A stretch of 64,000 nt of DNA. Source: an uncultured bacterium (GTDB taxonomy: Bacteria > Patescibacteriota > Minisyncoccia > UBA6257 > GWB1-50-10). A program made the translations under genes and the position numbers. The stretch lies in the NCBI GenBank assembly GCA_963713955.1, contig OY970216.1, positions 637,483 through 701,482 of the forward strand, given 5' to 3'. Within the stretch, counting starts at the first letter, position 1. The number at the start of each line of letters is the position of its first letter. The notes below the pieces were generated by a model. The model was not told the origin of the DNA and did not search any database. It saw only the letters and a list, made by a program, of their open reading frames with translations. This document shows, in pieces, positions 1 through 64,000 of this stretch.

Positions 1-945
1 GAGATACGGGAACGGCGTATCGGCGCACGCGAAGACGGCAACGATTTCCCCCTCCTCGTTCCTGAAGTTGTCGAGATCGCCCGCCCGCTTTCTCCCTTCA
101 AGAAATTTCAGGAGGCCGACCAGGGCGAACCCCGAACTCGGCCCGGCCATGAAACCACTCCGGATGAGAGACAGACTTTTTCGGTACGATTCGCCGGTCC
201 CCGCCTCGACCGTGAAATCAACCTCGGATTTCCAATCGAAGGAAATCATCTTCAGCCGTTCCGCCGTGCGGACGCCGGGAACGTCGCCGCCGGGTTCAAC
301 CACGACGCCCAAGACCGGCGCGCCGGATCTCATTTCCTTTAAATACTTCTTGACGCCGAGAATCATGCCTGTCGTCCCGAGCCCGGCGCAAAAGAGACTG
401 ATCCTCCCTTCCGTTTGCTTCCAAATCTGCTTACCCGTCCACCGGTAGTGGGCTTCAACGTTTGCCTGATTCTCATACTGGTCGAGGTTGAGAAAACCTT
501 CACTCTTCCCGGCTTCCCGGGCTTGCAGGGTCCCATCCTTCTCGCCGGGCCCAACTTTCCTCACCTCGGCGCCGGCCATCCGGAGCAATTTGAGCTTCCC
601 CTCTGCTATGTTCCCGGGCACGAACGTCACGACGTTCGCGATGCCGAACATTTTGCCGAGGATGGCAAGCGAAATCCCGGTATTGCCGGACGAGTTTTCG
701 ACAATCGTCTCGGTTCTCTCGAGACCGCCTTCGCGCTCCGCGTCGAGGAGCATGTTAAAAGCCATGACTGATTTGACGTTCAGGAGCGGCAAAAGATACA
801 TGAGCTTCGCGAATATCCTCACCTTCTCCCCGAGGAACGGGTTCAAATCCGATGGCAGCTCGACAAGCGGAATCATCGGATTCTCGTCCGGATTCATGAA
901 CGTCCTCACCGCATTTGGTCCCTTGAAAACGTTATTTTTTTCCAT
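1..945 (-). CDS. PLP-dependent cysteine synthase / cystathionine beta-synthase family enzyme (3' end runs off window)
   Basis: Reverse-strand reading from ATG at 943-945: MEKNNVFKGPNAVRTF..LNVKSVMAF..VENSSGNTGISLAILGKMFG..GAEVR; SGNTGI loop and PLP-lysine region typical of the CysK/CBS fold. Absent from the ORF track because it is edge-truncated. Confidence 0.7.
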   Translation of the reverse strand, partial: MEKNNVFKGPNAVRTFMNPDENPMIPLVELPSDLNPFLGEKVRIFAKLMYLLPLLNVKSVMAFNMLLDAEREGGLERTETIVENSSGNTGISLAILGKMFGIANVVTFVPGNIAEGKLKLLRMAGAEVRKVGPGEKDGTLQAREAGKSEGFLNLDQYENQANVEAHYRWTGKQIWKQTEGRISLFCAGLGTTGMILGVKKYLKEMRSGAPVLGVVVEPGGDVPGVRTAERLKMISFDWKSEVDFTVEAGTGESYRKSLSLIRSGFMAGPSSGFALVGLLKFLEGRKRAGDLDNFRNEEGEIVAVFACADTPFPYL

Positions 946-954
946 ATTTGATGA

Positions 955-2475
955 CTATACGAAACCCGGGAAAAAATCGCTTCTCACGTTCTTCTTCTCG
1001 ATGTCCATGCTCTCCAAAACTTCCTTGGAACCCTCGACCATGGAATGGGTCCCCGAAACGTAGAACAACCGCTCTTGGTAATCGGGGATTGCTTTTTCGA
1101 TCATTCGCTCGTCAATGCGCCCCCGTTCGCCGTCCCATCCCGCCGGCGCTTCTCCCGTCAGAGTGTAAACCGCTTTCACGCCCACCCTCCTCGCTTCGTC
1201 AAAAATGTCCCGGTACATGATTTCGTCGGCCGTCCGGTTGGAATATAAAAGAACGATGTCCCTCCGTTCGTTTCGATCTAAAAGATATTTCGCCATGCTG
1301 CGAAACGGCGTGATGCCGATCCCGCCCGCGATGAAAACGAGTTTCTTCCTCCTGTCTTTCGGCAAGACAAAATCTCCCGAGAGCTGTGAAGCGGTTATTT
1401 TTTCTCCTTCCTTGAGATACGCAAGTGCTTTCTTGAAAGAGCTGGGATTTTGATAAAACCGTACGCCCATCCGTATTCTCCCTTCGGTCGGCGAAGAAGC
1501 AATCGTGAAATATCTCCGGTTCCCCCTCGAATCCGGCCGCTTGTGCGGGAGCGTCCACTCCAAGTATTGCCCCGGCTTGAACCTCAGTTTCTCGTCAGAC
1601 CGGAAAACGAAATCGTAGAGGCCCGGCCCAATTCGTATTCGCTCCTCAAGCCTCAAGATGAGTTTCTTCTTGGAGCTCGCGAGGTACGAGAAAACGTTGC
1701 CGAGAAGAAGCGCGAGCTCCGGCGTGAAATAAAACGATCCCACGTGGACCTGCGGCGCGAAGAAAAAGCCGACGAGCGCACCGTAGACCATCCGGAGATT
1801 TTCGGTGGGCGGCGTGGTTAAGGGTTCCGTGAGCATGACGAACGCGAAGAAGAAAAGGGGCGAATCGAGAAAAGCCTGACTCGCAAGCCGCACGACGTCC
1901 TGGCCCCCAAAAAATCCGAAGGAGAACGTCGCGATGAGCGAAACTGCAAAGAAACTTATGACCAGATCGGATCGCAAAAGCTTCCTTGTCATCAAGAGCC
2001 CGCCGACGAGAACAAAAGGAAGCAGGGAAGCGGTTCCGACCCACCAGCTCGCCGATTGATTGATGGTGAGAGCGGTCAGGGCAACGCCGAACGCGGCAGG
2101 GTTGAAGACATGTTTCTTCTTGATGGCTAAGATGTATTTCGAAGCCATGGCCCAAACGGACGCCCAAACGGCGAGGGGAAAATACGAAGACGCACTCGAC
2201 GGAAAAAAGGGCGTTATGATGAGCGTGAGAATGAGCGCGGTGATGTAAACGGACTCAACGTTTGTCTGAGCCTCGAAGACGCGCGAGAAAAGGAGGTTCG
2301 TGAGCCAGCATACCGCCGTTATGAAAAATCCAGAGAACAGGAGCCCGCCCCACGAATAGGGAAGTATGTGGACGGCCGAAAAAACGACGGCGACGGCGAA
2401 AAGGCCGAGAAGGTAATAGAGCACCAGCCGGTACATTGTTATCCTGTTCAAAAAATTATCGATAAGATCAATCAT
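955..2475 (-). CDS. Fusion: RnfD/NqrB-like polytopic membrane domain + ferredoxin-NADP reductase-like FAD/NAD(P)-binding domain
   Basis: N-terminal ~250 aa are multi-TM with HVFNPAAFG and MLTEPLTTPP, matching RnfD FNPAM and LTDPVTASTT in order. C-terminal RRYFTIASSP (RxY[ST] FAD motif) and FIAGGIGITP (NAD(P) glycine loop), as in FNR/NqrF-type reductases. Confidence 0.7.
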   Translation of the reverse strand: MIDLIDNFLNRITMYRLVLYYLLGLFAVAVVFSAVHILPYSWGGLLFSGFFITAVCWLTNLLFSRVFEAQTNVESVYITALILTLIITPFFPSSASSYFPLAVWASVWAMASKYILAIKKKHVFNPAAFGVALTALTINQSASWWVGTASLLPFVLVGGLLMTRKLLRSDLVISFFAVSLIATFSFGFFGGQDVVRLASQAFLDSPLFFFAFVMLTEPLTTPPTENLRMVYGALVGFFFAPQVHVGSFYFTPELALLLGNVFSYLASSKKKLILRLEERIRIGPGLYDFVFRSDEKLRFKPGQYLEWTLPHKRPDSRGNRRYFTIASSPTEGRIRMGVRFYQNPSSFKKALAYLKEGEKITASQLSGDFVLPKDRRKKLVFIAGGIGITPFRSMAKYLLDRNERRDIVLLYSNRTADEIMYRDIFDEARRVGVKAVYTLTGEAPAGWDGERGRIDERMIEKAIPDYQERLFYVSGTHSMVEGSKEVLESMDIEKKNVRSDFFPGFV

Positions 2476-2635
2476 GGTTTTGTTCGGCTCATCCAGCCGA
2501 CTTACCGTGCGTCAACACGCGTCGGTCCGCCCCAGCCGGCGGACCGCGCTCGACCTCGTCCTCGCTCTTCTCGCTTCGCTCGAAACCATGCCCGCTCGGA
2601 CTCCGCACGGTTGACTTGACGATAAGTCGGCTGGA
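2476..2635 (-). promoter_or_regulatory. Structured leader / intercistronic element: 21-nt arms of a long inverted repeat enclosing a GC-rich hairpin, ending 15 nt before the start codon of the fusion gene
   Basis: atccagccgacttaccgtgcg (2486-2506) pairs with cgcacgg..taagtcggctggat (2603-2635); internal ggtccgcc..ggcggacc hairpin. Confidence 0.35.
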
Positions 2636-3382
2636 TTAAGTACAAACATATTTTTCAAAACCCGAAGTCATGGTTGCGACGCCCTTTTCATCGATCAGGT
2701 AGCCCTCCAGGCCCTCCCGTCGCTCTATGAAGAGTATGCCCTCCCGCCCCATCGCGAACGCAGCCGTCGCAAACCTGTCGGCTTCGTAGATATCGGGACC
2801 GATGACGCTTAAGCTCACGATTTCCGAAACCGGCTTGTTCCCTCCCCGGGGATTATAGATGTGTTTGCCCCGCTCGTACGTCCCCGAAGTGGCCATTCCC
2901 CCTCTTTTCAAAACGACGGTCTTCACGATTTCCGCGGTATTGAAGGGATTTCGGATGCCGATCCTCCACGCCCGCCCCTCGGCATTCGTCCCGCTAACCT
3001 CGATGTCTCCGCCGGCGTCAACGTAAAAGTTCTCAAAACCCCTTCCCCTTAAAATATCTGCGGCGTTCCGGATTGCCCACCCTTTCACCAACCCCGACGG
3101 GTCATACCCGCCGCCGGGAGCGACGATGTCGAAATAACCACTGGTTTCCTTTTTCGTTTCTTCCGCCAACCTGAAAATTTCTCTCATGTCGGAGCTTAAA
3201 CCCGACTCACCGATCTCTCCATTATTGATCCTCGTTATCTCGCTTGAATCTTTGTACGTGCTGAAAGTGTCATCAACGTATTCAAAATAGGAGAAGACTT
3301 CTTCAAGGTTCTCGGATGTGACATCGGCGTCGACAACCTCGACGGTCACCGGCATACCCATGAGTATTCGCGTCTCCTTCAT
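2636..3382 (-). CDS. apbE: FAD:protein FMN transferase (ApbE family flavin transferase)
   Basis: 248 aa; MKETRILMGMPVTVEV start (ApbE MGTxV-type), plus GWAIR.., DAGGDI, TSGTYERG motifs typical of ApbE. Confidence 0.8.
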   Translation of the reverse strand: MKETRILMGMPVTVEVVDADVTSENLEEVFSYFEYVDDTFSTYKDSSEITRINNGEIGESGLSSDMREIFRLAEETKKETSGYFDIVAPGGGYDPSGLVKGWAIRNAADILRGRGFENFYVDAGGDIEVSGTNAEGRAWRIGIRNPFNTAEIVKTVVLKRGGMATSGTYERGKHIYNPRGGNKPVSEIVSLSVIGPDIYEADRFATAAFAMGREGILFIERREGLEGYLIDEKGVATMTSGFEKYVCT

Positions 3383-3386
3383 GTCG

Positions 3387-3857
3387 TTAACTCGCTTTCG
3401 AGAGAGCGGAAGCTAAAGATTCCTGGAACGCCTGGCTCGTTTGCGTCGCTCCCGAAACGATGTCCACGTTCGAGCTTTGCGCTTGGATTGCTTCCCGAGT
3501 CAAAATGGGCATTGCCTTATTGCTCACGGAGCGGGAGTAAGATCGGTCGTTCGGATACTGGAGGAACGTGACGTCCGCGATTTTCCCCGACTTGATCGAA
3601 ACTTGCACCTCAACGTTCCCGAAAAAAGCGTTCGCGACATCGCCGATATACGCCCCATCTTTGTAGGCACCCGTCATACCGCCCATCGGCATAGAAGGAT
3701 TATTGCTTGATTGCTGCTGTGGCGGTGCTGACGCAGCCGGCGCCGGTGACACCAATGGAGACGTACTGGTCGAGCCGCTCCGGCCGCCGAGATGCTGTGC
3801 AATGACGTAAAAAACGAAAACGGCGACCACGGCCGAGGATAAGACTACTTTCTTCAT
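3387..3857 (-). CDS. Membrane-anchored FMN-binding domain protein (NqrC/RnfG-type FMN_bind) with SGAT flavinylation motif
   Basis: N-terminal TM helix, low-complexity Pro/Ser/Gln linker, then ..NVDIVSGATQTSQAF.. ([S/T]GAT[S/T] flavin-attachment motif). Confidence 0.65.
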   Translation of the reverse strand: MKKVVLSSAVVAVFVFYVIAQHLGGRSGSTSTSPLVSPAPAASAPPQQQSSNNPSMPMGGMTGAYKDGAYIGDVANAFFGNVEVQVSIKSGKIADVTFLQYPNDRSYSRSVSNKAMPILTREAIQAQSSNVDIVSGATQTSQAFQESLASALSKAS

Positions 3858-3899
3858 TGTTATGAATACGTTGTCTTCACCTTTTCTGTTTCATCATTA

Positions 3900-3930
3900 T
3901 ACAAGAAAAGAGGCCTTTAAAGGGCCTCCT
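3900..3930 (-). terminator. Rho-independent terminator after the Cys-rich gene, followed by a TATAAT box for the FMN-binding gene
   Basis: Minus-strand RNA GAGGCCCUUUAAAGGCCUC + UUUUCUUGUAUAAUG. Confidence 0.5.
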
Positions 3931-3955
3931 TTCCTTAATCCCGGTTCTCAATCGG

Positions 3956-4309
3956 CTATTGGCCGGTCGTGGTCGATCCCTGGGCACCGCTGTAATTCCC
4001 GTTCCAGCCGTACATCATGGGAACAGGGTATCTCGAACCGCCGCCACCCCGCATCATATAACGCACGGGCATTTCACGATACCCCCCGCCCCAAAACGAG
4101 AACATGGCGCCGAGTTTGAATCCGGCGCAGAAAACGATGGCGAGGACGATGATGCCGATGAGCCACCTGAGCCAGCGCCTCCGGCAGCCCCCGTGCATGA
4201 AGCAATGACACGAACCGCAGGCGCAACCGCCGCACGCTTCGCACTTGCCTCCGCTGCACATCGGACACTTGCATCCCTCGGGATGATCATTTTTTTGCTG
4301 CATCTCCAT
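3956..4309 (-). CDS. Small Cys-rich membrane protein (CxxC-rich N-terminus, one TM helix, Gly/Met/Tyr-rich C-terminus)
   Basis: 117 aa: GCKCPMCSGGKCEACGGCACGSCHCFMHGGC, then WLRWLIGIIVLAIVFCAGF TM, then GGGYREMPVRYMMRGGGGSRYPVPMMYGWNGNYSG. First gene of a same-strand tight cluster. The overlapping + ORF 3959..4462 is rejected. Confidence 0.55.
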   Translation of the reverse strand: MEMQQKNDHPEGCKCPMCSGGKCEACGGCACGSCHCFMHGGCRRRWLRWLIGIIVLAIVFCAGFKLGAMFSFWGGGYREMPVRYMMRGGGGSRYPVPMMYGWNGNYSGAQGSTTTGQ

Positions 4310-4371
4310 AAAATTATTTTTTACTTTAACATTAAACGACCTTTGTGCCTATTTTCATTATACTATAGTTG

Positions 4372-6801
4372 TCAAGACTTTTTCTTCGTCCCCTTTGTCC
4401 CGCCAGAAACGGAATGTCCGCCGAATTGGTTTCGGAGCGCGGAAAGAATGCGTCCCATATAACTCGGCGATTTTTTAGATCGCATGCGGAACTTGAAAGC
4501 ATCCTCAATGGCCGGCAACTTCATGTCCCGTTTGCGCGCCGTCAGGATCGTCCACTCGCCTTCTCCGGTCGCGACAACCGACCCCGAAATTCCTTTCAAA
4601 TCTTCACCGTGCGCGCGGAAGGCGTTCTCGAGCCACCCGACGAGCCTCGATTCGATGACGCTCCCCCGGTTGTAAACCGCCGCGACTTCTTTAAGATTCA
4701 ATTTGAAAGGAGATTTTTTCATGAGCGCGAAACCCTCCGCGAGCGATTGCATCATGCCGTACTCGATTCCGTTGTGCACCATTTTGACGAAATGCCCCGC
4801 GCCCGCTTCCCCGAAACGGGCATAGCCGCCGGGCACCGAGAGATCCGCGAAGAGTTTTCCAAGAGACTCAAACGTCTTCGGTTCCCCGCCTATCATGAGG
4901 GAACCGCCATGGCGCGCGCCGGAAGGCCCGCCCGAAAAACCGACGTCCATAAATCGTATGCCTCTTTTAGCGAGGAGTTTCGACCGACGGACCGTATCCT
5001 CGAAAAACGAGTTGCCGGCGTCGATGACGACGTCTCCTCTATCTAAAAACTTCGTCAAACCGCCTTTCCCGAAAAGAGCGTCATCCACTCCCTTTCCCGC
5101 CGTAATCATGAGCCACACAACCCTCGGGCGCTTGAGTTTCGATATGAGTTCCTCGATCGAGAAGGCCGTCTCGAAACCCTCCTCGCCGATCTCGTCCACG
5201 GGGCCCTGCGAGCGATTCGCCGCGACGACGCGCCATCCCTTGTCGCGAAGCTGGCGTGCGACGTTCCGACCCATCTTTCCCAGGCCGAAAATTCCTATCT
5301 CTCCCGCCGGGAGGCCGTTGAGAGAAACGCCGTTATCCAAAGCTTCCGCCTCGGCGGAAATCGAAGAGTTGTCCGGCCGGTAGTGCTTCAGAGGGACTGT
5401 GTTCTTCCGCCAGCCGGCGATTATGGAATCGATGAAGCGCCACATGGCGGATATTTCGGCGCTTGAGACGAAAAGCATCTGATTATCCGATATGCAATCG
5501 AGGAGGAGCTTTTCGTACTCTTCCGTATATTGCGTCCTCCGGCCAGTTTTCCGGAGATCGAAATCAAACGTTCGCTCTTCGAGCTCCATCGTGAGTCCCG
5601 GCTTCTTCGACCAAAAATGAATGGTAATACCCTCGGCGGGATCCTGTTTGAAAACAACGGAATTCCGGTAATGCTTGCCGGGCGGACAAAGGCAGGGCCG
5701 CGGATGCCTGAAAGTCACTTCTATTTCCGTTATCTCGCCGCGGGAGCCGGGATTCATGAGCCGTTTACCGGCTTCCATAATGAACGTCACGCCGCGCCAC
5801 CGGGGATGCGCAAGGGAAAATCTTGCCCTGAAGTAGGTCTCGGTATCGGAATCGGGACGCACGCCCTTCACGGAGCGGTACCCTTCGTACTGAGCCCGGA
5901 ATGTCTGTCGCTTGACTTCTTTAAAAGACAGAGGAACGAGCGTTTGGAGGATCGACGCGCGATTTTTCCTCACGGCGTCGGCTTCCAGGCTTTCCGGCTG
6001 ATCCATCGTGACCAAAGCCACCATCTGGAGAAGGTGGTTCTGGCCGACGTCCCGGAGCGCCCCCACCGCGTCGTAAAAGGGACCGCGGTCTTCCACCCCG
6101 ATGTTCTCGAATTCGCGGACGCGCACGCTCTCGATGAGTTCGTTCCCCCAATTGTCCTCGAAAAGATTGTTGAAGAACCGGAATGCCATCACGTTCTGGA
6201 ACGTTTCTTTGGCCAAGTAATGGTCAATCCGGTAAATCTGATCTTCGCTGAAAAGCTTGGCGAGTTCCGCGTCGAGTGCTTTTGCGCTCTTCTCGTCGCT
6301 GCCGAACGGTTTTTCCACGATTACCCTTGTCCATCCTTCTTCGGGTCCGCCGCACGGTTCGCTCAAGCCCGATGCCGAAATATTTTTCAGTATCTCCGGA
6401 TAAAAGCGCGGCGGCACCGCGAGGTACAAGAGTTTGTTCGAACACATACCCCAGCGACCGTCGACGGCTTTGAGCGCCTCGGAAAGCCTCGCGTAGTCGG
6501 CTTCGTTCTCAAACGTCCCCCGTTCGTAGGAGTAAAGCGAGAGGAATTTTTCAATGCGTTTCTTTTCGCGATTCACGTTTACATGTTTTTTGAGTATCTC
6601 CCTCACCCGTTCCCGGAAATCGCTGTCCGTTAGATCACGTCTCGCGAAACCGACGACGCGAAACATGCGCGGCAAAGAATCCTTCGCGAAAAGGTTATAG
6701 AGGGCCGGCACTATCTTCTTCGTCATGAGATCGCCGGTCGCTCCAATGATGACGACAATGGTCGGTATTCGAGGTTTTACGTCCTTCTTTTTTGCAGACA
6801 T
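4372..6801 (-). CDS. zwf: Bifunctional fusion: glucose-6-phosphate 1-dehydrogenase (Zwf) + short-form 6-phosphogluconate dehydrogenase (Gnd/YqeC-type)
   Basis: 809 aa. N-terminal part has IIGATGDLMTKKIVPALYNLF and RIDHYLAKE (G6PD signatures). C-terminal ~300 aa has IGIFGLGKMGRNVA, DAGNSFFEDT, GEAGAGHFVKMVHNGIEYGMMQ (6PGDH signatures). Confidence 0.85.
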   Translation of the reverse strand: MSAKKKDVKPRIPTIVVIIGATGDLMTKKIVPALYNLFAKDSLPRMFRVVGFARRDLTDSDFRERVREILKKHVNVNREKKRIEKFLSLYSYERGTFENEADYARLSEALKAVDGRWGMCSNKLLYLAVPPRFYPEILKNISASGLSEPCGGPEEGWTRVIVEKPFGSDEKSAKALDAELAKLFSEDQIYRIDHYLAKETFQNVMAFRFFNNLFEDNWGNELIESVRVREFENIGVEDRGPFYDAVGALRDVGQNHLLQMVALVTMDQPESLEADAVRKNRASILQTLVPLSFKEVKRQTFRAQYEGYRSVKGVRPDSDTETYFRARFSLAHPRWRGVTFIMEAGKRLMNPGSRGEITEIEVTFRHPRPCLCPPGKHYRNSVVFKQDPAEGITIHFWSKKPGLTMELEERTFDFDLRKTGRRTQYTEEYEKLLLDCISDNQMLFVSSAEISAMWRFIDSIIAGWRKNTVPLKHYRPDNSSISAEAEALDNGVSLNGLPAGEIGIFGLGKMGRNVARQLRDKGWRVVAANRSQGPVDEIGEEGFETAFSIEELISKLKRPRVVWLMITAGKGVDDALFGKGGLTKFLDRGDVVIDAGNSFFEDTVRRSKLLAKRGIRFMDVGFSGGPSGARHGGSLMIGGEPKTFESLGKLFADLSVPGGYARFGEAGAGHFVKMVHNGIEYGMMQSLAEGFALMKKSPFKLNLKEVAAVYNRGSVIESRLVGWLENAFRAHGEDLKGISGSVVATGEGEWTILTARKRDMKLPAIEDAFKFRMRSKKSPSYMGRILSALRNQFGGHSVSGGTKGTKKKS

Positions 6802-6844
6802 GTCTATCTATATACGCTTGGGAGACAATTTTGGTACAAAAAGT

Positions 6845-7936
6845 TCATTCGGCGAAATGCTTGGAAAGCTTCGCCTTCGATTGGAAAGAATAATTGGAGG
6901 TCCCAAGCGAATCGTAAAGGATCTCGGGGATTTCAGCCATCCGCTCAAACTTGATCTTCGCGATTGCCTGCTTGTTCCTGATAATCATATCCTCGAAAGG
7001 CCTCACTTCGAGCGTCGCGGGACGCCCTTTCCCCTCGCCTGCCTTGCCGTATCCCCATCCTGGATCGAAAAACCCCGCGTAGTGGGACCTAAATTCACCG
7101 CTCCGTTCATCCATCGGAGCGACTTCGAGCGCCATGGAGGGGGGGACCCGCACGGCCTCCTTGGTGGACAAAATGTAAAATCCTCCTTTCTTCAGGGAAA
7201 CGCTTTCTCCTTTCTTCATCAGCCTGAAAAAATCATCGGGATCGTAGAATTTCCTTTTTGAAAAATCCATCACCTTGTTCGATCCCAAGCATTCGTACCC
7301 GATTGCATCTTGATCGAGGTCTAATCTCAGGATCACCGAGCCGTCGCCGTCCCTTATTTTGATGTCTTCATAGCGTATCGGCTCTCCGTGGCTGTCGAAA
7401 ACGAGTGCTTCCTTGTCGAGGACGTCTTTGAGTTCATTTTCTGTAAGCCTCGTATCGCGGTTGAAAAACCGGACTTGCGTCAGCCGCTCGCCCGGAGAAA
7501 CCTTGATCGGATATGAACGCGGGTTCACAGCGAGCCACAGCGATCCCGCATACCCCCGAGGAATCGTATCATAGCGCGAAACCCCGTCCGCGAGCACGCG
7601 GACGTGAACGTCATTCCGGCCCGTCGAACTCTTCGGGTTACAATAGCCGTAGAGATCCGGCGGCAGAGCAATAACTTCATTGAGGCGCGCAAGATACGTT
7701 ACATCCCGTTCGAGCGGATTCTCGAAGTTGTGCTTCGAGTGTTCCGTTTTCTCCACGAGTTCTGCGATTGTTTCACCCGGACGCGGCAGAAATATTCCCT
7801 CCACCCGGTATATTTCTTCCGAAAGAGAGAGATCAATTGACGCGGGGTTCAGATTTTCATCGGCGGTGTTCTTAATCGACCCTCCCCGGATCAGTTCTTT
7901 CACCTCTTGATACGGCAAAGCTCCAAAGCCATCCAT
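6845..7936 (-). CDS. dUTPase-fold protein, long-form dCTP deaminase-like (DCD family-like)
   Basis: Start taken at internal Met (MDGFGALPYQEVKELIRGGSI), since the upstream 122 codons are antisense to a plausible + gene. NLNPASIDLSL and CNPKSSTGRNDVHV resemble Dcd motifs (ATVDVRLG, GRSSLARLG). 364 aa. Confidence 0.45.
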   Translation of the reverse strand: MDGFGALPYQEVKELIRGGSIKNTADENLNPASIDLSLSEEIYRVEGIFLPRPGETIAELVEKTEHSKHNFENPLERDVTYLARLNEVIALPPDLYGYCNPKSSTGRNDVHVRVLADGVSRYDTIPRGYAGSLWLAVNPRSYPIKVSPGERLTQVRFFNRDTRLTENELKDVLDKEALVFDSHGEPIRYEDIKIRDGDGSVILRLDLDQDAIGYECLGSNKVMDFSKRKFYDPDDFFRLMKKGESVSLKKGGFYILSTKEAVRVPPSMALEVAPMDERSGEFRSHYAGFFDPGWGYGKAGEGKGRPATLEVRPFEDMIIRNKQAIAKIKFERMAEIPEILYDSLGTSNYSFQSKAKLSKHFAE

Positions 7937-7954
7937 AGTATCATTAATGATATA

Positions 7955-8311
7955 ATGAATCCATCCATGGAAGCAATTTACTACCCATGCCGCTACTGCG
8001 GAAACCAAGTTCCTCCCGATGCTTATTTTTGCCCCGCGTGCGGAAAGCAGCTGAGAGAGAAGGAACTTTCGACTTCCGTCGCAAAGCAGATACTGATCTA
8101 CGCCGTGAGCTTCTTTTTGCCTCCTCTCGGACTCATGTGGACTTTCAAGTACCTGAAGCAGGAGAGCCAAAAAGCCAAAAATATCGGGATCATTTCTCTT
8201 GTCCTCACCGTTGTTGCCATAGCCGTCGCCGTCTGGGTCACGGCCGACATCGTGAACGGCCTGAACTCGTACCTCAACAATCAGCTTAACGGAAGTTTGC
8301 AACTGTACTAG
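7955..8311 (+). CDS. Zinc-ribbon (CxxC..CxxC) membrane protein, hypothetical
   Basis: MNPSMEAIYYPCRYCGNQVPPDAYFCPACGK, then two predicted TM helices. AT-rich upstream taatgatataatg. Confidence 0.5.
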   Translation: MNPSMEAIYYPCRYCGNQVPPDAYFCPACGKQLREKELSTSVAKQILIYAVSFFLPPLGLMWTFKYLKQESQKAKNIGIISLVLTVVAIAVAVWVTADIVNGLNSYLNNQLNGSLQLY

Positions 8312-8355
8312 GAACCCACTTCAAAATCCTTCATAAGGCGAAAGGATACTTAGAA

Positions 8356-8438
8356 GGGAGGCTCGGTGAGGCGAAAAAGTGGGTAAGACTTGGCCTAGCG
8401 GCCCGGAGCGCACACTTTTTCGGCTTGCCGGGCCTCCC
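8356..8438. repeat. Nested-palindrome intergenic repeat, family A copy 1 (MITE/REP-like)
   Basis: TIR-like arms gggaggc..gaggcgaaaaagtg / cactttttcgg..gcctccc. Core gaaaaagtgtgcgctccggg(c/g)cgctaggcca(a/ga)gtctt is shared, reverse-complemented, with 54925-55077. Confidence 0.6.
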
Positions 8439-8480
8439 GCTCCCGGTTGCTACTTTTGAAATAAATTCTAAAATAAATGT

Positions 8481-8738
8481 ATGGAAACTTACAACGAGAA
8501 TTGGGGCGACATGCCCAATGCCGTGAAGGACCTCGAGAGAGCCCGGCAGTCGCTCGTCGAGGAGCTTGAGGCAATTAATTGGTACGAGCAAAGGATCGAG
8601 GCGACGGACGACGGCGAACTGAGAAAGATCCTCACCCATAACAGGGATGAAGAAAAGGAGCACGCAGCTCTCCTCTTCGAATACATCAAAAAGCGCGACC
8701 CCGAGCAGGCGCGCGCCCTCGAGAAGTCAGACATCTAA
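8481..8738 (+). CDS. Encapsulated-ferritin-like (EncFtn-type) small ferritin-like protein
   Basis: 85 aa; VEELEAINWYEQRIEATDDGELRKILTHNRDEEKEHAALLFEYIKKRD closely resembles the EncFtn core (..EELEAVDWYDQR..NRDEEKEHAA..). No encapsulin shell gene nearby. Confidence 0.65.
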   Translation: METYNENWGDMPNAVKDLERARQSLVEELEAINWYEQRIEATDDGELRKILTHNRDEEKEHAALLFEYIKKRDPEQARALEKSDI

Positions 8739-8744
8739 GATTAT

Positions 8745-9539
8745 TTACCCAGCCACGGAATGTGCCGCGATGACGACGAGCTTGGAAAAGCCGAGGCCGC
8801 ACATGAGGGGTTTTCCTGCGCCTGTTTCTCTCTTCCAGAAATTCTCGTCCTCCAAGAGTTTGATGATCCACGGGAAATGCCCGTCTTGGGAAAGAATGAG
8901 GCCGCCCCGCGAGACCCGCGGATAGACGTACTTGACGCAATCCCTCGTCGATTCCGCGAGATCGGCGTTGATGCAGAGAACCGCGACTTTCCCTCTGAGA
9001 GGAGATAGCGTGTCTTTGAACCATCCCGGGAAAAACCGACACCGACTTATGACACCGTATTTGGCGACGTTCGCTTCGACTTCTTCAAGCCCCACGGCGT
9101 GGCTCCCTTTCGGGAAATGGTGCTCGCGGCCGAAGATGCTCCGGCCGTGCGCTTCGTTATTCTCCGGCATCCCCTCGAAAGAATCGAAAACCAAAAGATC
9201 CCGCTGGGCGAGCGCCGCGACGAGACTCAACTTTGCCGTGCTTCCTCCATGGAAAGCGCCGGCTTCCACGATCGCTCCTGGAACTCCCGGCCCGAGATCG
9301 AGAATCATGCGAGCTATCGAAAGAAGCTCGTGTTCGGTGTGCGGGCAGTCAACGCGGTACGAAATAGCGTAGAAACTTTTGACGGTGCACCACCGTTCCC
9401 GGAGCGTGGTTTTAGTCTCCAGCCGGCCGAAGAGGAAACGGACGGCGGCTACGAAGTCCTCCGGGAAATAATAAATCTTACGGTAGGTATAGAGGACCGG
9501 CCATGGCAGATGTCTTTTTATTTTGCTCCTCATGGACAT
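8745..9539 (-). CDS. Class I SAM-dependent O-methyltransferase, TylF/MycF (macrocin-O-MT) family-like
   Basis: GVPGAIVEAGAFHGGSTAKL and LLVFDSFEGMPE match the TylF-family GDxVExGVWRGGS / DSFEGxP motifs. Confidence 0.6.
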   Translation of the reverse strand: MSMRSKIKRHLPWPVLYTYRKIYYFPEDFVAAVRFLFGRLETKTTLRERWCTVKSFYAISYRVDCPHTEHELLSIARMILDLGPGVPGAIVEAGAFHGGSTAKLSLVAALAQRDLLVFDSFEGMPENNEAHGRSIFGREHHFPKGSHAVGLEEVEANVAKYGVISRCRFFPGWFKDTLSPLRGKVAVLCINADLAESTRDCVKYVYPRVSRGGLILSQDGHFPWIIKLLEDENFWKRETGAGKPLMCGLGFSKLVVIAAHSVAG

Positions 9540-9547
9540 CCATAAAA

Positions 9548-10267
9548 TTATACTCTTTTTCTCACGATGACGAAGGGGGTCATCTTGTTCCCCTGCCCCA
9601 GCGGATTGTCGAGGAGGACGAGTCGCGCGGTTTTCTTGTCGAGACCGACCCCTCTGCTCACGCCTAAAATCTTCACGTTAATGTAATTAGCGTCGGCCGT
9701 CACGGCAGGCATGCCGGTATTCTCTTCCACTTTATCGCAAACACCCTGCGGATCCGGCGGCGGCAAAACCGCCCACTCGGTGTAGGGATACATGTCTTCG
9801 GGTATGAATCCATCGATTTCGGAGACGCGATGGCCGGCGATAATCCAAAAAAGGCCGCGGATGCCGACGACCTTCCCGATGGCGCCCAAGATCATCGCCG
9901 GAATGATTCTCCACGCGCCAGCTTCTTCTATCGCAATCTGCACCTTTTCCGGCCTTGACCAGGCCGTCATGTTTTTATATTTCCTGACCCCCCTCGTCAC
10001 GATGCGCGCGAGGAATGTCACTTTGACCGTCGAAATGTGCCGCACGCGGTTCTCCGATATAGAAATTATCTTTTCCGATATCGCCACCCAGTCACCCTTC
10101 TTGAAATGCGGCTTCACGAACTCCCGGAGAACGTTTTCCAGATTTTCCCCGAACTTGATGAGGCACGGCACTTTGATGGGGTAGCGCTCATAAACGACTC
10201 CGCCGACCGTCTTCTCGATGGCCGGCTGCATTACCGATCCACTGGTTGTTCTTTCCGCCCTCGCCAT
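9548..10267 (-). CDS. CofE-like (F420-0:gamma-glutamyl ligase family) protein
   Basis: GDWVAISEKIISISENR and VLPPPDPQGVCDKVEENTG resemble CofE VVxSTVISKAEGR and LLPPLDPDGSAEKL..TG. Function here is uncertain. Confidence 0.4.
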   Translation of the reverse strand: MARAERTTSGSVMQPAIEKTVGGVVYERYPIKVPCLIKFGENLENVLREFVKPHFKKGDWVAISEKIISISENRVRHISTVKVTFLARIVTRGVRKYKNMTAWSRPEKVQIAIEEAGAWRIIPAMILGAIGKVVGIRGLFWIIAGHRVSEIDGFIPEDMYPYTEWAVLPPPDPQGVCDKVEENTGMPAVTADANYINVKILGVSRGVGLDKKTARLVLLDNPLGQGNKMTPFVIVRKRV

Positions 10268-10294
10268 GGAGTTTTTTGCAGACCAGGTCTTGTA

Positions 10295-10933
10295 TTATTC
10301 AAGTTCAATTCTGAAATTGCTCGGCTCGCCGCCGCAATATTTTTGGAATCCGGCCCACTCCACGTTCCCCGCCGCCGGCTGCTCCATCCGTCCTTGTTCA
10401 TCAATCATGCCGCCAAAGGAACTGCAGAACGACAGCGTATCGATCGGAACGTCATTCTTCTCGGCGCTTTCGAAGGCTTCGTTCACTTCCGACTTGAAAT
10501 CGTCATCCAAGTCGCGGACCACCGTCCCGTTCGTCGAGGAGGCCGAGAGCATTTCCTTCATCTCTTCGAGTCTCCGTTCGGCGAATTTCTGGTGGAGATA
10601 GGGCCTCTTCGCCGCCGGCGCGAGAACCAGCGTGACGTTTTCACCGAGGCGCTTGAATGAATAGAGAGGGTGCGTCGGACTCACGTTGCTCCCCTCCGCA
10701 AACGCCACGAGCGCGCCGTTCAGCGCCACGATGACGGCAAAGACGAGGGAATACTTGAAAAATTTGTTGAAACCTTTCCTCGCAAGTACGACCGCCCCCC
10801 GCGAAGCGGCGAGCGCGCCGAGAAAATCGGCCCGCGCTCTGTCAAGAAAACGCTTGTCGGGTTTCATCGCTCTCCTCACGAGCACAATCGCTCTCAGGAA
10901 GCACCATTTTGATTTGAACGGCCTAATTTTCAT
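10295..10933 (-). CDS. Putative membrane-spanning anti-sigma factor (start may be internal Met at 10867)
   Basis: Overlaps the stop of the upstream ECF sigma gene by 11 nt; single TM helix YSLVFAVIVALNGALVAFA; no other recognisable domain. Confidence 0.45.
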   Translation of the reverse strand: MKIRPFKSKWCFLRAIVLVRRAMKPDKRFLDRARADFLGALAASRGAVVLARKGFNKFFKYSLVFAVIVALNGALVAFAEGSNVSPTHPLYSFKRLGENVTLVLAPAAKRPYLHQKFAERRLEEMKEMLSASSTNGTVVRDLDDDFKSEVNEAFESAEKNDVPIDTLSFCSSFGGMIDEQGRMEQPAAGNVEWAGFQKYCGGEPSNFRIELE

Positions 10934-11471
10934 ATTGGTAGATTTCCTTTATTTTCTTTGCAATCCGGTGAGCCGAGACTCGGAGCGACACTTCCGTCTT
11001 CCCCGTGATCCCGGAAATCTCGCGGTACGACAAACCCTGAACGTACCGCAACGAAAAAAGCTCCTGCTCTTCTTCGGAAAATCCCCGGACGGTTCTCATG
11101 ATTTCCGCCAGGAATTCTTTCGTGTCGAGCGAATCGCTCGACACGAACTCGGCACCCTCCTCTTCGGTGAATTCCGAAAGCAAAACGTTCTTTCGTTCCC
11201 GGAAAAAATCATTGAGCGTATTCCTCGCGATCTGCCAGAACCAGGGAGTGAAATTGCCGAGCGACGGATCAAACGTATCGATCCGTGCCACCAGTTTCAC
11301 GAAAACGTCTTGGAGCAGATCTTCCGCCGTGCTCTTTGATCCGGTCCGCTGCATGAAAAACCTCAAAAACGAGGGGGCGAATTTGTTGAAAACCCTTTCC
11401 CCCGCTCTCACGTCTCCTCTTTTCAAATCCAAAGCCCACGAGTTGGTGTCGTCTCCCGAAGTTTTTCTCAT
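10923..11471 (-). CDS. ECF-type RNA polymerase sigma factor (sigma-70 regions 2 and 4)
   Basis: DLLQDVFVKLVARIDTFDP..FTPWFWQIARNTLNDFFRER (region 2) and LSYREISGITGKTEVSLRVSAHRIAKKI (region 4 HTH). Confidence 0.8.
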   Translation of the reverse strand: MRKTSGDDTNSWALDLKRGDVRAGERVFNKFAPSFLRFFMQRTGSKSTAEDLLQDVFVKLVARIDTFDPSLGNFTPWFWQIARNTLNDFFRERKNVLLSEFTEEEGAEFVSSDSLDTKEFLAEIMRTVRGFSEEEQELFSLRYVQGLSYREISGITGKTEVSLRVSAHRIAKKIKEIYQYEN

Positions 11472-11508
11472 AAAATATACGGACTATTTTGTCAATTGTT
11501 ACAGCCGG

Positions 11509-12414
11509 TCAGATGCTCAAATAGCGCCTCGTGGCTACGATACTGGAAACAATTCCGAGTCCCACCCCGAAGAGTACTTGATAAAGGAAGAGTGTCAGGA
11601 AGCCCGAGGAAAAATAAGAACCGAGATTCACTTCCGGTATGAAACTGTTCACATGGGGCGAGATGAACGTGATGACCGGTATCATAATGAGGAAGCTCAC
11701 GAGCGCCGAGATCAAGCCGTAGAGCGAACCCTCTACAACGTACGGACCCCTGATGAATTTGTTCGAAGCGCCGACGAGTCTCATGATCCCGATCTGCTCG
11801 CGGTTGGAAAAGATGGCGAGGCGTATGGTGTTGAACGTGACCGAGGCGGCGAGGAAGGCGAGGAAAATCGTCAGCACGAAACCGCCGGTCGTGAAATTGT
11901 CGACGATTGACACCAGCCGATTGATGACAACCTGGTTTTGGGCGTAGTTTACCTTATAGGTGATGTTCTGGAAATCGGGTTTTTCGAGGTACGCCGCGAT
12001 GGTGTCGTAATGGTGGATGTCTTTGGCCTTGATGTTGAGGGATGGCAGGAGTGGATTGGTGTCCAGCGTACTGAGCGTCTTCGTGATGGACTCGTCCCCC
12101 GCGTGGAGCGCTTTGAACGTAGCGAGCGCCTGTTCCTGTGAAACGTAGTCAACGTACTGGACCTCGTCCAGGCCTTCCAGCGATTTTTTGAGATTCAGGA
12201 TCGTATCTTCCGGAATATTGCTCTGGAAATAAACGGTGATGTCCACCTTGTTCTCGATGGTTTGCATGGCGCCTTTCGACACGACGTTGAAAAGGATGAG
12301 CCCTTCGAAAACGATGAGTGCCAAAATCATGATGGCGATCGTCGAAAACGAGAGCCACCCGTCCCGCAAAAAGTTCTGAATGCCGTATTTGAATATCCTG
12401 AAGAGGTTGATCAT
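11509..12414 (-). CDS. ftsX: Cell-division ABC transporter permease FtsX
   Basis: 301 aa, FtsX topology (N-terminal TM, periplasmic domain, three C-terminal TMs); immediately downstream of ftsE. Confidence 0.8.
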   Translation of the reverse strand: MINLFRIFKYGIQNFLRDGWLSFSTIAIMILALIVFEGLILFNVVSKGAMQTIENKVDITVYFQSNIPEDTILNLKKSLEGLDEVQYVDYVSQEQALATFKALHAGDESITKTLSTLDTNPLLPSLNIKAKDIHHYDTIAAYLEKPDFQNITYKVNYAQNQVVINRLVSIVDNFTTGGFVLTIFLAFLAASVTFNTIRLAIFSNREQIGIMRLVGASNKFIRGPYVVEGSLYGLISALVSFLIMIPVITFISPHVNSFIPEVNLGSYFSSGFLTLFLYQVLFGVGLGIVSSIVATRRYLSI

Positions 12415-12420
12415 ATGCTC

Positions 12421-13104
12421 CTAGTCTATTATAAACCTTCCGTGCGCTTCGTCCTTTATGACCTGCCCGTTTTCGAGGGTGATCACTCGCTCCCCGAGCG
12501 TATTCACGATCTCCTTGTCATGGGTCGCGAGAATCACGACGCTCCCCAGTTCGTTTATCTTCTTTAAAAGCTTTATCACTTCCCACGTGTTGAAAGGGTC
12601 GAGGTTGCCGGTCGGCTCATCCGCGATCAGGACGTCGGGCTGGTTTATCATGGCCCGCGCAATCGCGACTCGCTGTTTCTCGCCCCCCGAAAGTTCCGCC
12701 GGAAAGTTATGCACCTTGTCCTTGAGACCCACCATGTCGAGAACCTGTGGAACGAGTTCGTTTATTTCTTTTTGCGGTTTCCCCTCCACCTCGAGGGCAA
12801 AGGCAACGTTCTCGAACGCCGTTTTCTTGGGTAAGAGCCGAAAATCCTGGAATATGACGCCGATGTGCCTTCGGAACTCCGGCATCTCCCGCGGTTTCAA
12901 TTTCTCAACCTCGTAAGAGCCGAAAAAAATCTGCCCCTTCGTGGGCTTTTCCTCCCCGATCAAGAGCTTCACGACGGTTGACTTGCCTGCCCCCGATCTC
13001 CCAACGAGCGACACGAGCTCGTTGGGCTGTATCTTGAAACTCACTTTGTCGAGTGCGACGGTTCCGTGATTATAGGTTTTCGTTACATTTTGGAACGTTA
13101 TCAT
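12421..13104 (-). CDS. ftsE: Cell-division ATP-binding protein FtsE
   Basis: GRSGAGKST Walker [15 protein letters not shown] signature, [12 protein letters not shown] Walker B. Confidence 0.9.
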
Positions 13105-13178
13105 AATAAAAAACCCTGAGCGTAGGCTCCTAGTTTTGTTATTTCAATTATAAAACAAAAGAGCCTCAAGAACAACAG

Positions 13179-13907
13179 CTAGCTGCTTTTCATTTTCAAC
13201 AAATCGAGGTTCCCCTCCAGCACTTCCTCCACCTTCGTGATTTTAAGCCCCGTCCGGTGATCCTTCACCTGTTTGTACGGATGAAGAACGTAGGAGCGGA
13301 TCTCGTGTCCCCACTCCGGTTCCACCCTCACCCGCAAGTTTGTGATCTCCTTTTCGTGCTTTTCCTCCATGATTTTCGCGAGTTTCGATTTCAAAAGCAT
13401 CATGGCCTTTTCCCGGTTCTGCGATTGGGATCGCTCGGCCTGCGATGAAACGGCGATGCCCGTCGGGAGATGTACAATCCTGACGGCAGTCTCAACCTTG
13501 TTCACGTTTTGCCCTCCGGGCCCTGAAGATCTTGCAAACTCAATTTTCAAATCCTTCTCGGGGATGGCAATATCCTCCGCTCCCACCTTCCGGAAAGCGG
13601 GCAGAACTTCCACCAAGGCAAAAGAAGTATGCCGCAGTTTCTTGGCGTCAAAAGGCGAAATCCTCACGAGCCGGTGCACGCCCGCCTCATCTTTCAAAAT
13701 CTCATAGAGATTTTGTCCTGAGCTTGTCGAAGGACTACCTTTTATTTCGAGCGTACTGTCGTTCACGAAAGATTTTTTCCACCCTTTCCGCGTCGCGTAC
13801 TTTTCGTACATCGAAAGGAGGATACGCGCCCAATCCTTCGCATCTTCACCTCCCGCCCCCGGAAAAACGGACACATACACGATCCCCGTGTCGAAATGAG
13901 AGTCCAT
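13179..13907 (-). CDS. prfB: Class I peptide chain release factor, RF2-like but lacking N-terminal domain 1
   Basis: 242 aa starting MDSHFDTGIVYVSVFPGAGGEDAKDW (equivalent to E. coli RF2 residue ~125). Has SPFDAKKLRHTSF (SPF) and SSGPGGQNVNK (GGQ). In-frame TAA 21 nt upstream of the ATG; no CTT-TGA-C frameshift site. Confidence 0.75.
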   Translation of the reverse strand: MDSHFDTGIVYVSVFPGAGGEDAKDWARILLSMYEKYATRKGWKKSFVNDSTLEIKGSPSTSSGQNLYEILKDEAGVHRLVRISPFDAKKLRHTSFALVEVLPAFRKVGAEDIAIPEKDLKIEFARSSGPGGQNVNKVETAVRIVHLPTGIAVSSQAERSQSQNREKAMMLLKSKLAKIMEEKHEKEITNLRVRVEPEWGHEIRSYVLHPYKQVKDHRTGLKITKVEEVLEGNLDLLKMKSS

Positions 13908-13928
13908 ACCCTGTAGTACAACTTCGAA

Positions 13929-14216
13929 TTACTTTTTGCTTTCGTAGTAGACCTTTAATCTCTTGGCTAAAAACCTTGACCCGCCTGTAGTTTTCAAATA
14001 GTTCTCTCTCCTTCTGGCATCTTCCTCCATGAGACAACCCTCAAGGTAAATCAACTTCAGTGGCCTGCGATACCGAGTTGAAAAAACTCTCCCTTCCCGA
14101 TGTTCCTTGAGCCTCCGATTGATATTATCCGTGGAACCGATATATCTTTTCCCATCTTTCAAGCTTTCCAACACGTATGCCCAGAAGATGCCATTCGAAG
14201 TTGTCCTACGGGGCAT
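13929..14216 (-). CDS. GIY-YIG nuclease-domain protein (small, stand-alone)
   Basis: GIFWAYVLESLKDGKRYIGSTDNINRRLKEHREG is a canonical GIY-YIG module; 95 aa. Confidence 0.8.
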   Translation of the reverse strand: MPRRTTSNGIFWAYVLESLKDGKRYIGSTDNINRRLKEHREGRVFSTRYRRPLKLIYLEGCLMEEDARRRENYLKTTGGSRFLAKRLKVYYESKK

Positions 14217-14264
14217 GATTCATTAACTTTAGCAAAACGAGTTCTCCCCCGCAACGTGAGCGTT

Positions 14265-14780
14265 CTACGGATACGTTATTTTCCTGTTCTTCATTCTCAA
14301 AAATGGCGTTATTTTGTGGAGCTTCGCCGTTATCCGACTTGAAATGTGATATACCTTCCATCCTTTCTTTGTCATCGCATCAGCAATGAGCGATCGGTGA
14401 CACCGCCAGGGCACCGCCTCCGCGCACATGATGGCCGTGTTTTTCTTTTGTGCGATCGCCTGGAGTTTTTTCAATCCCTCTTCGAACTTGGATGTTTGCA
14501 TGTAATCGGCAAACCCGCGGAACGACAAGTTCTCCCAGCCGGTATTCTTCGAATCCTTCTTCGCGTGCCGGAGTCCCCCCAGCTCTTCCCCTAGCCACTT
14601 ATACCCTATGCCCTGCTTCCTGAGAAAAATTCCTAAATTTCCTCTCCCGAACTGCGGATTATGCCGCGACTTCGGAATCGTCCGGACATCCACCAGTTCT
14701 TTCACGCCGTGGGCTTGAAGCATCGAGACGAAATATTCAACCGTCCGCGTCGAATGCCCGATGCTAAAAAGCCTCTTCAT
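14265..14780 (-). CDS. DUF488 family protein
   Basis: AIMCAEAVPWRCHRSLIAD matches the DUF488 CAE..P..CHR signature. Confidence 0.6.
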   Translation of the reverse strand: MKRLFSIGHSTRTVEYFVSMLQAHGVKELVDVRTIPKSRHNPQFGRGNLGIFLRKQGIGYKWLGEELGGLRHAKKDSKNTGWENLSFRGFADYMQTSKFEEGLKKLQAIAQKKNTAIMCAEAVPWRCHRSLIADAMTKKGWKVYHISSRITAKLHKITPFLRMKNRKITYP

Positions 14781-15559
14781 GAGAAACTCACGACGAGCGG
14801 CAGATGATCCGAAACCTCGATCTCGGGAACAATAAAGAATTTTACCTCGATATCCGGCGAAACGAAGAAGTAGTCCGAAATGCGATCTTCCACTGCCTGA
14901 CCCCGATACTTTTCCCGGTTCAAATCGCTTCTCGTTGTCTCAATATGAAATTCACTTATGAGATTTCTCATGTCATGTCCCAAAAGAGCAATACTCTTGG
15001 TATCGGGATTTAGGTTGAAATCCCCGCACAATATCTTCGATCCTTCGATGCCGGAGAAAAACTCCTTCACTTTCCTGGACTGCTCCAATCTGGCCGTCGT
15101 GTCGTCCTTGGACCAAGCCGCAATGCCGTGCAAATTGCCAACAGCCAAAATCCGCTCCCCCGCCTTGAATTTACCGTACTGGAAAATGCCTACATCTTGG
15201 TTGTCTTCTTCGTGAAACTCCCGGAGAGCGCCGGCGGTGTAGAAACTTCCATTGTCGATTGGAATCAAGTTCTTTTTGTAGAATATAGCCGGTCCGTATT
15301 CTGCCTCTAAAGCCGCTCCGGCCGCGAAATCGTTAGCCTTGAATTCGGGAACGAAGTAATGATTGAAATCCGGCAGGATCGCCGTGAGTTCATTCAGGAG
15401 ATTGAAATGAGTACCGTCGTTCCCCACCCGCAAACACTCTTTAGAATCGTAGACTTCCTGAAAACAAAAAACATCCGTCTCGCCTGACACTTCTTTGAAA
15501 AATTTCGAGAGGGCATCGAATTCCCTTCCTCCCCAGACATTCAGAGAAACCAGTTGCAT
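14777..15559 (-). CDS. Endonuclease/exonuclease/phosphatase (EEP) family protein
   Basis: 260 aa; VFCFQEV.., ..ILCGDFNLNPD.., ..SDHLPLVVSF resemble EEP catalytic motifs. 4-nt overlap with the downstream gene. Confidence 0.65.
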   Translation of the reverse strand: MQLVSLNVWGGREFDALSKFFKEVSGETDVFCFQEVYDSKECLRVGNDGTHFNLLNELTAILPDFNHYFVPEFKANDFAAGAALEAEYGPAIFYKKNLIPIDNGSFYTAGALREFHEEDNQDVGIFQYGKFKAGERILAVGNLHGIAAWSKDDTTARLEQSRKVKEFFSGIEGSKILCGDFNLNPDTKSIALLGHDMRNLISEFHIETTRSDLNREKYRGQAVEDRISDYFFVSPDIEVKFFIVPEIEVSDHLPLVVSFS

Positions 15560-15583
15560 ACTTCCAATTCTAACATAAATCCC

Positions 15584-16270
15584 CTAAAGCCTGTCCGGAA
15601 AGTTGCTGAAAATGCCGTCGACGCCCATGGACTTGAATCGGGCGATTGCGGCTGCTCCGTCGACTGTCCAGACGAGGAGTTTCAATCCCTTCTCGTGAGC
15701 TTCCTTAATAAACTTCTCCTCGACGGTACTTGCCCGTGCCCCGATCCCCCATACCCGGAGATTGAGAGCCGTCGCAATGGACCGGCGAGAGTCTTCCCCC
15801 CACACCAATAGGATCCTTTTAAAATCCATGAGCCTGCCGGCCTCGGCAAGTTCATTCTCGGAAAAAGACGAAATGACGAAATCGTCGCTCTTCGCGCCGC
15901 CACTGAGACGCGAATTCAGGATGTCCGCTACTTCCCTGCTCAAGCCCTCGTCTTTTATCTCGATGTCAATGGGTACGCGGCCTGCGACCATGCCTAGAAC
16001 TTCGTCGAGCATCGGTATTCTCTCGCCCTGGCCGGCGTCGAGTGCTTGAATCTCGGCAAGCGTCAGGTCACTCACCCTTCCTTTCCCGTTCGTTGTCCGG
16101 TCAACCGTATCGTCGTGGATCACGACGACTTTTCCGTCCTTCGTTCCATGGACATCGAGTTCAATCACGTCGACGCCGAGCTCAAGCGCCCGCTTAAAAG
16201 AACGCAAGGTGTTTTCCGGTTCGTATCCCGCCGCCCCTCTATGACCTATACGTAAAAACATTTTTATCAT
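15584..16270 (-). CDS. Glycerophosphodiester phosphodiesterase (GDPD/UgpQ-like)
   Basis: Start at internal Met (MIKMFLRIGHRGAAGYEPENTLRSFKRALELGVDVIELDVHGTKDGKVVVIHD). The upstream 32 codons of the track ORF are a read-through of a hairpin repeat. Confidence 0.85.
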   Translation of the reverse strand: MIKMFLRIGHRGAAGYEPENTLRSFKRALELGVDVIELDVHGTKDGKVVVIHDDTVDRTTNGKGRVSDLTLAEIQALDAGQGERIPMLDEVLGMVAGRVPIDIEIKDEGLSREVADILNSRLSGGAKSDDFVISSFSENELAEAGRLMDFKRILLVWGEDSRRSIATALNLRVWGIGARASTVEEKFIKEAHEKGLKLLVWTVDGAAAIARFKSMGVDGIFSNFPDRL

Positions 16271-16272
16271 AC

Positions 16273-16301
16273 GGCTCCCGGTGCGAAGCCCCCCGGGAGC
16301 C
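16273..16301. repeat. GC hairpin repeat ggctcccggtgcgaagccccccgggagcc (family C hairpin module)
   Basis: Perfect 9-bp stem; the same module occurs at 21390-21420, 24375-24394 (partial) and 33153-33184 (inverted). Confidence 0.6.
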
Positions 16302-16316
16302 CAAAGTTGATTTCTA

Positions 16317-16769
16317 TTATCGCATTCCCCCGTATACCAAGAGAGAAACCACGACGAGAACGACATAGATGAACGCGGTGTGGAAATAGAACATGCTCCG
16401 GAAGGTCTCGCCGATCCGGTTTTCGTGCGTCGGCGGATGGGGAGAAGAAAAATCCTCCGGAAGATTTCCCCTTTCGAAGAACTCGCGGAGAGCCGCTGCC
16501 ACCCGGTCCCGCCGCGCCTTGTAATCCTGACGGAAGGATTTGCTGAGGCCGTCCAGAATCCAAAACATAACGATCGCTATCGATACCAGGAGCACGATAC
16601 CCTTGCTCTTGGTCTCGAACGACCATCCCATAGCCGCGACCCACAAAGTGATTGCCCAGCTTTTCACACGGTCGAGCGACCGGTCATATTTGTCCATCTG
16701 CCCCTGACAGAGTTCGAATTCCGATTCCACGATGTTTATCTTATCGTTCTCGTTTGCCATTTCTCTCAT
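16317..16769 (-). CDS. Hypothetical small membrane protein (two TM helices)
   Basis: 150 aa; architecture shared with 16796..17293 and 32487..32783. Confidence 0.45.
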   Translation of the reverse strand: MREMANENDKINIVESEFELCQGQMDKYDRSLDRVKSWAITLWVAAMGWSFETKSKGIVLLVSIAIVMFWILDGLSKSFRQDYKARRDRVAAALREFFERGNLPEDFSSPHPPTHENRIGETFRSMFYFHTAFIYVVLVVVSLLVYGGMR

Positions 16770-16795
16770 TCTATCATAACGCCATCTCCTATACC

Positions 16796-17293
16796 CTATC
16801 CCAAGTTTCCCGGTATAAACTTCTTGAAGACATCGCCGAGCTTTTCCACGATCCCCACTTTCACGTCTTCCTCATCCTTCAGCGGATGCTTCGAGATCGC
16901 CTCCCGCGGCGACGTATAGAGGATACCAATTGTGTTAATCATGAAATCCAGATATTTTTTCTGCTCGTCCGCCTTCGCGTGATTCACCTCTTTCTTCAAG
17001 AGATTAAGGTATCCGTCCATCGACCGCGCGACGAGCGACTTGAACGAATATTCCTCCAGATATTCCCGCGCCCCGGAGTACTGGGCATGAAAGAAAATTG
17101 CCGAGTAGACCAAAGGCAGCGCGACCGCGAATTCGAGCCACGTCGCCTTGCCGAAGCCGGCACTCGCCATCGGTCCGAAGAAAATGAGAATCGCGAGGAT
17201 GAAGAGCACCAGAATATTCACGATAAACCACTTCATCCACTTTGTCCTCGTCTCGTCGAGTTCCGCCTTCCGTTCCTCAAATAAATTTTCCAT
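16796..17293 (-). CDS. Hypothetical small membrane protein (paralog family MENxFEER...)
   Basis: Start taken at MENLFEERKAELDETRTKWMKWFIVNILVLFIL; paralogous to the 32487..32783 product (MENFEERVQRIEERNKK..). Confidence 0.5.
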   Translation of the reverse strand: MENLFEERKAELDETRTKWMKWFIVNILVLFILAILIFFGPMASAGFGKATWLEFAVALPLVYSAIFFHAQYSGAREYLEEYSFKSLVARSMDGYLNLLKKEVNHAKADEQKKYLDFMINTIGILYTSPREAISKHPLKDEEDVKVGIVEKLGDVFKKFIPGNLG

Positions 17294-17376
17294 ATTTTCC
17301 CCCTGCTTTTTCGACCTTTCGCGGCCGGGCACCGGGAAGCTCGCAGGTTCCCGGCGCCCCCAAATCAACAATCATT

Positions 17377-17925
17377 TTACTTCACCTCGAACGGCAATAC
17401 AGCAACTAAGACGTTTTCAATGTAAAGCTTGTACTCGTACTTTCCGGCTGATTGGGTTAAATTCTCACAACCCCCGCTGCCGCCGGCTTTGAGCTCCATC
17501 GGGAAAACCGTCTTCGGCTCACTATAACTCTTCGCCACTGTGTCGTATATCGCCGTTGCAATGCTCCCGGACGGAATCGTCTTCTTGAGTTGCATCATCG
17601 TGCAGAATTGATCCGCTCCACTCGTAAACGCGTTAGTTTCCACGGGGAAACCATCAGCACCGATTTTCTTGCCTACCGCCATCTTCCCCAGATAGATGCT
17701 GCTCAGATATTCGTCGAACTTCGCCTGATTTGGCTGCTCCGAGAGCGGTTCGTTGGCGGCCGCAGGTGCAGGCGTGGTCGCACTCGGAGTCGAAACTTCC
17801 GGCGTTTGGCCGATATTCTGCTCCGTAGACGGGCCTCCCTTGCTTCCCATGAAATAAGCCACCATCGCCACAATCACAACGACGAGGATTACAATGACTA
17901 TGTAGAGAACTTTCTTATTATTCAT
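17377..17925 (-). CDS. Hypothetical membrane-anchored extracytoplasmic protein
   Basis: N-terminal TM helix VLYIVIVILVVVIVAMVAYF, Pro/Thr/Ala linker, ~120-aa C-terminal domain. Confidence 0.5.
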   Translation of the reverse strand: MNNKKVLYIVIVILVVVIVAMVAYFMGSKGGPSTEQNIGQTPEVSTPSATTPAPAAANEPLSEQPNQAKFDEYLSSIYLGKMAVGKKIGADGFPVETNAFTSGADQFCTMMQLKKTIPSGSIATAIYDTVAKSYSEPKTVFPMELKAGGSGGCENLTQSAGKYEYKLYIENVLVAVLPFEVK

Positions 17926-17958
17926 ATTGACCCCCTCTTCAATCGGCCTTTTTGATAA

Positions 17959-18357
17959 TTATACCACTATTTTCCTCAATATTTTCCTGTCGTATTCGTT
18001 GGAAAGTTGACCCTCACTGTCGACCCACATGATGCCTTCTGCCTCAAGCGGTTTCGGCTCGCTGTTCCACTCTTTCACGAGATACACGAAAGATGAACAC
18101 CCGTCGTCATATAAAAACTCCCCGATGAAAATCGGGTTTTTCACTTTGACTCCCAGCTCTTCTTCCATTTCCCTCACAAGAGTCACCTCGGGAATTTCTC
18201 CTTTTTCAATCAATCCACCGGGGAACGTGACAAGCCCGGCGAAATGATCTTCCTGGATTCCGCGCTTCTCCGCCAGAAACTTCCCGTTCCTGCTCAAAAC
18301 CCCTACCGCGAATTTCTTTACTTCCAACACTTCGAATTTATTATAGCAAAGTCCCAC
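17959..18357 (-). CDS. NUDIX hydrolase
   Basis: Nudix box GGLIEKGEIPEVTLVREMEEELGV. Confidence 0.85.
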   Translation of the reverse strand: MGLCYNKFEVLEVKKFAVGVLSRNGKFLAEKRGIQEDHFAGLVTFPGGLIEKGEIPEVTLVREMEEELGVKVKNPIFIGEFLYDDGCSSFVYLVKEWNSEPKPLEAEGIMWVDSEGQLSNEYDRKILRKIVV

Positions 18358-18408
18358 CGATATCCGTTATTCGGTGGGACGCAACTTTGCACAAGATCAC
18401 CCCATAGG

Positions 18409-18585
18409 TTAAGGAGTTTCCTCTTTGGCCTTCGCCTCAGCCTCATCCAAGAGCTTATTCAGATAATCCCTGAGATCCCTTAGATTCTCGACCGTGTTCT
18501 CGCACGGTCTTTCGGCTTGGCCACGGATCCCCACGTCTTCTACCTCGAACCCCTTACCCCCATCCTGAGTTATAAGTATTCTCAT
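18409..18585 (-). CDS. Possible small protein (58 aa), below the ORF-track cutoff
   Basis: MRILITQDGGKGFEVEDVGIRGQAERPCENTVENLRDLRDYLNKLLDEAEAKAKEETP, with AAGGAG 7 nt upstream of the ATG. Confidence 0.3.
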   Translation of the reverse strand: MRILITQDGGKGFEVEDVGIRGQAERPCENTVENLRDLRDYLNKLLDEAEAKAKEETP

Positions 18586-18886
18586 CTCTTCTTTCTCCTT
18601 ATGCTTTTATCAACGGTTTTGTTTTACAGAAACCAGCGCTATCCTCGTGCTTTGGTTATAAGTCACACTCTCCCATTAGTCAACACGGTGACTGATAACT
18701 TCAAGCAACCTCCGCGTTGTAGCATTCCTCGCAGTACACAATCTCCTTCCTGTCGGGAGCGTATGTCGTCTCGAAGATGACTCACAATTTTGGCAAATTT
18801 TTTGCTCGGCGGCCATGTAAAGATTATACCCCTTATGAAAGAGCGAAGTCGTCGATGTCATCGGCGACTTGTGAAACAATGAAGAT

Positions 18887-19004
18887 CCCTTGGGAGCCGA
18901 TTCTCCTCTTACTCCGGCAACATTAAGAGTAAGGGAGATCGGCTTTCCGAACCAGGAAGGCGGTAGGGTGATCGGCTGTCCACCCTCCCAATTCCATCCA
19001 AGGG
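18887..19004. ncRNA. Candidate structured RNA / nested-palindrome element of unknown class inside a 550-nt non-coding gap
   Basis: Closing helix cccttgg...ccaaggg; internal 17-20-bp hairpin gccgattctcctcttactc/gagtaagggagatcggc; second hairpin agggtg..caccct. Confidence 0.3.
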
Positions 19005-19070
19005 TACAAAAAAGGCACATGTGAAAAGAACGTCTTTCCATAGTGCCATGATCGACAAAGCACTGTCAAC

Positions 19071-19129
19071 AAAAAGGGCTCTCGGTACTAAAAGTTCACC
19101 TGCCGATGAGGTAGGTCCCTCAGGAGCCC
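19071..19129 (-). terminator. Possible terminator downstream of tspO (GGGCUC..GAGCCC + U5)
   Basis: Minus-strand stem with a long loop followed by UUUUU. Confidence 0.3.
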
Positions 19130-19134
19130 AAATA

Positions 19135-19605
19135 TTAGTTCAAAAGCCAAATTGAAAGGTTCAAATAAGCCGCGAACGTCACCCAGAGGAGATACGGGAG
19201 GAGAGCCCACATCGCAGCGTGCGAGATTTTCCCGAACGCCATAATCGTTGCGACAATCGCGATCCAGAGAGCAATGACCGCGATGAAAGCGGCGAGAGGT
19301 GCATGGAGACCAAAGAAAATAACGGACCACAATATATTGAGAACGAGCTGGATTACGAAAACGCCGACGGCTTCTTTGACGCCCGCCGTTTTCCATCCCC
19401 TCCTCCAGACAAGGAAGAGTGCAATACCCATCAGAAAATATAAGAACGTCCAGACCGGACCAAAAAGCCACGCGGGCGGCATGAGCACGGGCTTCGTGAG
19501 AGAAGCATACCAGCCGGCAATGTTCGGCGTCGTGAAGATCGCACCGATTACCCCCGCGAGCTCGGAGATTCCCACATATACCACGAGCCCAATAATATTT
19601 TTCAT
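19135..19605 (-). CDS. tspO: TspO/MBR family tryptophan-rich sensory protein
   Basis: Start at MKNIIGL; PPAWLFGPVWTFLYFLMGIALFLVWRR and LLPYLLWVTFAAYLN are TspO hallmarks. Confidence 0.8.
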   Translation of the reverse strand: MKNIIGLVVYVGISELAGVIGAIFTTPNIAGWYASLTKPVLMPPAWLFGPVWTFLYFLMGIALFLVWRRGWKTAGVKEAVGVFVIQLVLNILWSVIFFGLHAPLAAFIAVIALWIAIVATIMAFGKISHAAMWALLPYLLWVTFAAYLNLSIWLLN

Positions 19606-19687
19606 CGTCTTATCCTTAATCATCAGTCTTATTATATCTAAAAAGTTGAAAGGATTCTTCGGACAAACCTGAAGAACTCTTTCATTT

Positions 19688-20029
19688 TCAAACTGCATGG
19701 GACTGATTATTTTCCTCTCCTAGCCCAAGTTTCCTATCATCCCTCAAGAGGAACATTGCCATCGGCCCAAATGTAGCTGCGAGTACAACCCCCATCACCA
19801 CACGTGACAGAACCTTCTCCATAGATCCGTAGGAGGACCTTTCCTCCTTTAGCGCCTTTACAAATCCCCTCATCACAACGAACGCGGCATAGATCGATCC
19901 GACAGACCAGTAGATCGCCAATCCATAAAGAAACGGATTCTTAGAGAGGAAATTAAGGTGAAAAGGAATCAGGGTGAAAACCACAGCCGCCAGCAGGGCC
20001 ACCAGGTTAAATTTTTTCCAGTGCACCAT
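19688..20029 (-). CDS. Hypothetical small membrane protein (113 aa)
   Basis: Start at [23 protein letters not shown]. The upstream part of the track ORF is antisense to ybjQ-like and rejected. Confidence 0.45.
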
Positions 20030-20215
20030 TTCTTGACTCCCTTCTTTTTTTGTTTGTGTGCTTGCAAAAATAATGACACGCCCTATACCATTTGTCAAAG
20101 CGCAAGCGCCAGCCCTCGGGGCACGCGAACGCGCCCCGAGGGCCCAAAACCAATCGACCCTCAAGGACTCAAGTGCTACAATAACGGTATGGACAAAAGG
20201 ACAATAGACCATTCC

Positions 20216-20536
20216 ATGGTCACAACGGCTTTTGAACTCCCCAACTACCGCATTGTGAAAAACCTCGGCGTCGCGCGGGGCATCGTCGTCCGGTCGCGTT
20301 CGATCATCGGATCGATTGGCGCCGGCCTCCAGACGATCGTCGGCGGCAACATAACGCTGTTCAGCAAGCTCTGTGAACGGACCCGCGAGGATTCCTTCGA
20401 TATCATGCTGGATCACGCAGCTGCGATGGGAGCGAACGCCGTGATCGGTTTCCGTTACGACGCCACGCAGATCGGCGGCGGCATCACCGAGGTCCTCGCC
20501 TACGGCACCGCCGTCCTCGTGGAACCAAAAGCGTAA
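20216..20536 (+). CDS. YbjQ/UPF0145 family protein
   Basis: [60 protein letters not shown] matches the YbjQ consensus (MIVTTT..GYEI..LG.V.G..V). Alternative start at 20189. Confidence 0.8.
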
Positions 20537-20544
20537 AAAAGGCT

Positions 20545-20584
20545 GGCCCTCGGGAGTCCTACGGATTCCCGAGGGCCTTTTATT
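20545..20584 (+). terminator. Rho-independent terminator after the ybjQ-like gene
   Basis: GGCCCUCGGGAGUCCUACGGAUUCCCGAGGGCC + UUUUAUU. Confidence 0.6.
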
Positions 20585-20639
20585 GATTTCCACACCCTGC
20601 ACCCCTGCCTCCTGCACGCGGAGACATGGCGCAGGCAGG

Positions 20640-21029
20640 TTATCCCCTCGTCACGACAACCCTCCTCTCCCGCGGCCCGTCGAACTCGATGAGCACCACT
20701 CGCTGCCACGTTCCCAAAACCAGCTTCCCGTTTTCGACCGGGAGCGTGAGCGACGTCCCGATGAGGGAGGAAAGAATGTGGTCCGGCACGTGCGCCGGAT
20801 TGTGCGGATGCCGGTAGTTCAGTTTCGGAATTAACTTCTCGAACGCATCCAGCATGTCGAGGTCCGTCCCCGGATCCAAATCAGCCGTCGTCAAAGCTGC
20901 CGTTGTGTGCGTGACAAAAACGTTCACCAAACCATCTTTCATTTTTTCCCCTCCTACGATTTCCTCCACCTGCCCCGTGATATCCACCACCTCCCGCTTC
21001 TTCTTCGTTTTGACGATCAATTCTTCCAT
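20640..21029 (-). CDS. YjbQ/UPF0047 family protein (secondary thiamine-phosphate synthase-like)
   Basis: Start at MEELIVKTKKK; VFVTHTTAALTTADLDPGTDLDMLDAFEKL..HNPAHVPDHILSSLIGTSLTLPVENGKLVLGTWQRVVLIEFDGPRERRVVV matches YjbQ. Confidence 0.8.
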   Translation of the reverse strand: MEELIVKTKKKREVVDITGQVEEIVGGEKMKDGLVNVFVTHTTAALTTADLDPGTDLDMLDAFEKLIPKLNYRHPHNPAHVPDHILSSLIGTSLTLPVENGKLVLGTWQRVVLIEFDGPRERRVVVTRG

Positions 21030-21033
21030 CTTT

Positions 21034-21309
21034 TTATTTCTTCTCGAGCTGGATGATCCAAAAGCCTTTTTCCTTGACGTCCTCGACGCTGTAGAACTGC
21101 AAGGGATTCCGGGCTGAGTGTTCAACTTTCTTGCATCCGAATTCCGCTGTGCGCCCCGTGTATTTTCCTGTCGCCGGATCGTACTCTTCAAAAACCAGCG
21201 TATCGCCGCTCTTCAAATCGAAATCCGCCAGTCTCAACTCGAACGTCCGGTCTCCCGAAACGAATTTCTCGAAGAACTCCGGCCAGCATTTTTTCTTTAT
21301 CGTCGCCAT
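21034..21309 (-). CDS. Hypothetical small protein (possibly ASCH/PUA-like)
   Basis: 91 aa beta-rich ORF; no firm motif. Confidence 0.4.
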   Translation of the reverse strand: MATIKKKCWPEFFEKFVSGDRTFELRLADFDLKSGDTLVFEEYDPATGKYTGRTAEFGCKKVEHSARNPLQFYSVEDVKEKGFWIIQLEKK

Positions 21310-21335
21310 GTTTTTATTCTATCACTCGCCGCCGA

Positions 21336-21420
21336 GTTATCCACAGATTTATGGAGAGCGGGAGGCCATATATTGGGAGATAACTCCGTTGCGGCTCCCG
21401 GTGCAAAGCCCCCGGGAGCC
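21336..21420. repeat. Intergenic repeat, family C copy 1 (gttatccacagatttatggagagcgggaggccatata..gataactccgttgcggctcccggtgc..cccgggagcc)
   Basis: Near-identical to 24298-24394; its 5' part recurs inverted at 31166-31196; the 3' hairpin recurs at 16273-16301 and 33153-33184. Confidence 0.65.
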
Positions 21421-21426
21421 CCAGAA

Positions 21427-22026
21427 TTAATTGAAATCAATCTTCTTGATTATTTTGTCCACCTGCCACCGCTTATTAACCCGGCAAAGATACATTTCCT
21501 TCGCGATGAACGAAAACCCAACGCCCTTCGTTCTTTCCCGAACCTCTAGGGCATCTCTGGGATTTTTCAAATACCCCATGCTGAAATGCGGGCTGAAACC
21601 GGTGGGACGGCCGTATTTCCCGAACTCCCGCAAGTCCTTTGCCGTCCAAGTTTTAAACGTGAGAAGCGGCATCGTCCCGGTTCTCAGCGGATGGATCCTT
21701 TCGAATACTTTCCTCTGCAAGGAAACCAGTGATCTCGTCCTTGCCACGGAAAATCCGACCGTCATTCCCCTCTTGACTTGAGAAGCGTGGAAATCGGCGA
21801 CGTTCACCGTGAAAGGTCTCAAATCCTCAGCTATCTTTTCGAGTTCTTCGGCTATTTTATTGATTCTCCCTCCGGCGGTATTGAGATGCCACAGGGAAAG
21901 ATGCGGAATCAGTTTAACGTTGTCGACCACGAACTCGGCCGGACACCCGGCGGTTTCTTTCCTCATCCTCCGGCCGATTTTCTCCCGCAACCCCGCCGGT
22001 GGCAATATGACCACATCCAGAAGCAT
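21427..22026 (-). CDS. 2H phosphoesterase superfamily protein (LigT-like RNA 2',3'-cyclic phosphodiesterase)
   Basis: Two H-x-[ST]-x motifs: PHLSLWHL and PHFSMGYL. Confidence 0.7.
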   Translation of the reverse strand: MLLDVVILPPAGLREKIGRRMRKETAGCPAEFVVDNVKLIPHLSLWHLNTAGGRINKIAEELEKIAEDLRPFTVNVADFHASQVKRGMTVGFSVARTRSLVSLQRKVFERIHPLRTGTMPLLTFKTWTAKDLREFGKYGRPTGFSPHFSMGYLKNPRDALEVRERTKGVGFSFIAKEMYLCRVNKRWQVDKIIKKIDFN

Positions 22027-22113
22027 ATTTTATCTTATCACAATCTCCCCGATTCCTTTCTCTTATTCGCTTATTCGCACGAATTAGAGATATGAGTGCG
22101 CGGGGGATTATTG

Positions 22114-22374
22114 TTATAAAAGCTCGATGATACGGCGGGCGGGCAATTTTTGAATCGATACCAACCGGTAGAACATCTGCAAGCTTCTTTGGTCCTTTTC
22201 GACCATATCCGCCGCCGACAGAATCCCGAGATGTTTGGATGTCGCCTTGAATGACAATTTGATCTCATGCGCGATTTCGCCGACGGGTGCTTCCTTGTTC
22301 TGCTTCAAATATTGCAGAATAGCCAACCGCCGCCGATTGGCCAACGCCTTCAATGTCCTCTCTAATTCCTTCAT
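22114..22374 (-). CDS. ArsR/SmtB family transcriptional regulator
   Basis: 86 aa; ANRRRLAILQYL..PVGEIAHEIKLSFKATSKHLGILSAADMV winged-helix signature. Confidence 0.8.
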   Translation of the reverse strand: MKELERTLKALANRRRLAILQYLKQNKEAPVGEIAHEIKLSFKATSKHLGILSAADMVEKDQRSLQMFYRLVSIQKLPARRIIELL

Positions 22375-22411
22375 CCCCTCTTACCCTTTTATTATATCAT
22401 CTTCCTCATCT

Positions 22412-22433
22412 AATTCTCTCATTCGCGCGAATT
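22412..22433. promoter_or_regulatory. Candidate ArsR operator (palindrome core ATTCGCGCGAAT); related half-palindrome at 22066-22087
   Basis: tctcattcgcgcgaattagaga between arsR and the divergent zinc-ribbon gene; ttattcgcacgaattagaga upstream of the LigT-like gene. Confidence 0.3.
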
Positions 22434-22545
22434 AGAGAACTTAAGAATGGACAAGGAGACCGCTAGCGTGGAAAAATGGACAAAAACCACGGCTCGTGGT
22501 AATACAAAACTAAATAAACAGCAATATTAAAAAGGAGAATAAGGT

Positions 22546-22797
22546 ATGAACTACTCAGCCAGAGGTCCGGAGCATATCCTCTATTGCGACGACTGCAACG
22601 AACCCCTCCGAATGATGGACCGCAGGGGGATCTACTGCCCCAAGTGCAAAGTAAGCGATTCCGGACGGAGTCCGAAATTCATTATGTCCTGCGTGGATTG
22701 CAATAAACCTCTGCAAGTCACAGAGGGCGGAGGGCTGTATTGCGAGCACTGCCTTTTCTATCCCAGCCTGCAGGATGTAGCACTCGAAGAGTGTTGA
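22546..22797 (+). CDS. Small protein with two tandem zinc-ribbon (CxxC..CxxC) modules
   Basis: YCDDCNEPL..GIYCPKCK and MSCVDCNKPL..GLYCEHC; AAAGGAG 8 nt upstream of the ATG; divergent from arsR. Confidence 0.55.
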   Translation: MNYSARGPEHILYCDDCNEPLRMMDRRGIYCPKCKVSDSGRSPKFIMSCVDCNKPLQVTEGGGLYCEHCLFYPSLQDVALEEC

Positions 22798-22820
22798 ACA
22801 TCCAGCCAGTATTCGCAACG

Positions 22821-22851
22821 AATACCCAACATCTGTTGGGTATTTTATTTT
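22821..22851 (+). terminator. Rho-independent terminator (possibly bidirectional) between the zinc-ribbon gene and pilin-like gene 1
   Basis: AAUACCCAACAUCUGUUGGGUAUU + UUAUUUU. Confidence 0.6.
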
Positions 22852-22978
22852 AGCTATTTCCTATCCCCTAAGCCCTAACTTCCACCTTCCCGCCGCCGCC
22901 CGCATAGGTTTTAGTTCTTGCTTTCAACAAAAATTTTTCGATTTCGGTTTTGGGCATTTTCTTATCCGCCTAAGTGCA

Positions 22979-24244
22979 CTACTTTTGAGCATTGTACATA
23001 GCCTGGATCTCAGCCGCAGACAATGCTCGATTATAGATGCGGACGTCGTCAAAAAGGCCATCCATCATCCATCCCGAAACACTTGAAATGCTGATGTTAT
23101 CCGAAGACAAAACATTCCCCGTCACCGAAGATATATTCACAGACCCTGATTGCTTTACTCCGTTCACGTAGACATATGCGAATCCCGCGGAACGATCGAA
23201 GACGATGGCGATATGAGCCCAGGTATTCTGAAGATCTGATGGCCGATACCCAGCGTCACATGCAACAAGTCCTGTCACTAAATTGGTACCATCATTGAAG
23301 TGGATGTTTATTCCTGTTGCACTATAGCTAGAATTGTCGATTGAATATCCAGGATGACCAGATTGATAAGAGTTACTGTTACCAATTGGGAAAAAGGCTC
23401 TTGGATAAACATAACTTCGGTGATAACCCCATCCCACGATCGTCAAACTTCCGGTTTGGGGATATAGGCTTGCATTGTTTCCAACGATCACATTATCATC
23501 CGTCCCATTGAAGTTCCCAGCGTATTGTCCCACCTTGCCTTGAGTATAGTAGGAACCATTGGTTATGGAACCAGACCACGTCCCCTGATTCCCATTCCCA
23601 CTCATATCATTAGGGTTTCCATCGAGGGGCCAGTAACCAACCAATCCATTCGTATTGAATAAGGGATTCAGGGAAAGGTTTGATCCATAAGCTATGACTC
23701 CAGGAATCATAGGAACCATAGGACTTCCTTCAATCTGAGACTTGTATTTCTGTGACTCAGGGAGACCGGTAAGTTCAAAGGAACCTCCCATGGTGTAGGT
23801 ATAGTAGAGGCCCGAACTCGTGGTGTTTATGGGATCAATAGGGAGCTTTGACAAAGGAGAACCTGATGAAATGAGGGTTAGATTGACGGGAATCCAGCCT
23901 GTTCCGTCTACCTTGGTTGAGGAAGAGCTTGGAACACAGTGATAACTCCAGCCTGTGGGAGGGGTAGGGAGACCCAAGGAGCCGCAGGTCGAAGAAGCGT
24001 TGTCGGGAACTGAGAGATAGAGGGTATTTGGAGTCCCTAAAGATTGACTCCACTCATCTGCCTGGAAGAGAGATAAAGCACTGTTTAAAGCTGCCAAGTC
24101 AGACAAACGAGTGGAATCTCTTCCCTGGGCCAGAAGCTGGGCAGGATTCAGGACGAGGACGACTGCGGTTGCGAGGACAGCAAGGATTGCTATCACAACC
24201 AGGAGCTCAATCAATGTAAAAGATTCTCTACTTCGCAGATTCAT
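22979..24244 (-). CDS. Prepilin-type N-terminal cleavage/methylation domain protein with C-terminal LamG (concanavalin A-like) domain, paralog 1
   Basis: Start at MNLRSRES|FTLIELLVVIAILAVLA (type IV pilin class III signal, Glu+5); C-terminal GLFDDVRIYNRALSAAEIQAMYNAQK (Laminin_G_3-type motif). The 51 upstream codons of the track ORF read through repeat C and are rejected. Confidence 0.8.
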   Translation of the reverse strand: MNLRSRESFTLIELLVVIAILAVLATAVVLVLNPAQLLAQGRDSTRLSDLAALNSALSLFQADEWSQSLGTPNTLYLSVPDNASSTCGSLGLPTPPTGWSYHCVPSSSSTKVDGTGWIPVNLTLISSGSPLSKLPIDPINTTSSGLYYTYTMGGSFELTGLPESQKYKSQIEGSPMVPMIPGVIAYGSNLSLNPLFNTNGLVGYWPLDGNPNDMSGNGNQGTWSGSITNGSYYTQGKVGQYAGNFNGTDDNVIVGNNASLYPQTGSLTIVGWGYHRSYVYPRAFFPIGNSNSYQSGHPGYSIDNSSYSATGINIHFNDGTNLVTGLVACDAGYRPSDLQNTWAHIAIVFDRSAGFAYVYVNGVKQSGSVNISSVTGNVLSSDNISISSVSGWMMDGLFDDVRIYNRALSAAEIQAMYNAQK

Positions 24245-24297
24245 TAGTTCAATTATAGCAGGAAAACGTCCTGCCTTTTTGTTCTGGGAGGAGAGTG

Positions 24298-24394
24298 TAG
24301 TTATCCACAGATTTATGGAGAGCGGGAAGCCATAATGAGAGCGGGAGGCCATATAATTGGGGGATAACTCCGTTGCGGCTCCCGGTGCGGAGTC
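24298..24394. repeat. Intergenic repeat, family C copy 2 (with an internal 20-nt duplication), just upstream of pilin-like gene 1
   Basis: agttatccacagatttatggagagcgggaagccataatgagagcgggaggccatataattgggggataactccgttgcggctcccggtgcggagtcc. Confidence 0.65.
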
Positions 24395-24463
24395 CAAATT
24401 TCTATTCCCTATCCCTCTAACCCGTCCGAGCCTTGAGGAGAAATCGAGTTAATGCATCTCTGT

Positions 24464-25255
24464 TCATAATTTGAATAACTTCTTCGCGTTTTTCCAGAAG
24501 ATCCTCTCCTTATCTCTCCCAGGGATCTTCAGCGAATTGATGAGATCGATATGTTCCTGGAAGCCGCATATAGCGTAGTCCGTTCCGAACAAGACGCTTT
24601 CCGGGTTGTCCCTCACGGTCCGTTCCAGAACATCCCTTATCTTATTCAGGCCGATTCTCCTCACCACTTCTTCGTCAGCGAGCCCGGAAGTGTCGAAATG
24701 GATATTCCTGAAACCTCTCGTCATGTCGTAGCAGTAGTCAACTTCCGGATAGAAATAGTGGGCGATGACGATCTTGAGATCCGGAAATTGTTTCGCGACT
24801 TCGACGATATGCTTCGGGTCGTTGTACTCCGCGGCCTCCGGGTGGTTCGGGTTCGAGCCGGTATGGATCACGATAGGGCGACCGTATTTCACGCAGAGTT
24901 TGTAAACGGGCATTAATCTCTCGTCCGTCGGATAGATCGGGTCGTGTCCCGGGAATATCTTGATGCCTCTTATCTTATCCTCCCTGAAAAGCCGGTCCAG
25001 CTTACCCATCCATTCCTTCCCGTCACTCCTCACGTCTATCGTTCCCAGGAGAAAAATATTTTTCTCGCTTTCGGTCAGCCTAAGGCATATATCCAGATCC
25101 CCTATTCCCGAACCGCGTATATTGTCGGGAATCATCACCGCGGCATCGATACCGCCATCCTTCATGTCGGAAAGAAGTTTCTTCTTTGCAACCTCGAAAT
25201 CAAAGCCCGAGCCGCTCTTCACAACAGGTAAGTGAACGTGTGCGTCTATTATCAT
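24464..25255 (-). CDS. Amidohydrolase-2 family metal-dependent hydrolase (TIM barrel)
   Basis: Start at MIIDAHVHLP (classic amidohydrolase HxH); ..VIHTGS.., ..IAHY.. further metal-ligand positions. Confidence 0.75.
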   Translation of the reverse strand: MIIDAHVHLPVVKSGSGFDFEVAKKKLLSDMKDGGIDAAVMIPDNIRGSGIGDLDICLRLTESEKNIFLLGTIDVRSDGKEWMGKLDRLFREDKIRGIKIFPGHDPIYPTDERLMPVYKLCVKYGRPIVIHTGSNPNHPEAAEYNDPKHIVEVAKQFPDLKIVIAHYFYPEVDYCYDMTRGFRNIHFDTSGLADEEVVRRIGLNKIRDVLERTVRDNPESVLFGTDYAICGFQEHIDLINSLKIPGRDKERIFWKNAKKLFKL

Positions 25256-25340
25256 ATTTTCATCCGGGCTTTCGATAAAAATTTTTCCAGTTCGGTTTTT
25301 ACAGCTGGAGGAGACATTTGTTCTAACTTTACTACTCCTG

Positions 25341-25613
25341 TTACTGCACCTCATTCTGAACTTCTTCAGACCCGACCGGAGCGGCAGGCACCTGTAGCGA
25401 TGATAGTTTTGTTCGTATAGACCCTAAAAGTGTATTGGTAACCTTGGAGATGTCACCTATTTCCTCCAGCAAGTTAACTATTTTATTTATTTTCCAATAC
25501 CAACAGAAAAACTCGCGCAAAATAATGAAAAGACATATCGCTATCACTATCCATGCTATAAAAACCAACGCGTTGGAACTGCTCACCAGTTGCCCAAAAA
25601 TAAATTGATTCAT
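25341..25613 (-). CDS. Hypothetical small membrane protein (island)
   Basis: 90 aa, one TM helix, AT-rich coding. Confidence 0.4.
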   Translation of the reverse strand: MNQFIFGQLVSSSNALVFIAWIVIAICLFIILREFFCWYWKINKIVNLLEEIGDISKVTNTLLGSIRTKLSSLQVPAAPVGSEEVQNEVQ

Positions 25614-25656
25614 ATTCAGTTTTTACCCCCTAACTTCCTCGACCTTTCAAAAACTA

Positions 25657-25992
25657 CTACTTCTTGGAGAAATTTTTATAAACCTTATTTATGAAGTAAG
25701 CAATGGCACCTAAAGAAATTACCTCTACCACTAACCCGGCCACAGGATTGATGCCACTAAGGAAAATGGATATAACTAATTGAATAATAGCTATTATCAA
25801 AAGAGCAATTGTAACAAACGTTAAAACCCTACTCCACCTTGTAGTATTTCCATCAAACTTCTCGATAGAATCCTTCAATCGTCGCATCATTTCAACTTGA
25901 GCACCTTGAGACTTGAGACCACTTGTTGTACCTATAACTGTCTCACTAGCCAAGTTTACCAATTCTTCGTCTTTTTTATTTTTAAATTCCAT
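25657..25992 (-). CDS. Hypothetical small membrane protein (island)
   Basis: 111 aa, two C-terminal TM helices. Confidence 0.4.
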   Translation of the reverse strand: MEFKNKKDEELVNLASETVIGTTSGLKSQGAQVEMMRRLKDSIEKFDGNTTRWSRVLTFVTIALLIIAIIQLVISIFLSGINPVAGLVVEVISLGAIAYFINKVYKNFSKK

Positions 25993-26151
25993 AATTTATC
26001 TCAATTATTTCTACAACTTCTATTGTTCTAGCTCCAATCTAACCACATTTCAAGGAAAAGCTGGGCCCGGGTCCTGCTTCCTGCCTGGGGCAACGTCTTC
26101 GCGGCCAACAATATTACCTAAGGTAAACTATTATGTTCTCGTTCCATAGTT

Positions 26152-26772
26152 CTATTTATTCCAACCAAAAAGGTAAACGAGATAAGCAATGACTAGGCCT
26201 ATAATAACTGTAGATATGATCTTATTTTTCTTAATCCAACGCCAGGCATTACCAAAAACAAGTCTCCAATACGCACGATGCGGATTTTTAACATCCTTAA
26301 TGGTAATTCCTTCTGGCGTGAATTCTTTCCCTACCTGGACAAAAGACACTGAACCACCAGCACCACCATCGCCGCCCTTGCTACCATTGAATCCATGACC
26401 ACCGTGACCGCCAGAAGCCTCAATTTTAGGTCCGGAGCTCTTCGGCTCGAACAATGACTTGAATTCCTCTTCGCCCATACTTTCTAGTTTCCCGTGTATA
26501 TAATTCAGATCCTGTATCACAGCATCAATATCATCGAGAATTTCCACATTGTTTGAAAAGGCAGAAAGATACACATCACTATTCTTGCTTAACGCGTTAA
26601 TATACTTCTCATACTTGCCGTAGGCCTGAGTCAATCCGGCCCGATGTATCAATAATGTCCGTTCCCGTGAGTCGGAAGATAACGAATAATCGGCGTTCAC
26701 AAAGGTTCGCCGGTAATTTTCAACCTGAGAACGAAAGACTGAAACTTGTGTTTTTAAATCATTAATTGTCAT
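26152..26772 (-). CDS. Hypothetical protein with Gly-rich segment and C-terminal TM anchor (island)
   Basis: Start at MTINDLKT; SGGHGGHGFNGSKGGDGGAGGS; C-terminal IISTVIIGLVIAYLVYLFGW. Confidence 0.4.
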   Translation of the reverse strand: MTINDLKTQVSVFRSQVENYRRTFVNADYSLSSDSRERTLLIHRAGLTQAYGKYEKYINALSKNSDVYLSAFSNNVEILDDIDAVIQDLNYIHGKLESMGEEEFKSLFEPKSSGPKIEASGGHGGHGFNGSKGGDGGAGGSVSFVQVGKEFTPEGITIKDVKNPHRAYWRLVFGNAWRWIKKNKIISTVIIGLVIAYLVYLFGWNK

Positions 26773-26798
26773 TACTCTCTGGCACACCTACTCATCTG

Positions 26799-26850
26799 GC
26801 AGTTCACTAACAATCCAAGCCGGGCGATGCCCGGCTTGGAAGTGATTGAC
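26799..26850 (-). terminator. Hairpin terminator downstream of the R-M pair
   Basis: CCAAGCCGGGCAUCGCCCGGCUUGG on the minus strand followed by AUUGUUAG. Confidence 0.4.
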
Positions 26851-26967
26851 TTTCGAGTCGGGGCTCTTTCTCTCTATTCCCCGCCTGCTCTTTATTCGAT
26901 TACCTTAATTTTAACCCTCTTAAATTAGAACACAAAGAAGTTGTCCACCTTGCCTCCAGAGCTTGGA

Positions 26968-27765
26968 TCAGATGATTGTCGTCACTTTTTCGTACAACAT
27001 TGGCAAACAATCCTGCCTCATGCGGAATTTTGTCCCATGATTGTGGCCAGTGCGGGCATCGAAATCAACAAGCACATTGCCCTTTTCTAAAGCCTTCAAG
27101 AATCCTTCGAAGCTAAATTTCTGCAACATCATCACTTTTGTATATTTGTAATATTCTTTTCCACGTTCTACCTTCGATTCCGCTTGAACATAGAAAGCAT
27201 TAAGTAATTTCGTACCAGCCTTATGTTCTAGATCATCAAATCCCCAATACGGTTGCGGATCAAGTTCACCTAACCCGGTTCGTTTCTTGACTAGCTTAAG
27301 CCAATCCTTGTGTCTAGGATCAACACTTTTGGCATTAAACGAAACTAAGACCTTCTCTTCCTTACGATCTATGGTAACTTTAAAACCACGATCGCTTCGT
27401 GACTTACCATGAATAGTTTGACGAAAACTCATCTCGCCTTTCCTATACAGCTTCCCCGCTTCCTCATGGGGCCATCCGTATAGAGGAAGTAAAACCTGGG
27501 GCACGAATCTTATAGCACGGGGCGACGGTTCAGTATGAAATAGTGTGGTTAGCGAGGTGGTGTTTGTCCTCTGCGCCTTCAATTCCCACTCCGCCGCGTT
27601 CGGGATTGGTAGGTTATTCTCTTTAATACCAAGCAGATCCTCAAGTGTATTACCTACGCCGCCAGTATTACCCCTCCGTGCGTTTGGGATCCACCCCATC
27701 GCAGAAATTTTTCTCAGTTTTGCTATCAATGCTGGTTTTGTATAGATTACTGGTCTCTTCTTCAT
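26968..27765 (-). CDS. Type II restriction endonuclease, MvaI/BcnI family-like
   Basis: N-terminal LRKISAMGWIPNARRGNTGGVGNTLEDLLGIKENNLPIPNAAEWELK resembles the MvaI/BcnI catalytic N-terminus; 3 nt downstream of an N4/N6 MTase. Confidence 0.6.
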   Translation of the reverse strand: MKKRPVIYTKPALIAKLRKISAMGWIPNARRGNTGGVGNTLEDLLGIKENNLPIPNAAEWELKAQRTNTTSLTTLFHTEPSPRAIRFVPQVLLPLYGWPHEEAGKLYRKGEMSFRQTIHGKSRSDRGFKVTIDRKEEKVLVSFNAKSVDPRHKDWLKLVKKRTGLGELDPQPYWGFDDLEHKAGTKLLNAFYVQAESKVERGKEYYKYTKVMMLQKFSFEGFLKALEKGNVLVDFDARTGHNHGTKFRMRQDCLPMLYEKVTTII

Positions 27766-27767
27766 AG

Positions 27768-28577
27768 TTATAAGAGCTTTGACTGGTGTTTATACTCTTT
27801 AATTCTCTTTTCTGCCATCTCACAATATTCTGGTGAGACATCTATTCCTATATAGTTTCGCTTATTGTTCATCGCAGCAATTGCTGTAGTACCAGAACCC
27901 ATAAATGGATCCAAGATCATCTTGGCATTCGTCGCGGAAACAATCCGGTCAATTAAATTAACCGGAAAGGCAGCGGGATGTTCATTATTCATTTCTTGAG
28001 TAAATTCCCAAACATCGCCACGAGCATTAGCTTTTGGCGAAAGTTTGAACTTAGGCTTGGCAATCAGATAGATTACCTCGTAAGTTGGAAGGAAATAACC
28101 CGGGTTGAAATTCAATCCCCCTTTTCGCTTCCAGATAATAATCTGGCGAATTGGAAAACCACTGACGATATCCTGACGATCTTGCAGTAAACCACCCTGC
28201 ACGCGCCACTTGTGGTTGTAAAAAATTGCACCATCATCTGGTATAACTCGCATCATCTCTGTCAGGCAATCTCTTTGCCACTTAACATATTCTTCGTGTG
28301 GCATACAGTCATCATGGTTCGCATACCCTTTTTGAAGTGCGGCATTGGCCCATTTGCCACCTCGACCATCTTTCATTCCATTGCCAGTAGAATTCTTCAA
28401 GTTATAGGGCGGCGAAGTGACCACCAGATCAACCGCCCCATCCGGTATCTGTCTCATTACATCAACTGCATCACCACAAATGATCTTGTTTATAAAATCT
28501 TTGGGAAATCTAATGTCTTTTGAGATTTGTTTATTCGGAGTAATAGTTCCTCTTTTTAATACTGTTGATGGTTTCAT
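27768..28577 (-). CDS. DNA methyltransferase, beta-class N4-cytosine/N6-adenine (SPPY motif)
   Basis: DLVVTSPPYNL (motif IV) and LDPFMGSGTTAIAA (FxGxG SAM-binding motif I) in circularly permuted beta order, as in M.MvaI/M.BcnI-type m4C MTases. Confidence 0.85.
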   Translation of the reverse strand: MKPSTVLKRGTITPNKQISKDIRFPKDFINKIICGDAVDVMRQIPDGAVDLVVTSPPYNLKNSTGNGMKDGRGGKWANAALQKGYANHDDCMPHEEYVKWQRDCLTEMMRVIPDDGAIFYNHKWRVQGGLLQDRQDIVSGFPIRQIIIWKRKGGLNFNPGYFLPTYEVIYLIAKPKFKLSPKANARGDVWEFTQEMNNEHPAAFPVNLIDRIVSATNAKMILDPFMGSGTTAIAAMNNKRNYIGIDVSPEYCEMAEKRIKEYKHQSKLL

Positions 28578-28722
28578 GATGGGAAGGATATAAGCTAATA
28601 TTACCCCATTTTTCTGTATTTTTCATCATCGAATATTATACGCAGCCGTGTTTAGTCATTTATTTAGATCCTTCCTTTTTCCCTTTTCTCCAACCACCAT
28701 TTCTTGAAAAACGGCATAAAAA

Positions 28723-29082
28723 TCAGAGCTCCGTATACTTTCTATGGCTCCCCCACGCTTTCTTGACGGGGTATTTTTTCTCGTTCTTCTCCATCTTCTT
28801 CTCCAAAGCTTTCTTAATGTCTATATCCAAATCGTGGCTCATAAGGAGCACCCAGTAGAGCACATCGGCCAGTTCTTCACCTATGTGCTCCTTGTGGGTT
28901 TTGATGTATTTTTTAATTTCCTCGCCATTCTTCCACTGGAAGTGCTCCAAGACTTCAGCGGCTTCCAAGGAAAGAGAAATGGCCACATCCTTCGGATTGT
29001 GAAACTGCTTCCAATTCCTGGCGTTCCTGAACTTTAAAATCCTGTTGGTTAGCGCTTTTATGTCGGACATGGTATCCCTCAA
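28723..29082 (-). CDS. MazG-like nucleotide pyrophosphohydrolase (all-alpha NTP-PPase)
   Basis: LSLEAAEVLEHFQW..EELADVLYWVLLMSHDL EExxE/D motifs. Confidence 0.7.
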   Translation of the reverse strand: MRDTMSDIKALTNRILKFRNARNWKQFHNPKDVAISLSLEAAEVLEHFQWKNGEEIKKYIKTHKEHIGEELADVLYWVLLMSHDLDIDIKKALEKKMEKNEKKYPVKKAWGSHRKYTEL

Positions 29083-29188
29083 ATTCTACCCCTTCCGCCT
29101 CTCCATAATCCGCCAGCCGGCGGATGTGGATAACCATCCCCCACCCCGCCGAAAAGCAGAAAGGCGCCATCTGAGTTAGAATATACCT

Positions 29189-29884
29189 ATGGACCTCAAT
29201 GGCAAAATCGTTGTTATTACAGGTGGCAGCAAAGGTTTAGGTAGATCTCTGGCTGAACTTTTGTCAAAAGAAGGTGCGAAACTGGCTATCTGTTCTCCCG
29301 AGGAGGAGGAAATTCTTGCGGTTGCGAAGGAGATTGGTTGCTTGGGAATACGAGCCGATGTACGCCGCGAAGAAGAAGTTAAAAAACTTGCTGAACTTAC
29401 GGAGCGGGAATTTGGAAGAATTGACATATGGATAAACAATGCCGGCATCCGGATTCCGAGAGTTCCACTCGAGGATACAGACATGAAAAGAGTGCACGAG
29501 ATGGTGGAAGTGAATCTTTTCGGGACAATGTACGGTTCCAAGGCGGCGATGATCCAAATGAAAAAACGAAAAGAAGGTACAATCGTAAACATACTTTCGA
29601 CAAGTGCACTTGAGGGAGCGAAATATTCCACCGGATACGGAGCCAGCAAGGGCGGAGCCATAGCTTTTACGAAATCGCTCAGAGTAGAACTTTCACCCTT
29701 TGGAATAAGTGTCATCGGTGTTTATCCCAAGGGAATGAGAACGGAGTTTTTCCGCGAGAATAAGCCAGCTGATTATGAAAAATACATGGACCCAAGAGAA
29801 GTAGCACGGCAAATCGTGAACAATCTCAAGAAAAACAAACCGGAAGAAGAATTCTTCATCAAAACTGATCCGTCTGCTCCTTAA
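29189..29884 (+). CDS. Short-chain dehydrogenase/reductase (SDR) family oxidoreductase
   Basis: ITGGSKGLG (TGxxxGxG), NNAG, YGASKGG (YxxxK). Confidence 0.85.
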   Translation: MDLNGKIVVITGGSKGLGRSLAELLSKEGAKLAICSPEEEEILAVAKEIGCLGIRADVRREEEVKKLAELTEREFGRIDIWINNAGIRIPRVPLEDTDMKRVHEMVEVNLFGTMYGSKAAMIQMKKRKEGTIVNILSTSALEGAKYSTGYGASKGGAIAFTKSLRVELSPFGISVIGVYPKGMRTEFFRENKPADYEKYMDPREVARQIVNNLKKNKPEEEFFIKTDPSAP

Positions 29885-29937
29885 GTTCTCCTCCCACAAA
29901 CAAAAAAGCATGGCGTTTTCCTGCTATAATTGAACTA

Positions 29938-31157
29938 ATGAACTTTCGTTTCAGAGAATCTTTTACCTTAATTGAGCTTCTTGTAGTCATAGCCATCCTT
30001 GCCGTCTTAGCAACCGCCGTCATCCTAATCCTGAATCCTGCCCAGCTCTTAGCCCAAGGAAGAGACTCCACCAGACTCTCTGATCTTGCAGCTCTGAATA
30101 GTGCTCTCTCCCTCTTCCAGGCTGATCAATGGAGTCAATCCATGGGATTAGCTTCCACCACCTATATCTCAGTCCCTGATCATCATCCACCTGTGGTAAT
30201 CTAGGCCTCCCTGCCTTACCTTCAGGCTATTCCTATCACTGTGTCCCCAGTGCTTCCTCCACGAGAATAGATGGTACCGGCTGGATTCCCGTCAATCTAA
30301 CCCTCATATCATCAGGATCTCCTCTTTCGAAGCTCCCCCTAGACCCCCTGAACACTACCTCGAGTGGAGAATACTATACCTATACGCCAGGAGGATCCTT
30401 TGAACTCACGGCCATACCCGAGTCCCAGAAGTACCGCGCTCAGTATCAAACCATTCCTCCCCTTCAGAACATTCCTGGAGTTATAGCCTATGGATCGAAT
30501 CTTTCCCTCTCTCCCCTCTTCAATACCCAAGGGTTAGTGGGGTATTGGCCGCTGGATGGAAACTCTAATGATATGTCTGGGAATGGGAATAATGGGAGTT
30601 TAACGGCGGGGGTAGGATGGGGAAACGGTAAAATTGGTTCAGCGTTGAGTTTAAATGGTAGTGGTAATGATTACGCTCGGGTTTCTCGTGTGGTGGCCAA
30701 TGATTTTTCAATTTGTTTATATGTTAAGGCATTGAGTGATTCTACGTCGGGATCGCAATGGTACCATGGACAGGGACTTTTTGATTCAGAGGTTAGTGGT
30801 GTCGTGAACGACTACGGCGTAGCATATCTTAATAACAAGGCTGCGTTTGGTACGGGGAACCCCGACACAACTATCCAGAGCACCCAATTCATAAACGATG
30901 GAATATGGCATCAAGTATGTGCTACCAGGATACAAAGTAGCGGAAGCATTTTTTTGTACGTAGACAGCAATTTACAGGCGAGTACAACTGAGGCGAATAC
31001 CGCATCTCTCACGGCACCGACATATTCTTATATGGGCAGCTCAAATGGAGGTGTCGGAAATCACGGGATCATTAATGGCCTCATCGACGACGTTCGCGTC
31101 TACAACAGGGCTTTGTCAGCAGCAGAGATTGCGGCTATATACAACGCCCAGAAATAA
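29938..31157 (+). pseudogene. Prepilin::LamG paralog 2, disrupted by a frameshift (4-nt deficit relative to paralog 3 near 30170-30200)
   Basis: Frame A 29938..30204 (MNFRFRES|FTLIELLVVIAILAVLA...SVPDHHPPVVI*); frame B continues ..SSSTCGNLGLPALPSGYSYHCVPSASSTRIDGTGWIPVNLT.. through 30537..31157 (..GLIDDVRVYNRALSAAEIAAIYNAQK). Confidence 0.6.
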
Positions 31158-31165
31158 ATACTCAA

Positions 31166-31196
31166 CCTCCCGCTCTCCATAAATCTGTGGATAACT
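31166..31196. repeat. Family C repeat, 5' module in inverted orientation, between paralogs 2 and 3
   Basis: cctcccgctctccataaatctgtggataact is the reverse complement of agttatccacagatttatggagagcgggagg. Confidence 0.6.
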
Positions 31197-31251
31197 ATCT
31201 CCTCCTTTCAAAAACAAAAAGCCAGGACATTTTCCTGCTATAATTAAACAA

Positions 31252-32478
31252 ATGAACTTTCGTTCCCGAAGCAGCTTCACTTTGATCGAGCTCCTTGTCG
31301 TGATCGCGATCCTGGCTGTCCTAGCCACAGCAGTCGTCCTAGTCTTAAACCCCTCCCAGCTCCTTGCTCAGGGAAGGGATTCCACCCGTCTCTCAGACCT
31401 GGCAGCTCTGAATAGCGCTTTATCCTTGTTCCAGGCTGATGCCTATACCCAGTCATTGGGGACTCCCAATACCCTCTACATCTCAGTCCCTGACAATGCC
31501 TCCTCCACCTGTGGATCCCTGGGTCTTCCCACCCCTCCCACAGGCTATTCCTATCACTGTGTCCCCAGTGCTTCCTCCACGAGAATAGATGGTACCGGCT
31601 GGATTCCCGTCAATCTAACCCTCATATCATCAGGATCTCCTCTTTCGAAGCTCCCTATTGATCCCATAAACACTACCTCATCTGGTCTCTACTACACCTA
31701 TGTCTCAGGAGGATCATATGAATTGACCGGTCTACCTGAATCACAGAAGTACAAGGCACAGATTGAAGGCAACCCAATGATTCCCATGATTCCCGGAGTC
31801 ATAGCCTATGGTTCCAACCTTACCTTATCTCCCTTGTTCAGTACCCAGGGGTTAGTGGGCTATTGGCCTCTCGATGAAGGGTCCGGCTCAACAGCCAATG
31901 ATATGAGTGGGAATGGGAATAATGGGACGTGGAATGGAAGTGGAACGCATTATGCTCAGGGTAAGGTTGGGGGGTTCGCTGGGCAATTCAATGGGACAAG
32001 CACACAAGATTACACTAGCGCTCCTTATAACACTTCACTCAATGTAACGAGTCTTACTATAACCGCCTGGGTCAAAAACTCGGCAACGGGAGAGAGGGTT
32101 GTCGCCTCAAAATTTGGTTCATCACCTTATCAAGGTTATTGGTTTGGCGAAGACAGTGGTGGTGGATTGCGGGTTTGCTTAGGTACAGGTGGTCAGACAT
32201 GTATTAATAAGGGACTTTTTCCTACCGATAATACCTGGCATTTTATTTCTTTTACTTATGACAATACGACCGGTACTTGGAATTTCTATATTGATGCTTC
32301 TACAACTGGTTCATCTACGGCAGTTACCGCTATAGCACCGGTTAATACGGATTTTCGGATCGGAGTCGGCCAGTGGAGTTCAAGCGACTATTTTCAGGGA
32401 CTAATCGACGATGTTCGTATCTACAACCGAGCGTTGTCCGCAGCGGAGATAGCTGCTATCTATAACGCACAGAAGTAA
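31252..32478 (+). CDS. Prepilin::LamG paralog 3
   Basis: MNFRSRSS|FTLIELLVVIAILAVLA..; C-terminal GLIDDVRIYNRALSAAEIAAIYNAQK. Confidence 0.8.
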   Translation: MNFRSRSSFTLIELLVVIAILAVLATAVVLVLNPSQLLAQGRDSTRLSDLAALNSALSLFQADAYTQSLGTPNTLYISVPDNASSTCGSLGLPTPPTGYSYHCVPSASSTRIDGTGWIPVNLTLISSGSPLSKLPIDPINTTSSGLYYTYVSGGSYELTGLPESQKYKAQIEGNPMIPMIPGVIAYGSNLTLSPLFSTQGLVGYWPLDEGSGSTANDMSGNGNNGTWNGSGTHYAQGKVGGFAGQFNGTSTQDYTSAPYNTSLNVTSLTITAWVKNSATGERVVASKFGSSPYQGYWFGEDSGGGLRVCLGTGGQTCINKGLFPTDNTWHFISFTYDNTTGTWNFYIDASTTGSSTAVTAIAPVNTDFRIGVGQWSSSDYFQGLIDDVRIYNRALSAAEIAAIYNAQK

Positions 32479-32486
32479 TTCCGTTT

Positions 32487-32783
32487 TTATTTATCTTTTT
32501 CCTTTTTTGAAAGCCCCCACGACCTATGCGTAGGTGTGCGGGTTAACCACCACTTCTTGAAGAAGGGCATCGTGAGCGTGGAAAGCATGAAGGCGACTGC
32601 CGGGACGACGGCATTCAGCCACGGGTTCGGAATCCTGATCGCCCACATATAGACGCCAAGCGCGAGGTACGTGAAGACTGTGAGGAGCCCGCGCCTCGTC
32701 CAACTCTTCTCCCACGCCTTGTCCCCCTCGACTTTTTTGTTTCTCTCCTCGATCCTTTGAACTCTCTCCTCGAAATTCTCCAT
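32487..32783 (-). CDS. Hypothetical small membrane protein (paralog of 16796..17293)
   Basis: Start at MENFEERVQRIEERNKK; two TM helices. Confidence 0.45.
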   Translation of the reverse strand: MENFEERVQRIEERNKKVEGDKAWEKSWTRRGLLTVFTYLALGVYMWAIRIPNPWLNAVVPAVAFMLSTLTMPFFKKWWLTRTPTHRSWGLSKKEKDK

Positions 32784-32787
32784 AGCT

Positions 32788-33108
32788 TTATTTCTTCTTT
32801 CTTTTCCCTCCCTGCTGCCCGGGTTTCGCATTCTTCACCGGAAGCTGCTTTTTGTTCTTCTTGACGATCTTCTCGATCACCTCTTCGAAGACGGCGCCGT
32901 TCCCGTTCGCGAGAAGCGCGAGGACCCAGTAGACGTCGTCGATATTATCTTCCACCTCTTCCCAGTCGTACTTCAGGAATTTCTTCAGAATCTCCGCATC
33001 CTCCTCCAATTTGACGGCATTCCGGAGCTCGCCGATCCCCGCGACGACGTTCAAAAGGAGATCCTTGGGATTCGAAATCTTGCCAGCCGGTATTTTGGTG
33101 TCAGACAT
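32788..33108 (-). CDS. MazG-like nucleotide pyrophosphohydrolase, second paralog
   Basis: 106 aa; ELRNAVKLEEDAEILKKFL..DDVYWVLALLA; Lys-rich C-terminus. Confidence 0.6.
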   Translation of the reverse strand: MSDTKIPAGKISNPKDLLLNVVAGIGELRNAVKLEEDAEILKKFLKYDWEEVEDNIDDVYWVLALLANGNGAVFEEVIEKIVKKNKKQLPVKNAKPGQQGGKRKKK

Positions 33109-33152
33109 GGTATTACCTGAATTCTAGCGCTTTTCCAAGACCACGACAATTT

Positions 33153-33184
33153 GGGGACTCCCGGGGACTTCGCACCGGGAGGCC
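33153..33184. repeat. Family C hairpin module (inverted): ggggactcccggggacttcgcaccgggaggcc
   Basis: Reverse complement ggcctcccggtgcgaagtccccgggagtcccc matches 16273-16301. Confidence 0.55.
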
Positions 33185-33211
33185 ATAGATCCTGGGGATA
33201 AACTGCAGTCA

Positions 33212-34450
33212 CTATCTTGAAAACCTTCGGGGAGATTCTCCTCTCCTCCCGAACCGCGAAGTGCGATAAGGGACATGCCGCCTCTCAAATCGCTTCGGTT
33301 CAAGCTTCAAGTGCAACGGATGAGGAGAAGGCAAAACAGGAAGCTTCGAAACGGGCAACACGGCTCGGATGAGACGCTCAATTGCGCGCACGTCTTGGCG
33401 CTGATTCGGGCGCGCGAAGGAGATCGCATGACCCGACGAGCCCGCGCGTCCCGTGCGGCCGATCCGATGCACGTAATCCCCCGGGTTTTCCGGAAGATCA
33501 TAGTTCACAACAAGCTCGATATTATTCACATCGATGCCGCGGGAAGCGATGTCCGTCGCGACGAGCACGCGATATCTCCCCCGTTTGAATCCCTCGAGCG
33601 CTTCCTGCCGCTGGCGGAGCGACCGATTCGAATGGATCTCGGCGGCGGTATGCCCGAGCCCGCGGAGCAGGGCGGCTATTTTTCTCGCGCCGTACTTCGT
33701 CCGCGAAAAAACCAGGACGGATCCCAAGTAGTCCTGCATCACTTTTTCCAAAAGGCGCGGCTTGTCTTCCTGCGGCACGAAAAATATCTCATGCGTCACG
33801 TCTTTTGCGGTTGTCCCCGACTTCGCGATCTCGACGCGGATCGGAAGCTTCATGTACGCGCGGGCTATCTTGACGATTTCGTCCGGCATCGTCGCCGAAA
33901 AAAGCATCGTCTGTCGCTCATGCGGAAGCACCGCGAGAATCTGTTTCAACTGCGGAGCGAAACCCATGTCGAGCATGCGATCGGCCTCATCGAGCACGAG
34001 TATCTCCGTTTTTTGAAGCGACACGGTTTTCTGTCTCATGTGATCTAAAATTCTTCCCGGAGTTCCGATGATAATCTGGGGATTGCGCTCGAGGTCGCGA
34101 CGCTGGCGCCATATCGGCTCGCCGCCGATCAGGGTCGCGGTTTTGAGTCCGAGCGAACCTCCGATTTTCCCCAAGGTCTCACTGATCTGGATCGCAAGTT
34201 CGCGGGTGGGCGCAATGACGAGACCCAGGGAATCGTTTTTCAAAATACGCTGGAGAAGCGGGACGCCGAACGCGAGCGTCTTTCCCGTTCCCGTCTGCGC
34301 AATACCCATGACGTCTTTCCCTTCCACGCCGACGGGAATCGCCTGCTCCTGAATGGGGGTAGGAACGGTAAAATGAAGTTTCGTCAGGATTTCCAGAATG
34401 CCGGGCGCGATGCCGAGGCCGTAAAAATTCTTTTTATCGAGGATTGCCAT
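33212..34450 (-). CDS. DEAD-box ATP-dependent RNA helicase
   Basis: Q-motif region, AQTGTGKT (motif I), VLDEADRMLDMGF (motif II), SAT, HRIGRTGRAG (motif VI); basic C-terminal tail. Confidence 0.85.
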   Translation of the reverse strand: MAILDKKNFYGLGIAPGILEILTKLHFTVPTPIQEQAIPVGVEGKDVMGIAQTGTGKTLAFGVPLLQRILKNDSLGLVIAPTRELAIQISETLGKIGGSLGLKTATLIGGEPIWRQRRDLERNPQIIIGTPGRILDHMRQKTVSLQKTEILVLDEADRMLDMGFAPQLKQILAVLPHERQTMLFSATMPDEIVKIARAYMKLPIRVEIAKSGTTAKDVTHEIFFVPQEDKPRLLEKVMQDYLGSVLVFSRTKYGARKIAALLRGLGHTAAEIHSNRSLRQRQEALEGFKRGRYRVLVATDIASRGIDVNNIELVVNYDLPENPGDYVHRIGRTGRAGSSGHAISFARPNQRQDVRAIERLIRAVLPVSKLPVLPSPHPLHLKLEPKRFERRHVPYRTSRFGRRGESPRRFSR

Positions 34451-34457
34451 CGCATTT

Positions 34458-35396
34458 TTATTTCCAGGGGAAGTCGCGGCCGAAATGGCCCCACGCGGCC
34501 GTGTCGGCCCATTTTACAGTATCGAGTTTCAGGAACTCGTAAATTCCTCTGGGCGAGAGATCATATCCCGCGATCTCCATCTCTTTCCCGTCAATCTCGG
34601 CGACAGCCATGACCGGATCCTTTTTCCCGATCGCGTAGGCAAGTTTTACTCGCACATTCTCCGCTCCATATTTCTCGAGATAGTCTACGGCAATCCGCCG
34701 CGCCATGTAGGCGCCGCTCCGGTCCACTTTCGTGTAATCCTTGCCCGAGAACGAACCGCCGCCGACGCCGATTTCCGGACCGTAGTTGTCAATCACAATC
34801 TTTCTTCCCGAAAGGCCCGAGTCAGCGTCGAATCCGCCGACCGGCCACTCTCCCGTCGGGTTTATCAAATACTTATCAGCTTGTATTATTTCCCGAGCCA
34901 GTTTCTCGAGATCCGGCGTTTTTGTGGTCTGGAAACTCGCGACGACAGTTTTTGCTCTGCCGTCTTCCACCGTCACCTGCGTCTTGCCATCAAAAGGATA
35001 TTTTTCATAGATCTTCCGACAGACATCACGCGCAAGCTCATATTCCAGAGGCATGTAGTTCTTGGTCTCGCGGGTCGCATACCCGATCATAATTCCCTGA
35101 TCGCCGGCGCCTCCGGCATCGACGCCCTGCCCGATGTACTGGCTCTGTTTCACGACGAACGTCCGAACCTCGAAACTCGGACCGACGAGATTCTTCACAA
35201 TCCCCACGATATCAACGTTCGCACCACTCGTGACTTCACCGGAAACAGTTATCTGACCGTGGCCGCCGACCGCTTCCAAGGCGACGCGGCTTTTCGGATC
35301 TCCCTTCATAAATTCATCGAGGAGGGTATCCACGATGACGTCGCACATCTTGTCGGGATGCTTCGGCGATACGAATTCTGCTGTTTTTATGTTCAT
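34458..35396 (-). CDS. metK: S-adenosylmethionine synthetase (compact, 312 aa)
   Basis: SPKHPDKMCD, GAGDQG, GGGSFSGKD, DRSGAY signatures. Confidence 0.85.
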   Translation of the reverse strand: MNIKTAEFVSPKHPDKMCDVIVDTLLDEFMKGDPKSRVALEAVGGHGQITVSGEVTSGANVDIVGIVKNLVGPSFEVRTFVVKQSQYIGQGVDAGGAGDQGIMIGYATRETKNYMPLEYELARDVCRKIYEKYPFDGKTQVTVEDGRAKTVVASFQTTKTPDLEKLAREIIQADKYLINPTGEWPVGGFDADSGLSGRKIVIDNYGPEIGVGGGSFSGKDYTKVDRSGAYMARRIAVDYLEKYGAENVRVKLAYAIGKKDPVMAVAEIDGKEMEIAGYDLSPRGIYEFLKLDTVKWADTAAWGHFGRDFPWK

Positions 35397-35418
35397 TGGT
35401 TTTTTTTAACTAAATACG

Positions 35419-37242
35419 CTACCAGCTGCCGCCGCCTCCCCCGCCGAAGCCGCCTCCGGAGAATCCCCCGGCGCCGAAGCCGCTCGTCGCGGGAGCCGAG
35501 GCAATCGAGAACGCCTGGTTGAACGAGGTGTTGAAAAACGCCAGATTCGCGACGAGGAGCGATCCGTTGAACGCGGTCATCGTCGGGTCCTCGTACCACG
35601 CAGGCATCGCGGTATAAATGCCTTCGAATTTTTTGGCCCATTCGTTTTCCACTCCGAGAACCATCGCGTACGGCAGGAATTTCTCGAATGTTTCCGGCTT
35701 CAGTTCCGGCGCATCCATCATCTTGAGCCTGTCCTCCTCGGTGTATCGCAAGAACTCCCGGAAGCCGAGAATTTGCTGGAGCGCCGCGACGCCCTTCGGG
35801 GTGAGCTCAGGAGTCGACGAGCGCCCAAATTCAATCACGGTAAGAACGACAGCCGCGAGCGCGATAAAGATCATGAGACCCGGATCCCCGCCGAAAAAGA
35901 TTCCCGCGAGGAGCAGGAGAAGCAAAACGAACATGCCGCCGCCGAAATACATCCTTGACTTGTCGCGCTTGGTCCGGGCGGCCGCGTCGAAGTATCCCTC
36001 GGCGTATATATCATCGTCCGTCACCTTCCCGACGTTTTTCAGAGTCTCAAAAAGGACTGCCCGCGAACCTTGGAGATCGCTCAGGGAAACGCTGCCCCGG
36101 GCGGTGAAGAGGAGATTGAAAATAATCTTTTCGGCCGGATGAACGAGATCGGAACCGTCCTTGAGCTTCACAAGCTCGAAATCTTTCTTGTCGGGCCAGA
36201 ACTTAATCTGCCGCACCGTATAGCGGATTTTGAGGTAGCCCCTCACGGCAAGATCCATGATGACCGACGAAACGTCAGCCATGTCAACTCGCCGGTCGAT
36301 GATCGTCCCCACGTCTATGGGCCGGAGATTGTCCGGCGGACCGTACGCGACGACAACCGGCTGATTCTTGAGTTCCTTCGGTATCACGGGTTTCGATTTC
36401 ATCCTGAGACTCACGCCCCCGAAGCCGCTACGACGGCGCCAGAGAGACGTCCTCACCGCAAAAACAATAAAAACAAAGAAGAAGATGAAACCTGGAATCA
36501 GAGAAAGATTCCCTCCCGAGCCACCACTTCCGGACGGGGCCGAACTCTCGGGAACAACGACCGCCGGAGAAACAGTGAGATGGCCCAGGGGAATCCCCAA
36601 AACGATCGACAACCCCTCGCCGGCATTCAAGGTTCTCGTCGCGGAATAGTTCACGCCCCCGGAAGCTTCACTGAAATTGCAGTCGGTTCCCTTCGCTCCG
36701 GCCGGACCGGTGTAGCACGCCATGGCAAGGCCACTCACCTCTTCCGGGAGTGCAACCGAAGCCGAAACGTTGCCGAGGGGCACGTTCCAGCCGTTGCCGG
36801 TCACGTTCCAGTACACTTCGTCGTGGTCGCTGAACTCGCGAACGGCGTTATGGACGACATAATTTATGACGTACGTCTCGACGCCGCTCACCGAAACGTT
36901 CGGATCTCCTATTTTCACGTCCAGCGTGTTGCCGGACACCGAATCGGAATACGGATAGCTCCTCCCTTGTCCGTCGTCCACGCCCGTAACGTCGACAACG
37001 AGATTGGGACCGTTCGGCGAGGCGAGGGGGATGTCGCGAAGAATGCCGTGCCGTTCGTTCGAATCAAAGTCGTATGTTATCGTCTCCGCGACGGAGAGCG
37101 TCCCGTCGCGTTCCAGAATGATCCGGGAGTTAAAACCGCTCACGGTTTCCGCGTCCGCGCGGACGGCGCGGGCCAAACCGAAAGCCAAGACGGAAAAACT
37201 CACCGCAGCGACGAAACCGAGAACGTATCTCTTAGTGATCAT
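35419..37242 (-). CDS. DUF2207-type membrane protein (signal peptide, extracytoplasmic domain, TM segments, Gly-rich C-terminus)
   Basis: 607 aa; architecture and pairing with the downstream LemA gene are typical of DUF2207. Confidence 0.7.
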   Translation of the reverse strand: MITKRYVLGFVAAVSFSVLAFGLARAVRADAETVSGFNSRIILERDGTLSVAETITYDFDSNERHGILRDIPLASPNGPNLVVDVTGVDDGQGRSYPYSDSVSGNTLDVKIGDPNVSVSGVETYVINYVVHNAVREFSDHDEVYWNVTGNGWNVPLGNVSASVALPEEVSGLAMACYTGPAGAKGTDCNFSEASGGVNYSATRTLNAGEGLSIVLGIPLGHLTVSPAVVVPESSAPSGSGGSGGNLSLIPGFIFFFVFIVFAVRTSLWRRRSGFGGVSLRMKSKPVIPKELKNQPVVVAYGPPDNLRPIDVGTIIDRRVDMADVSSVIMDLAVRGYLKIRYTVRQIKFWPDKKDFELVKLKDGSDLVHPAEKIIFNLLFTARGSVSLSDLQGSRAVLFETLKNVGKVTDDDIYAEGYFDAAARTKRDKSRMYFGGGMFVLLLLLLAGIFFGGDPGLMIFIALAAVVLTVIEFGRSSTPELTPKGVAALQQILGFREFLRYTEEDRLKMMDAPELKPETFEKFLPYAMVLGVENEWAKKFEGIYTAMPAWYEDPTMTAFNGSLLVANLAFFNTSFNQAFSIASAPATSGFGAGGFSGGGFGGGGGGSW

Positions 37243-37251
37243 GAATCTAAT

Positions 37252-37797
37252 TTAAAAGGAAACTTTCACGGCTTCCCGCTCGTTTTCCTCCGCACCGAAA
37301 AACTCGGTTTGCTTAAAACCGAGAATCCCCGCCACTAAATTGGCCGGGAAAACCTGGATAGCGTTGTCGAACTCCCGCACGGCGGCGTTGTAGAAACGGC
37401 GGGCGGACTGGATATCGTCTTCGAGCGACGAGAGTTCGTCCTGGAGTTTCTGGAAGTTCGCGGAAGCCTTGAGATCCGGATAATTTTCCGCGACGGCGAA
37501 GAGACTCTTCAAGGCGCCGCTCAATTGATTCTCCGCTTGGGCCTTGGCCGCTCCCCCGCCTGATACGTTCATCGCGCTCGTCCTCGCCTCCGTGACTTCT
37601 TGAAGAACCGACGCTTCGTAGTTCTTGTAACCCTTGACCGTCTCAACCAAGTTGGGAACCAAATCGTACCGCCGCTTCAACTGCACGTCGACGTCCGACC
37701 AGGCGTTCTGCATCATGTTCCTCTTTCTCACCAGCGAATTGAAAAGGAAAACGGCCCAAACGAGGATTATTCCTATGACTATCAATACGATGATCAT
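37252..37797 (-). CDS. lemA: LemA family protein
   Basis: N-terminal TM helix + NAWSDVDVQLKRRYDLVPNLVETVKGY..RRFYNAAVREFN LemA signature. Confidence 0.85.
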   Translation of the reverse strand: MIIVLIVIGIILVWAVFLFNSLVRKRNMMQNAWSDVDVQLKRRYDLVPNLVETVKGYKNYEASVLQEVTEARTSAMNVSGGGAAKAQAENQLSGALKSLFAVAENYPDLKASANFQKLQDELSSLEDDIQSARRFYNAAVREFDNAIQVFPANLVAGILGFKQTEFFGAEENEREAVKVSF

Positions 37798-37837
37798 GTT
37801 TTTTAAATTTTATTTATCGACCCTCTTTTCGTTTCTG

Positions 37838-37909
37838 AGCCGGAGGCGAGATTCGAACTCGCGACTTGCTGTTTACGAAACAGCTACTCTACCACTGAGT
37901 TACTCCGGC
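37838..37909 (-). tRNA. tRNA-Thr (anticodon CGU)
   Basis: GCCGGAGUAACUCAGUGGUAGAGUAGCUGUUUCGUAAACAGCAAGUCGCGAGUUCGAAUCUCGCCUCCGGCU folds as a cloverleaf: 7-bp acceptor stem, 4-bp D stem, anticodon loop UUCGUAA, 5-bp T stem with UUCGAAU loop. CCA not encoded. Confidence 0.85.
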
Positions 37910-37994
37910 AACGCTATGAATAAATGTAGCTAAAATAGGTGTTTTTGTAAACTCTGGCTTGAAAAAATCAATAAGATGGCATATACTTCAACCA

Positions 37995-38559
37995 GAGCAT
38001 ATCAAGCGACAGCCCGCCTGTATCCGTAAGGTTACGGCGGGAGGAAAGTCGGGACACCCTCGTTCGCTTCGCTCACAGCTTACGAAAGTACCAAAACATA
38101 CGAAATTACGAAACGGCAGATTTCGTACTTTCGTAGATATTCGTAACTTGCGAGCGGAGCGAGCGGAAACGTAGCGGCTAACAGCCGTCGTTCGGAAGAA
38201 TAGAGGTACGAGCAGTGACGTCTTTCGGCGAAAGCCGGAGGAAGACCCAATCCCAAGCTTGCTGGTCTAACTCCGCCATAGGGACAACAAAGCGGAGATG
38301 AAACGGCTAAATCCTTACGGGGTGCAAGGCCGTGCTCGCCAACAGCTACGCAGTTGCTGGCGAGAGCGCCGCCAGAGCCCGAGAGTAATTGAAGGCCCAG
38401 ACAGATTGTCGCGCCGGTTTTGTCTACCGCAGGTAGATACAAAACCGAGCGTCCTGAGTTTTTCGAAGGACATAAATCCCTCGACCCTGCTCGGGATTCT
38501 CGATTTTGCACCACCTCCGGTGGGCAAAATCGGAACAGAATCCCGCTTATGATATGCTC
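37995..38559 (+). ncRNA. rnpB: RNase P RNA (bacterial, unusually long at ~565 nt)
   Basis: P4 5' strand CGGGAGGAAAGUCGGGAC (universal GGAAAGUC); P4 3' strand ACAGAAUCCCGCUUAU near the 3' end; P1 GAGCAUAUCAAGCG pairs with CGCUUAUGAUAUGCUC. Track ORFs in this span (38080..38571 etc.) are rejected. Confidence 0.8.
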
Positions 38560-38564
38560 AAAAA

Positions 38565-38596
38565 GCCGCAACTTCAGTTGCGGCTTTCAGTCTCTT
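38565..38596 (+). terminator. Rho-independent terminator after RNase P RNA
   Basis: GCCGCAACUUCAGUUGCGGC + UUUCAGUCUCUU. Confidence 0.5.
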
Positions 38597-38757
38597 GAAC
38601 TTTCCTGCGGTAAAGCCATAACCCTATTCTCCTTCGCCCTGGATACCTCATCGCTTGCGATGAGGATGAAGGGCGAGGAGAACCCTTCCGTAGCCTTGGC
38701 GAAGGAGGGTTGGCTTCGGATGAATTCCGATACCGCACTGCTTGCAGTGCGGTATCT

Positions 38758-39378
38758 TCATTGTATAAAGTTTTTGCAAAAAGAGCGGCGGTGCACTTCC
38801 GAAAGACCGTGTTTCTTGATGGCCGCGATGTGCGCGCGCGTCCCGTAACCCATATGTCTCTCGAATCCGTACGCCGGATACCTCGCGGAAAGTTTCTTCA
38901 TATACCGATCTCGCTTCACTTTGGCCAGAATGGACGCCGCCTTCACGGCGTTTATCTTCTGGTCGGCCCTCACGACCGTATTCCCTCCCTCGACGTAAAG
39001 TCCACCGTCCAAAAAGACAACCGACCGTTCCCGCGGGATACCCTTTCGGGAAACCAAACGATCGAGCGATCGCTTCACGGCGAGATTCGCGGTATTTGCA
39101 ATGTTTATCTTGTCTATGACGGCCGGCGAAACGCTCGCGATCGCAAAGACAACTCCCTTTTCTTTCAATCTCCTCGACCACGCTTCCCGGGATTTCGCGG
39201 TCAATTTTTTCGAATCGTTTAACCTGACACCGTTCCCGAGCGGAGCGAATTTCATTCCCCTCCGGACGGCCGCGGCGCACACGGTGACGGGCCCGGCAAG
39301 GGGCCCCCGCCCGACTTCATCTATACCGATAGTAAACAAAAGCCTTTTTCGGTGTTGTTTTTCTCTGGTTACTCCCAT
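38758..39378 (-). CDS. rnhB: Ribonuclease HII
   Basis: GIDEVGRGPLAGPV, LNDSKKLT, AASILAKVKRDR signatures. Confidence 0.85.
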   Translation of the reverse strand: MGVTREKQHRKRLLFTIGIDEVGRGPLAGPVTVCAAAVRRGMKFAPLGNGVRLNDSKKLTAKSREAWSRRLKEKGVVFAIASVSPAVIDKINIANTANLAVKRSLDRLVSRKGIPRERSVVFLDGGLYVEGGNTVVRADQKINAVKAASILAKVKRDRYMKKLSARYPAYGFERHMGYGTRAHIAAIKKHGLSEVHRRSFCKNFIQ

Positions 39379-39409
39379 AGAATGAGAACGTCATTATCAT
39401 TGTAGTGTC

Positions 39410-42400
39410 ATGACCAAGTTTGTCCACTTACATACCCATTCCCATTTCTCATTGCTCGACGGACTTTCGAAAATAGACGGCATCGTGGACAAAGCCAAGA
39501 GTTACGGTATGGACGCGGTTGCCGTGACCGATCACGGCAATCTCTACGGCGCCGTGGAGTTCTATAAAAAAGCGAAAAAAGAGGGAATAAAACCGATCAT
39601 CGGCGTCGAGGCTTACCTCGCACCCTACGGACGCCTCAATAAGCGTCCCAAGGTGGACGAAACGAGGTATCATTTGATCCTCCTCGCCAAAAACGAAGCA
39701 GGCTGGAAAAATCTCATTCAACTCGTCACGTCGTCGCAAACCGAAGGATTCTACTACAAACCCCGCATAGACAAAGAGATCCTCGAAAAACGGAGCGAAG
39801 GTTTGATTTGCCTCTCCGGATGTTCTTCCGGGGAAATCTCGCGGCTCCTTGAAACCAACAAACTCGCGGAAGCAGAGGAGGCAGCTCGGTGGTACCGGAA
39901 AATATTCGGCGACGATTTTTACATCGAACTTCAGCCGCACACGCCGGAGCTAAACAAAAAAGCCGCGGCGCTCGCCCGGAAAACGGGCATCGCGGTCGTC
40001 GCGACCCAGGACAGCCATTACCTCGACATACCCGACCGGACCGAACACGAAATCCTCCTCGCGGTCCAGACGAACAACAGGGTGACCAACGACGAGCGAA
40101 TGAGCCTGAAAAATTACGATCTGCATTTTCGGAGCGGCGACGAGATGGCCGAACTCTTCAAGGACACCCCTGAAGCTTTGGAAAACACTCTGAAGATCGC
40201 CGACAAATGCAATTGGGAACTCGAGCTCGGCAAAATACACCTGCCGAGGTTCCCCGTGCCGGACGAGAAAACCGCGATGGGATACCTGAATGAACTCGTT
40301 GAAGAAAGGATAACGAAAAGATACGAGCGGGTAACCAAAGAGATACGAGAACGCGTCGAGCAGGAGCTCGCGGTTATAGAAAAAACCGGCTTCGCCGATT
40401 ACTTCCTCATCGTTCAAGATTACGTAAACTGGGCCAAGGATCACGGAATCGTCGTGGGGCCGGGCCGCGGCTCGGTCGCGGGGAGCATCGTTTCCTATAT
40501 TCTCGGCATCACAAGCCTCGATCCCCTCGCCTATGACCTCCTCTTCGAACGCTTCCTGAATCCCGACCGGATCCAGGCGCCGGATATCGACATCGATTTC
40601 ACCGACCTTAGGCGGGACGAGGTTTTGTCTTACGTCAAGGAAAAATACGGCGAAGATCGCGTTGCCCAGATCATCACCTTCGGCATGATGATGTCAAAAG
40701 CAGCGGTGCGGGACGTAACGCGCGCCCTCGGATTCCCCTATAGCTTGGGCGATCAGATAGCGAAACTCATACCGTTCGCCATGAATCTGAAGCAATCCTT
40801 GGAAACGATCCCCGAACTCAAGGCCATCTACGACGGGAACCCCGACGCCCGGAAGATCATCGCGTCCGCCATCAAACTCGAAGGAACGGCGAGACACGCC
40901 TCGGTCCACGCCTGCGGGGTCGTCATCGCGCCGGAACCCCTGACGAATTTCATGCCGCTCCAGCGGGCGCCCCAAGGAGAAAATTCCGTGATAACCCAGT
41001 TCGAGATGCACAGCGTCGAAGACCTGGGTCTCCTCAAAATGGATTTCCTGGGACTCCGGAACCTCTCCGTCATCGAAGAGACGCTCCGCGTCATCAAGGA
41101 AATGCACGGCACGACGATTGACATCGAGCGCCTGCCGCTCGACGACCGGAAAACGTTCGAGCTCCTCCAGACCGCCGAGACGACTGGCGTCTTCCAACTC
41201 GAGTCCTCGGGCATGCGGAGATATTTGAAGGATCTGAAGCCGACTTCCCTCGAAGACATCATCGTCATGATTTCGCTCTATCGCCCCGGGCCGATGGAAC
41301 TGATCCCCACGTACATAAAGAGGAAATTCGGCAAAGAAGAAGTTTCCTACCTTCACCCCAAGCTCGAGCCGATCCTCAAGACCACGTACGGCGTCGGCAT
41401 CTACCAGGAACAGATGATGAGAATCGCGCGGGATCTCGCTGGGTACACCTTGGCCGAAGCTGATACGCTCCGCAAGGCCATCGGCAAGAAGATCAAGAAG
41501 CTCTTGGACGAGCAGAAGGAAAAACTCGTGAACGGGATGGTCGCGAACGGCATCGACAAGAAGACGGCCAAGGAGATCTGGGAACTCTTCCCGCCCTTCG
41601 CGCGGTACGGATTTAACAGAAGTCACGGGGCCTGCTACGCGATGATCAGCTACGAAACGGCGTACCTTAAGGCCCACTACCCCGTCGAATTCACGGCGAG
41701 CCTCCTCAACATCTCCGGTACGGACATCGAGCGAATCAACTTCCTGGTCGGCGAGGCAAAACGTCTCGGCATCGTGGTCTTGCCGCCGGACATCAACCTG
41801 AGTTTCAAAACGTTCACCGTGGATACTTCGACAAGCTCGACCGGAGGCGGCAACATCAGATTTGGTCTCGCAGCCATCAAAAACATAGGAACCCACATCG
41901 TGGAAAAGATAATAGAGGAACGGACACTCGGGGGACCGTTCGAGGATTTGAGCGATTTTCTCTCGAGGATCCAAGACCGGGATCTGAACAAAAAATCGCT
42001 GGAAAGTCTCGTGAAGGCGGGAGCGTTGGATTCCCTCGGTTCCGAACGCGGACAACTCCTTGAAAGCATCGACGATCTCTTGGCTTGGAACGTCGCCGCT
42101 AAGAAGAATGCGTCAAGCAACCAATCTTCCCTCTTCGCCGGGGAAAAGCAATTCGGCAAACTTAAACTGAAACCGGCGAAGCCGGCGGACAAAAGATCGA
42201 TCATGGCGTGGGAAAAGGAGCTTTTGGGTCTCTATCTTACCGATCACCCCGTGAACGGACGCGCGGCAAAACTGGGAGGGAATGGAATGGTCAAGAACGT
42301 GCGATACGCTCTCGATCTTCCGAAGAACGGCGATCGATCATCCAAGATAATCCTCGCCGGTGTCATCGCGAAAACCCAGAAAATCGTGACCAAGAACGGC

Positions 42401-42583
42401 CAGCCGATGATGTTCGTAACCCTGGAGGACACGGCGGACTCGATCGAACTTTTGGTCTTCAACGATCTTCTGAAAGAGAGTCTGAATGCCTGGCAGGAAA
42501 ACAACGTGATCCTGGTGGAAGGGTGCGTCTCGTGGAAAAACGGCGATACGAAATTCATTTGCGATCGCGTGAAGGAACTATGA
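39410..42583 (+). CDS. dnaE: DNA polymerase III alpha subunit
   Basis: 1057 aa; PHP domain HLHTHSHFSLLDG; polymerase core and HhH regions. Confidence 0.9.
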   Translation: MTKFVHLHTHSHFSLLDGLSKIDGIVDKAKSYGMDAVAVTDHGNLYGAVEFYKKAKKEGIKPIIGVEAYLAPYGRLNKRPKVDETRYHLILLAKNEAGWKNLIQLVTSSQTEGFYYKPRIDKEILEKRSEGLICLSGCSSGEISRLLETNKLAEAEEAARWYRKIFGDDFYIELQPHTPELNKKAAALARKTGIAVVATQDSHYLDIPDRTEHEILLAVQTNNRVTNDERMSLKNYDLHFRSGDEMAELFKDTPEALENTLKIADKCNWELELGKIHLPRFPVPDEKTAMGYLNELVEERITKRYERVTKEIRERVEQELAVIEKTGFADYFLIVQDYVNWAKDHGIVVGPGRGSVAGSIVSYILGITSLDPLAYDLLFERFLNPDRIQAPDIDIDFTDLRRDEVLSYVKEKYGEDRVAQIITFGMMMSKAAVRDVTRALGFPYSLGDQIAKLIPFAMNLKQSLETIPELKAIYDGNPDARKIIASAIKLEGTARHASVHACGVVIAPEPLTNFMPLQRAPQGENSVITQFEMHSVEDLGLLKMDFLGLRNLSVIEETLRVIKEMHGTTIDIERLPLDDRKTFELLQTAETTGVFQLESSGMRRYLKDLKPTSLEDIIVMISLYRPGPMELIPTYIKRKFGKEEVSYLHPKLEPILKTTYGVGIYQEQMMRIARDLAGYTLAEADTLRKAIGKKIKKLLDEQKEKLVNGMVANGIDKKTAKEIWELFPPFARYGFNRSHGACYAMISYETAYLKAHYPVEFTASLLNISGTDIERINFLVGEAKRLGIVVLPPDINLSFKTFTVDTSTSSTGGGNIRFGLAAIKNIGTHIVEKIIEERTLGGPFEDLSDFLSRIQDRDLNKKSLESLVKAGALDSLGSERGQLLESIDDLLAWNVAAKKNASSNQSSLFAGEKQFGKLKLKPAKPADKRSIMAWEKELLGLYLTDHPVNGRAAKLGGNGMVKNVRYALDLPKNGDRSSKIILAGVIAKTQKIVTKNGQPMMFVTLEDTADSIELLVFNDLLKESLNAWQENNVILVEGCVSWKNGDTKFICDRVKEL

Positions 42584-42745
42584 GGCGGGAATAAATTCCT
42601 GCCATTTTTGTTTTCTGTCCATAAGAGGTAGATCTCTCTCCTCGAAGAAATCTCTCGCAGCGAGGTTATAGCTTCGCAAGCGAAGACGACCCTGAGATCG
42701 TCCGGGGATAAATTCGCGCCGATTTTTTCCTTGACCTCCCCCATT

Positions 42746-42779
42746 CCAAGTTAAAAAAGCCATGGCTTTTTTAACTTGG
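42746..42779. terminator. Bidirectional rho-independent terminator between convergent dnaE and a hypothetical gene
   Basis: Perfect 34-nt palindrome ccaagttaaaaaagccatggcttttttaacttgg with A/U runs on both strands. Confidence 0.6.
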
Positions 42780-42856
42780 AAAACAAAAGGACTCCTTCAA
42801 CAATTGTCGAAGGAGTCAAAGATACGAAAATATGAGGATTTCGAGGAGCCGAGATT

Positions 42857-43330
42857 TCAACTTCTGGACTCCTTACCGGAATGACCGACCCGGTGATACG
42901 AAGAGAAGTTACTATCGATCCAAGGCCATCGCAGAACCCAGAGTAAGCCATGCCCATCGAGACACGGGAAACGCCGGCTGTCACCGTCGTTCAAAACCAT
43001 TAACCCGGGTAAATCAATATAGATTTTACCGCGCATTTTCTGGAAGTTGGGGTACACAAGTTGATTCTTCGCAAGATACAAGCCCTGTTGGTAACCAAAC
43101 TTTCCCTCAACGGAACGTAGTCTGTATTCGTACTCTCTTCCGTTTATGGAATTTTCATCAGAACGAAAAACCGTTCCCAAGACCAGTGTGACTGGCTCGG
43201 TTGGGGAATTGTCAAACTCGATGGCTTTTATCCAAGAATACTTTCTTTGGAGTTCTTCAAGTGTTGGCCGGGGAATGGCAGGGATTTGAATCTTTAATTC
43301 ACCGGTTTCTCTAAAATAATCACCAACCAT
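42857..43330 (-). CDS. Hypothetical protein (157 aa)
   Basis: GGGAGG 9 nt upstream of the ATG; no recognisable motif. Confidence 0.5.
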   Translation of the reverse strand: MVGDYFRETGELKIQIPAIPRPTLEELQRKYSWIKAIEFDNSPTEPVTLVLGTVFRSDENSINGREYEYRLRSVEGKFGYQQGLYLAKNQLVYPNFQKMRGKIYIDLPGLMVLNDGDSRRFPCLDGHGLLWVLRWPWIDSNFSSYHRVGHSGKESRS

Positions 43331-43489
43331 ACTTAGTCGCCTCCCACTCTATAGCTTCCACCATCCGATCGTTTGTTCATGGACAGCAAAAACTGTTTAT
43401 GATGATGAACTTAGAGTTTACACAATACCACAAATCAATAGCGTGGTCAATGTGCGCAAAATGCCGGATTCAAATATAATAAATTCACT

Positions 43490-45235
43490 ATGGCGAAACT
43501 GGAGAAAGTAGAAGAAATCAGGCATTCCCTGGCGCACCTCCTCGCAGCCTCAGTTTTGAAAAAGTTTCCGAAGGCGAAATTGGGGATAGGACCGGTCATC
43601 GAGAACGGTTTTTATTACGATTTCAAGCTCCCCCGCCCCTTGACGCCGGACGATTTGAAAGAACTGGAACACACGATGCGTGCCCTCGTTATGGAAAAGC
43701 TCCCCTTCAAGGGAGAAAAGCTGACTCCGCTTAAGGCCAGGAAAGCGTTCAAGGATCAACCGTTCAAGCTGGATTTGATAAAGGAGTTCGTGAAAGGAAA
43801 GAAACCCCTCACGATCTATAACACCGGCGATGTTTTTTTCGATCTCTGCCGCGGGGGGCACGTAAAAAACACGTCGGAGATAAACACCGACAGTTTCAAA
43901 CTCACCTCGATTGCCGGCGCCTACTGGCGGGGCAACGAGAAGAATCCCCAACTCCAAAGAATCTACGGCGTCGCGTTCGAAACCAAAAAGGAACTGGACG
44001 ATTATCTCGCGATGCTCGAAGAAGCCAAGCGACGCGATCACAAGAAGCTCGGAGTTGAACTCGATCTTTTCACCTTCTCCGACCTCGTGGGCGGTGGCCT
44101 TCCCCTCTGGACGCCCAAGGGAACGCTCGTCCGAAATCTCCTCGACGACTTCGTTTGGGAACTCAGAAAAAAAGCCGGCTATGAACAAGTGGACATTCCG
44201 CACATAACCAAAAAGGAGCTGTATGAAACGAGCGGCCACTGGGAAAAATTCAAAGACGATCTTTTCAAAATCCAGACGCGCGAGGGACATCTCTTTGCGA
44301 TGAAACCCATGAACTGTCCCCACCACACGCAGATCTACGCGCGGCGTCCCTGGAGCTACCGTGATCTTCCTCAGCGATATGCCACGACGACGAAGGTGTA
44401 CCGCGACGAGCAAACCGGCGAACTTTCGGGCCTCTCGCGCGTCCGGGCAATCACTCAGGATGACGCCCATGTCTTTTGCCGTCTTTCCCAAACCAAAGAA
44501 GAATTCCTGAAAATTTGGGATATCGTCCAGACGTTTTATAAGCCGTTCGGCTTCAAGCTCCAAATAAGAGTTTCCACTCATGATCCAAAACACCCCGAAA
44601 AATATCTCGGAGACAAGAAGAAATGGAAATTTGCCGAAGAGATGCTCCAAGAGATCGCCGAAAGCAAAAAAGCTGATACGTTCGAGGGTATCGGCGAAGC
44701 CGCTTTCTACGGCCCGAAACTCGATTTCATGGGAAGGGATTCTCTCGGCCGCGAATGGCAGGTTGCAACCATCCAGCTCGACGTCGTGATGCCCGAACGG
44801 TTCAACTTGACTTGCATCAACGAGGAGGGCAAACCGGAACGGATTGTCATGATCCACGCCGCGATCATGGGATCCATCGAGCGGTTCCTTGCGATTATCA
44901 TCGAACACCTGGCCGGCGATTTCCCCGTGTGGCTCTCGCCCGTCCAGGCGCGCGTGATCCCTATATCAGACCGGCACCGCGAATACGCGGAAAAAGTTTT
45001 GAAAATGCTGAAGGACAACAACGTGCGGGCCGACGTCGCGTCAAGCGGCGAGACGCTCGGGAAAAACATCAGGCAAGGAGAACTAGAAAAAATCCCCTAT
45101 CTCCTCATCGTGGGAGATAAAGAAATCGAGAGCCGATCAGTCAACGTCCGGGAACGGCATAAAAAAGAAACATCCACGGTGTCCGTGGAAAAATTCATAG
45201 AGAGAATAAAGAAAGAAGACGAAGAGAAAAGATGA
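43490..45235 (+). CDS. thrS: Threonyl-tRNA synthetase (no N-terminal TGS domain)
   Basis: Starts in the second N-terminal (editing) domain (RHSLAHLLAASV); class II motifs including MKPMNCPHHTQIY; anticodon-binding C-terminus. Confidence 0.9.
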   Translation: MAKLEKVEEIRHSLAHLLAASVLKKFPKAKLGIGPVIENGFYYDFKLPRPLTPDDLKELEHTMRALVMEKLPFKGEKLTPLKARKAFKDQPFKLDLIKEFVKGKKPLTIYNTGDVFFDLCRGGHVKNTSEINTDSFKLTSIAGAYWRGNEKNPQLQRIYGVAFETKKELDDYLAMLEEAKRRDHKKLGVELDLFTFSDLVGGGLPLWTPKGTLVRNLLDDFVWELRKKAGYEQVDIPHITKKELYETSGHWEKFKDDLFKIQTREGHLFAMKPMNCPHHTQIYARRPWSYRDLPQRYATTTKVYRDEQTGELSGLSRVRAITQDDAHVFCRLSQTKEEFLKIWDIVQTFYKPFGFKLQIRVSTHDPKHPEKYLGDKKKWKFAEEMLQEIAESKKADTFEGIGEAAFYGPKLDFMGRDSLGREWQVATIQLDVVMPERFNLTCINEEGKPERIVMIHAAIMGSIERFLAIIIEHLAGDFPVWLSPVQARVIPISDRHREYAEKVLKMLKDNNVRADVASSGETLGKNIRQGELEKIPYLLIVGDKEIESRSVNVRERHKKETSTVSVEKFIERIKKEDEEKR

Positions 45236-46149
45236 GGAGGAAGAAACTCCTGGTGATCGTGGGGCCGACGGCTTCGGGCAAAAGCGCCTTGGCCATCAAA
45301 CTTGCTGAAAAGCTCAACGGCGAGATTGTATCTGCCGATTCGAGGCAAATATACAAAGGACTGGAGATAGGGTCGAATCACCCCTCAAAACGGGAATTAA
45401 AAGCCGTCCCCCATCACCTGATAGGTCTCATGGACCCGAAGAAAACTTTCACGGTTGCGGAATACCAAAAAAAAGCTCGAAAGATAATCGCCGACATCTG
45501 GAAACGCGGGAAGCTTCCGATACTTTGCGGCGGAACGGGGTTCTACATACAATCCGTTGTCAACGGGACCGTCATGCCGGAAGTGCCACCTCAAGAAACA
45601 TTGCGAAAGGAGCTCGAGAGGAAAACGACCGAGGAGCTGGCAGAAATCCTGAAAGAGAAAGATGCGACAAGATGGAAAACAATCGACCGCAAGAACAAAA
45701 GACGACTCATACGGGCGATCGAGATAGCGGCGGTACTCGGCAAAGTCCCGAAAATAAAAACGGATCCCCTGAAAGCCGAGGTGCTCGCGATCGGACTGAA
45801 TCCGGACAAAAAAATTCTCGAAGCGTCGATAAAGAAAAGATCGCGGGTGATGATGGAACGCGGTTTCATTAATGAAACCAAGACACTCCTCAAAAATGGA
45901 GTCAAAGAAGAAAAAATAGGAGAGCTTGGCTTCGAATATCAAAATGCCCTCAAATATATCCGCGGAGAAATCAAATCCAAAAGGGAGCTTGCCGACATCA
46001 TCTCGCAAGCGACCATGAAGTACGCGAAGCGGCAGATGACGTGGTTCAAAAGAGACAAGAAAATCCGCTGGTTCAAGAATGAGGAGGAAGCGGTGAAAGC
46101 GCTTCAATTGATCGAAGCGGTGAAATTCCAAGATTCAAATTCCAAATAA
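45232..46149 (+). CDS. miaA: tRNA dimethylallyltransferase
   Basis: VGPTASGKSALAI P-loop and DSRQIYKGLEIGS; overlaps the thrS stop (ATGA). Confidence 0.85.
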   Translation: MRRKKLLVIVGPTASGKSALAIKLAEKLNGEIVSADSRQIYKGLEIGSNHPSKRELKAVPHHLIGLMDPKKTFTVAEYQKKARKIIADIWKRGKLPILCGGTGFYIQSVVNGTVMPEVPPQETLRKELERKTTEELAEILKEKDATRWKTIDRKNKRRLIRAIEIAAVLGKVPKIKTDPLKAEVLAIGLNPDKKILEASIKKRSRVMMERGFINETKTLLKNGVKEEKIGELGFEYQNALKYIRGEIKSKRELADIISQATMKYAKRQMTWFKRDKKIRWFKNEEEAVKALQLIEAVKFQDSNSK

Positions 46150-46227
46150 CAAATAAATGCTCAAATTCGAAATTCGGAAATTGAATATTGTTTGAAATTT
46201 GGTGCTTGGGATTTAGTGCTTTACCTT

Positions 46228-47436
46228 CTATTTCTGCGCGTTATAGATAGCTTGAATCTCCGCTGCCGATAATGCTCGGTTATAGATGCGGACATCGTCA
46301 ATTAAACCGCTGAATTTAGAAAGAGTGCCCATATTAGGTGGACAGGGATAGTTATTTCCTCCTCCTATAATGGTACAACTGCCCCCGCCATTTACATTGA
46401 CCCCTGAAACTCCATTGCCGTTTTGAACGGCCAAACCGTCGATGTAGAGGTAGTAATTATCGCCTTGCCTAGTACCTACAATAAAGTGCCATTGGCTATC
46501 TGAAAAAACTGTTGTAGATAGTGTATGGTAAATCCCATCCGTACCACGAAGCGTATAGGCACCGTTATTCAACACAAACTCGGGTGTCCAGGAATAATTA
46601 CTCAATATTATATTCGAAGAACCAACACCAGATTTGAACCAACTGGATAGAGTTAAACTCCCCATGCCGAGGTTATCCATCCAAGTTCCGATGTTTATAT
46701 AGTCATCCGTCCCATTGAAGTTCCCAGCCTGGTTGATCTTCCCTCCTGTATAATAGGAACCATTGGTCATGGAACCATACCAGGTACCACTATTGTTGTT
46801 TCCACTCCTGTCCCCCGGGTCTCCATCGAGGGGCCACCATCCTACTAATCCCTCACTCCTTCCAATAAGGGAAAGGTCAGAACCGATCTCATACTTCCCA
46901 GGATCATAGCCTTGGTCCTGGGATGCAGTAGAACTGAGGTATTTCTGTGATTCCAAGGCACTGGATAAGGCATAGGAGCCTCCTGATACGTAGGTATAGT
47001 AGAGTCCAGTGCTTGTGGTATTCGTAGGGTCTATCGGGAGCTTGGATAAAGGGGATCCTGATGATAGGAGGGTAAGATTCACGGGAATCCAGCCTGTTCC
47101 GTCTACTCTTGTTGAGGAAGAGCTTGGAACACAGTGATAGGCCCATCCTATAGGAGGAGAAGACAGTCCCAGATTGGCACAGGTGGATGTGGTATCGGGG
47201 ACTGATACGTAGAGGGTATTCGGAGTCCCTAAGGACTGGGTATATTGATCTGCTTGGAAGAGGGATAAGGCACTATTCAGGGCTGAAAGATCAGAGAGCC
47301 TGGTTGAATCTCTTCCTTGAGCTAAGAGCTGGGCGGGATTCAAGACCAAGACGACGGCGGTTGCAAGGACGGCTAAGATCGCGATGACTACTAATAACTC
47401 AATGAGGGTGAAAGATTCTCTACCTCTGAGATTCAT
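46228..47436 (-). CDS. Prepilin::LamG paralog 4
   Basis: MNLRGRES|FTLIELLVVIAILAVLA..; C-terminal GLIDDVRIYNRALSAAEIQAIYNAQK; divergent LamG core. Confidence 0.8.
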   Translation of the reverse strand: MNLRGRESFTLIELLVVIAILAVLATAVVLVLNPAQLLAQGRDSTRLSDLSALNSALSLFQADQYTQSLGTPNTLYVSVPDTTSTCANLGLSSPPIGWAYHCVPSSSSTRVDGTGWIPVNLTLLSSGSPLSKLPIDPTNTTSTGLYYTYVSGGSYALSSALESQKYLSSTASQDQGYDPGKYEIGSDLSLIGRSEGLVGWWPLDGDPGDRSGNNNSGTWYGSMTNGSYYTGGKINQAGNFNGTDDYINIGTWMDNLGMGSLTLSSWFKSGVGSSNIILSNYSWTPEFVLNNGAYTLRGTDGIYHTLSTTVFSDSQWHFIVGTRQGDNYYLYIDGLAVQNGNGVSGVNVNGGGSCTIIGGGNNYPCPPNMGTLSKFSGLIDDVRIYNRALSAAEIQAIYNAQK

Positions 47437-47452
47437 ATGGATATATGTACAT

Positions 47453-48220
47453 CTATTTATCTCCGTCTGTATCTATTATTCTCTGTATTATCTTTTTCGT
47501 CTCTTTCGGGCCAGATACCTGGATAGCCTCCACACCCGCTTCTTTCGCTGGATAATCATTACCGCCCGGGAAGAGAGCATCGCCCACATAAAGCATTTCC
47601 GATCTCGGTATTTCCAAGTACTTCTCCATCTGCTTTATTCCGTACGCCTTGTCGATCCCCTTCCGCGTGACGTCAACCGAGGTCATACCCCCGATCTTCG
47701 CATCGAACCCGGGGATGCGCTCATTGAGGCGCTTTATGATCTCGTCGCGTTTCTTGTGATCTGGATCCCAAACGGCCTTCGCCGAGACCGGCGCCTGCTG
47801 GCCCAAAGCCGAAAAGGTTATTTGGGTATTCCTGTCCTCAATCTGCTCACCATAGAGTTTCTCCGGCTTATCGAAGCCAAGTTCGGCGACAGTCTCCTGC
47901 ATCGCCTTCGTAATTTCCTTCCTTTCCTCGATTGTGAGTTTTTCTTCATAGACATTCACCCATCCCCCTCCGCCATAGCGGTAAAACGCCGTGGCGTCGG
48001 TCGGAAAGAGATAGAGATTCCCCGCTTCCGCACCGGAAGAAAACCTGCTGACGAACTGCTCGTTGAATTTCTGCCATGAGCCGCCGCCGATGATTGCGAC
48101 CCTTTTCTTTCCCAAGAGTTCGCGGAGGAGTTCCGCCACCTCCAAATCCATCGGCTGCTTGCTCTCCGTAAGCGTCCCATCCAAATCGAAAACAATCAAT
48201 TTTTTGCTCTGGTAAGCCAT
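47453..48220 (-). CDS. HAD-IIB family hydrolase, phosphomannomutase-like
   Basis: Start at MAYQSKKLIVFDLDGTLT (HAD motif I); GGGSWQKF, ..VGDALFPGGNDY (motif IV-like). Confidence 0.6.
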   Translation of the reverse strand: MAYQSKKLIVFDLDGTLTESKQPMDLEVAELLRELLGKKRVAIIGGGSWQKFNEQFVSRFSSGAEAGNLYLFPTDATAFYRYGGGGWVNVYEEKLTIEERKEITKAMQETVAELGFDKPEKLYGEQIEDRNTQITFSALGQQAPVSAKAVWDPDHKKRDEIIKRLNERIPGFDAKIGGMTSVDVTRKGIDKAYGIKQMEKYLEIPRSEMLYVGDALFPGGNDYPAKEAGVEAIQVSGPKETKKIIQRIIDTDGDK

Positions 48221-48232
48221 TTCCCTCCGCAT

Positions 48233-49054
48233 CTACAACGCCACAGTTAAAGCGTTCACTTCGTCCATCACCGCGCGCACTTTCTTTTCTTTGAGACCCA
48301 GAGAAAAAAGCGCATCCGCGTTGACCTCTTTCGCGAGCACCAACCCCTTCTCCAAAAGGGTCCTTTTTGCCCACCCATCGAGCGTGAGGAGACTAGTCAG
48401 CGGATGAAGGTGCGACTGTTCTATCAAACGCTGCAAACTTCTCTCATGCGGATAATTCCAAGCGATGGCGGTGAGTCCGACGCAGGCGCTATATTCCCGC
48501 GCGTCGCCGGTCAACTTCGTATTCGTGACGAGCCATGCCTCGTCCCATCGGTCGACGCTCTTGATGTCCTCAAATCGCGAATGGACGTACATTGCGATTT
48601 TCACGTCGCTTTTGATACCCGGTTCGTTGTGATACTTGGCCTCGACCATAATTTGCCTCCCCTCTTTCTTCGCGACGACGTCCACTTCATGCGTGACGCA
48701 TTTGCCGCGAATCATGAGATTCGTCTCAGCCTCGTACCCCTCCGCCTTGAGAACCCACGCGACCAGCTTCTCGAACGGATGGCCAGTGGGACCGAGTTCC
48801 ATGATGGCTCGCTTCAGGCGGTATCGCGCCGCGAAGGGGCCTTCTTCTTTCCTTAAAAGTTCGAACGCTTGGTCGTGGATCTCGGAAGTTCTGGTTCTGT
48901 CCTTTACCTTTTGTTTTATTTTGCCGGCTATCCACTTGCTCAAGATGTCGCTCGCCCCCGCTCTCGCAAGAGATTGTCGCAATTTTTCTTCGGAAAAGGG
49001 CTCAATCTCGCCCGACGCCTTGAGGACGCTTATGGTTCCATTCATTTCATCCAT
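48233..49054 (-). CDS. ATP-cone domain fused to Mrr-like restriction-endonuclease-fold domain
   Basis: Start at MDEMNGTISVLKASGEIEPFSEEKLRQSL (ATP-cone). FEKLVAWVLKAEGYEAETNLMIRGKCVTHEVDVVAKKEGRQIMVEAKY matches the Mrr_cat D-(D/E)xK core. Confidence 0.55.
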   Translation of the reverse strand: MDEMNGTISVLKASGEIEPFSEEKLRQSLARAGASDILSKWIAGKIKQKVKDRTRTSEIHDQAFELLRKEEGPFAARYRLKRAIMELGPTGHPFEKLVAWVLKAEGYEAETNLMIRGKCVTHEVDVVAKKEGRQIMVEAKYHNEPGIKSDVKIAMYVHSRFEDIKSVDRWDEAWLVTNTKLTGDAREYSACVGLTAIAWNYPHERSLQRLIEQSHLHPLTSLLTLDGWAKRTLLEKGLVLAKEVNADALFSLGLKEKKVRAVMDEVNALTVAL

Positions 49055-49078
49055 TATAACAGAAAACCCCGGGTTTTC
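49052..49078 (-). terminator. Hairpin + U-run downstream of eno
   Basis: GAAAACCCGGGGUUUUC + UGUUAUAAUG on the minus strand. Confidence 0.5.
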
Positions 49079-49197
49079 ACCCGGAGTTATAAGAAAAAGA
49101 GGGGGTGTGGCCCTTTTTAGCCCTTGAGACCCGGCCACGGGGTTTCTTCTCTCAGGGGCGTTGAGGTATACGACCGACGGGGCCGTTTCGTTTCAAA

Positions 49198-50397
49198 TCA
49201 GCCGGAAATGCGGAGAAGTTCATTAAACTTGAATATTCGTTCCCGCGCCGGGGCTCCGATCTTGACGCCATAGGCGCCGGCCGCCTTCGCCAAATGAATA
49301 ATGAAAACATCGTCGGTTTCCCCCGACCGGTGGGAAACGACGGCTTTTATTCCTTCCTTATGAGCGGCACCGAGAGCCGCAGCGGTCTCGGTTACCGTTC
49401 CCGCTTGATTCGGCTTTATGATAACACCGTTTATGAGACCCTCTGAGGCGTACTTTTCAATGTAATCTTTGCTCGTGACCGTGAGATCGTCGCCCACCAC
49501 TATTTTACTTTTCAACTTCCCGGAAAGGAGTGAAAAGCCGGTTGTGTCGTTTTCCGAGAACGGATCCTCCAGCGAAAGCAGCGCCGGGATTTTTTTGAAA
49601 TAGCTCTCATATATGCCGGCGAGCTTCTCCGTAGTCACTTTTTTGCCGTCGAACGAGTATGCGCCGCGGGAGAAAAATCCGTTCGCGGCCGCGTCCATTC
49701 CTAAACGAGAACTGCCCGTGAGTCCGTTTTCCTTTATGAGATCCGAAAGGATGGCAAGCGGTTCAAGATTGTTCTTGAAGTCCAGCGAGTACCCTCCTTC
49801 GTCACCAATCGGTATGTTTGAAACGTGTTTCAGCTTGCCAAGTCTTTCGCCAAGCCCCCGGTAGAAGGAGATGAGTTTCCTCACGGCATTTTTCACGCCG
49901 CCCCTCGTTTCGACGAGGATCAGGTATTCTTGGATGTCGAGATTATTCCGGGCGTGCTCGCCTCCGTTTATGAGATTCGAGAAGATCACCGGCTCCCACA
50001 CCCGAATCGACCCCCTGAAAAACTCTTCTCGCAAAAATTCCCAGAGTTCCATCCCCCGCTCCGCCGCCAGGCCCCTAGCGAAAGACATGGAAAGGCCGAG
50101 CATGACATTCCCGCCGATTTTCCGTTTATTCGTCGTACCGTCGAGCTTGATAAGAAACTCATCGAACGACCGCTGAGTCGCAAAATCCTTGTCTTTTATG
50201 AAAGCGAGTTTTCTCATATTCTTTGCACTCGACGCTTCGGCAAAGCTCAAAACCGCGGCCTCCTTGGATCCGCGGCTTTTGCCGGCCGGGAGCGACGAGG
50301 AAAACGCGGAGCCGTTCCCGACGACGATCTTGACCTCAATCGTGGAATTTCCCCTCGAATCGAAAATCTCGTTGATCGCAAAATCCTTTATTCTCAT
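49198..50397 (-). CDS. eno: Enolase
   Basis: IKDFAINEIFDSRGNSTIEV.., SHRSGETDD. Confidence 0.9.
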   Translation of the reverse strand: MRIKDFAINEIFDSRGNSTIEVKIVVGNGSAFSSSLPAGKSRGSKEAAVLSFAEASSAKNMRKLAFIKDKDFATQRSFDEFLIKLDGTTNKRKIGGNVMLGLSMSFARGLAAERGMELWEFLREEFFRGSIRVWEPVIFSNLINGGEHARNNLDIQEYLILVETRGGVKNAVRKLISFYRGLGERLGKLKHVSNIPIGDEGGYSLDFKNNLEPLAILSDLIKENGLTGSSRLGMDAAANGFFSRGAYSFDGKKVTTEKLAGIYESYFKKIPALLSLEDPFSENDTTGFSLLSGKLKSKIVVGDDLTVTSKDYIEKYASEGLINGVIIKPNQAGTVTETAAALGAAHKEGIKAVVSHRSGETDDVFIIHLAKAAGAYGVKIGAPARERIFKFNELLRISG

Positions 50398-51401
50398 CCT
50401 TTCACCACGTTCGTCGGCGCTCCCGCGACGAACGATTTAATGTTTCCAATGGTCGTTGCCAAAATCCTTTGCAAGGCCTCCTTGGTATTGAACGCGTTGT
50501 GGGGGGTGATGAGAACGTTCGGGTGCTTCATGAGAACGTGGTTTTCGAGGACGGTTTTCAAATTAGCTTCCTTGGCCGCCGGATTGCTCAAAAACTCGAG
50601 TTCGTCTTTCGTTTCGCCTTCTTCCTCCAAGACATCCAAGCCGACCCCTGCGAAAATTCCTCCTTTCAATCCAAGGACGATCGCATCGGTGTCGACGATC
50701 CCTCCCCGGGCGGTATTCACGAGGTATACTCCCTTTTTGAAAAGAGTCACGTTTTTCTTGTTGATCAGGTGTTCCGTTTGCGGCGTCAAAGGGCAATGGA
50801 TGGTAACCGCATCGGCGCTTCTCAGGAGCTCTTCGAGCGACACGTACTTGACGCCGAACGCTTGCGCGAAATTGTAATCCGGGTACGGATCATAGGCATA
50901 GATCACCATGCCGAAACCACGGGCGATCCGGATCGCCTCCTTGCCAATCCGGCCCGTCCCCACGACGCCCATGATTTTCCCCTTGAGATCTATCCCCTCC
51001 AAACCCGCGAGCGAGAACGATTCTGTTTCTTTTATTTGGTCGATCGCGCGGTAGATTTTCCTCGTGAGGTTCAAGAGGAGGCCAAATGCGTACTCGGCGA
51101 CGGTGTTGTCGCCGTACCCCGGCACGTACGAGACCACGATGTTCTTCGATTTGCAGAACTCGAGATCGATGTGATCGAATCCCGTCGAACGCGTCGTCAG
51201 GAGCTTCAAATTCGGGAAATTTCCCAGGAGCTCACCGTCAATCTTCGAGCCAATGAACGTGGAGATAACGTCAAAATCTTTCTCCATCGGCAGATTCTCG
51301 ACGGCAAGCTTATCTTTTGACAGATACATTTCATCCCCGGGGAAAGATTGCTTTATCGTTTCGTCTTCCCATCCTTCGAGGTCAAAAAAAGCTATCCGCA
51401 T
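50394..51401 (-). CDS. D-isomer-specific 2-hydroxyacid dehydrogenase (NAD-dependent)
   Basis: GVVGTGRIGKEAIRIARGFGMVIYAYD Rossmann motif; 4-nt overlap with eno. Confidence 0.8.
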   Translation of the reverse strand: MRIAFFDLEGWEDETIKQSFPGDEMYLSKDKLAVENLPMEKDFDVISTFIGSKIDGELLGNFPNLKLLTTRSTGFDHIDLEFCKSKNIVVSYVPGYGDNTVAEYAFGLLLNLTRKIYRAIDQIKETESFSLAGLEGIDLKGKIMGVVGTGRIGKEAIRIARGFGMVIYAYDPYPDYNFAQAFGVKYVSLEELLRSADAVTIHCPLTPQTEHLINKKNVTLFKKGVYLVNTARGGIVDTDAIVLGLKGGIFAGVGLDVLEEEGETKDELEFLSNPAAKEANLKTVLENHVLMKHPNVLITPHNAFNTKEALQRILATTIGNIKSFVAGAPTNVVKG

Positions 51402-51458
51402 ATAGTCTCATTATAGCATACGTTGAAACAATCTCGCGCCAGACTATAATGAAAGAGA

Positions 51459-52184
51459 ATGATGAATTCCTATAGATCAAAACTCATCAAGAAGGAAGAG
51501 ATTGCGAAGGGTACCATGGCTTTCCACTTCGAAAAGCCGGACGGCTTCTCTTTCGTGCCCGGCCAGTACGCGGATCTTACCATGGTGAATCCGAAGGAAA
51601 CGGATGAGGAGGGCAACATCAGAACCTTCACGATCGCGAGCGCCCCCCTCGAAAAAGATCTCATCTTCGCGACCCGGATGCGCGACACGGCCTTCAAGCG
51701 CGAGCTTGGCAAAATGCCGGAAGGAGCGGAAATCGAGATTGATGGGCCATTCGGCTCCTTTACGCTCCATACCAAAAGAGAGAAACCCGCCGCCTTCATC
51801 GCCGGCGGCATCGGCATCACACCGTTCTTGAGCATTCTGAAAACCGCGGCCGAAGAAAAACCCGACCGGAAATTCTATTTGTTTTATTCCAACCGGACCG
51901 AGGATGATGCTCCATTCCTCCGCGACCTTTCCAGCCTGACAAAAGGAACTCCCGGTTTCACGTTCGTGCCAACGATGTCCAACCTCCCGCCGGGAGAAAA
52001 CGGGTGGAAGGGGGAAACCGGTTACATCAACGGCGACATGATAAAGAAACATCTTCCCACGATCGACGGCCCGATATACTACCTCGCAGGGCCTCCGCAA
52101 ATGGTCGCTGCCATGAGGAAAATGCTTTCCGAGATGGGAGTATCCGAGGATGACATTCGCTTCGAGGAATTTTCAGGCTACTAG
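51459..52184 (+). CDS. Stand-alone ferredoxin-NADP reductase-like FAD/NAD(P)-binding oxidoreductase
   Basis: RTFTIASAP (RxY[ST]-type) and FIAGGIGITPF; paralogous to the C-terminal domain of 955..2475. Confidence 0.75.
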   Translation: MMNSYRSKLIKKEEIAKGTMAFHFEKPDGFSFVPGQYADLTMVNPKETDEEGNIRTFTIASAPLEKDLIFATRMRDTAFKRELGKMPEGAEIEIDGPFGSFTLHTKREKPAAFIAGGIGITPFLSILKTAAEEKPDRKFYLFYSNRTEDDAPFLRDLSSLTKGTPGFTFVPTMSNLPPGENGWKGETGYINGDMIKKHLPTIDGPIYYLAGPPQMVAAMRKMLSEMGVSEDDIRFEEFSGY

Positions 52185-52202
52185 CCCCATATCCTTACCG
52201 CA

Positions 52203-52868
52203 ATGACTACCGAGCAATTAAAAACAAGAAAGGCTAGAGCCAAGAAAATCGTCGCTGCTCTCAACAAGCTTTTTCCGAAAGCCGGCATCGCCCTCAAATA
52301 CAGAAACAACTGGGAGCTTCTGGTCGCCGTCGTCCTTTCAGCCCAATGCACGGACAAGAAAGTCAATGAAGTGACGGAAGAACTCTTTAAAAAGTATAAG
52401 AAATTGGACGATTATGTGAACGCGAAGCAGGCCGAATTTGAAAAAGACATCCGCCCAACCGGTTTCTACCGGAATAAAGCGAAGAACATCCTCGCGGCGG
52501 CGAAGATGGTGAAGGAAAAATTCCACGGTAAAATTCCCCGCACGATGGAAGAGATATTGACAATCCCCGGCGTCGCGCGGAAAACCGCGAATGTCGTCCT
52601 CGGGAACGCATACGGCATTGTGGAAGGCATTGCTGTCGACACGCACGTCAGGCGTCTCGCGATGAAACTCGGACTCACGAATCACGACAATCCGGTGAAA
52701 ATCGAGCGTGACCTCATGGAAATATTTCCGAAGAAAGACTGGTTCACGGTGACTTACAAACTCATCGAATACGGCAGGCACGTCTGCTCCGCTCGGCCGC
52801 ACGACTGCGCGAATCATCCGCTCACGAAAATCTACCCTCCGGCTGCGAACATTTGGCCAAAACACTAG
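52203..52868 (+). CDS. nth: Endonuclease III-like DNA glycosylase (HhH-GPD); FeS-cluster cysteines not conserved
   Basis: LLVAVVLSAQCTD, HhH PGVARKTANVVL, catalytic D (AVDTHV). C-terminus CSARPHDCANHPL has 2 Cys instead of Cx6Cx2Cx5C. Confidence 0.75.
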   Translation: MTTEQLKTRKARAKKIVAALNKLFPKAGIALKYRNNWELLVAVVLSAQCTDKKVNEVTEELFKKYKKLDDYVNAKQAEFEKDIRPTGFYRNKAKNILAAAKMVKEKFHGKIPRTMEEILTIPGVARKTANVVLGNAYGIVEGIAVDTHVRRLAMKLGLTNHDNPVKIERDLMEIFPKKDWFTVTYKLIEYGRHVCSARPHDCANHPLTKIYPPAANIWPKH

Positions 52869-52870
52869 GG

Positions 52871-52957
52871 CTTGCCATCCACCCCTCGCTCAGGCTGTCT
52901 CCGGGGCGACGCCCAAGTCTTAGCCTTCGCAAGGGATGGATGGCTCGCTTTTTTCGG
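52871..52957. repeat. Nested-palindrome repeat family B copy 1, acting as a terminator between convergent nth and pilin-like gene 5
   Basis: gccatccacccctcgc..cctcgctcaggctgtctccggggcgacgcccaagtcttagccttcgc..gcaagggatggatggc + ttttttcgg; the core recurs inverted at 55848-55894. Confidence 0.6.
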
Positions 52958-52961
52958 AAGG

Positions 52962-54149
52962 TTACTTTTCTGCGTTGTACATCGCTTGAATCTCGGCTGC
53001 GGAAAGTGGACGGTTGTAGATACGAACATCATCGATCAAGCCGTTGAAATAACCGTTACCGGCACCAATGACTGGATTTCCAGAAATCGAGGTTATGCTC
53101 CCGGGAACGTATGTCTTGGAACTCACCATAACGCCGTTTATGTAAAGCTTTGTCACTCCCGAGATGGCATCGCCGGTACCCGCCGCATAATACCATGTAC
53201 CATAAGAGGGAATTACATAACGCGGAGTTGCATCCTCTCTAGTACTATTCACGTTAATCTCTCCGACTATTTGTCCGTTGCCATCTATCCAGACACCATT
53301 CATGTATCCCCAACCTACAACTTGCGTACTTATCTGGCTGTTTGGCCTAACCCATGCCGAAAAAGAAACTTGGTTCGAGGTGGTGATGAGCGAATTCAGG
53401 GCAGCACTCAAATTCACGGAAGCGTTGCTACTCGTCCCGTTGAAACTTAAGCACCCTCCAACCTTACAGCCTGAAGTCCACATGGGGCTGTTCACTAATG
53501 TCCCATTATTCCCATTCCCACTCATATCACTCGCATTCCCATCCAGCGGCCAGTACCCCACGAGCCCACTTGCATTGAATAAGGGAGAAAGATTGAGGTT
53601 GGAACCATAGGCAATGACTCCAGGAATCATCTGGATCATAGGATTTGTCTCAATCTGGGCTTTGTACTTCTGTGACTCAGGGATAGCGGTAAGCTCAAAG
53701 GAGCCTCCTGGCGTATAGGTATAGTAGAGTCCTGAGGACGTAGTATTCACGGGATCAATCGGGAGCTTGGATAATGGGGATCCTGATGAAATGAGGGTGA
53801 GATTGACGGGAATCCAGCCAGAACCATCTGTTCTTGTGGAAGAAGCAGCTGGAACACAGGCATAGGAGTAACCTCCTGGAAGGGCAGGGAGCCCCAGGTT
53901 GCCACAGGTACTTGAGGAGTCAGGGATAGAGACATAGGTAGTGGAGGCATTTCCTAAGGGTTGGTTCCATTGATCGGTCTGGAAGAGGGATAAGGCACTA
54001 TTCAGAGCTGAGAGATCAGAGAGTCTCGTGGAATCCCTTCCTTGAGCGAGAAGCTGGGAAGGGTTCAAGACCAAGACGACGGCGGTTGCGAGGACCGCAA
54101 GGATCGCAATCACGACCAGGAGCTCGATCAGGGTGAAGGATTCCCTCAT
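52962..54149 (-). CDS. Prepilin::LamG paralog 5
   Basis: MRES|FTLIELLVVIAILAVLA..; C-terminal GLIDDVRIYNRPLSAAEIQAMYNAEK. Confidence 0.8.
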   Translation of the reverse strand: MRESFTLIELLVVIAILAVLATAVVLVLNPSQLLAQGRDSTRLSDLSALNSALSLFQTDQWNQPLGNASTTYVSIPDSSSTCGNLGLPALPGGYSYACVPAASSTRTDGSGWIPVNLTLISSGSPLSKLPIDPVNTTSSGLYYTYTPGGSFELTAIPESQKYKAQIETNPMIQMIPGVIAYGSNLNLSPLFNASGLVGYWPLDGNASDMSGNGNNGTLVNSPMWTSGCKVGGCLSFNGTSSNASVNLSAALNSLITTSNQVSFSAWVRPNSQISTQVVGWGYMNGVWIDGNGQIVGEINVNSTREDATPRYVIPSYGTWYYAAGTGDAISGVTKLYINGVMVSSKTYVPGSITSISGNPVIGAGNGYFNGLIDDVRIYNRPLSAAEIQAMYNAEK

Positions 54150-54267
54150 ATTGCTTTCATTGTAACATAGTTTTCCTTCTTGATTACTTGTTACTCGTTA
54201 CTGATTATCTTTTTAATTTGACTTCCTTCGGAAATAACATATAATAATGAGGCTAAATTGAACTACT

Positions 54268-54462
54268 ATGGGTGGAGTACCTACCAAACATCATTCAAAA
54301 TCGAAAGTCGGCAGACGTCGTTCCCAGCTGGCTCTCAAAAAAGTTAACGTGATCCCCTGCCCCCAGTGTGGAGGTCCGGCGCTTCCCCACCGAATTTGTC
54401 CTCAGTGCGGAACCTACGTCAAGCAGAATTCCAAGCACCAAGCATCAAATCACAAACAATAA
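54268..54462 (+). CDS. rpmF: 50S ribosomal protein L32 (zinc-ribbon type)
   Basis: HHSKSKVGRRRS..CPQCGGPALPHRICPQCGTY. Confidence 0.85.
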   Translation: MGGVPTKHHSKSKVGRRRSQLALKKVNVIPCPQCGGPALPHRICPQCGTYVKQNSKHQASNHKQ

Positions 54463-54489
54463 CAAAATATCAATGACCGAAACAAGCAC

Positions 54490-54924
54490 ATGGCCACTCG
54501 CCATTTGATCAGATCGATAGTTCTTCAGTCACTCTATGAGTGGGACTTCTACAACAAGAAGACCGATCTCACGGCGATCATGCAAAGGAATCTCGAGGAG
54601 TTCGGGCCGGGAATCGACGAGCCGGAATTTGCCTGGCGGCTCCTCAAGGGCATCATCGACCATCTCCCTCAGATAGACGAACTTATAAAAACGTACGCGA
54701 GCGAATGGCCAATAGACCAAATAGCCATCGTGGATCGAAATATATTGAGAATCGGGCTTTACGAACTACTCTACGCCAATAAAGAAGAGGTGCCGCCGAA
54801 GGTAGCCATCAATGAGGCCATCGAAGTAGCCAAAAACTACAGCGGGCAGAACTCGCCGCGTTTCATCAACGGCGTTTTGGGAACCGTTTACAAGGAACTG
54901 GAGGAAGGAAAGATATCCAGATAA
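54490..54924 (+). CDS. nusB: Transcription antitermination factor NusB
   Basis: [13 protein letters not shown].., ..[25 protein letters not shown]. Confidence 0.8.
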
Positions 54925-55077
54925 GATTCGGTAAGTCGAAAAAGTGTGCGCTCCGGGGCGCTAGGCCAGAGTCTTCTTTTGGCGAGCGAGGAGCAAAACG
55001 AGAGTTTCTTACTATCGCTTTGTCCGAGCGATGGCAAAAAGAGCGAAGCTCTACCCACTTTTTCGCCTTCCCGAATC
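54925..55077. repeat. Nested-palindrome repeat family A copy 2 (MITE-like, 24-nt TIRs, ~80-nt internal insertion relative to copy 1), overlapping the 3' end of tmk
   Basis: gattcggtaagtcgaaaaagtgtgcgctccggggcgctaggccagagtctt...cccactttttcgccttcccgaatc. Confidence 0.6.
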
Positions 55078-55773
55078 TTTTCTTAAGAGGCGGAGTTGTA
55101 CTTTTTCCCACACGAGTTCGTGTATTTCGGGGACAGTCATAAGCCGCCCCTTTTTGACACATTCTATCAAAGTAAAATCCTTCGGGAACATTTTTACCAT
55201 TTCGAGGTACGTACGTTCGGCCTGCCTTAAGTGGGAGATATCTTTTTCGTGGATATCCCTCATTTTGCCGCCCAAATACTCACGGGATCTTTTCCTGCCA
55301 ATGAGATCGTAGGCGATCTCGGCCGGCACGTGAAGTATGATCGAGAGATCGGGCTTCGGGATGCCCATGATCCCGTATTCGAAATCGTAAACCCAGTGCA
55401 GAAATCTTTTTCTCTCCACCCTGTTCCCTACCTTGGCGCCTTGGTGGCCCATGTTAGAAGGAACATATCGGTTGGAAACGACGACGTGGCCGGACGAGAC
55501 CCATTTTCTTATTTTTGGTCCGACGTCGAATCGATCGAGGCCGTAAAAAATAGATGCCCGATAGGGGCCGACATCGCGCCAACCTCCATAGGAGCCGTTC
55601 AGATACCGTTCCACGAAAAAAGCCGACGGTTTCCCGTACTGCGGAAAGTCGAATGTCGCCGTCTTGAAACCTTCGGATTTAAGCCTTTTCAAGAGGAGGT
55701 CAAATTGTTTGCTTTTGCCGGAGCCATCGATGCCCTCGAGAACTAAAAACTTTCCTCTTCGCATGGCCTTCAT
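55051..55773 (-). CDS. tmk: Thymidylate kinase
   Basis: Start at MKAMRRGKFLVLEGIDGSGKS (P-loop); the last ~9 codons lie inside repeat A. Confidence 0.75.
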   Translation of the reverse strand: MKAMRRGKFLVLEGIDGSGKSKQFDLLLKRLKSEGFKTATFDFPQYGKPSAFFVERYLNGSYGGWRDVGPYRASIFYGLDRFDVGPKIRKWVSSGHVVVSNRYVPSNMGHQGAKVGNRVERKRFLHWVYDFEYGIMGIPKPDLSIILHVPAEIAYDLIGRKRSREYLGGKMRDIHEKDISHLRQAERTYLEMVKMFPKDFTLIECVKKGRLMTVPEIHELVWEKVQLRLLRKDSGRRKSG

Positions 55774-55833
55774 TATAGCACAAGAAGAGAGACTCCCGAG
55801 CGCCTTCAATGCTCAGGAGTCATAGAAATAAAC

Positions 55834-55921
55834 GAGCTCAGTAATCCCGCGAAGGCTAAGACTTGGGCGTCGCCCCGGAGACTGCCTGAGCGGGAATACT
55901 GAGCGAGTTGATTTAATCAAC
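55834..55921. repeat. Repeat family B copy 2 (inverted) plus gttgatttaatcaac palindrome overlapping the rplK stop; terminator-like
   Basis: gagctcagtaatcccgcgaaggctaagacttgggcgtcgccccggagactgcctgagcgggaatactgagcgag. Confidence 0.55.
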
Positions 55922-56338
55922 TACCTCTATACCCATGTTCTTCGCGGTGCCGGCAATAATCTTTATCGCAGCCTCAATATTGTTGGCGTTCAGATCAATC
56001 ATCTTTTTCTCGGCGATCTTTTTCAAATCTTCGCGTGTCACTTTCCCAACCGACTTGCGGCCGGGTTCCGCAGAAGCCTTATCGATGCCCGCAGCTTTTT
56101 TGAGAAGCGCGGAAGCCGGCGGCGTCTTTAGCTTGAATTCAAAAGACCGGTCCTCGTAGATTGTGATCTCCGCAGGAATCACGTCCCCCTTCATGTCCTT
56201 CGTCGCTTCGTTGAACTGCTGGCAAAAAGCTCCAATATTCACGCCGTGTTGTCCCAAGGCCGGTCCTATGGGAGGCGACGGATTCGCTTCTCCAGCCTTT
56301 ATTTGAAGTTTCAAGACTGTTTTTATCGGTTTCGCCAT
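55913..56338 (-). CDS. rplK: 50S ribosomal protein L11
   Basis: [35 protein letters not shown]. Confidence 0.9.
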
Positions 56339-56346
56339 AGTATAGC

Positions 56347-56901
56347 TTATAGTTTCCTTACCTGGAGCGAGTCCAACTCGACGACCGTGTCCCTCCCGAA
56401 TATCGGCACGAGGACTTTGATTCTCCCCCGTTCTTCGTCTATTTCCGAAATTTTTCCTTCTTGATCCTTGAATGGACCGTCTGTAATTTTTACCATTTCA
56501 TCAACCTTAAAGTCAACCTTAAATTTCGGCTCTTGGCCGCCCATTCTCAGCATGAGTTCGGCAACCTCATCCTTGGAGAGGGGCGTCGGCTTGGTCGAGT
56601 CTGCACCCACAAACCCGGTAACGCGCGGTGTGTTCCTGACCACGTACCAGGAATCGTTGTCGAGAGTCATATGCACAAGAACGTAACCCGGATAGATTTT
56701 TTCCTCAGTCTTTTGCCTCTTTCCATTTTTCACTTTTATTTTAACTTCCTTCGGGACCACAACGTCGAAAATCTTGTCGTTCATGCCGAGCGAAGATATT
56801 CTCTGTTTCAGATACTTGGCCACCGCATCTTCATAACCGGAATAGGTATGCACTGCGTACCACGCCTTGGTTTTTTTGGTTGTTTCTCTTTCTTGTTCCA
56901 T
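56347..56901 (-). CDS. nusG: Transcription termination/antitermination factor NusG
   Basis: [17 protein letters not shown] domain + C-terminal KOW. Confidence 0.9.
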
Positions 56902-56961
56902 GAACTTCTCTACGAAGTCAGTTTTCGTATATTCGTATTGTTTCGTATTTCGTAGCCATAA

Positions 56962-57147
56962 TTAAAACACTATCCTCTGCAAAACCTGCAAAAATACAAA
57001 ATCCAAAATACCCAGAAAAACAGAAAGGCCCACCGACAAACCTATGACGAAGAGAGTGTACCGGACGGTCTCTTCTCTCGTGGGCCAATTCACTTTTTTC
57101 AGTTCCTGCCTGGATTCCCTGAGAAAATTGGCTACCTTTTCGAACAT
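56962..57147 (-). CDS. secE: Preprotein translocase subunit SecE
   Basis: 61 aa; VNWPTREETVRYTLFVIGLSV single TM helix. Confidence 0.8.
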   Translation of the reverse strand: MFEKVANFLRESRQELKKVNWPTREETVRYTLFVIGLSVGLSVFLGILDFVFLQVLQRIVF

Positions 57148-57746
57148 GACAATACGTATAAATTACCACGAAAAGCGCCTTCGCGCAACACCCGGGGCTT
57201 TCCGCCAACGAGCGAAATGAGCGTCGATGATTTAGATACCAAATCGCCAACAGAAACGTAAAAATCGACGCCGTCGCCGAAATATTCTTTCGCCTCGCGC
57301 ACATTCTTCGCCGGCTTTTTGCCCTCCACATTGGCGCTCGGCGCAACGAGCGGCCCGGACCTCTTGAGCAGATTTCTCAACCAAACGGATCCCGGCATCC
57401 TGAACGCAAGAGTACTCCCACCTCTTTTCAGATAATCGAATTTCCCCGATTTCGATCTTAAAACGACACTCACGGGGCCCGGCCAAAGCTTTTTCAAAAT
57501 ATCTCCCTCCCGAACGCCGAGGCGAACGCCAAAAATCTTGAGATCGCCGAGGGAAGAAATAAGTATGATGAAAGGTTTGTCCGGTCTCCTCTTTCGGAGG
57601 ACGTAGATTCGCTCCACTGATCTTTCGAGGAACGCGGAACCTACAATCCCGTAGAGCGTGTCGGTGGGCAAAACGCCCACCGCCCCGCCCTTGAGGGAAA
57701 GTGCCAGATTAAGCGCGAGCTTCCTCGGTAAGCGGAGGTTTTTCAT
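57132..57746 (-). CDS. tsaC: L-threonylcarbamoyladenylate synthase (TsaC/YrdC/Sua5 family)
   Basis: GGAVGVLPTDTLYGIV, ..PGPVSVVL.., ..SANVEGKKPA. Confidence 0.8.
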   Translation of the reverse strand: MKNLRLPRKLALNLALSLKGGAVGVLPTDTLYGIVGSAFLERSVERIYVLRKRRPDKPFIILISSLGDLKIFGVRLGVREGDILKKLWPGPVSVVLRSKSGKFDYLKRGGSTLAFRMPGSVWLRNLLKRSGPLVAPSANVEGKKPAKNVREAKEYFGDGVDFYVSVGDLVSKSSTLISLVGGKPRVLREGAFRGNLYVLSCSKR

Positions 57747-58260
57747 TGTTCTTCTTCAAGAACAGAAACTTAAAAACCCAGAAAGTCAAAAATCCGACGA
57801 GAATGCCCGCAAGGATATCCGATGGCCAGCTCACCCCCACAAAGACATCCGCGATACTGCTCATGGAAGAGAAGATCAAAAACCATATGCCCCACTTCCT
57901 ATTGAGCGCAAGGAGAATCAGCGAAACGGCGAAGAAAAATGCGGCATGGCCGGAGGGAAATGAAAATCCGCCCCTCCCGACGAGCGGCGAAAAGCCAAGG
58001 GAGACAAAAGGTCTTGCCCGTGGTACGAAAAACTTCAAAACGGAAACGAGGACGTATCGCGAGACGATACCGGCAAAAACGAGATAAAGAAAAGCCGAAA
58101 CTTTTTCCTTCAAACCTTTCCTTTTGAAAATGAAAACCAGAAGGGCCGCTCCCAAAAGATACGGCAGATATTCCGCCATAAAAACCCCCGCGAAATCCAA
58201 TATGCCGGATATCCCCGCCGTCCCGTGTATGACATTGAAAAGTCCGGTGTCGAGGGGCAT
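57709..58260 (-). CDS. PAP2-family phosphatase (undecaprenyl-diphosphatase-like)
   Basis: SFPSGHAAF and SRVYLGVHWP-like VGVSWPSDILAG motifs; multi-TM. Confidence 0.75.
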   Translation of the reverse strand: MPLDTGLFNVIHGTAGISGILDFAGVFMAEYLPYLLGAALLVFIFKRKGLKEKVSAFLYLVFAGIVSRYVLVSVLKFFVPRARPFVSLGFSPLVGRGGFSFPSGHAAFFFAVSLILLALNRKWGIWFLIFSSMSSIADVFVGVSWPSDILAGILVGFLTFWVFKFLFLKKNNEKPPLTEEARA

Positions 58261-58266
58261 GTTCGC

Positions 58267-58476
58267 TTATTTTCTGACGAAGGGCATGAGACCCATCGCC
58301 CGCGCTTGCTTTATAGCCTTCGCGAGTCTCCGTTGGTGCTTGGCACAAACGCTCGTATGCCTTGGATCTATAATTTTGAGCTGGCTCGAAACGAACTTTC
58401 GGAGCGTCTCAACGTCCCGGTAATCTATGATTCGGGAATTTTGAGAACAAAAAAAACACTGTTTTTGCTGTTTCAT
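58267..58476 (-). CDS. rpsR: 30S ribosomal protein S18
   Basis: CFFCSQNSRIIDYRDVETLRKFVS..KIIDPRHTSVCAKHQRRLAKAIKQAR. Confidence 0.85.
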   Translation of the reverse strand: MKQQKQCFFCSQNSRIIDYRDVETLRKFVSSQLKIIDPRHTSVCAKHQRRLAKAIKQARAMGLMPFVRK

Positions 58477-58543
58477 CCTCTTGGAAAATTAAAACTTTTC
58501 GACAGTATACCTCCCCCGCGGCAAAAACTCAAGACAGAACTTC

Positions 58544-58996
58544 TTAAAACGGAATATCTTCAGTTTTTATCTCAGAATCCTCCAGATTGATCTCCGGCAA
58601 CTCCTCCTCTTTTACTTCATCGCTCGTGGAAGAATCACCGCGGCTCTCCGGCGCGGCAGCCCCGAAATTGGTCCGTTGCCCGAGTTGCATCCTCTCGGCG
58701 ATTATTTCCGTCGTCTTATGCTGAATTCCCTGCTTATCCTGCCAAGAACGCGTTTGGAGCCTTCCCTCAATCAAAACAGAACTGCCTTTTCTCAAAAACT
58801 GGTTAGCCACTTCGGCCTGTCTCCCCCAGAGCACGACGTTGTGAAACTCGGTCCTCTTCTGCTTCTGCCCGGATCGGTCTGAAAAGAAACTGTTGGTCGC
58901 GACTCCAAACGAGCAAACCGACTGCCCGCCGGGCGTTTGCCTGAGCTCAGGGTCCCTCGTCAGGTTCCCGAGAATGAACACTTTATTGAGATTCAT
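58544..58996 (-). CDS. ssb: Single-stranded DNA-binding protein
   Basis: MNLNKVFILGNLTRDPELRQTPGGQSVCSFGVATN OB fold; acidic C-terminus ending ..DIPF. Confidence 0.9.
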   Translation of the reverse strand: MNLNKVFILGNLTRDPELRQTPGGQSVCSFGVATNSFFSDRSGQKQKRTEFHNVVLWGRQAEVANQFLRKGSSVLIEGRLQTRSWQDKQGIQHKTTEIIAERMQLGQRTNFGAAAPESRGDSSTSDEVKEEELPEINLEDSEIKTEDIPF

Positions 58997-59107
58997 CCCG
59001 TTAGAAAATTAAACCGAATACATTTATCGATGCGACCTTCTTTCCCATTATAGCACTCCCGGGAAAACGATGAAATGCTCATAATTTTCCAACGGGATGA
59101 ACGGGTT

Positions 59108-59542
59108 TTAATTCAAAATTTCCTCGATCTTCTTTTCGAGGCTCTCATTGGTCAAAACGTCTTCTTCCTTTTTGCGAGCCGGCGACGGATAGGCAGCTCT
59201 CTCCCGGAACGATGAAAAGCCGCTTCTCGCGTTGTCGACGGTTTCCCTCGGGGGTGCCGCTTTCCTTTCATCCATACCCGTCACGGCGTATCGGAGAACC
59301 ATGTGATCAAGGTTCAGGGAATCCCCGATCTTCCGCACCGCTTCCGGACGGGAGGCAAAGGTCACATTCCCCAGAAAAGCGAAGCGTTCCTTTTTAATCG
59401 GGTAGGCGAGCTGCATCTTATGGATTTCTTTCTCCTCCAGAACGTCACATCCGTTCGCGCGGAGCACGTCCTTCACGGGTGCGCCGTTTTCTTCCTTCAG
59501 CCAGAAGGTTATTTCATATTTTTTCTTCTCGGTTTCTTCCAT
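59108..59542 (-). CDS. rpsF: 30S ribosomal protein S6 (with C-terminal extension)
   Basis: KKYEITFWLKEE..KEIHKMQLAYPIKK; sits in an rpsF-ssb-rpsR arrangement. Confidence 0.8.
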   Translation of the reverse strand: MEETEKKKYEITFWLKEENGAPVKDVLRANGCDVLEEKEIHKMQLAYPIKKERFAFLGNVTFASRPEAVRKIGDSLNLDHMVLRYAVTGMDERKAAPPRETVDNARSGFSSFRERAAYPSPARKKEEDVLTNESLEKKIEEILN

Positions 59543-59544
59543 AA

Positions 59545-61125
59545 TTATTTTTGAGGTTCTTCTTTGACTTCGCCACCTTGACCCCCTTCTTTCACGGTTA
59601 CGGTATCAGAAAGAGTAGGACCTGTCAATTGAATCCTTAATTCCTCAAGCTCTTCGGCGGGTATCTTCCGCACCCCCGTGCCGGCTGGTATCAACCTTCC
59701 AATGATCACGTTTTCTTTCAAGCCTCTCAAGTTATCCACTTTGCCGGAGACAGAGGCTTCAACTAAAACTCTCGCCGTTTCCTGGAAAGAGGCTGCGGAA
59801 AGGAAACTCTCCGTCCCAAGAGCGATTCTCGTTATGCCGAAAATTTTCTGCACTGCCCGCGGGGGTCTCTTTTTCGTTTTCTTCATCGCCCGCACGGCGC
59901 CGATGAACCGGGGTTTGCCGACTATTTCCCCCATCATGAACTCGGAATCGCCCGGATCCTTGACCACGACTTTGGAAAGCATTTGCTTCATCATTATTTC
60001 GACGTGCTTGTCGTTGATGACCGAACCCTGGGAAACATATATTTTCTGCACTTCGTTTATGACGTAATGGATCAAAGCATCGAGTCCCCGATAAGCCAGA
60101 ATCTCCCGTAAATCAAGCGGACCCTCATATATCTGATCTCCTTTTTTGACTGCATCCCCGACTTTGACCCTGATCCCGGCCCGCGGAGGAACCAGATATT
60201 CGTAAACGTTCGCATCTTTGGAGGAAGATTTCCTGCCTCTCCTCTTTGGTTTTGACGGTTTATTTTCCGAAACGGATATGACGGTCGAGAGCCCTCGCTC
60301 CGCTATGTCGGTTACCACCCCTTCCGCCCTCACGAGCGCAGCTTTGCCTTTCGGGACTCTCGCTTCAAAGACCTCTTCTATCCTCGGCAAGCCGTGGGTG
60401 ATGTCCGCACCCGCGATGCCGCCGATGTGGAACGTCCGGAGTGTAAGTTGGGTCCCCGGCTCGCCGATGGATTGGGCGGCTATCACACCGACCGCCTCAC
60501 CGATCTCAACTTTTTTGTTTCTGCCCAGATCCACGCCATAGCACGTAGCACAAACCCCGGAAAGAGATTTGCAGGTTATGGGCGATCTTACTTTGACCAA
60601 TTCCAGCTTGGAGTTGTGTATCTCCTTGGCCGCCTCCCTCGTAATCGACTCATTTGCTTTGACGACGACGCGCCGATCAATCCTTATATCTTCCAGCGCC
60701 GTCCTCGAAAAAATCCTCTCGGCAAAAGAATAACCGTACTCGTCGCCCTCGCTCCTCAAGATCTCGATGCCGCCCTTAGAGCCGCAATCATCCTCTCTCA
60801 CGAAAACATCCTGAGCAACGTCGACCAGCCTCCTCGTGAGATAGCCAGCCGCGGCGGTCTTCAAAGCCGTGTCAGTGGAGCCCTTTCTGGCTCCATGGGC
60901 ACTTATGAAATATTCAAGGACACTCAATCCTTCTTTGTACGAAGACTTAGCCGGCAACTCGATGGTTTCCCCGCGGACGTCTTGTATCAAACCTTTCATC
61001 CCGATCATCTGGATCATCTGCGACCAGCCGCCGCGGGATTTCGAATCCAGGATGAGATACAGAGGATTGTCTTCTTTCAAGGTAGCCGGCAAAACTTTGG
61101 CTATCCTCTCTCTGCATCGGTCCAA
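59545..61125 (-). CDS. rpoC: RNA polymerase beta' subunit, C-terminal segment (frame shifted relative to the upstream segment)
   Basis: ..GLSVLEYFISAHGARKGSTDTALKTAAAGYLTRRLVDVAQD.. The track ORF starts at a TTG inside the overlap. Confidence 0.85.
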   Translation of the reverse strand: MDRCRERIAKVLPATLKEDNPLYLILDSKSRGGWSQMIQMIGMKGLIQDVRGETIELPAKSSYKEGLSVLEYFISAHGARKGSTDTALKTAAAGYLTRRLVDVAQDVFVREDDCGSKGGIEILRSEGDEYGYSFAERIFSRTALEDIRIDRRVVVKANESITREAAKEIHNSKLELVKVRSPITCKSLSGVCATCYGVDLGRNKKVEIGEAVGVIAAQSIGEPGTQLTLRTFHIGGIAGADITHGLPRIEEVFEARVPKGKAALVRAEGVVTDIAERGLSTVISVSENKPSKPKRRGRKSSSKDANVYEYLVPPRAGIRVKVGDAVKKGDQIYEGPLDLREILAYRGLDALIHYVINEVQKIYVSQGSVINDKHVEIMMKQMLSKVVVKDPGDSEFMMGEIVGKPRFIGAVRAMKKTKKRPPRAVQKIFGITRIALGTESFLSAASFQETARVLVEASVSGKVDNLRGLKENVIIGRLIPAGTGVRKIPAEELEELRIQLTGPTLSDTVTVKEGGQGGEVKEEPQK

Positions 61126-63248
61126 ATGGTTATGATCCTGCTCTTCCGTTCCTCGAAGGTCAAAAGCCCTTCGTTGTACTGTTCTTCAACCACGCCAACT
61201 TTTTCCTCAGCTTCACTCAAGATCGTCTTTTTCTCTTCCGGCAAAATGGTATCAAGCATCCCCCACGTGACCGATGAAAGCGTCGAGTATTGGAAGCCGA
61301 GATCTTTTATCCTGTCGACGTATAACCTGCTTTCGTCGACGCTGTAGCGTTCTATGATCTTGCCGACGAGGCCTTTTAATCCCCCCTTATCGAGAACGGT
61401 ATTCACGAAACCGAAATCCGGAGGCAAGATAGCGTTGAAAATCAAGCGGCCATAGGATGTCTCGACAGGCTCGTTTTCCACCCGAATTTTAACCAGCGCG
61501 TTGATATCAACGATGCTGTTTTCATAAGCAAGTTCCAGCTCTCTGAAATCTGCGAAGATTTTCCCCTCTCCCTTGGCTCCCCTTTTTACGCGGGTCAGGA
61601 AGTAAATGCCCAAAATGACGTCGTTCGTCGGCGTCACAATGGGACCTCCATCGGCCGGCTTCAGGAGATTGTGGCCGGCATCCATGAGTTCCTTGGCTTC
61701 ATACTGAGCTTCAGCGGTCAAAGGCAAATGGACAGCCATTTGATCGCCGTCGAAATCGGCGTTGAACGCGGCGCAAACGAGGGGCGGAATCCTAATGGCC
61801 AAATCTTCTATGAGAAGCGGCTTGAAAGCTTGAATCCCCAGACGATGGAGTGTCGGCGCTCTGTTTAAGAGCACTCTCCTCGATTGAATCACCTCTTCGA
61901 GGATCGCCCACACCTCCGGAGGCCCCTGCTCGATGAGACGGTTCGCCTGTTTTATGTTAAACGCCAGACCCCGTTCTATTATCTTATTGATAATGAAGGG
62001 GCGGAAGAGTTCGATGGCCATGTTTTTGGGAAGACCGCACTCGTTGAGTTTCAGTTCGGGGCCGACCACGATGACCGATCTTCCAGAGTAGTCAACACGC
62101 TTGCCCAAGAGATTTTGGCGGAACCTGCCCTGTTTGCCCTTCAGCATGTCTGCCAGCGATTTGAGAGGCCTTCGCCGCGAAGACAAAAGCTGGCTTCCCA
62201 GCCTCGCCGTGTTGTCTATGAGAGCGTCGACCGCTTCCTGAAGCATCCTCTTTTCATTGACGATAATGACTTCGGGCGATTTGAGCTCCATGAGCTTTTT
62301 CAACCTGTTGTTCCTGTTGATGACGCGTCCATAGAGATCGTTCAAATCCGCCGTGGCGTAAAAACCGCCGTCCAAGACCACCATGGGCCGGAGTTCTGGC
62401 GGCAATACCGGCAAGACCGTCATCACCATCCATTCAGGCCTCACGTTCGCTTTCATCATCGAGCGCGCGAGTTTCAGGCGGAGTAGTATTTTTTTCTGTT
62501 TCAAGACATCGCCGGCTTCTTGAAGTTCCTTCTGGAGTTCTCTCGACAAAACCTTGAGATCCACCGTCTCCAAAATTTTCCGCACGGCTTCGGCTCCCTG
62601 CCCCGCTTCGAACACGTCGCCGAATTTATCCACCAGATTGTAATACTCATCCTGACTCAAGATGAGGCCGACTTTCAAAAGTGAAATGATTTCCTTCACT
62701 TCACTTTGCTTTTTCTTGAGTTCTTCCGTCTTAAAACCTTCGCCCTTCAGCTCCTTGAATTCCTTGGTAAGGCTGTCAAGAGCCCGCTTCTTGTTTTCCT
62801 CGTTGACTCTCGTCACGATGTACGCCGCGTAGTAAATCACCTTCTCAAGTTTCGGCTCGGAAATGTTCAAAACAAGGCTGAGCCGCGAGGGAACCGTTTT
62901 CAAAAACCATATGTGAGTCGTAGGCGTTGCGAGCTTGATGTGTCCCATTCGTTCCCGCCGAACCGACGAGTGGGTTACCTCGACTCCGCACTTCTCACAG
63001 ACGATGCCCTTGAACTTCACTTTCTTGTACTTGCCGCAGTAACATTCATAATCCCTCGTCGGCCCGAAGATTCTCTCCGAGAACAAACCGTCTTTCTCCG
63101 GACGTTGCGTCCGGTAGTTCAGGGTTTCTGGTTTGGTAACCTCTCCGTACACCGTGGAACCATCCGACCCCCGGTGAGCTGACCACTCGAGTATTCCCTC
63201 CGGCGAAGCCAGCTTGATGCCTATTCTTTTGATGTCATCTCTCGTCAT
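61101..63248 (-). CDS. rpoC: RNA polymerase beta' subunit, N-terminal segment (ends at a TAG created by a +1 frame shift in a GAGAGAG run)
   Basis: Zn-binding CYCGKYKKVKFKGIVCEKCGVEV, NADFDGDQMAVHLP catalytic motif; ends ..IWTDAERG* where homologs continue ..DR[VS]KAMM.. Confidence 0.85.
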   Translation of the reverse strand: MTRDDIKRIGIKLASPEGILEWSAHRGSDGSTVYGEVTKPETLNYRTQRPEKDGLFSERIFGPTRDYECYCGKYKKVKFKGIVCEKCGVEVTHSSVRRERMGHIKLATPTTHIWFLKTVPSRLSLVLNISEPKLEKVIYYAAYIVTRVNEENKKRALDSLTKEFKELKGEGFKTEELKKKQSEVKEIISLLKVGLILSQDEYYNLVDKFGDVFEAGQGAEAVRKILETVDLKVLSRELQKELQEAGDVLKQKKILLRLKLARSMMKANVRPEWMVMTVLPVLPPELRPMVVLDGGFYATADLNDLYGRVINRNNRLKKLMELKSPEVIIVNEKRMLQEAVDALIDNTARLGSQLLSSRRRPLKSLADMLKGKQGRFRQNLLGKRVDYSGRSVIVVGPELKLNECGLPKNMAIELFRPFIINKIIERGLAFNIKQANRLIEQGPPEVWAILEEVIQSRRVLLNRAPTLHRLGIQAFKPLLIEDLAIRIPPLVCAAFNADFDGDQMAVHLPLTAEAQYEAKELMDAGHNLLKPADGGPIVTPTNDVILGIYFLTRVKRGAKGEGKIFADFRELELAYENSIVDINALVKIRVENEPVETSYGRLIFNAILPPDFGFVNTVLDKGGLKGLVGKIIERYSVDESRLYVDRIKDLGFQYSTLSSVTWGMLDTILPEEKKTILSEAEEKVGVVEEQYNEGLLTFEERKSRIITIWTDAERG

Positions 63249-63257
63249 GGGTTTAAA

Positions 63258-64000
63258 TTATCTTTCACTCTCCCGTTCCCCTTCATCTTCGCGGCCTTTT
63301 TCATATTCATAGTTGACTTCGAGTCCCAGCGATTTCATCTCGCTGACCAGTACGTTGAACGAGGCAGGAACGTTGGGTTTCTTGATTTCCTGCCCCCGGA
63401 TAATCGCTTCAAAAGCGGCCGATCGGCCCAAAACGTCGTCGGATTTTATGGTCAGCATCTCCTGGAGCGTGTGGGCGGCTCCGTACCCTTCGAGCGCCCA
63501 AACCTCCATTTCCCCGAAACGCTGGCCGCCGAGATTCGCTTTCCCGCCCAAGGGCTGCTGGGTAATAAGGGAATAAGGCCCCGTCGATCTCACGTGCATC
63601 TTGTCTTCAACCAAGTGGTTCAGCTTCATGATATACATGTAGCCGACGGTCACGGGCTCCGAGAAAGCTTGACCCGTGAGGCCGTTATAAACCGTCATCT
63701 TGCCGGTCGGTGAATACCCCGCGGCCGTAAGTTCATCTTTCACGTCTTCCTCGGAGGCGCCCACAAAACCGTGGACGACGGCCCGATAGCCCTGCTTCTT
63801 GGCGGCAAGGCCCAAACTCACTTCCATGATTTGTCCCAGGTTCATGCGGGTCACGACGCCCAAGGGATTCAAAACGATGTCAACCGGCGTACCGTCTTCG
63901 AGATACGGCATGTCTTCGACTTTCCGGATCTGGGAAATCACACCCTTGTTCCCGTAACGCCCCGCCAATTTATCGCCGGCTTTTATCTTCCGGAGTTGCG
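63258..64000 (-). CDS. rpoB: RNA polymerase beta subunit, C-terminal part (5' end outside the window)
   Basis: ..[57 protein letters not shown].. Confidence 0.9.

Follow-up and report, generated by a model that had tools for sequence, protein, structure and literature searches.

The genes for fusions of a type IV prepilin with a LamG domain that recur in this DNA have conserved ends and divergent middles, which raises the question whether they form a cassette-switching system or a repertoire of attachment proteins. Our reading is the latter, and we consider it probable that the genes represent a dispersed repertoire of lectin-bearing modular type IV pilins in which the pilin module evolves in concert. 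The window, i.e. the whole stretch of 64,000 nt that was analysed, belongs to a Patescibacteria (Paceibacteria-type) genome of ~0.8 Mb, in which the family is located on an 804,691-bp contig.

A tblastn search over the window located exactly five copies at the positions given in an earlier note on this DNA, and their description as fusions of a class III (prepilin) signal with LamG was confirmed by Pfam. N_methyl was detected in all copies with 25.9-29.7 bits (cut-off 21.2), being absent from the second ORF of copy 2, and Laminin_G_3 in all five with 63-98 bits (cut-off 27.6). Copy 1 (22979..24244, minus strand) is intact and encodes 421 aa from the ATG at 24244. Its mechanical ORF extends to a TTG at 24397; the start was placed at 24244 because of the homology to the paralogs and a TGCTATAAT box 8-9 nt upstream. 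Copy 2 (29938..31157, plus strand) is frameshifted, as had been noted; a single nucleotide is missing at about 30180/30181. With one base restored it shows an open frame of 406 aa, and the same frame break is present in a second assembly (ENA contig_20183). Copy 3 (31252..32478, plus strand) is intact with 408 aa and comprises, on the same strand, the leader and alpha-1 helix (31252-31440), the globular pilin module (31441-31851) and the LamG beta-sandwich (31852-32475). Copy 4 (46228..47436, minus strand, 402 aa) and copy 5 (52962..54149, minus strand, 395 aa) are also intact, the latter with a very short leader (M-R-E-S before FTLIE).

The paralogy of these genes held, whereas the assumption that they make up the whole family did not, since at least 17 prepilin::LamG_3 paralogs are scattered over the same genome, interspersed among housekeeping genes. 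Twelve were found on the 804,691-bp contig among the top homolog matches and four more via a cluster look-up, and the pseudogene copy 2 is also counted. DNA was in hand for 10 of the 17 (the window copies and five sequenced copies from elsewhere) and protein sequence for the rest, so that the tract maps of P0011, P0013, P0023, P0007 and P0016 were deduced from protein identity. At E<1e-5 at least 2,896 homologs are spread over Paceibacteria-type genomes.

Structure prediction of the LamG cores, suggested in the earlier note, was run on copy 3 and gave a beta-sandwich. The AlphaFold2 model (pLDDT 90.8, pTM 0.81) consists of a 53-residue N-terminal helix (residues 11-63), a globular domain and a beta-sandwich (residues 201-408). 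Its best Foldseek matches in the PDB were carbohydrate-binding LamG-type modules (E 1e-12 to 1e-9), including AbnA domain 4 (5hon), tetanus/botulinum Hc-N and a trans-sialidase lectin domain. In a PDB-sequence profile search the N-terminus matched pilins (geopilin, PilA, GspG) and the C-terminus LamG domains. The N-terminal half can be regarded as a complete pilin module because homologous stand-alone pilins of ~190-240 aa exist in other CPR genomes, where they occur in tandem arrays. Each protein would thus start with a short class III signal peptide, followed by a hydrophobic alpha-1 helix and a globular pilin module of ~190 aa that would allow insertion into a type IV filament, while the directly fused LamG_3/ConA-like beta-sandwich of ~200 aa at the C-terminus would serve as a displayed binding head, probably for glycans. 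Homology and characterised modular pilins lead us to infer that a prepilin peptidase processes the proteins, that they are incorporated at the pilus tip and that they bind glycans or a host.

Genes for type IV pilus machinery or a prepilin peptidase were not found among the scanned ORFs of the window, and the case for filament incorporation is therefore drawn from homology. Pilus machinery adjoined none of the ten loci examined either. Together with the dispersal of the genes among housekeeping genes, a Ser instead of the canonical Gly before the predicted cleavage site and the leader of just 4 residues in copy 5, this would fit proteins in which signal and hydrophobic helix only export and anchor the lectin, in a pseudopilin-like or 'bindosome'-type manner, with the N-terminal half as a stalk. 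We regard such non-pilus display as rather unlikely, as the N-terminal half is homologous to the stand-alone pilins arranged in tandem in related genomes and the features of filament assembly (F+1, E+5 and the long alpha-1 helix) are invariant over 94 family members. Moreover, pili do incorporate those lectin-headed modular pilins that have been characterised (PMC9934059), and concerted evolution of the pilin module is expected if this module has to fit partner subunits.

The earlier note had described near-identical 5' halves, unrelated cores and an identical C-terminus, of which the first two did not withstand comparison. The 5' halves of the window copies are 55-92% identical at the DNA level in 60-nt windows and 69-90% at the protein level, with synonymous sites of the pilin half close to saturation (pS 0.43-0.76) and a dN/dS of 0.03-0.4 across the five copies. 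Truly near-identical pilin halves characterise a subfamily consisting of copy 4, P0011, P0013, P0023 and P0121. The LamG halves are 27-57% identical and alignable throughout, and all cores are homologous LamG_3 domains. The C-terminal motif (consensus G-x-I-D-D-V-R-I-Y-N-R-A-L-S-A-A-E-I) is indeed nearly identical in protein, but residues vary (F for I in copy 1, V for I in copy 2, P for A and E for Q in copy 5) and its DNA is only 72-84% identical among the five copies (pS 0.75-1.05). It also occurs in 4qvs and 5hon, two structures of unrelated proteins, and is conserved over the 94 family members, which come from many genomes. The motif is a signature of the LamG_3 superfamily (terminal strand/helix) rather than a recombination flank.

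Among all 17 paralogs no two share a core, the highest identity of a pair in the 17x17 matrix of LamG halves being 57% and mostly due to the framework. For the pilin halves, identity to the best paralog of the same genome is 79-98%, compared to 62-78% (in one case 89%) for the best protein of other genomes, whereas the LamG halves reach 35-48% within the genome and 36-60% between genomes. What the sequences demonstrate is purifying selection, acting on the pilin module as well as on the framework of the LamG domain with its C-terminal motif. They likewise demonstrate that the LamG cores, compared for 17 paralogs as protein and for 10 as DNA, are anciently diverged, saturated at synonymous sites and unexchanged among present-day copies.

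The earlier proposal of diversification by recombination proved correct in that copies recombine, but the tracts are confined to the pilin half and the cores are unshared. A tract of 115 nt in copy 2 (30223..30337, plus strand) is 100% identical to copy 3 (31541..31655, plus strand), whereas the flanking 114-nt windows are just 64% and 69% identical and other pairs differ at 16-41 sites in this region. Of the several identical stretches of more than 100 nt claimed for these two copies, this is the only one. In copy 4, an internal tract of 579 nt (46807..47385, minus strand, codons 18-210) has its partner in P0017/P0121 elsewhere in the genome. It is identical to P0017 at 569 of 578 nt (98.4%) and sharp at both ends, with a pS of 0.04-0.18 inside the tract but of 0.82 and 0.59 in the LamG core and the 3' motif, respectively, and with ten synonymous mismatches in the 30 nt immediately 5' of it. 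A three-way comparison identified this tract as an internal patch, as the backbone groups with P0005 at both ends. A site-permutation (Sawyer-type) test, which assumes exchangeable sites, yielded six Bonferroni-significant events in eight pair comparisons, since copy 4 and P0017 share two. All six supported tracts, i.e. four in addition to those of copies 2/3 and copy 4/P0017, are located in the pilin half. Intragenomic gene conversion has thus taken place repeatedly within this half only, with tracts of ~50-620 nt, and results in concerted evolution of the pilin modules. As far as sequences can tell, gene conversion homogenises the anchoring module, and diversification of the binding module is unsupported by the data in hand. 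By conversion the pilin modules probably remain able to work with a single assembly machine and a single major pilin, and the paralogs would then be a standing set of different binding heads on a common stalk.

Could the same pattern have arisen without recombination, if the genes had been duplicated recently in this lineage and positive selection had then changed the LamG core very rapidly, while the pilin half was simply under purifying selection? The conserved N-terminal and variable C-terminal half are retained in the family-wide consensus of 94 sequences, and both halves are near synonymous saturation in most window pairs, as this scenario would have it. We nevertheless consider it very improbable, because pS jumps inside a single gene (copy 4/P0017), copies 2 and 3 show at most one difference in 114 nt between far less identical flanks, the closest relative differs between segments of copy 4 and the run tests were significant. 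The reading without recombination is thus contradicted by abrupt shifts in divergence, by the mosaic relationships of copy 4 and by the run tests.

Repeat collapse or mis-polishing during assembly might also create paralogs or identical tracts. Between two assemblies, 2 residues of the copy 4-type tract disagree (P0017 versus P0121), which implies some assembly uncertainty within repeats, and rpoC is split into two overlapping ORFs, possibly pointing to indel errors. Such errors could also apply to the frameshift in copy 2. However, the collapsed assembly considered in the earlier note was not observed, as the window matches ENA contig_20183 at 100% identity along 3,310 nt including copies 2 and 3. 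In addition, the short-read Logan contig L087 matches the LamG half of copy 4 and its flank at 99.96%, extending ~50 nt into the tract before it breaks, and each copy is distinguished by flanks and a core of its own. An artefact is therefore highly improbable.

For the cassette idea, LamG cores would have been transferred from locus to locus, with the conserved 5' half and the conserved 3' motif as sites of recombination, giving rise to new surface variants. A variable core bracketed by conserved segments is in line with this, as is the junction after the D-x-S-G-N-G-N-x-G-T motif, which is a recurring breakpoint within the genome (copy 4/P0017) and between genomes (P0022/P0058). P0022 and P0058, the latter from another sample, are ~91% identical up to the shared junction (…SGNGNQGT) and ~30% thereafter, so that pilin and LamG modules are uncoupled between genomes too, although the direction of exchange is unreadable from a pair of this type. 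Furthermore, the non-coding 3' flank of copy 4 (46094..46227, minus strand) is ~85% identical to that of P0005, yet the cores are saturated (pS 0.82). This flank is hairpin-rich and terminator-like and overlaps the final 55 nt of the convergent miaA ORF. Should the flank be neutral DNA, one core was replaced after duplication, which would favour the cassette idea; as a terminator element under selection, the flank would be uninformative either way. We judge the movement of cores to be unlikely, since non-reciprocal cassette copying would leave shared cores in contrast to the 0 pairs observed among 17 paralogs, every significant tract lies within the pilin half and the tract of copy 4 is an internal patch rather than a 3' replacement. 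The 3' motif, generic to LamG_3 domains, is a poor substrate for homologous recombination owing to its saturated synonymous sites and a longest exact match of 20 nt between window copies.

The gene structure also argues against cassettes and agrees with the favoured repertoire of attachment proteins. Full-length genes with their own start codon and signal peptide were found for all four intact window copies and all five sequenced copies from elsewhere in the genome, and silent, 5'-truncated donor copies as in pilE/pilS were absent from the window and these five copies. In the window there were no silent cassettes, no repeat tracts and no G4 motif near any paralog. A TGnTATAAT-like box ends 8-9 nt before the ATG in 9 of 10 paralogs, the exception being copy 4 without a clear -10-like box, and each paralog thus appears, from its upstream sequence, to be transcribed as a separate unit. 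The conserved upstream element of copy 1 (24245..24340, minus strand) is 85-89% identical among copies 1, 2 and 3, with exact matches of 30 nt and 29 nt, and contains a hairpin GCAGGAcgtttTCCTGC (24258-24274) and the TGCTATAAT box ending 8-9 nt before the ATG. The same element precedes copy 3 (31160..31251, plus strand; hairpin 31223-31237 and TGCTATAAT box). A solo element of this type without an attached pilin gene (21335..21404) is 96% identical over 52 nt to 24337-24388 and has a 31-nt exact inverted match to 31166-31196.

Diversity-generating retroelements (DGRs), frequent in CPR genomes, act on ligand-binding domains, and here a reverse transcriptase might mutagenise the variable LamG region with a template repeat as source. 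We give this hardly any credence: a reverse transcriptase domain was absent from all scanned ORFs of the window, as reported before, its self-comparison contained no template/variable repeat pair touching a LamG core, and divergence spans the whole core and is not adenine-specific.

Recombination among surface protein genes is known from other bacteria, and in Neisseria pilE/pilS and Helicobacter babA/babB it produces new surface variants. Neisseria resembles our system in its multi-copy type IV pilin genes and non-reciprocal sequence transfer. It possesses one expression locus and promoterless, 5'-truncated silent cassettes, so that the conserved 5' part is missing from donors and the variable 3' part moves, and the process depends on a G4 element upstream of pilE. 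The copies described here, in contrast, are all complete, it is their 5' part that is transferred, and none of those in the window has a G4 motif nearby. The Hop/Bab adhesins of Helicobacter pylori are likewise encoded by dispersed paralogs with conserved ends, divergent middles and gene conversion between them. They are outer-membrane beta-barrels in which conversion yields functional chimeras swapping the binding region, whereas the proteins described here are pilins and no such swap was seen.

Modular type IV pilins of identical two-domain architecture, IPR012902 (N_methyl) with PF13385 (LamG_3), were already catalogued by Raynaud et al. 2021 (PMC8179133), and the architecture was thus known before. 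That study is a domain census in which multi-copy families of one genome, the large conserved pilin module (~190 aa) and concerted evolution of the pilin halves are not described. In Streptococcus sanguinis, PilC (PDB 7OA7/7OA8) similarly consists of a pilin moiety bearing a ConA-like lectin module; Shahin et al. 2023 (PMC9934059) showed that it binds glycans and placed it, together with PilA and PilB, at the tip of the pilus in a model. PilC is single-copy within the pil locus, and its pilin moiety is unusually short and accompanied by an Ig-like linker module, in contrast to the many dispersed genes with a full-sized, directly fused pilin module found here, and no PilC chain was listed at E<=0.01 in the PDB-sequence profile search. 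Nanosynbacter lyticus TM7x also has lectin-like minor pilins, PilX1 and PilX2, of which PilX2 is required for efficient host binding (PMC11623550). There, one such pilin with a non-canonical signal peptide is present per pilus locus, without a LamG_3 Pfam match, a paralog family or reported gene conversion (PMC11623550). The Kil system of Myxococcus xanthus differs in being a Tad/Flp pilus; its four complexes, each made of several proteins, include no LamG fusion, and concerted evolution has not been reported for them. Nevertheless, it offers alternative minor-pilin complexes at the tip, several in number, that expose variable domains on a single type of pilus, and the need for each of these 'Tips' depends on the prey (PMC12075869). 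Such interchangeable 'Tips' are the functional model that we propose for the repertoire of binding heads in this genome.

A tblastn search with the intact copies found exactly five prepilin::LamG loci in the window, as described in the earlier note: c1 (22979-24244), c4 (46228-47436) and c5 (52962-54149) on the minus strand, and c2 (29938-31157) and c3 (31252-32478) on the plus strand. The frameshift reported for c2 was also recovered. One base is missing at about position 30180/30181, and its addition restores a frame of 406 aa. An independent metagenome contig from ENA, which agrees with the window at 100% over 3,310 nt, has this break too. rpoC is likewise found as two overlapping ORFs of 715 and 526 aa (59545-61125 and 61101-63248), which is either genuine or a frameshift error. 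If the rpoC split is an error, the single-base frameshift of c2 deserves equal caution. The similarity between the copies had been described too strongly. Instead of near-identical 5' halves, the five copies show 55-92% identity there when compared in 60-nt windows. Small differences also occur in the nearly identical C-terminal peptide, and the supposedly unrelated cores are homologous LamG_3 domains which can be aligned end to end and share conserved framework positions. Taken together, the observation was partly confirmed and its interpretation partly supported.

One contig of 804,691 bp carries the records of all four intact window proteins and of at least 12 further paralogs. Adding the pseudogene c2, this small genome therefore harbors at least 17 family members, and these lectin-headed pilin genes take up about 2.5% of its 0.8 Mb. 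Two members are damaged: c2 has its frameshift, and the paralog P0003 is truncated at the C-terminus. The number of proteins matching the family at E<1e-5 is at least 2,896; those carrying names are annotated as prepilin-type proteins of Patescibacteria, Paceibacteria or Wolfebacteria, and relatives occur in metagenome-assembled genomes of Paceibacterota, Parcubacteria and Minisyncoccia. For the LamG half of c4 the best match besides c4 itself reached at most 41% identity, in a search that also missed known paralogs of the same genome. Orthologous, syntenic loci were sought in other genomes to date the duplications, and no common flanks were found.

The genomic neighbors in the window are housekeeping genes (dnaE, thrS, miaA, metK, a DEAD-box helicase, enolase, nusB, nusG, rpoB/C and tRNA-Thr) as well as an MvaI/BcnI restriction-modification pair. 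An Rfam scan of the window returned one tRNA and no other family. Between c1 and c2, at about 24000-30000, the G+C content drops to 0.43-0.45 compared to about 0.52 elsewhere. This stretch encodes an MvaI/BcnI-type restriction endonuclease, an N4/N6 methylase, a MazG-like protein and several ORFs without a family, and may be an acquired island. An ORF of 809 aa (4372-6801) unusually joins two enzymes of the oxidative pentose-phosphate pathway, with glucose-6-phosphate dehydrogenase and 6-phosphogluconate dehydrogenase domains. Directly downstream of dnaE lies a perfect 38-nt palindrome (42744-42781). At 13179-14216 a GIY-YIG nuclease ORF immediately precedes the ORF of a release-factor homolog in the same reading frame, and this homolog is missing the N-terminal half of its PCRF domain; what could be taken for a release-factor gene with an in-frame stop is actually two genes, the nuclease and the truncated homolog. 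Outside the window, the paralog P0005 (L086:5695-7071 on a contig of the second assembly, true start near 5836) sits between rpsJ (S10) and rplC (L3) in an otherwise canonical S10 ribosomal-protein operon, an unusual site for an adhesin-type gene. This position may give P0005 strong constitutive transcription.

All five window copies contain the Laminin_G_3 domain PF13385 (63-98 bits, cut-off 27.6), and c1, c3, c4 and c5 reach 25.9-29.7 bits for Pfam N_methyl (cut-off 21.2). Class III pilins were recognized by a short charged leader, a small residue at position -1, F+1, E+5 and about 20 hydrophobic residues. This motif for cleavage and N-terminal methylation is present here: F9, T10, L11 and E13 are invariant among 94 family members, and the -1 residue is Ser in the present copies and G, A or S elsewhere in the family. 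An AlphaFold2 model of c3 built from the 94-sequence alignment (pLDDT 90.8, pTM 0.81) comprises a 53-residue N-terminal helix (residues 11-63), a small globular domain with strands and, as expected for the LamG region, a beta-sandwich from about residue 201 to the end with its strands at 201-391. The model shows the pilin 'lollipop' of an alpha-1 helix and a globular, beta-rich head. In Foldseek the sandwich matched LamG-type modules that bind carbohydrate, namely domain 4 of AbnA (5hon_A; E 3e-12, target TM-score 0.77), the Hc-N domain of the clostridial neurotoxins TeNT/BoNT and the lectin domain of trans-sialidase. Moreover, a profile search against PDB sequences gave matches to geopilin, PilA and GspG at the N-terminus and to LamG domains at the C-terminus.

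The pilin half also occurs alone in other CPR genomes, as stand-alone pilins of 190-240 aa which are often arranged in tandem arrays. Therefore, the N-terminal half is in itself a complete pilin module, to which a LamG head has been added by fusion. On a contig from another sample (L133:1-492, SRR12217123), a pilin without LamG that is homologous to the N-terminal half (…SSGSPLSKLPVDPNN…) precedes a relative of the paralog P0022, so that fused and unfused forms of one pilin module can adjoin. Genes for pilus machinery or a prepilin peptidase were found neither in the window nor at five other loci of the genome. With a pilin module and an additional domain not specific to pili in one polypeptide, the proteins fit the definition of modular pilins, a design described for PilB and PilC of Streptococcus sanguinis (PMC8179133, PMC9934059). 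The combination of N_methyl and PF13385 is among the commonest modular-pilin architectures, and many CPR proteins are found among the survey representatives (PMC8179133). From the structural neighbors and the function of PilC, the LamG heads would be putative binders of carbohydrate or another ligand.

The earlier note took the conserved ends around a variable core as a hallmark of recombination. In the five window copies, pS is 0.43-0.76 in the pilin half and 0.75-1.05 in the C-terminal motif, and dN/dS in the conserved parts is 0.03-0.4. Since synonymous sites are near saturation and non-synonymous change is low, the flanks are conserved at the protein level. Across the 94 members from many genomes, the pilin half and the start and end of the LamG domain are conserved while the core is variable. 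The terminal motif G-x-I-D-D-x-R-I-Y/F-x-R-A-L-S-x-x-E-I is also present in the unrelated LamG_3 structures 4qvs and 5hon, and it seeds hundreds of matches on viral contigs without a pilin part. The 3' end is accordingly a signature of the LamG fold and not a recombination flank.

Nevertheless, recombination between the copies is real, and it is confined to the pilin half. The tandem neighbors c2 and c3 share 115 identical nt inside the globular pilin domain, the only perfect stretch of more than 100 nt where several had been claimed. Identity falls to 64% and 69% in the adjacent 114-nt windows, and every other pair of copies shows 16-41 differences within this segment. A Sawyer-type permutation of polymorphic sites gave p<2e-4 for the c2-c3 tract. 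A longer tract connects c4 with the paralog P0017/P0121, where 569 of 578 nt are identical over c4 codons 18-210 (window 47385-46807). pS is 0.04-0.18 within this tract but rises to 0.82 for the LamG core and 0.59 for the 3' motif, and ten synonymous mismatches lie in the 30 nt directly upstream of it. A three-way comparison showed that c4 groups with P0005 at the leader, the LamG start and the 3' flank and with P0017 between those segments, by about 170 informative sites to 3. The tract in c4 is thus an internal patch.

The DNA of five paralogs outside the window was taken from the second assembly to give a set of ten. A cluster look-up identified these genes with those on the 804,691-bp contig, from which they differ by at most two residues or in the called start codon. 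Six conversion events were significant after Bonferroni correction, all of them within the pilin half: c2 with c3, c4/P0017 with P0008, c4/P0017 with P0005, c5 with P0005, c4 with P0012 and c5 with P0008. Furthermore, a short-read Logan contig with 99.96% identity to the c4 core and the miaA flank ends about 50 nt into the c4/P0017 tract. This is how a true repeat behaves in k-mer assembly and lends read-level support to the tract. As a reading of the family, an assembly artefact was rejected. P0008/P0122 (L084:8001-8120) and P0011, otherwise different paralogs, have a common in-frame 5' scar ahead of the real signal peptide, M..SFTLIELLVVTPIRKAFHAF[IV]RGKSPS…. The scar resembles what an unequal recombination between paralogs would leave behind, copied at a later time, and a GTG inside it could be the true start.

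The two halves of the proteins have different histories. Among the 17 paralogs, the pilin halves are on average 78.7% identical (range 66-98), reaching 95-98% in a subfamily of c4, P0011, P0013, P0023 and P0121, whereas the LamG halves average 40.4% (range 27-57). A pilin half is 79-98% identical to a paralog of the same genome and 62-78% (with one exception of 89%) to the sampled proteins of other genomes. For the LamG half the values are 35-48% within the genome and 36-60% against other genomes, so that the heads are as distant from one another as from those of other genomes; the core of P0014 is clearly closer to P0009 of another organism (60%) than to its own genome (41%). Together, these comparisons show that the pilin modules are homogenized within the genome and that the heads are old lineages. 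No two of the 17 paralogs have a common LamG core, so there is no trace of cores having been copied non-reciprocally.

Two observations bear on the proposal that the core is an exchangeable cassette. P0022 and the family protein P0058 from another sample are about 91% identical up to the junction that follows the motif D-x-S-G-N-G-N-x-G-T (here …SGNGNQGT) and about 30% identical beyond it; their pilin halves are 83% identical at the DNA level and the genes have no common flanks. Hence the modules are uncoupled between genomes as well, and the junction is a recurrent breakpoint. In addition, the 3' flanks of c4 and P0005 (window 46094-46227, L086:7072-7206), about 130 nt long and rich in hairpins, are about 85% identical, although the cores of the two genes are saturated. 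If this flank is a selected terminator it is uninformative; if it is neutral, one of the cores was replaced after duplication. On these grounds we keep a modest probability for core exchange beside the homogenization of the pilin half. The flank element of c4 extends over the final 55 nt of the convergent miaA ORF, whose tail is thus encoded by a repeated element.

On direct inspection, nine of ten paralogs have an extended -10 box resembling TGnTATAAT, which ends 8-9 nt short of the ATG (window 24245-24262, 29920-29937, 31234-31251 and 54150-54170, and at the same place on the second-assembly contigs L082-L086). We read these boxes as predicted promoters; a consensus promoter scan missed them because they have no -35 hexamer. 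The spacing leaves no room for a Shine-Dalgarno sequence, which suggests leaderless or near-leaderless mRNAs. Upstream of c1, c2 and c3, an element of about 100 nt contains a conserved hairpin (GCAGGAcgtttTCCTGC; window 24258-24274 and 31223-31237) that abuts the -10 box and reads as a terminator on the opposite strand. A solo copy of this element without a pilin gene is located at 21335-21404. Another hairpin motif (GTATCAAGTA…TACTTGATAC), distinct from the 3' flank of c4 and P0005, lies downstream of P0022, P0008 and P0012. Besides, strongly folding intergenic repeats of two kinds, each short (about 50-70 nt) and with 85-100% identity, are dispersed in the genome, in the window at 52887-52955 and 55825-55892 (inverted) and at 8354-8442 and 54929-54975, and elsewhere at L082:1916-1982 and 4676-4734, L084:10565-10644 and 15868-15933, and L086:7375-7447. 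The copy directly downstream of c5 folds at -55 kcal/mol in a 110-nt window. These repeats look REP-like or terminator-like and matched no Rfam family.

Pilin variation of the pilE/pilS type relies on one expressed locus and on promoterless, 5'-truncated silent copies, with transfer of the variable region, and a G-quadruplex-forming sequence is located upstream of the expression locus. In contrast, all ten sequenced paralogs of the present family have a start codon and a signal peptide and nine of them a TATAAT-like box, and the sole defective window copy, c2, carries a single frameshift and is not a silent truncated donor. The variable region is not transferred here either, as the 17 paralogs have no common core and the tracts lie in the conserved pilin half. 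The single G4-like motif of the window (15733-15756) is far from every copy. A pilE/pilS-like switching system was therefore rejected, none of its three tested features being present. Targets of diversity-generating retroelements have a nearby reverse transcriptase and a template repeat that matches the variable region with adenine-specific differences. As noted earlier, no reverse transcriptase domain was found among the scanned ORFs of the window, and self-comparison of the window gave no repeat pair involving a LamG core, so this mechanism was rejected as well. Homopolymers of at least 7-8 nt or repeats of at least five units, as tracts for phase variation, were absent in and upstream of the five copies. 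Viral contigs contained just generic LamG proteins with about 30% identity and no pilin::LamG fusion, which leaves a phage origin or shuttling of the family unsupported.

The family is an expanded variant of the modular type IV pilin with a LamG/ConA-like head, an architecture already catalogued and widespread. Gene conversion limited to one module, in a family of at least 17 genes scattered over a 0.8-Mb genome, is apparently undescribed; in our literature search, no paper on a pilin::LamG paralog family of this kind, or on its conversion, came up for Patescibacteria. It is a clean natural case of module-specific concerted evolution, in which one half of the gene is homogenized and the other is free to diverge. 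Short-read assemblies break at near-identical 5' halves, so counts of such families in metagenome-assembled genomes are probably too low. Host recognition and attachment of CPR bacteria are little known beyond a few cultured Saccharibacteria, where lectin-like minor pilins are the present lead and have been implicated in host binding of a cultured saccharibacterium (PMC11623550). A large lectin-headed pilin repertoire, probably kept compatible by conversion, is biologically plausible and offers concrete, testable host-range candidates in a Paceibacteria-type genome. A more complete scenario is tentative and, with all its parts taken jointly, rather doubtful: in an ultra-small episymbiont, at least 17 independently promoted lectin-headed pilins would be actively kept uniform in their stalk by conversion so that any head fits one pilus, the expressed heads would set the host or surface range, and occasional tracts across the junction would create new stalk/head chimeras within and between populations. 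If this scenario holds true, it would provide a handle for predicting the hosts of uncultured Paceibacteria and would be a bacterial counterpart to the families of variant adhesins in eukaryotic parasites.

What the first reader, a model, noticed from the sequence alone, without database searches (positions are those of the whole stretch)
24245..24400. Conserved ~60-nt promoter block with a TATAAT only 7 nt before the ATG (leaderless-type) upstream of three pilin-like genes, abutting repeat C
Upstream of paralogs 1, 2 and 3 (24245-24297, 29885-29937, 31206-31251) the sequence ctcctcc..aacaaaaag.cagg.c.ttttcctgctataattgaactaATG is conserved. The -10 hexamer ends 7 nt before the start codon, implying leaderless mRNAs without a Shine-Dalgarno sequence. 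Paralog 5 and several housekeeping genes show the same geometry: SDR at 29189 (tagaat, 6 nt), thrS at 43490 (tataat, 9 nt), FNR at 51459 (tataat, 8 nt).
Basis: seen in the sequence. Interest (0 to 1): 0.5.

Follow-up and report, generated by a model that had tools for sequence, protein, structure and literature searches.

The report
Leaderless-type promoter block before pilin-like genes
Three paralogous pilin-like genes of an ultra-small (CPR/Patescibacteria) bacterium share a selectively conserved ~55-nt promoter whose TGcTATAAT box lies 7 nt before the ATG, so the mRNAs most likely start at the start codon, which is the usual way first genes are expressed in this genome and its relatives.

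Summary
An approximately 55-nt block (CTCCTCC, AACAAAAAG, a 17-bp near-palindrome, TGcTATAAT, 7 nt, ATG) precedes three paralogous pilin-like genes carrying N_methyl and LamG domains. Copy 1 is on the minus strand. Copy 2 heads a frameshifted gene. The block is 76-87% identical between copies, whereas 4-fold degenerate sites in the adjacent coding sequence are only 50-56% identical. The block is therefore under constraint and is not simply duplication residue.

The leaderless reading is strongly supported, but only indirectly:
- 19 gene starts in the window have a TAnnnT hexamer 5-9 nt upstream.
- 11 of those 19 carry the extended -10 TG (p = 3e-10).
- No -35 consensus appears.
- Shine-Dalgarno cores are not enriched.
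- Two divergent genes share a 57-bp spacer that holds two TATAAT boxes.
- In 80 related CPR metagenome loci, TATAAT-like hexamers peak at exactly 6 nt before the first ATG (22 of 202 ORFs, against 0.3 expected).

No transcription start sites are available. The kind of feature is known from Actinobacteria and Deinococcus (GeneMarkS-2 "group C"). I found no paper in the searchable library reporting it for CPR. The function of the extra 40 conserved nucleotides is unresolved. Public annotation translates paralog 1 through its own promoter (457 aa instead of 421). I classify this as a new member of a known kind, of moderate interest.

The parts
24245..24297 (-). Block copy 1, upstream of paralog 1. 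On the minus strand it reads CTCCTCC (24287-24293), AACAAAAAG (24275-24283), the 17-bp palindrome GCAGGA-N5-TCCTGC (24258-24274), TGc (24258-24260), TATAAT (24252-24257), the 7-nt discriminator tgaacta (24245-24251), then ATG (24242-24244).
29885..29937 (+). Block copy 2, upstream of the frameshifted paralog 2. It starts 1 nt after the SDR stop codon (29882-29884). Elements: CTCCTCC 29888-29894; imperfect palindrome GCATGG-N5-TCCTGC 29908-29924; TGc 29922-29924; TATAAT 29925-29930; tgaacta 29931-29937; ATG 29938.
31199..31251 (+). Block copy 3, upstream of paralog 3. Elements: CTCCTCC 31199-31205; (C)CAGGA-N5-TCCTG(C) 31222-31238; TGc 31236-31238; TATAAT 31239-31244; taaacaa 31245-31251; ATG 31252.
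22979..24244 (-). Paralog 1: a type IV pilin-like protein of 421 aa (N_methyl + Laminin_G_3). Public annotation starts it at ATG 24352 (457 aa) and so reads through the promoter block.
29938..31157 (+). Paralog 2, split by a frameshift: an 88-codon N-terminal ORF (29938-30204) and a C-terminal LamG part in another frame (to 31157). Probably a pseudogene.
31252..32478 (+). Paralog 3: an intact pilin-like protein of 408 aa (N_methyl + Laminin_G_3).
24299..24395 (-). Repeat C, copy C2, directly upstream of block copy 1. It contains the 31-nt core CTTCCCGCTCTCCATAAATCTGTGGATAACT. The DnaA-box-like 9-mer TGTGGATAA (24309-24301) ends 43 nt before the -10 hexamer.
31166..31196 (+). Repeat C, core copy C3, directly upstream of block copy 3. 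TGTGGATAA (31186-31194) ends 44 nt before the -10 hexamer.
29177..29188 (+). Leaderless-type promoter of the SDR gene: TAGAAT (29177-29182), 6 nt, then ATG at 29189. A fourth TGTGGATAA (29125-29133) ends 43 nt before this hexamer.
43475..43489 (+). Leaderless-type promoter of thrS: TATAAT (43475-43480), 9 nt, then ATG at 43490.
51402..51458 (.). A 57-bp spacer between divergent start codons (51401 minus, 51459 plus). It holds two opposed -10 boxes: TGcTATAAT (51410-51415, minus; 8 nt to its ATG) and TATAAT (51445-51450, plus; 8 nt to its ATG).
54150..54167 (-). Paralog 5 promoter, unrelated in sequence to the block: TGtTACAAT (hexamer 54159-54164), 9 nt, then ATG at 54149.

Best explanation
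The block is a housekeeping-sigma (sigma-70 type) promoter of the extended -10 class. It reads TGcTATAAT and has no recognisable -35 element. Because its -10 hexamer ends 7 nt before the ATG, RNA polymerase should start at the A of the ATG or 1 nt upstream of it. The pilin-like paralogs would then be expressed as leaderless mRNAs (0-1 nt leader). Such mRNAs are translated without Shine-Dalgarno pairing, presumably by direct binding of 70S ribosomes or initiator tRNA to a 5'-terminal AUG.

This is not peculiar to the pilin genes. It is the usual architecture for monocistronic and first-in-operon genes in this Patescibacteria (Paceibacteria-like) genome and its relatives, which show no Shine-Dalgarno enrichment.

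The roughly 40 nt upstream of the -10 are kept by selection and most likely modulate the promoter. They comprise the invariant TTTTCCTGC (3' half of a 17-bp palindrome that exactly fills the spacer), an A-tract at about -40 to -32, and CTCCTCC at about -50. Possible roles are an operator and/or an upstream element. That last step is inference only.

Shown: the sequence geometry, its enrichment, its constraint and its recurrence in relatives. Inferred: the position of the transcription start, the mode of translation, and the role of the upstream part.
For: - The three copies are confirmed and the 16-mer TTTTCCTGCTATAATT is invariant.
- Block identity is 76-87%, against 50-56% at 4-fold degenerate sites.
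- Window-wide, 20 of 56 first ATGs have TAnnnT ending 5-11 nt upstream, against 6.8% of control ATGs (p = 3e-10).
- 19 curated starts have gaps of 5-9 nt. TG occupies positions -3/-2 of the hexamer in 11 of 19 (p = 3e-10), or 9 of 17 if the three paralogs are counted once (p = 4e-8). No -35 consensus appears.
- 7 of the 11 TGnTATAAT sites in the whole window lie 5-10 nt before a gene start.
- A 57-bp divergent spacer carries two TATAAT boxes, each 8 nt from its ATG.
- The ATG is the first start codon after the in-frame stop in paralogs 2 and 3, SDR and thrS.
- Shine-Dalgarno cores occur at 4 of 53 and 6 of 33 starts, against 11.5% background.
- In relatives, TATAAT-like hexamers peak at a gap of 6 nt before pilin-like N-termini (14 of 101) and before long ORFs generally (22 of 202, against 0.3 expected from control ATGs). 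Shine-Dalgarno cores are not enriched there either. TG is enriched there too. Controls with spurious ORFs and shuffled sequence are flat.
- The criterion used matches published practice. A Pribnow box 6-8 nt from the start codon is taken as leaderless 'group C' (PMC6028130), and the transcription start typically lies 7 bp after the -10 (PMC12641261).
- About half of Parcubacteria 16S sequences lack the anti-SD motif (PMC9297842).
Against: - There is no 5'-end or expression data for this organism, so the start site is inferred from geometry.
- The gap is 7 nt rather than the modal 6 nt, so a 1-nt leader is as likely as none.
- All three genes follow a co-oriented upstream gene, so read-through leadered transcripts may coexist.
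- This genome evidently translates internal genes without Shine-Dalgarno sequences (A-rich at -6 to -3), so a leadered mRNA lacking an SD could also be translated.
- One of the three copies heads a frameshifted gene.
- The block was not found upstream of any homologue in the 160 related loci, so its upstream part has no comparative support beyond the three paralogs.
Confidence: 0.75

Rival explanations
1. The block is only leftover flanking DNA copied along with the gene when the paralogs duplicated, or was homogenised by gene conversion. It has no function of its own beyond perhaps the -10.
For: The three genes are paralogs (66% amino-acid identity between paralogs 1 and 3). Similarity runs continuously from the block into the coding sequence (inverted and direct repeats I1, I2 and D2).
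Against: Neutral sites next door are near saturation. 4-fold degenerate sites are 50-56% identical, while the block is 76-87% identical with a 16-nt invariant core. A conversion tract confined to 55 non-coding nt that leaves the adjacent synonymous sites untouched is unlikely.
Confidence: 0.07
2. The genes are transcribed from further upstream, either from a promoter in repeat C or by read-through from the preceding gene. The AU-rich TATAATTGAACTA just before the ATG would then be an unstructured, SD-independent ribosome landing site rather than a promoter.
For: This genome shows no Shine-Dalgarno enrichment, and internal genes have A-rich sequence just before the ATG. All three genes have a co-oriented gene upstream.
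Against: An AU-rich landing site would not require the exact T-A-n-n-n-T pattern, the TG two bases upstream (11 of 19, p = 3e-10), or a fixed 5-9 nt spacing with a mode at 6 nt in relatives. Internal genes that lack the hexamer are A-rich but not TATAAT-like. The 57-bp divergent spacer leaves no room for two leadered promoters.
Confidence: 0.12
3. The conserved hairpin and its flanking A-tract (T-tract on the other strand) form an intrinsic terminator or insulator. This would be a compact terminator-promoter module that stops transcription from the upstream gene, or antisense transcription, immediately before the -10. That would explain the extra conservation.
For: - The terminator scan flags the antisense strand at copies 1 and 3, reading GCAGGAAAACGTCCTGC followed by CTTTTTGTT.
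- Several relatives have a clear hairpin plus T-run directly upstream of their -10. One example is L097, which reads GCCGCCCatagGGCGGTTTTTTTGT followed by TATAAT. L001, L002, L093 and L105 show the same arrangement.
Against: The stem has only 5-6 bp, and the RNA fold is not better than shuffles (z = -1.5 to -0.5). On the sense strand the hairpin is followed by UAUAAUU, not a U-tract. The T-run lies on the strand where no gene needs terminating, since all neighbouring genes of copy 1 are on the minus strand. In copy 2 the 5' arm has two uncompensated changes while the 3' arm is invariant. Terminator-like hits in the region are at chance level (17 found, 15.5 expected).
Confidence: 0.15
4. The inverted copies of the block (copy 1 against copies 2 and 3) are recombination sites for DNA inversion that switches between pilin-like adhesin variants.
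For: Copies are in inverted orientation 5.6-7 kb apart and share a perfectly identical 16-bp core. The region is a low-GC island containing a restriction-modification system.
Against: No recombinase or invertase is encoded among the genes scanned in or beside the segment. Each paralog already has its own complete promoter and N-terminus, so inversion at the block would change nothing. The two assemblies show the same arrangement.
Confidence: 0.03

Closest known systems
Leaderless genes of Actinobacteria and Deinococcus-Thermus (GeneMarkS-2 'group C'; M. tuberculosis, D. deserti)
   Same: A Pribnow box lies 6-8(-10) nt before the start codon of first-in-operon genes, with no Shine-Dalgarno sequence and an AUG start. 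About a third of genes are affected (PMC6028130).
   Different: The lineage is different: Patescibacteria/CPR, which that survey did not cover, and I found no paper in the searchable library reporting leaderless genes there. In group C genomes the remaining genes use Shine-Dalgarno sites. Here SD cores are not enriched at all. The start sites are unmapped.
Extended -10 (TGnTATAAT) promoters lacking a -35 element (E. coli galP1 type; common in Gram-positive bacteria)
   Same: TG lies one base upstream of a consensus -10, and nothing at -35 matches TTGACA. In the block, the best candidate hexamers are AAAAAG and CAAAAA.
   Different: This appears to be the default promoter type here rather than a minority class. 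Activity has not been tested.
SD-independent initiation in Bacteroidota (GeneMarkS-2 'group B', A-rich non-SD signal)
   Same: There is no Shine-Dalgarno enrichment, and the sequence just before internal start codons is A-rich.
   Different: Group B genomes show the same motif before all genes, and it is not a promoter. Here the first genes carry a positioned TGnTAnnnT promoter motif instead.
Type IV pilin gene promoters (e.g. sigma-54/PilR-dependent pilA of Pseudomonas; from general knowledge)
   Same: They drive genes encoding proteins with a class III signal peptide and the FTLIELL N-terminal helix.
   Different: There is no sigma-54 -24/-12 (GG-N10-GC) motif. The promoter is sigma-70-type and leaderless. 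The proteins are about 400 aa long and end in a LamG domain.

Membership tests
Bacterial leaderless gene (promoter-proximal start, 'group C' type) | A -10 (Pribnow) hexamer ends about 6-10 nt upstream of the start codon | tested here: met
   TATAAT ends 7 nt before the ATG in all three copies. The window-wide enrichment has p = 3e-10. The mode in relatives is 6 nt.
Bacterial leaderless gene (promoter-proximal start, 'group C' type) | No Shine-Dalgarno sequence between the promoter and the start codon; the start codon is AUG | tested here: met
   The 7 nt are tgaacta or taaacaa, and the start codon is ATG. Shine-Dalgarno cores are not enriched anywhere in the window.
Bacterial leaderless gene (promoter-proximal start, 'group C' type) | The assigned start codon is the true one | tested here: met
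   It is the first start codon after the in-frame stop in paralogs 2 and 3. It gives an 8-residue basic leader peptide before FTLIELL, conserved in all five paralogs. The upstream extension of paralog 1 is not conserved as protein.
Bacterial leaderless gene (promoter-proximal start, 'group C' type) | A primary transcript 5' end is mapped at, or within a few nt of, the start codon | not testable with these tools
   No transcriptome or 5'-end data are accessible for this uncultured organism.
Extended -10 sigma-70 promoter | TG dinucleotide at -15/-14 (TGn immediately 5' of the hexamer) | tested here: met
   TGcTATAAT is present in all three copies. TG is present in 11 of 19 leaderless-type promoters of the window, against a 5% background, and is also enriched in relatives.
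Extended -10 sigma-70 promoter | Promoter activity independent of a -35 element | not testable with these tools
   At the sequence level there is no -35 match (about 1 of 6 at 16-18 bp spacing). Activity would need an assay.
Rho-independent terminator | A stable GC-rich stem-loop immediately followed by a U-tract on the transcribed strand | tested here: inconclusive
   The stem has 5-6 bp. The U-tract lies only on the antisense strand. The fold z-scores are -1.5 to -0.5, and hits in the region are at chance level.
Known structured RNA (Rfam) | A match to any Rfam covariance model in the block or in repeat C | tested here: not met
   The gathering-threshold scan of the window found only tRNA-Thr. 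The E-value scans of 21250-24500 and 29050-33300 gave no match or only noise with E > 0.3.
Type IV pilin / pseudopilin (class III signal peptide) | An N-terminal methylation motif and hydrophobic helix (G/FTLIE...) | tested here: met
   PF07963 N_methyl and TIGR02532 score above their cut-offs. However, the residue before the F is Ser, not the canonical Gly.

The most novel reading that the evidence does not exclude
This Paceibacteria-type CPR lineage may express most first-in-operon genes as leaderless mRNAs from -35-less extended -10 promoters and make essentially no use of Shine-Dalgarno pairing. That would fit the published loss of the anti-SD motif in part of Parcubacteria. It would be a whole bacterial lineage with reduced ribosomes that relies on 5'-AUG (leaderless) and A-rich SD-independent initiation.

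Within that setting, the extra 40 conserved nt of the pilin block, together with the DnaA-box-like TGTGGATAA sited 43-44 nt upstream of the -10 at three promoters, would form a dedicated operator/activator module. It would co-regulate paralogous LamG-tipped pilin adhesins.
Probability: 0.35. Interest if true: 0.6.

Novelty: new member of a known kind. Interest (0 to 1): 0.4.

Why it matters
- Gene calling. Start-codon prediction in CPR genomes goes wrong when leaderless geometry is ignored. Public annotation of paralog 1 begins at an upstream ATG and translates through the promoter, burying the pilin signal peptide 36 residues inside a 457-aa product.
- Biology. If confirmed, this would add Patescibacteria to the lineages where leaderless initiation is a major mode. 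It would also link that mode to their reduced ribosomes and to the reported loss of the anti-SD motif in part of Parcubacteria.
- Symbiont surface biology. The conserved block marks a set of co-regulated LamG pilin-like paralogs, which may act as host-attachment adhesins, and gives a defined 55-nt element for testing regulation.

Tried and rejected
- Known RNA families: Rfam scans at gathering and E-value thresholds found nothing in the block or in repeat C.
- RNA structure: the small hairpin folds no better than shuffles, and its 5' arm changes without compensation. A structured RNA element is therefore not supported.
- The block in relatives: TCCTGCTATAAT is absent from all 160 related loci, so phylogenetic footprinting of the upstream part was not possible.
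- Inversion or shufflon idea: no recombinase was found in the genes scanned.
- Possible artefact: the "first ATG after an in-frame stop" rule could create TAA/TAG-containing hexamers. Spurious 40-90-aa ORFs show only about 1% bumps, at gaps of 2, 5, 8 and 11 nt. Shuffled sequence is flat. The real peak is at 6-9 nt.
- Canonical -35 element: the scanner found promoters with a -35 at or below chance (14 found, 17 expected).
- Literature: full-text searches pairing "leaderless" or "Shine-Dalgarno" with Patescibacteria, Candidate Phyla Radiation, Saccharibacteria or Parcubacteria found no report of leaderless genes in CPR, only incidental citations.
- Source organism: an exact look-up of ThrRS for the source contig record failed. 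The organism is therefore placed only as Paceibacteria-like, from the homologue titles.

Full report
**What is there**

The window comes from a Patescibacteria (CPR) genome. The best relatives of its pilin-like proteins are MAGs labelled Paceibacterota, Wolfebacteria, Liptonbacteria and "Patescibacteria group". Three window proteins checked are on record from a single public contig of 804,691 bp.

The window encodes five paralogous proteins of about 400 aa. Each has a prepilin N-terminus (MNLRSRES|FTLIELLVVIAILAVLA; PF07963 N_methyl) and a C-terminal Laminin_G_3 domain:
- Paralog 1: 22979-24244 (-).
- Paralog 2: 29938-30204, with the rest of the gene shifted into another frame up to 31157 (+).
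- Paralog 3: 31252-32478 (+).
- Paralog 4: 46228-47436 (-).
- Paralog 5: 52962-54149 (-).

**Check of the observation**

Upstream of paralogs 1, 2 and 3 the sequence reads CTCCTCC..AACAAAAAG.CAGGAC.TTTTCCTGCTATAATTgAACtAATG, as reported.

Copy 1 is on the minus strand (24245-24297). The 16-mer TTTTCCTGCTATAATT is identical in all three copies and unique to them. TATAAT ends 7 nt before the ATG in each copy.

- SDR gene: TAGAAT, 6 nt.
- thrS: TATAAT, 9 nt.
- FNR-like gene: TATAAT, 8 nt.
- Paralog 5: TGtTACAAT, 9 nt.

Three details need correcting:
- Repeat C abuts only copies 1 and 3.
- Paralog 2 carries a 4-nt deletion relative to paralogs 1 and 3 near 30180 and is frameshifted. A second public assembly shows the same break.
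- Paralog 4 starts 16 nt after the preceding gene and has no promoter of its own.

**The block is under constraint**

Between the three paralogs, third positions of codons that keep the same amino acid are only 45-54% identical. 4-fold degenerate sites are 50-56% identical. That is close to saturation.

The 55 nt upstream of the ATG are 76-87% identical (binomial p = 2e-7 to 3e-5). The block is therefore not residue of a recent duplication. A gene-conversion tract that spared the adjacent synonymous sites is unlikely.

**Is the TATAAT a promoter at leaderless distance?**

Several independent lines of evidence say yes.

1. Enrichment in the window. In a mechanical set of 56 long ORFs, 20 first ATGs have a TAnnnT hexamer ending 5-11 nt upstream, against 6.8% of all other ATGs (p = 3e-10).
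2. Extended -10 motif. I aligned 19 such starts on the hexamer. The two bases at -3/-2 are TG in 11 of 19, against a TG background of 5% (p = 3e-10). Counting the three paralogs once gives 9 of 17 (p = 4e-8). This is the extended -10 motif TGnTAnAAT. No -35 consensus appears. An AU-rich translational signal would not need a TG or the T-A-n-n-n-T pattern.
3. Location of TATAAT sites. Of the 32 perfect TATAAT hexamers on both strands of the window, 11 lie 5-10 nt before one of the 19 leaderless-type gene starts. Of the 11 TGnTATAAT sites, 7 do.
4. Divergent gene pair. The divergent starts at 51401 (-) and 51459 (+) are separated by only 57 bp. That spacer contains two opposed TATAAT boxes, each 8 nt from its ATG. 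There is no room for two leadered promoters.
5. Start-codon assignment. In paralogs 2 and 3, SDR and thrS, the ATG is the first possible start codon after the in-frame stop. For the pilins it gives a typical short basic leader peptide. The SDR protein begins just before its Rossmann motif.
6. No Shine-Dalgarno signal. Shine-Dalgarno cores (GGAG, GAGG, AGGA) at -17 to -5 occur at 4 of 53 first ATGs. They occur at 6 of 33 starts that lack the -10 geometry, against 11.5% at random positions. Those other starts are simply A-rich at -6 to -3. A few leadered genes do have plausible SD sequences (for example 12414, 17925 and 43330).

**Comparative evidence**

One genome scan and one metagenome scan with the paralog alignment returned 160 loci, with homologues 35-63% identical.
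- Among 101 pilin-like N-termini, hexamers matching TATAAT at 5 or more of 6 positions peak at 6 nt (14 cases) and 9 nt (8 cases) before the ATG.
- Across all long ORFs in the 80 metagenome loci, the peak at 6 nt is 22 of 202 against 0.3 expected. Gaps of 7-10 nt are also elevated. SD cores are not enriched (6.9% against 9.5% in control ATGs).
- TG at -3/-2 is enriched there as well.
- The "first ATG after a stop codon" rule could in principle create stop-containing hexamers. Spurious 40-90-aa ORFs give only about 1% bumps at gaps of 2, 5, 8 and 11 nt, and shuffled loci are flat. The peak is therefore not an artefact.

A 6-nt gap puts the A of the ATG at the seventh base after the -10. That is the preferred transcription start position across 49 bacteria (PMC12641261). 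It is also the spacing used to call leaderless "group C" genomes (PMC6028130).

In the pilin block the gap is 7 nt. The start is therefore the A of the ATG or the A just before it, giving a 0-1 nt leader.

**What the rest of the block may do**

The 17 bp between the position of a would-be -35 and the -10 are exactly a palindrome, GCAGGA-N5-TCCTGC.
- The 3' half (TTTTCCTGC) is invariant.
- The 5' arm varies without compensation, most of all in the frameshifted copy 2.
- As RNA the hairpin is weak (z = -1.5 to -0.5).
- On the antisense strand the hairpin is followed by CTTTTTGTT and is flagged as terminator-like. Such hits are at chance level in the region (17 found against 15.5 expected), and no gene there needs terminating.

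Several relatives do have a clear terminator hairpin and T-run directly upstream of the -10. A degenerate terminator-promoter module therefore remains possible.

My preferred reading is a DNA-level operator or spacer element, plus an upstream A-tract and CTCCTCC. This is inference. The block itself was not found in any related locus, so there is no comparative support beyond the three paralogs.

**Surroundings**

Repeat C has the core CCTCCCGCTCTCCATAAATCTGTGGATAACT. It occurs at 21335-21365 (-), 24299-24329 (-) and 31166-31196 (+), and it contains a perfect DnaA-box-like 9-mer.

The window has four perfect TGTGGATAA 9-mers. All four lie upstream of, and are co-oriented with, a leaderless-type promoter:
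- SDR: 43 nt from the 9-mer end to the -10.
- Paralog 3: 44 nt.
- Paralog 1: 43 nt.
- A DUF3850 gene (ATG 21309, TGaTAGAAT): 15 nt.

A related element exists in another CPR contig (L087:355-455). A hairpin CTCCCGG-N10-CCGGGAG that forms part of repeat C recurs at 16272-16302 and 33148-33181. These are leads and are not part of the verdict.

**Comparison with what is known**

- The geometry matches leaderless genes of Actinobacteria and Deinococcus, and extended -10 promoters.
- It differs in lineage. It also differs in the apparent absence of Shine-Dalgarno use for the remaining genes, which resembles Bacteroidota-type SD-independent initiation.
- A 2022 study reported that the anti-SD motif is missing from about half of Parcubacteria 16S rRNAs (PMC9297842).
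- Full-text searches found no paper reporting leaderless genes in CPR. The library is incomplete, so this shows only that no report was found.

**Practical consequence**

The public protein for paralog 1 is the 457-aa product that starts at ATG 24352. It reads through half of repeat C and the whole promoter block. The 421-aa product starting at 24244 is not on record.

**Verdict**

The leaderless-promoter interpretation is supported by strong but indirect evidence (confidence about 0.75). It awaits 5'-end mapping. The feature is a new member of a known kind and is of moderate interest. The unexplained part is the selectively conserved 40 nt upstream of the -10.

Noticed in passing
window 21337-21345(+), 24301-24309(+), 29125-29133(-strand 9-mer TTATCCACA; reads TGTGGATAA on +), 31186-31194: The window has four perfect DnaA-box-like 9-mers (TGTGGATAA / TTATCCACA). 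All four lie upstream of, and are co-oriented with, a leaderless-type promoter. The distance from the 9-mer end to the -10 is 43 nt (SDR), 44 nt (paralog 3), 43 nt (paralog 1) and 15 nt (DUF3850 gene). This could be a transcription-factor site centred near -60. In the related loci there are 14 such sites in 784 kb against about 6 expected, some immediately upstream of a -35/-10 pair (L032, L048).
   Followed up: partly
window 21335-21428, 24299-24395, 31166-31196, 33148-33201; L087:355-455: Repeat C is a composite intergenic element of about 95 nt. It consists of the hairpin CTCCCGG-N10-CCGGGAG, then CCGCAACGGAGTTATC, then CCCGCTCTCCATAAATCTGTGGATAACT. It occurs in either orientation relative to neighbouring genes. 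A recognisable relative exists in a different CPR contig. The sequence motifs are conserved but the second hairpin is not. There is no Rfam match.
   Followed up: partly
window 16272-16302, 21395-21428, 33148-33181: The same GC-rich hairpin (GGCTCCCGGGGGGCTTCGCACCGGGAGCC) recurs between genes. At 16272-16302 it sits between a stop codon and the next start codon. This is REP-like or terminator-like, and it lacks a T-run.
   Followed up: partly
window 29938-31157: Paralog 2 is broken by a frameshift (a 4-nt deletion relative to paralogs 1 and 3 near 30180). It is split the same way in a second public assembly, yet it keeps the conserved promoter block.
   Followed up: partly
window 22979-24352 (-): Public annotation (NCBI/ENA) starts paralog 1 at ATG 24352 (457 aa), reading through the promoter block. 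The 421-aa version is not on record. The FNR-like gene is annotated from its second ATG (240 aa).
   Followed up: yes
window 59545-63248 (-): rpoC appears split into two overlapping ORFs: 61101-63248 (715 aa, matching the N-terminal 665 positions of the beta' model) and 59545-61125 (526 aa, TTG start, 25-nt overlap). This is either a genuine split beta' as in cyanobacteria, or a frameshift.
   Followed up: no
window 4372-6801 (-): A single 809-aa ORF fuses glucose-6-phosphate dehydrogenase (residues 14-475) with 6-phosphogluconate dehydrogenase (residues 501-798).
   Followed up: no
window 24220, 29962, 31276, 47412, 54137 (N-termini of the five paralogs): The residue before the mature F of the FTLIELL motif is Ser (RES|F or RSS|F), not the canonical Gly of prepilin peptidase sites. 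Many CPR homologues also have S, A or N at that position.
   Followed up: no
window 28723-29094 and 32788-33132 (-): Two MazG-like paralogs share a conserved upstream TAGAAT followed by 12 nt and the ATG. This implies a leader of about 5 nt, a second example of a promoter duplicated together with its gene.
   Followed up: no
window ~22000-31000: This is a lower-GC stretch (43-46%, against 50-55% elsewhere). It carries an MvaI/BcnI-type restriction endonuclease (26968-27765) with an N4/N6 DNA methylase (27768-28577), three of the pilin-like paralogs and the repeat C copies. It looks like a variable island.
   Followed up: no

What the first reader, a model, noticed from the sequence alone, without database searches (positions are those of the whole stretch)
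25300..28720. AT-rich island carrying an MvaI/BcnI-like REase + m4C/m6A MTase pair and three small membrane/Gly-rich ORFs
GC drops from ~55% to ~35% over ~3.4 kb. All five genes are co-directional. The MTase (SPPY, beta-class) is 3 nt upstream of an REase whose N-terminus resembles MvaI/BcnI (CCWGG/CCSGG cutters with N4mC MTases). No integrase, recombinase or tRNA flank is present, so the mobility mechanism is unclear.
Basis: partly seen in the sequence, partly recalled or inferred. Interest (0 to 1): 0.5.

Follow-up and report, generated by a model that had tools for sequence, protein, structure and literature searches.

The report
MvaI/BcnI-type restriction-modification islet in a Patescibacterium
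A 3.5-kb stretch of unusually AT-rich DNA in a small candidate-phyla-radiation (Patescibacteria) genome carries an ordinary two-gene restriction-modification defence cassette that is very widespread in that group, followed by three small membrane-protein genes. One of those three belongs to an undescribed family that elsewhere sits inside restriction-modification operons.

Summary
Region 25300-28720 has 41.3% GC against 51.5% for the rest of the window. It is the lowest 3.4-kb stretch and the strongest tetranucleotide outlier. Five co-directional minus-strand genes have GC3 of 0.33-0.44 against a window mean of 0.61.

The interpretation also holds.
- The 265-aa protein matches Pfam MvaI_BcnI over its full length (E 3e-67) and solved MvaI (E 1e-21).
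- The 269-aa protein, 2 nt upstream, is a beta-class SPPY amino-methyltransferase. Its closest solved relative is an N4-cytosine methyltransferase.

New findings:
1. The mobile unit is only these two genes. At least 585 hits in species-representative genomes carry it. The best 80 are nearly all Patescibacteria and share about 81% amino-acid identity with saturated third codon positions. Their flanks are unrelated.
2. In this clade the metal-bridging Asp of MvaI/BcnI is Asn56, with a co-varying acidic residue at +3.
3. ORF211 belongs to a rare, unannotated family. In 8 of 10 contexts it lies in type I R-M operons next to hsdS (7 confirmed between hsdM and hsdS).

No recombinase, tRNA or flanking repeats were found. 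Mobility and target site (CCNGG-type, central base unresolved) remain inferred. Verdict: a new member of a known kind, of modest interest.

The parts
25256..28722 (.). Compositionally atypical (AT-rich) segment. It runs from the true start of the amidohydrolase gene to the stop of the MazG-like gene.
   Evidence: GC is 41% against 51.5% for the rest of the window, the lowest 3.4-kb stretch. This is also the tetranucleotide-distance peak, and GC3 is 0.33-0.44. The flanking genes have host-like GC3: amidohydrolase 0.62 and MazG-like 0.66. The public gene call and homologues start the amidohydrolase at MIID, which corresponds to window 25255.
27768..28577 (-). DNA methyltransferase, 269 aa, beta-class amino-MTase with an SPPY motif IV. 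It is predicted to make N4-methylcytosine.
   Evidence: Pfam N6_N4_Mtase E 2.6e-40. The best solved relative is the rotifer DNA cytosine-N4 MTase 8s9n (E 2.9e-36), followed by CcrM (1.9e-16). It matches PADLOC MTase_II model PDLC03305 at 5.5e-123. It lies directly upstream of the REase in 82 of 83 loci.
26968..27765 (-). Type II restriction endonuclease, 265 aa, of the MvaI/BcnI (MutH-like, monomeric) family. Predicted active-site residues are E42, N56, E59, E61 and K63.
   Evidence: Pfam MvaI_BcnI E 3.3e-67, full length. PDB MvaI E 1.1e-21 and BcnI 6.6e-6. With a family profile these become 4e-39 and 5e-29. PADLOC REase_II 7.6e-78.
28578..28722 (-). A 145-nt AT-rich (34% GC) spacer upstream of the MTase. 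It is the presumed promoter region and contains a TATAAT hexamer at 28640-28635.
   Evidence: Sequence read; GC. The promoter scan found no full two-hexamer match here, so promoter function is an inference only. DNA similarity to one other cassette (L001) reaches 28639.
26814..26840 (-). Perfect 12-bp G+C-rich hairpin (3-nt loop) between the REase stop and ORF211. It is a probable terminator or transcript-stabilising stem, and it separates the R-M pair from the small ORFs.
   Evidence: Found by the repeat finder (I17) and the terminator scan. Folding energy is -28.6 kcal/mol with z = -6.4 against shuffles. The U-tract is weak (UUGUU). The hairpin is not part of the DNA shared with other cassettes.
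26152..26772 (-). ORF211 (206 aa from the ATG; the GTG-extended ORF reaches 26787). It has an N-terminal four-helix bundle, a Gly-rich linker, a conserved VQVGKEFTPEGITIKDxKNPHxxYW motif and a C-terminal transmembrane anchor. It belongs to an unannotated family associated with R-M systems.
   Evidence: About 25 clusters were found among 5.8e9 proteins. There are no significant hits in Pfam or PHROGs and none in PADLOC. The AF2 model has pLDDT of about 90 for residues 1-110 and is disordered over 116-158. Foldseek against the PDB gave nothing below E 0.4. Eight of 10 distinct contexts lie in type I R-M operons directly upstream of hsdS, 7 of them confirmed between hsdM and hsdS.
25657..25992 (-). 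ORF111, a small protein with a soluble N-terminal part and two C-terminal transmembrane helices. It is an orphan.
   Evidence: It is called as a gene in the public assembly. Only sub-threshold Pfam and PHROG hits were found, including a holin PHROG at E 0.03. It is absent from all other cassette loci and from loci carrying ORF211 homologues.
25341..25613 (-). ORF90, a small protein with an N-terminal transmembrane helix.
   Evidence: It matches phrog_28494 (unknown function) at E 7.4e-7. There is no tblastn match in the GenBank phage collection. It is absent from the other loci.

Best explanation
The segment is a small defence islet in a Patescibacteria (CPR) chromosome.

Core cassette. The core is an orthodox two-gene Type IIP restriction-modification cassette transcribed on the minus strand. 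First comes a beta-class SPPY methyltransferase, inferred to N4-methylate a cytosine in the target. Two nucleotides downstream, and probably translationally coupled, is a monomeric MutH-like endonuclease of the MvaI/BcnI family.

Inferred mechanism. By analogy with MvaI and BcnI, the endonuclease clamps a 5-bp CCNGG-type pseudopalindrome. It nicks one strand after the second C, then rebinds in the opposite orientation to cut the other strand. N4-methylation of the inner cytosine protects host DNA. All residues that read the two outer C:G pairs in MvaI are conserved. The residues that read the central base pair match neither MvaI nor BcnI, so W, S or N at the centre is unresolved.

Origin. The cassette is a widely distributed module in Patescibacteria under strong purifying selection. 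Its own narrow composition (about 40% GC) makes it look like an AT-rich island in this 51% GC host. It sits in unrelated contexts in other genomes, so it was most likely acquired horizontally. The route is not visible here: there is no recombinase, tRNA or repeat.

Small ORFs. A strong hairpin separates the cassette from three small membrane-protein genes that are not part of it. The first, ORF211, belongs to a family that elsewhere is embedded in type I R-M operons. It is most likely an accessory, possibly abortive-infection-like, membrane component riding with R-M systems.

Shown: gene identities, family membership, composition shift, cassette limits, distribution, purifying selection, and the genomic association of ORF211.
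Inferred: m4C, target sequence, cleavage mechanism, horizontal acquisition, and any function of the small ORFs.
For: Family assignment.

Composition.

Cassette is two genes only.
- DNA similarity of 73-76% to 80 loci is confined to window 26960-28639.
- The MTase is directly upstream of the REase in 82 of 83 loci.
- The three small ORFs occur in none of the other loci.

Purifying selection on both genes.
- Mean amino-acid identity is 0.81.
- Codon-position identity for the REase is 0.82 / 0.90 / 0.44.
- 158 of 262 REase alignment columns are at least 95% conserved across 80 species.

Distribution.
- 6966 database proteins match at E <= 1e-5.
- At least 585 hits were found in species-representative genomes. 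The best 80 are nearly all labelled Patescibacteria lineages.

Cassette composition. GC is 40.4 +/- 3.2% while host flanks span 31-59% (slope 0.36). The cassette is lower than its flanks in 54 of 63 loci.

Context. Flanking genes are variable. Defence genes recur in the slot directly downstream (HNH, GmrSD_N, Z1, AAA_15/21), and a large serine recombinase lies within 5 kb in 9 of about 78 loci.

Base contacts. MvaI base-contact residues R25, N28, T29, T68, T102, D207, H223, H225 and R230 map to identical residues in the query.

ORF211. Seven clusters lie between hsdM and hsdS, often with 4-nt overlaps. One more lies directly upstream of hsdS at a contig end, and one is in a NERD/GmrSD island.
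Against: - The canonical metal-bridging Asp (MvaI D50, BcnI D55) is Asn56 here, so catalysis cannot be assumed identical to the solved enzymes.
- No methylome or cleavage data exist for this clade. CCWGG depletion is only modest: O/E 0.77 in the window and 0.69 over all loci, against 0.90 and 0.79 for CCSGG. It is not significant after multiple testing.
- Horizontal acquisition is not demonstrated for this genome. No close relative with an empty site could be found: the best amidohydrolase homologues are 46-57% identical and the one whose neighbouring genes were read (L085) is not syntenic. No insertion scars were seen.
- The function of ORF211 rests on gene neighbourhood alone. The fold search gave only generic helical-bundle matches.
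Confidence: 0.8

Rival explanations
1. The cassette is not a recent import. It is an old, largely vertically kept Patescibacteria module, and its low GC reflects an intrinsic compositional and coding constraint rather than foreign origin. On this reading the 'island' signal is a property of the genes, not evidence of mobility.
For: Third codon positions are saturated (0.44 identity) while proteins stay at about 81% identity, so divergence is old. Cassette GC is pinned to 34-47% whatever the host GC, and it exceeds its flanks in 9 of 63 loci. No mobility genes or scars are present in the window. Pairwise identities are star-like at 74-90%.
Against: Flanking genes are unrelated in essentially every locus. 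The same roughly 80%-identical cassette occurs in lineages as distant as Saccharibacteria, Microgenomates-type and Gracilibacteria groups, and in contigs labelled DPANN archaea. Serine recombinases and other defence genes lie nearby in a subset of loci. The three neighbouring small ORFs share the low GC3 yet are not part of the cassette.
Confidence: 0.15
2. The endonuclease of this clade is not a classical double-strand-cutting restriction enzyme. With Asn in place of the metal-bridging Asp it may be catalytically attenuated, a nickase, or a MutH-like methyl-directed enzyme. The pair would then act mainly as a methylation or nicking system rather than a restriction barrier.
For: N56 is present in 120 of 120 close homologues and 17 of 54 diverse representatives. 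In MvaI, D50 ligates both metal ions. The family is structurally related to the nickase MutH. Single substitutions convert BcnI into a strand-specific nickase. Query K246 replaces BcnI H219, one of the two switchable histidines needed to bind in both orientations.
Against: There is strong purifying selection on the REase and strict linkage to a protective MTase, which is the signature of a toxic, active nuclease. An acidic residue at +3 (E59) co-varies with N56 (15 of 17 against 11 of 35, p = 2.4e-4). It lies on the same face of the strand as E61 and K63, so the active site may simply be rearranged. E42, E61 and K63 are intact.
Confidence: 0.1
3. The three small ORFs are functionally unrelated passengers. 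They could be lineage-specific ORFans or remnants of a degraded prophage or other element, sharing only the low GC of imported DNA with the R-M pair.
For: None of the three occurs next to the cassette in 80 other loci. ORF111 and ORF90 showed no relatives in the libraries and fetched loci examined here; neither was searched against the large protein collections. ORF90 matches a phage protein family of unknown function. A strong hairpin separates them from the R-M transcript.
Against: The ORF211 family is found inside type I R-M operons in 8 of 10 independent contexts, and in a defence island in a ninth. Its placement next to an R-M pair here is therefore unlikely to be chance. In other genomes the slot downstream of the REase is recurrently filled by defence genes.
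Confidence: 0.3

Closest known systems
MvaI R-M system (Kocuria varians; R.MvaI CC^WGG, M.MvaI N4mC), structures 2OA9/2OAA
   Same: Full-length homology: E 1e-21 for the single sequence and 4e-39 for the family profile. The two-lobed MutH-like architecture is implied. E36, E55 and K57 equivalents are conserved, as are all residues contacting the outer C:G pairs: N28, T29, T68, T102, D207, H223, H225 and R230. It is paired with an SPPY-type amino-MTase.
   Different: Only about 30% identity. The metal-bridging D50 is Asn56. R209, which reads the central T and the G at +1, is Asp236. T71 is His77. A loop of about 9 residues before the HxH motif is missing. The MTase here is a small 269-aa enzyme whose nearest solved relative is N4CMT. 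M.MvaI itself was not compared.
BcnI (Brevibacillus centrosporus; CC^SGG), structures 2ODH/2ODI/3IMB
   Same: Same family: profile E 5e-29. His77 is at the position of BcnI H77, one of the two histidines reading the central C:G pair. The E-x-K and upstream Glu are conserved.
   Different: BcnI H219 aligns with Lys246. BcnI D32/D33 (minor-groove contact) align with N33/T34. D55 aligns with Asn56. Single-sequence similarity is significant only over the N-terminal 80 residues.
Adineta vaga N4CMT (8S9M/8S9N), a bacterial-origin N4-cytosine MTase, and CcrM-type beta-class MTases
   Same: The MTase aligns over residues 25-263 with the N4CMT catalytic domain (E 3e-36). It shares the SPPY motif IV, the beta-class motif order and the FxGxG SAM motif.
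   Different: N4CMT prefers YACGTR/CpG contexts and carries a chromodomain. Here the partner REase implies a CCNGG-type target. CcrM-type enzymes have DPPY and methylate adenine.
Passenger genes embedded in type I R-M operons (for example RhuM, Fic, PrrC/RloC-type anticodon nucleases, Abi-like genes). This comparison is from general knowledge for PrrC/RloC; RhuM, Fic and PycTM were seen in the loci examined here.
   Same: ORF211-family genes occupy the same hsdM-hsdS slot, often overlapping hsdM by 4 nt. In those operons they sit beside RhuM, Fic or PycTM genes.
   Different: There is no sequence or fold similarity to any of them. There are no significant matches in Pfam or PHROGs and none in PADLOC. 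The protein is tail-anchored in the membrane with a Gly-rich linker. Here it lies next to a type II pair, not a type I system.

Membership tests
MvaI/BcnI restriction endonuclease family (PF15515) | Full-length match to the family profile above the curated threshold | tested here: met
   227.3 bits against a cut-off of 25, E 3.3e-67, profile positions 1-227 of 227. PADLOC REase_II PDLC03524 E 7.6e-78.
MvaI/BcnI restriction endonuclease family (PF15515) | Sequence homology to the solved members MvaI and BcnI | tested here: met
   MvaI 2oa9 E 1.1e-21 and BcnI 2odh 6.6e-6. With a 41-sequence family profile these become 4.1e-39 and 5.3e-29.
MvaI/BcnI restriction endonuclease family (PF15515) | Catalytic Glu ... 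Glu-x-Lys (MvaI E36, E55, K57) | tested here: met
   E42, E61 and K63 align with them and are conserved in 49-52 of 54 representatives. The residue roles come from PMC1874612.
MvaI/BcnI restriction endonuclease family (PF15515) | Metal-bridging Asp of the PD motif (MvaI D50, BcnI D55) | tested here: not met
   The query has Asn56. The same holds in 120 of 120 close homologues and 17 of 54 diverse representatives. An acidic residue at +3 co-varies with it. This is a clade-wide variant and not a sign of decay, because purifying selection is strong.
MvaI/BcnI restriction endonuclease family (PF15515) | Recognition of CC(W/S)GG and cleavage after the second C by a monomer acting twice | not testable with these tools
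   The outer-pair contact residues are conserved, but the central-pair readers differ from both solved enzymes. Word-frequency depletion is weak.
Type II R-M system (orthodox, separate M and R genes) | Adjacent co-oriented cognate methyltransferase | tested here: met
   The MTase ends 2 nt before the REase start. The same arrangement is seen in 82 of 83 loci.
Beta-class N4/N6 amino-methyltransferases (PF01555) | Profile match, with motif IV (xPPY) N-terminal to the SAM-binding motif I | tested here: met
   PF01555 139 bits against a cut-off of 26.7. SPPY lies at residues 54-57 and DPFMGSGTT at about 221-229 in the translation. The definition of beta-class motif order is taken from PMC10406627.
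N4-cytosine-specific subgroup of beta-class MTases | Ser at the first position of motif IV (SPPY/SPPF), and closest relatives that are m4C enzymes | tested here: met
   SPPY is present. The best solved relative is N4CMT (E 2.9e-36), which is 20 orders of magnitude better than CcrM. The methylated base itself cannot be tested here.
Horizontally acquired genomic island | Composition distinct from the host | tested here: met
   GC, GC3 and tetranucleotide outlier.
Horizontally acquired genomic island | Mobility marks: integrase or recombinase, tRNA target, flanking direct repeats | tested here: not met
   None found among the 20 ORFs Pfam-scanned between about 17.4 and 37.8 kb. The only tRNA is 9 kb away. 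Only short chance-level repeats were found.
Horizontally acquired genomic island | Presence/absence polymorphism in close relatives (an empty site) | tested here: inconclusive
   The closest amidohydrolase homologues in the metagenome scan are 46-57% identical, and the one whose neighbouring genes were read (L085) is in a different context.
Horizontally acquired genomic island | The same module found in unrelated genomic contexts and distant taxa | tested here: met
   80 loci have unrelated flanks. Similarity is confined to the two coding sequences.

The most novel reading that the evidence does not exclude
ORF211-family proteins are a previously undescribed, membrane-anchored accessory component of restriction-modification systems in Patescibacteria. 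They have a four-helix bundle, a Gly-rich linker, an NPHxxYW juxtamembrane motif and a transmembrane tail. They may act as an abortive-infection-like effector or as a membrane tether, and they can partner with both type I and type II systems. On this reading the five-gene block is a composite defence islet, not an R-M pair with random neighbours. In parallel, the very widespread, about 80%-conserved MvaI/BcnI-type cassette with an Asn-for-Asp active site may use a rearranged (E59-dependent) or one-metal catalytic centre.
Probability: 0.25. Interest if true: 0.55.

Novelty: new member of a known kind. Interest (0 to 1): 0.33.

Why it matters
The R-M pair itself is routine. Public annotation pipelines already name its homologues 'MvaI/BcnI family restriction endonuclease', and a defence-gene model library matches it.

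Three side results may be useful.
1. One small, very strongly conserved R-M cassette is shared by hundreds of Patescibacteria species that otherwise have few defence systems. Its target motif would be a common methylation mark for binning or host-linking in long-read metagenomes, and a barrier to consider when attempting genetics in these organisms.
2. The clade offers a natural Asp-to-Asn variant of a well-studied monomeric restriction enzyme active site, with a candidate compensating Glu. A single mutagenesis experiment could test this.
3. A rare unannotated membrane protein family is tightly linked to R-M operons and is a candidate new accessory defence gene.

Tried and rejected
- Empty-site test. 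A metagenome scan with the flanking amidohydrolase gave only 46-57% identical homologues, and the one whose neighbouring genes were read (L085) is not syntenic. This was inconclusive.
- Relatedness of the best cassette-carrying genomes. tblastx of L001 and L005 against the window shared only the two R-M genes.
- Terminal repeats or insertion scars around the cassette or the five-gene block. Only short, low-identity chance repeats were found.
- Target-site inference from word depletion. CCWGG is the most depleted of 32 XYNY'X' words in the window (O/E 0.77), but only rank 4 across all loci. It is not significant after multiple testing, so I treat it as a hint only.
- Target-site inference from recognition residues. 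The central-pair readers match neither MvaI nor BcnI.
- Function of ORF211. There were no significant hits in Pfam, NCBIfam or PHROGs and none in PADLOC. Foldseek of the AF2 model against the PDB gave only generic helical bundles, including weak HEPN-toxin hits at E about 1. An Rx4-6H HEPN motif is not conserved in the family alignment, so I rejected HEPN.
- Homology between ORF111 or ORF90 and the genes neighbouring ORF211 homologues. None was found.
- ORF90 against GenBank phages. No match.
- Literature search for this cassette or a CCWGG m4C motif in CPR. Nothing was found in the searchable library. One 2026 preprint surveys CPR methyltransferases generally but does not mention MvaI or BcnI.

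Full report
**1. Observation**

The window averages 50.9% GC. Region 25300-28720 is 41.3% GC against 51.5% for the remainder. It is the minimum of all sliding 3.4-kb windows (mean 50.8%, sd 3.1%). The lowest non-overlapping window elsewhere is 48.2%. The 500-nt trough is 35.4% at 25500-25999, and the immediate flanks are 45-51%.

The shift is clearer at synonymous sites. GC3 of the five genes is 0.33-0.44, against 0.61 +/- 0.08 for 65 other ORFs. The flanking amidohydrolase and MazG-like genes have GC3 of 0.62 and 0.66. The tetranucleotide distance from the window average peaks at 25401, at 0.407 against 0.204 +/- 0.056. A weaker anomaly continues to about 32 kb, over the SDR and pilin-like genes.

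All five ORFs are on the minus strand. The amidohydrolase most likely starts at MIID (window 25255), as in the public gene call and in homologues. The segment is therefore bounded at 25256 and 28722.

**2. The R-M pair**

The 265-aa product of 26968-27765 matches Pfam MvaI_BcnI end to end (E 3.3e-67). It matches solved MvaI (E 1.1e-21) and BcnI. With a 41-sequence family profile these become 4e-39 and 5e-29.

The 269-aa product of 27768-28577 ends 2 nt before the REase start. It is a PF01555 amino-MTase (E 2.6e-40). Its SPPY motif is N-terminal to the SAM motif, which is the beta-class order. Its best solved relative is the rotifer N4-cytosine MTase (E 2.9e-36), against 1.9e-16 for the adenine MTase CcrM. 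m4C is therefore the likelier modification.

PADLOC type II models match both proteins. One is a 513-aa fused M-R model: the MTase scores 5.5e-123 and the REase 6e-77. The family is thus already represented in reference collections of R-M genes.

**3. What the mobile unit is**

The REase has 6966 database relatives at E <= 1e-5. The top 120 are 80-86% identical and are annotated, where named, as MvaI/BcnI family enzymes of Patescibacteria. A scan of species-representative genomes found at least 585 hits. The best 80 come from contigs labelled Saccharibacteria, Paceibacterota, Daviesbacteria, Gracilibacteria, Berkelbacteria, Kazan and others. A few are labelled DPANN archaea or Saganbacteria, and some carry automatic labels I would not trust.

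In 82 of 83 loci the MTase lies directly upstream of the REase. DNA similarity to the window is 73-76% and is confined to 26960-28639. That is the two coding sequences plus at most 60 nt upstream. The flanks are unrelated.

Recurrent neighbours were identified:
- a large serine recombinase within 5 kb (9 of about 78 loci);
- defence-type genes directly downstream of the REase: HNH (7), GmrSD_N (4-5), Z1 (3), SDH-type protease (2-3) and AAA_15/21 (2);
- an XRE-type HTH directly upstream (3), resembling a controller protein.

The three small ORFs of the window occur in none of these loci.

**4. Selection and composition of the cassette**

Against the window's genes, mean amino-acid identity is 0.81. 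REase codon-position identities are 0.82, 0.90 and 0.44, and those of the MTase are 0.83, 0.94 and 0.45. Synonymous sites are close to saturation while the proteins are held constant. Pairwise REase identity among 80 species is 74-100% with a median of 83%, and 158 of 262 columns are at least 95% conserved. Both genes are therefore functional and old.

Cassette GC is 40.4 +/- 3.2% while host flanks span 31-59% (r = 0.65, slope 0.36). The cassette is lower than its flanks in 54 of 63 loci. The cassette thus keeps a narrow composition of its own, and it appears as an AT-rich island here because this host is 51% GC. This weakens 'low GC means recent import' as an argument. The unrelated contexts and wide taxonomic spread still favour horizontal movement. 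Plasmid-borne homologues from cultured bacteria are only 28-37% identical.

**5. Active site and specificity**

In MvaI the catalytic residues are E36, D50, E55 and K57, and D50 ligates both metal ions (PMC1874612). The query keeps E42, E61 and K63 but has Asn56 at the D50 position. So do 120 of 120 close homologues and 17 of 54 diverse representatives; more distant members have Asp.

Asn56 co-occurs with an acidic residue three positions later (E59): 15 of 17 cases against 11 of 35 when Asp is present. Fisher p is 2.4e-4, not corrected for phylogeny. On a beta-strand, E59 would face the same side as E61 and K63. I infer a relocated acidic ligand rather than an inactivated enzyme. The purifying selection is consistent with that inference.

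MvaI residues that contact the outer C:G pairs and the minor groove are identical in the query: R25, N28, T29, T68, T102, D207, H223, H225 and R230. A CC-N-GG frame is therefore likely.

The central-pair readers differ from both solved enzymes:
- MvaI R209 is Asp236.
- BcnI H77 is conserved as His77.
- BcnI H219 aligns with Lys246.

CCWGG is mildly depleted: O/E 0.77 in the window, the lowest of 32 comparable words, and 0.69 over all loci. CCSGG is at 0.90 and 0.79. This is a hint, not a determination.

**6. The three small ORFs**

A perfect 12-bp hairpin lies at 26814-26840 (-28.6 kcal/mol, z = -6.4). It sits between the REase stop and ORF211 and is not part of the shared cassette.

ORF211 is 206 aa from the ATG at 26772, matching the public call and its homologues. 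It has a confidently modelled N-terminal four-helix bundle, a disordered Gly-rich linker, an invariant NPHxxYW motif and a C-terminal transmembrane helix. It has no significant Pfam, NCBIfam or PHROG match, no PADLOC match and no significant fold match.

The family is rare, with about 25 clusters among 5.8e9 proteins. Its contexts are strikingly uniform:
- Seven distinct clusters lie between hsdM and hsdS of type I R-M operons, several overlapping hsdM by 4 nt (L091, L093, L096, L097, L098, L099, L100).
- One lies directly upstream of hsdS at a contig end (L101).
- One lies in a NERD, GmrSD-HNH and EcoRI-methylase neighbourhood.

Its position next to a type II pair here fits an R-M-associated accessory role. 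The function itself is unknown, and my guess of a membrane effector or tether is inference from neighbourhood alone.

ORF111 (two C-terminal transmembrane helices) and ORF90 (one N-terminal transmembrane helix) are orphans in the searches run. ORF90 matches a phage protein family of unknown function at E 7e-7. Neither resembles the neighbours of ORF211 homologues.

**7. Mobility**

No recombinase, integrase or transposase domain was found among the 20 ORFs Pfam-scanned (the larger ORFs from about 17.4 to 37.8 kb and the small island ORFs). The only tRNA is 9 kb away, and no flanking repeats were found. An empty-site comparison was not possible.

**8. Verdict**

Both the observation and the interpretation are essentially right. 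The feature is an orthodox type II R-M cassette of a known family, so it is a new member of a known kind. Three points are worth keeping:
- the cassette's wide distribution across Patescibacteria under strong constraint;
- the clade-wide Asn-for-Asp active-site variant with a co-varying Glu;
- the R-M-linked ORF211 family.

Interest is modest at 0.33.

Noticed in passing
window 22979-24397 (-), 29938-31157 (+), 31252-32478 (+): Three paralogous genes encode type-IV-pilin-like (N_methyl) plus LamG proteins. They form long inverted repeats: 23620-24220 against 31276-31876 (601 nt, 79%) and 24042-24283 against 29899-30140 (242 nt, 81%). These repeats bracket the whole amidohydrolase, R-M, MazG and SDR segment and could be a substrate for inversion. 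The middle copy is split into two ORFs (29938-30204 and 30537-31157), either by a frameshift or as a pseudogene.
   Followed up: partly
window 29189-32478: The SDR gene and the pilin-like genes also have low GC3 (0.43-0.47 against a window mean of 0.61). Tetranucleotide distance stays high at 28.8-29 kb. The compositionally atypical stretch is therefore wider than the reported island.
   Followed up: partly
loci L004-L083 (cassette at about 10001-10795 in most): The same M-R cassette occurs at 78-86% amino-acid identity in hits from at least 585 species-representative genomes. The best 80 span many Patescibacteria classes and a few contigs labelled DPANN archaea or Saganbacteria. Third codon positions are saturated. 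This is unusually strong conservation for a restriction enzyme. I found no paper describing it.
   Followed up: partly
window 27589-27600 (codons N56-E59 of the REase): The metal-bridging Asp of the PD...ExK motif is Asn throughout this clade, and an acidic residue at +3 co-varies with it (15 of 17 against 11 of 35, p = 2.4e-4).
   Followed up: yes
L091 7339-7968; L093 5754-6362; L096 6317-6964; L097 6001-6618; L098 3392-3967; L099 6001-6675; L100 1520-2155; L101 59-643: ORF211-family genes are embedded in type I R-M operons next to hsdS, between hsdM and hsdS wherever the upstream gene is on the contig. Other passenger genes sit nearby, including RhuM, Fic, a PycTM-domain gene in L100 and several unannotated ORFs.
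   Followed up: yes
L020 7087-8952 (-): A 621-aa fusion of a LexA DNA-binding domain, Peptidase_S24 and an N6_N4 DNA methyltransferase lies next to an M-R cassette. It is a repressor-like, self-cleaving domain joined to a DNA MTase.
   Followed up: no
window 27768-28577: The closest solved structure to the MTase is the bdelloid-rotifer N4CMT, itself thought to derive from a bacterial gene. The match spans the whole catalytic domain at E 3e-36.
   Followed up: no
window 26814-26840: The strong hairpin downstream of the REase is built from CCGGG and CCCGG (BcnI-type sites) in its stem. This is probably coincidental.
   Followed up: no
window 25341-25613: ORF90 matches phage protein family phrog_28494 (unknown function) at E 7.4e-7, but has no tblastn hit in the GenBank phage collection.
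   Followed up: partly
window 34458-35396 (-): An S-adenosylmethionine synthetase gene lies 6 kb from the MTase. It appears shortened in its N-terminal and central domains, judging by partial Pfam matches.
   Followed up: no
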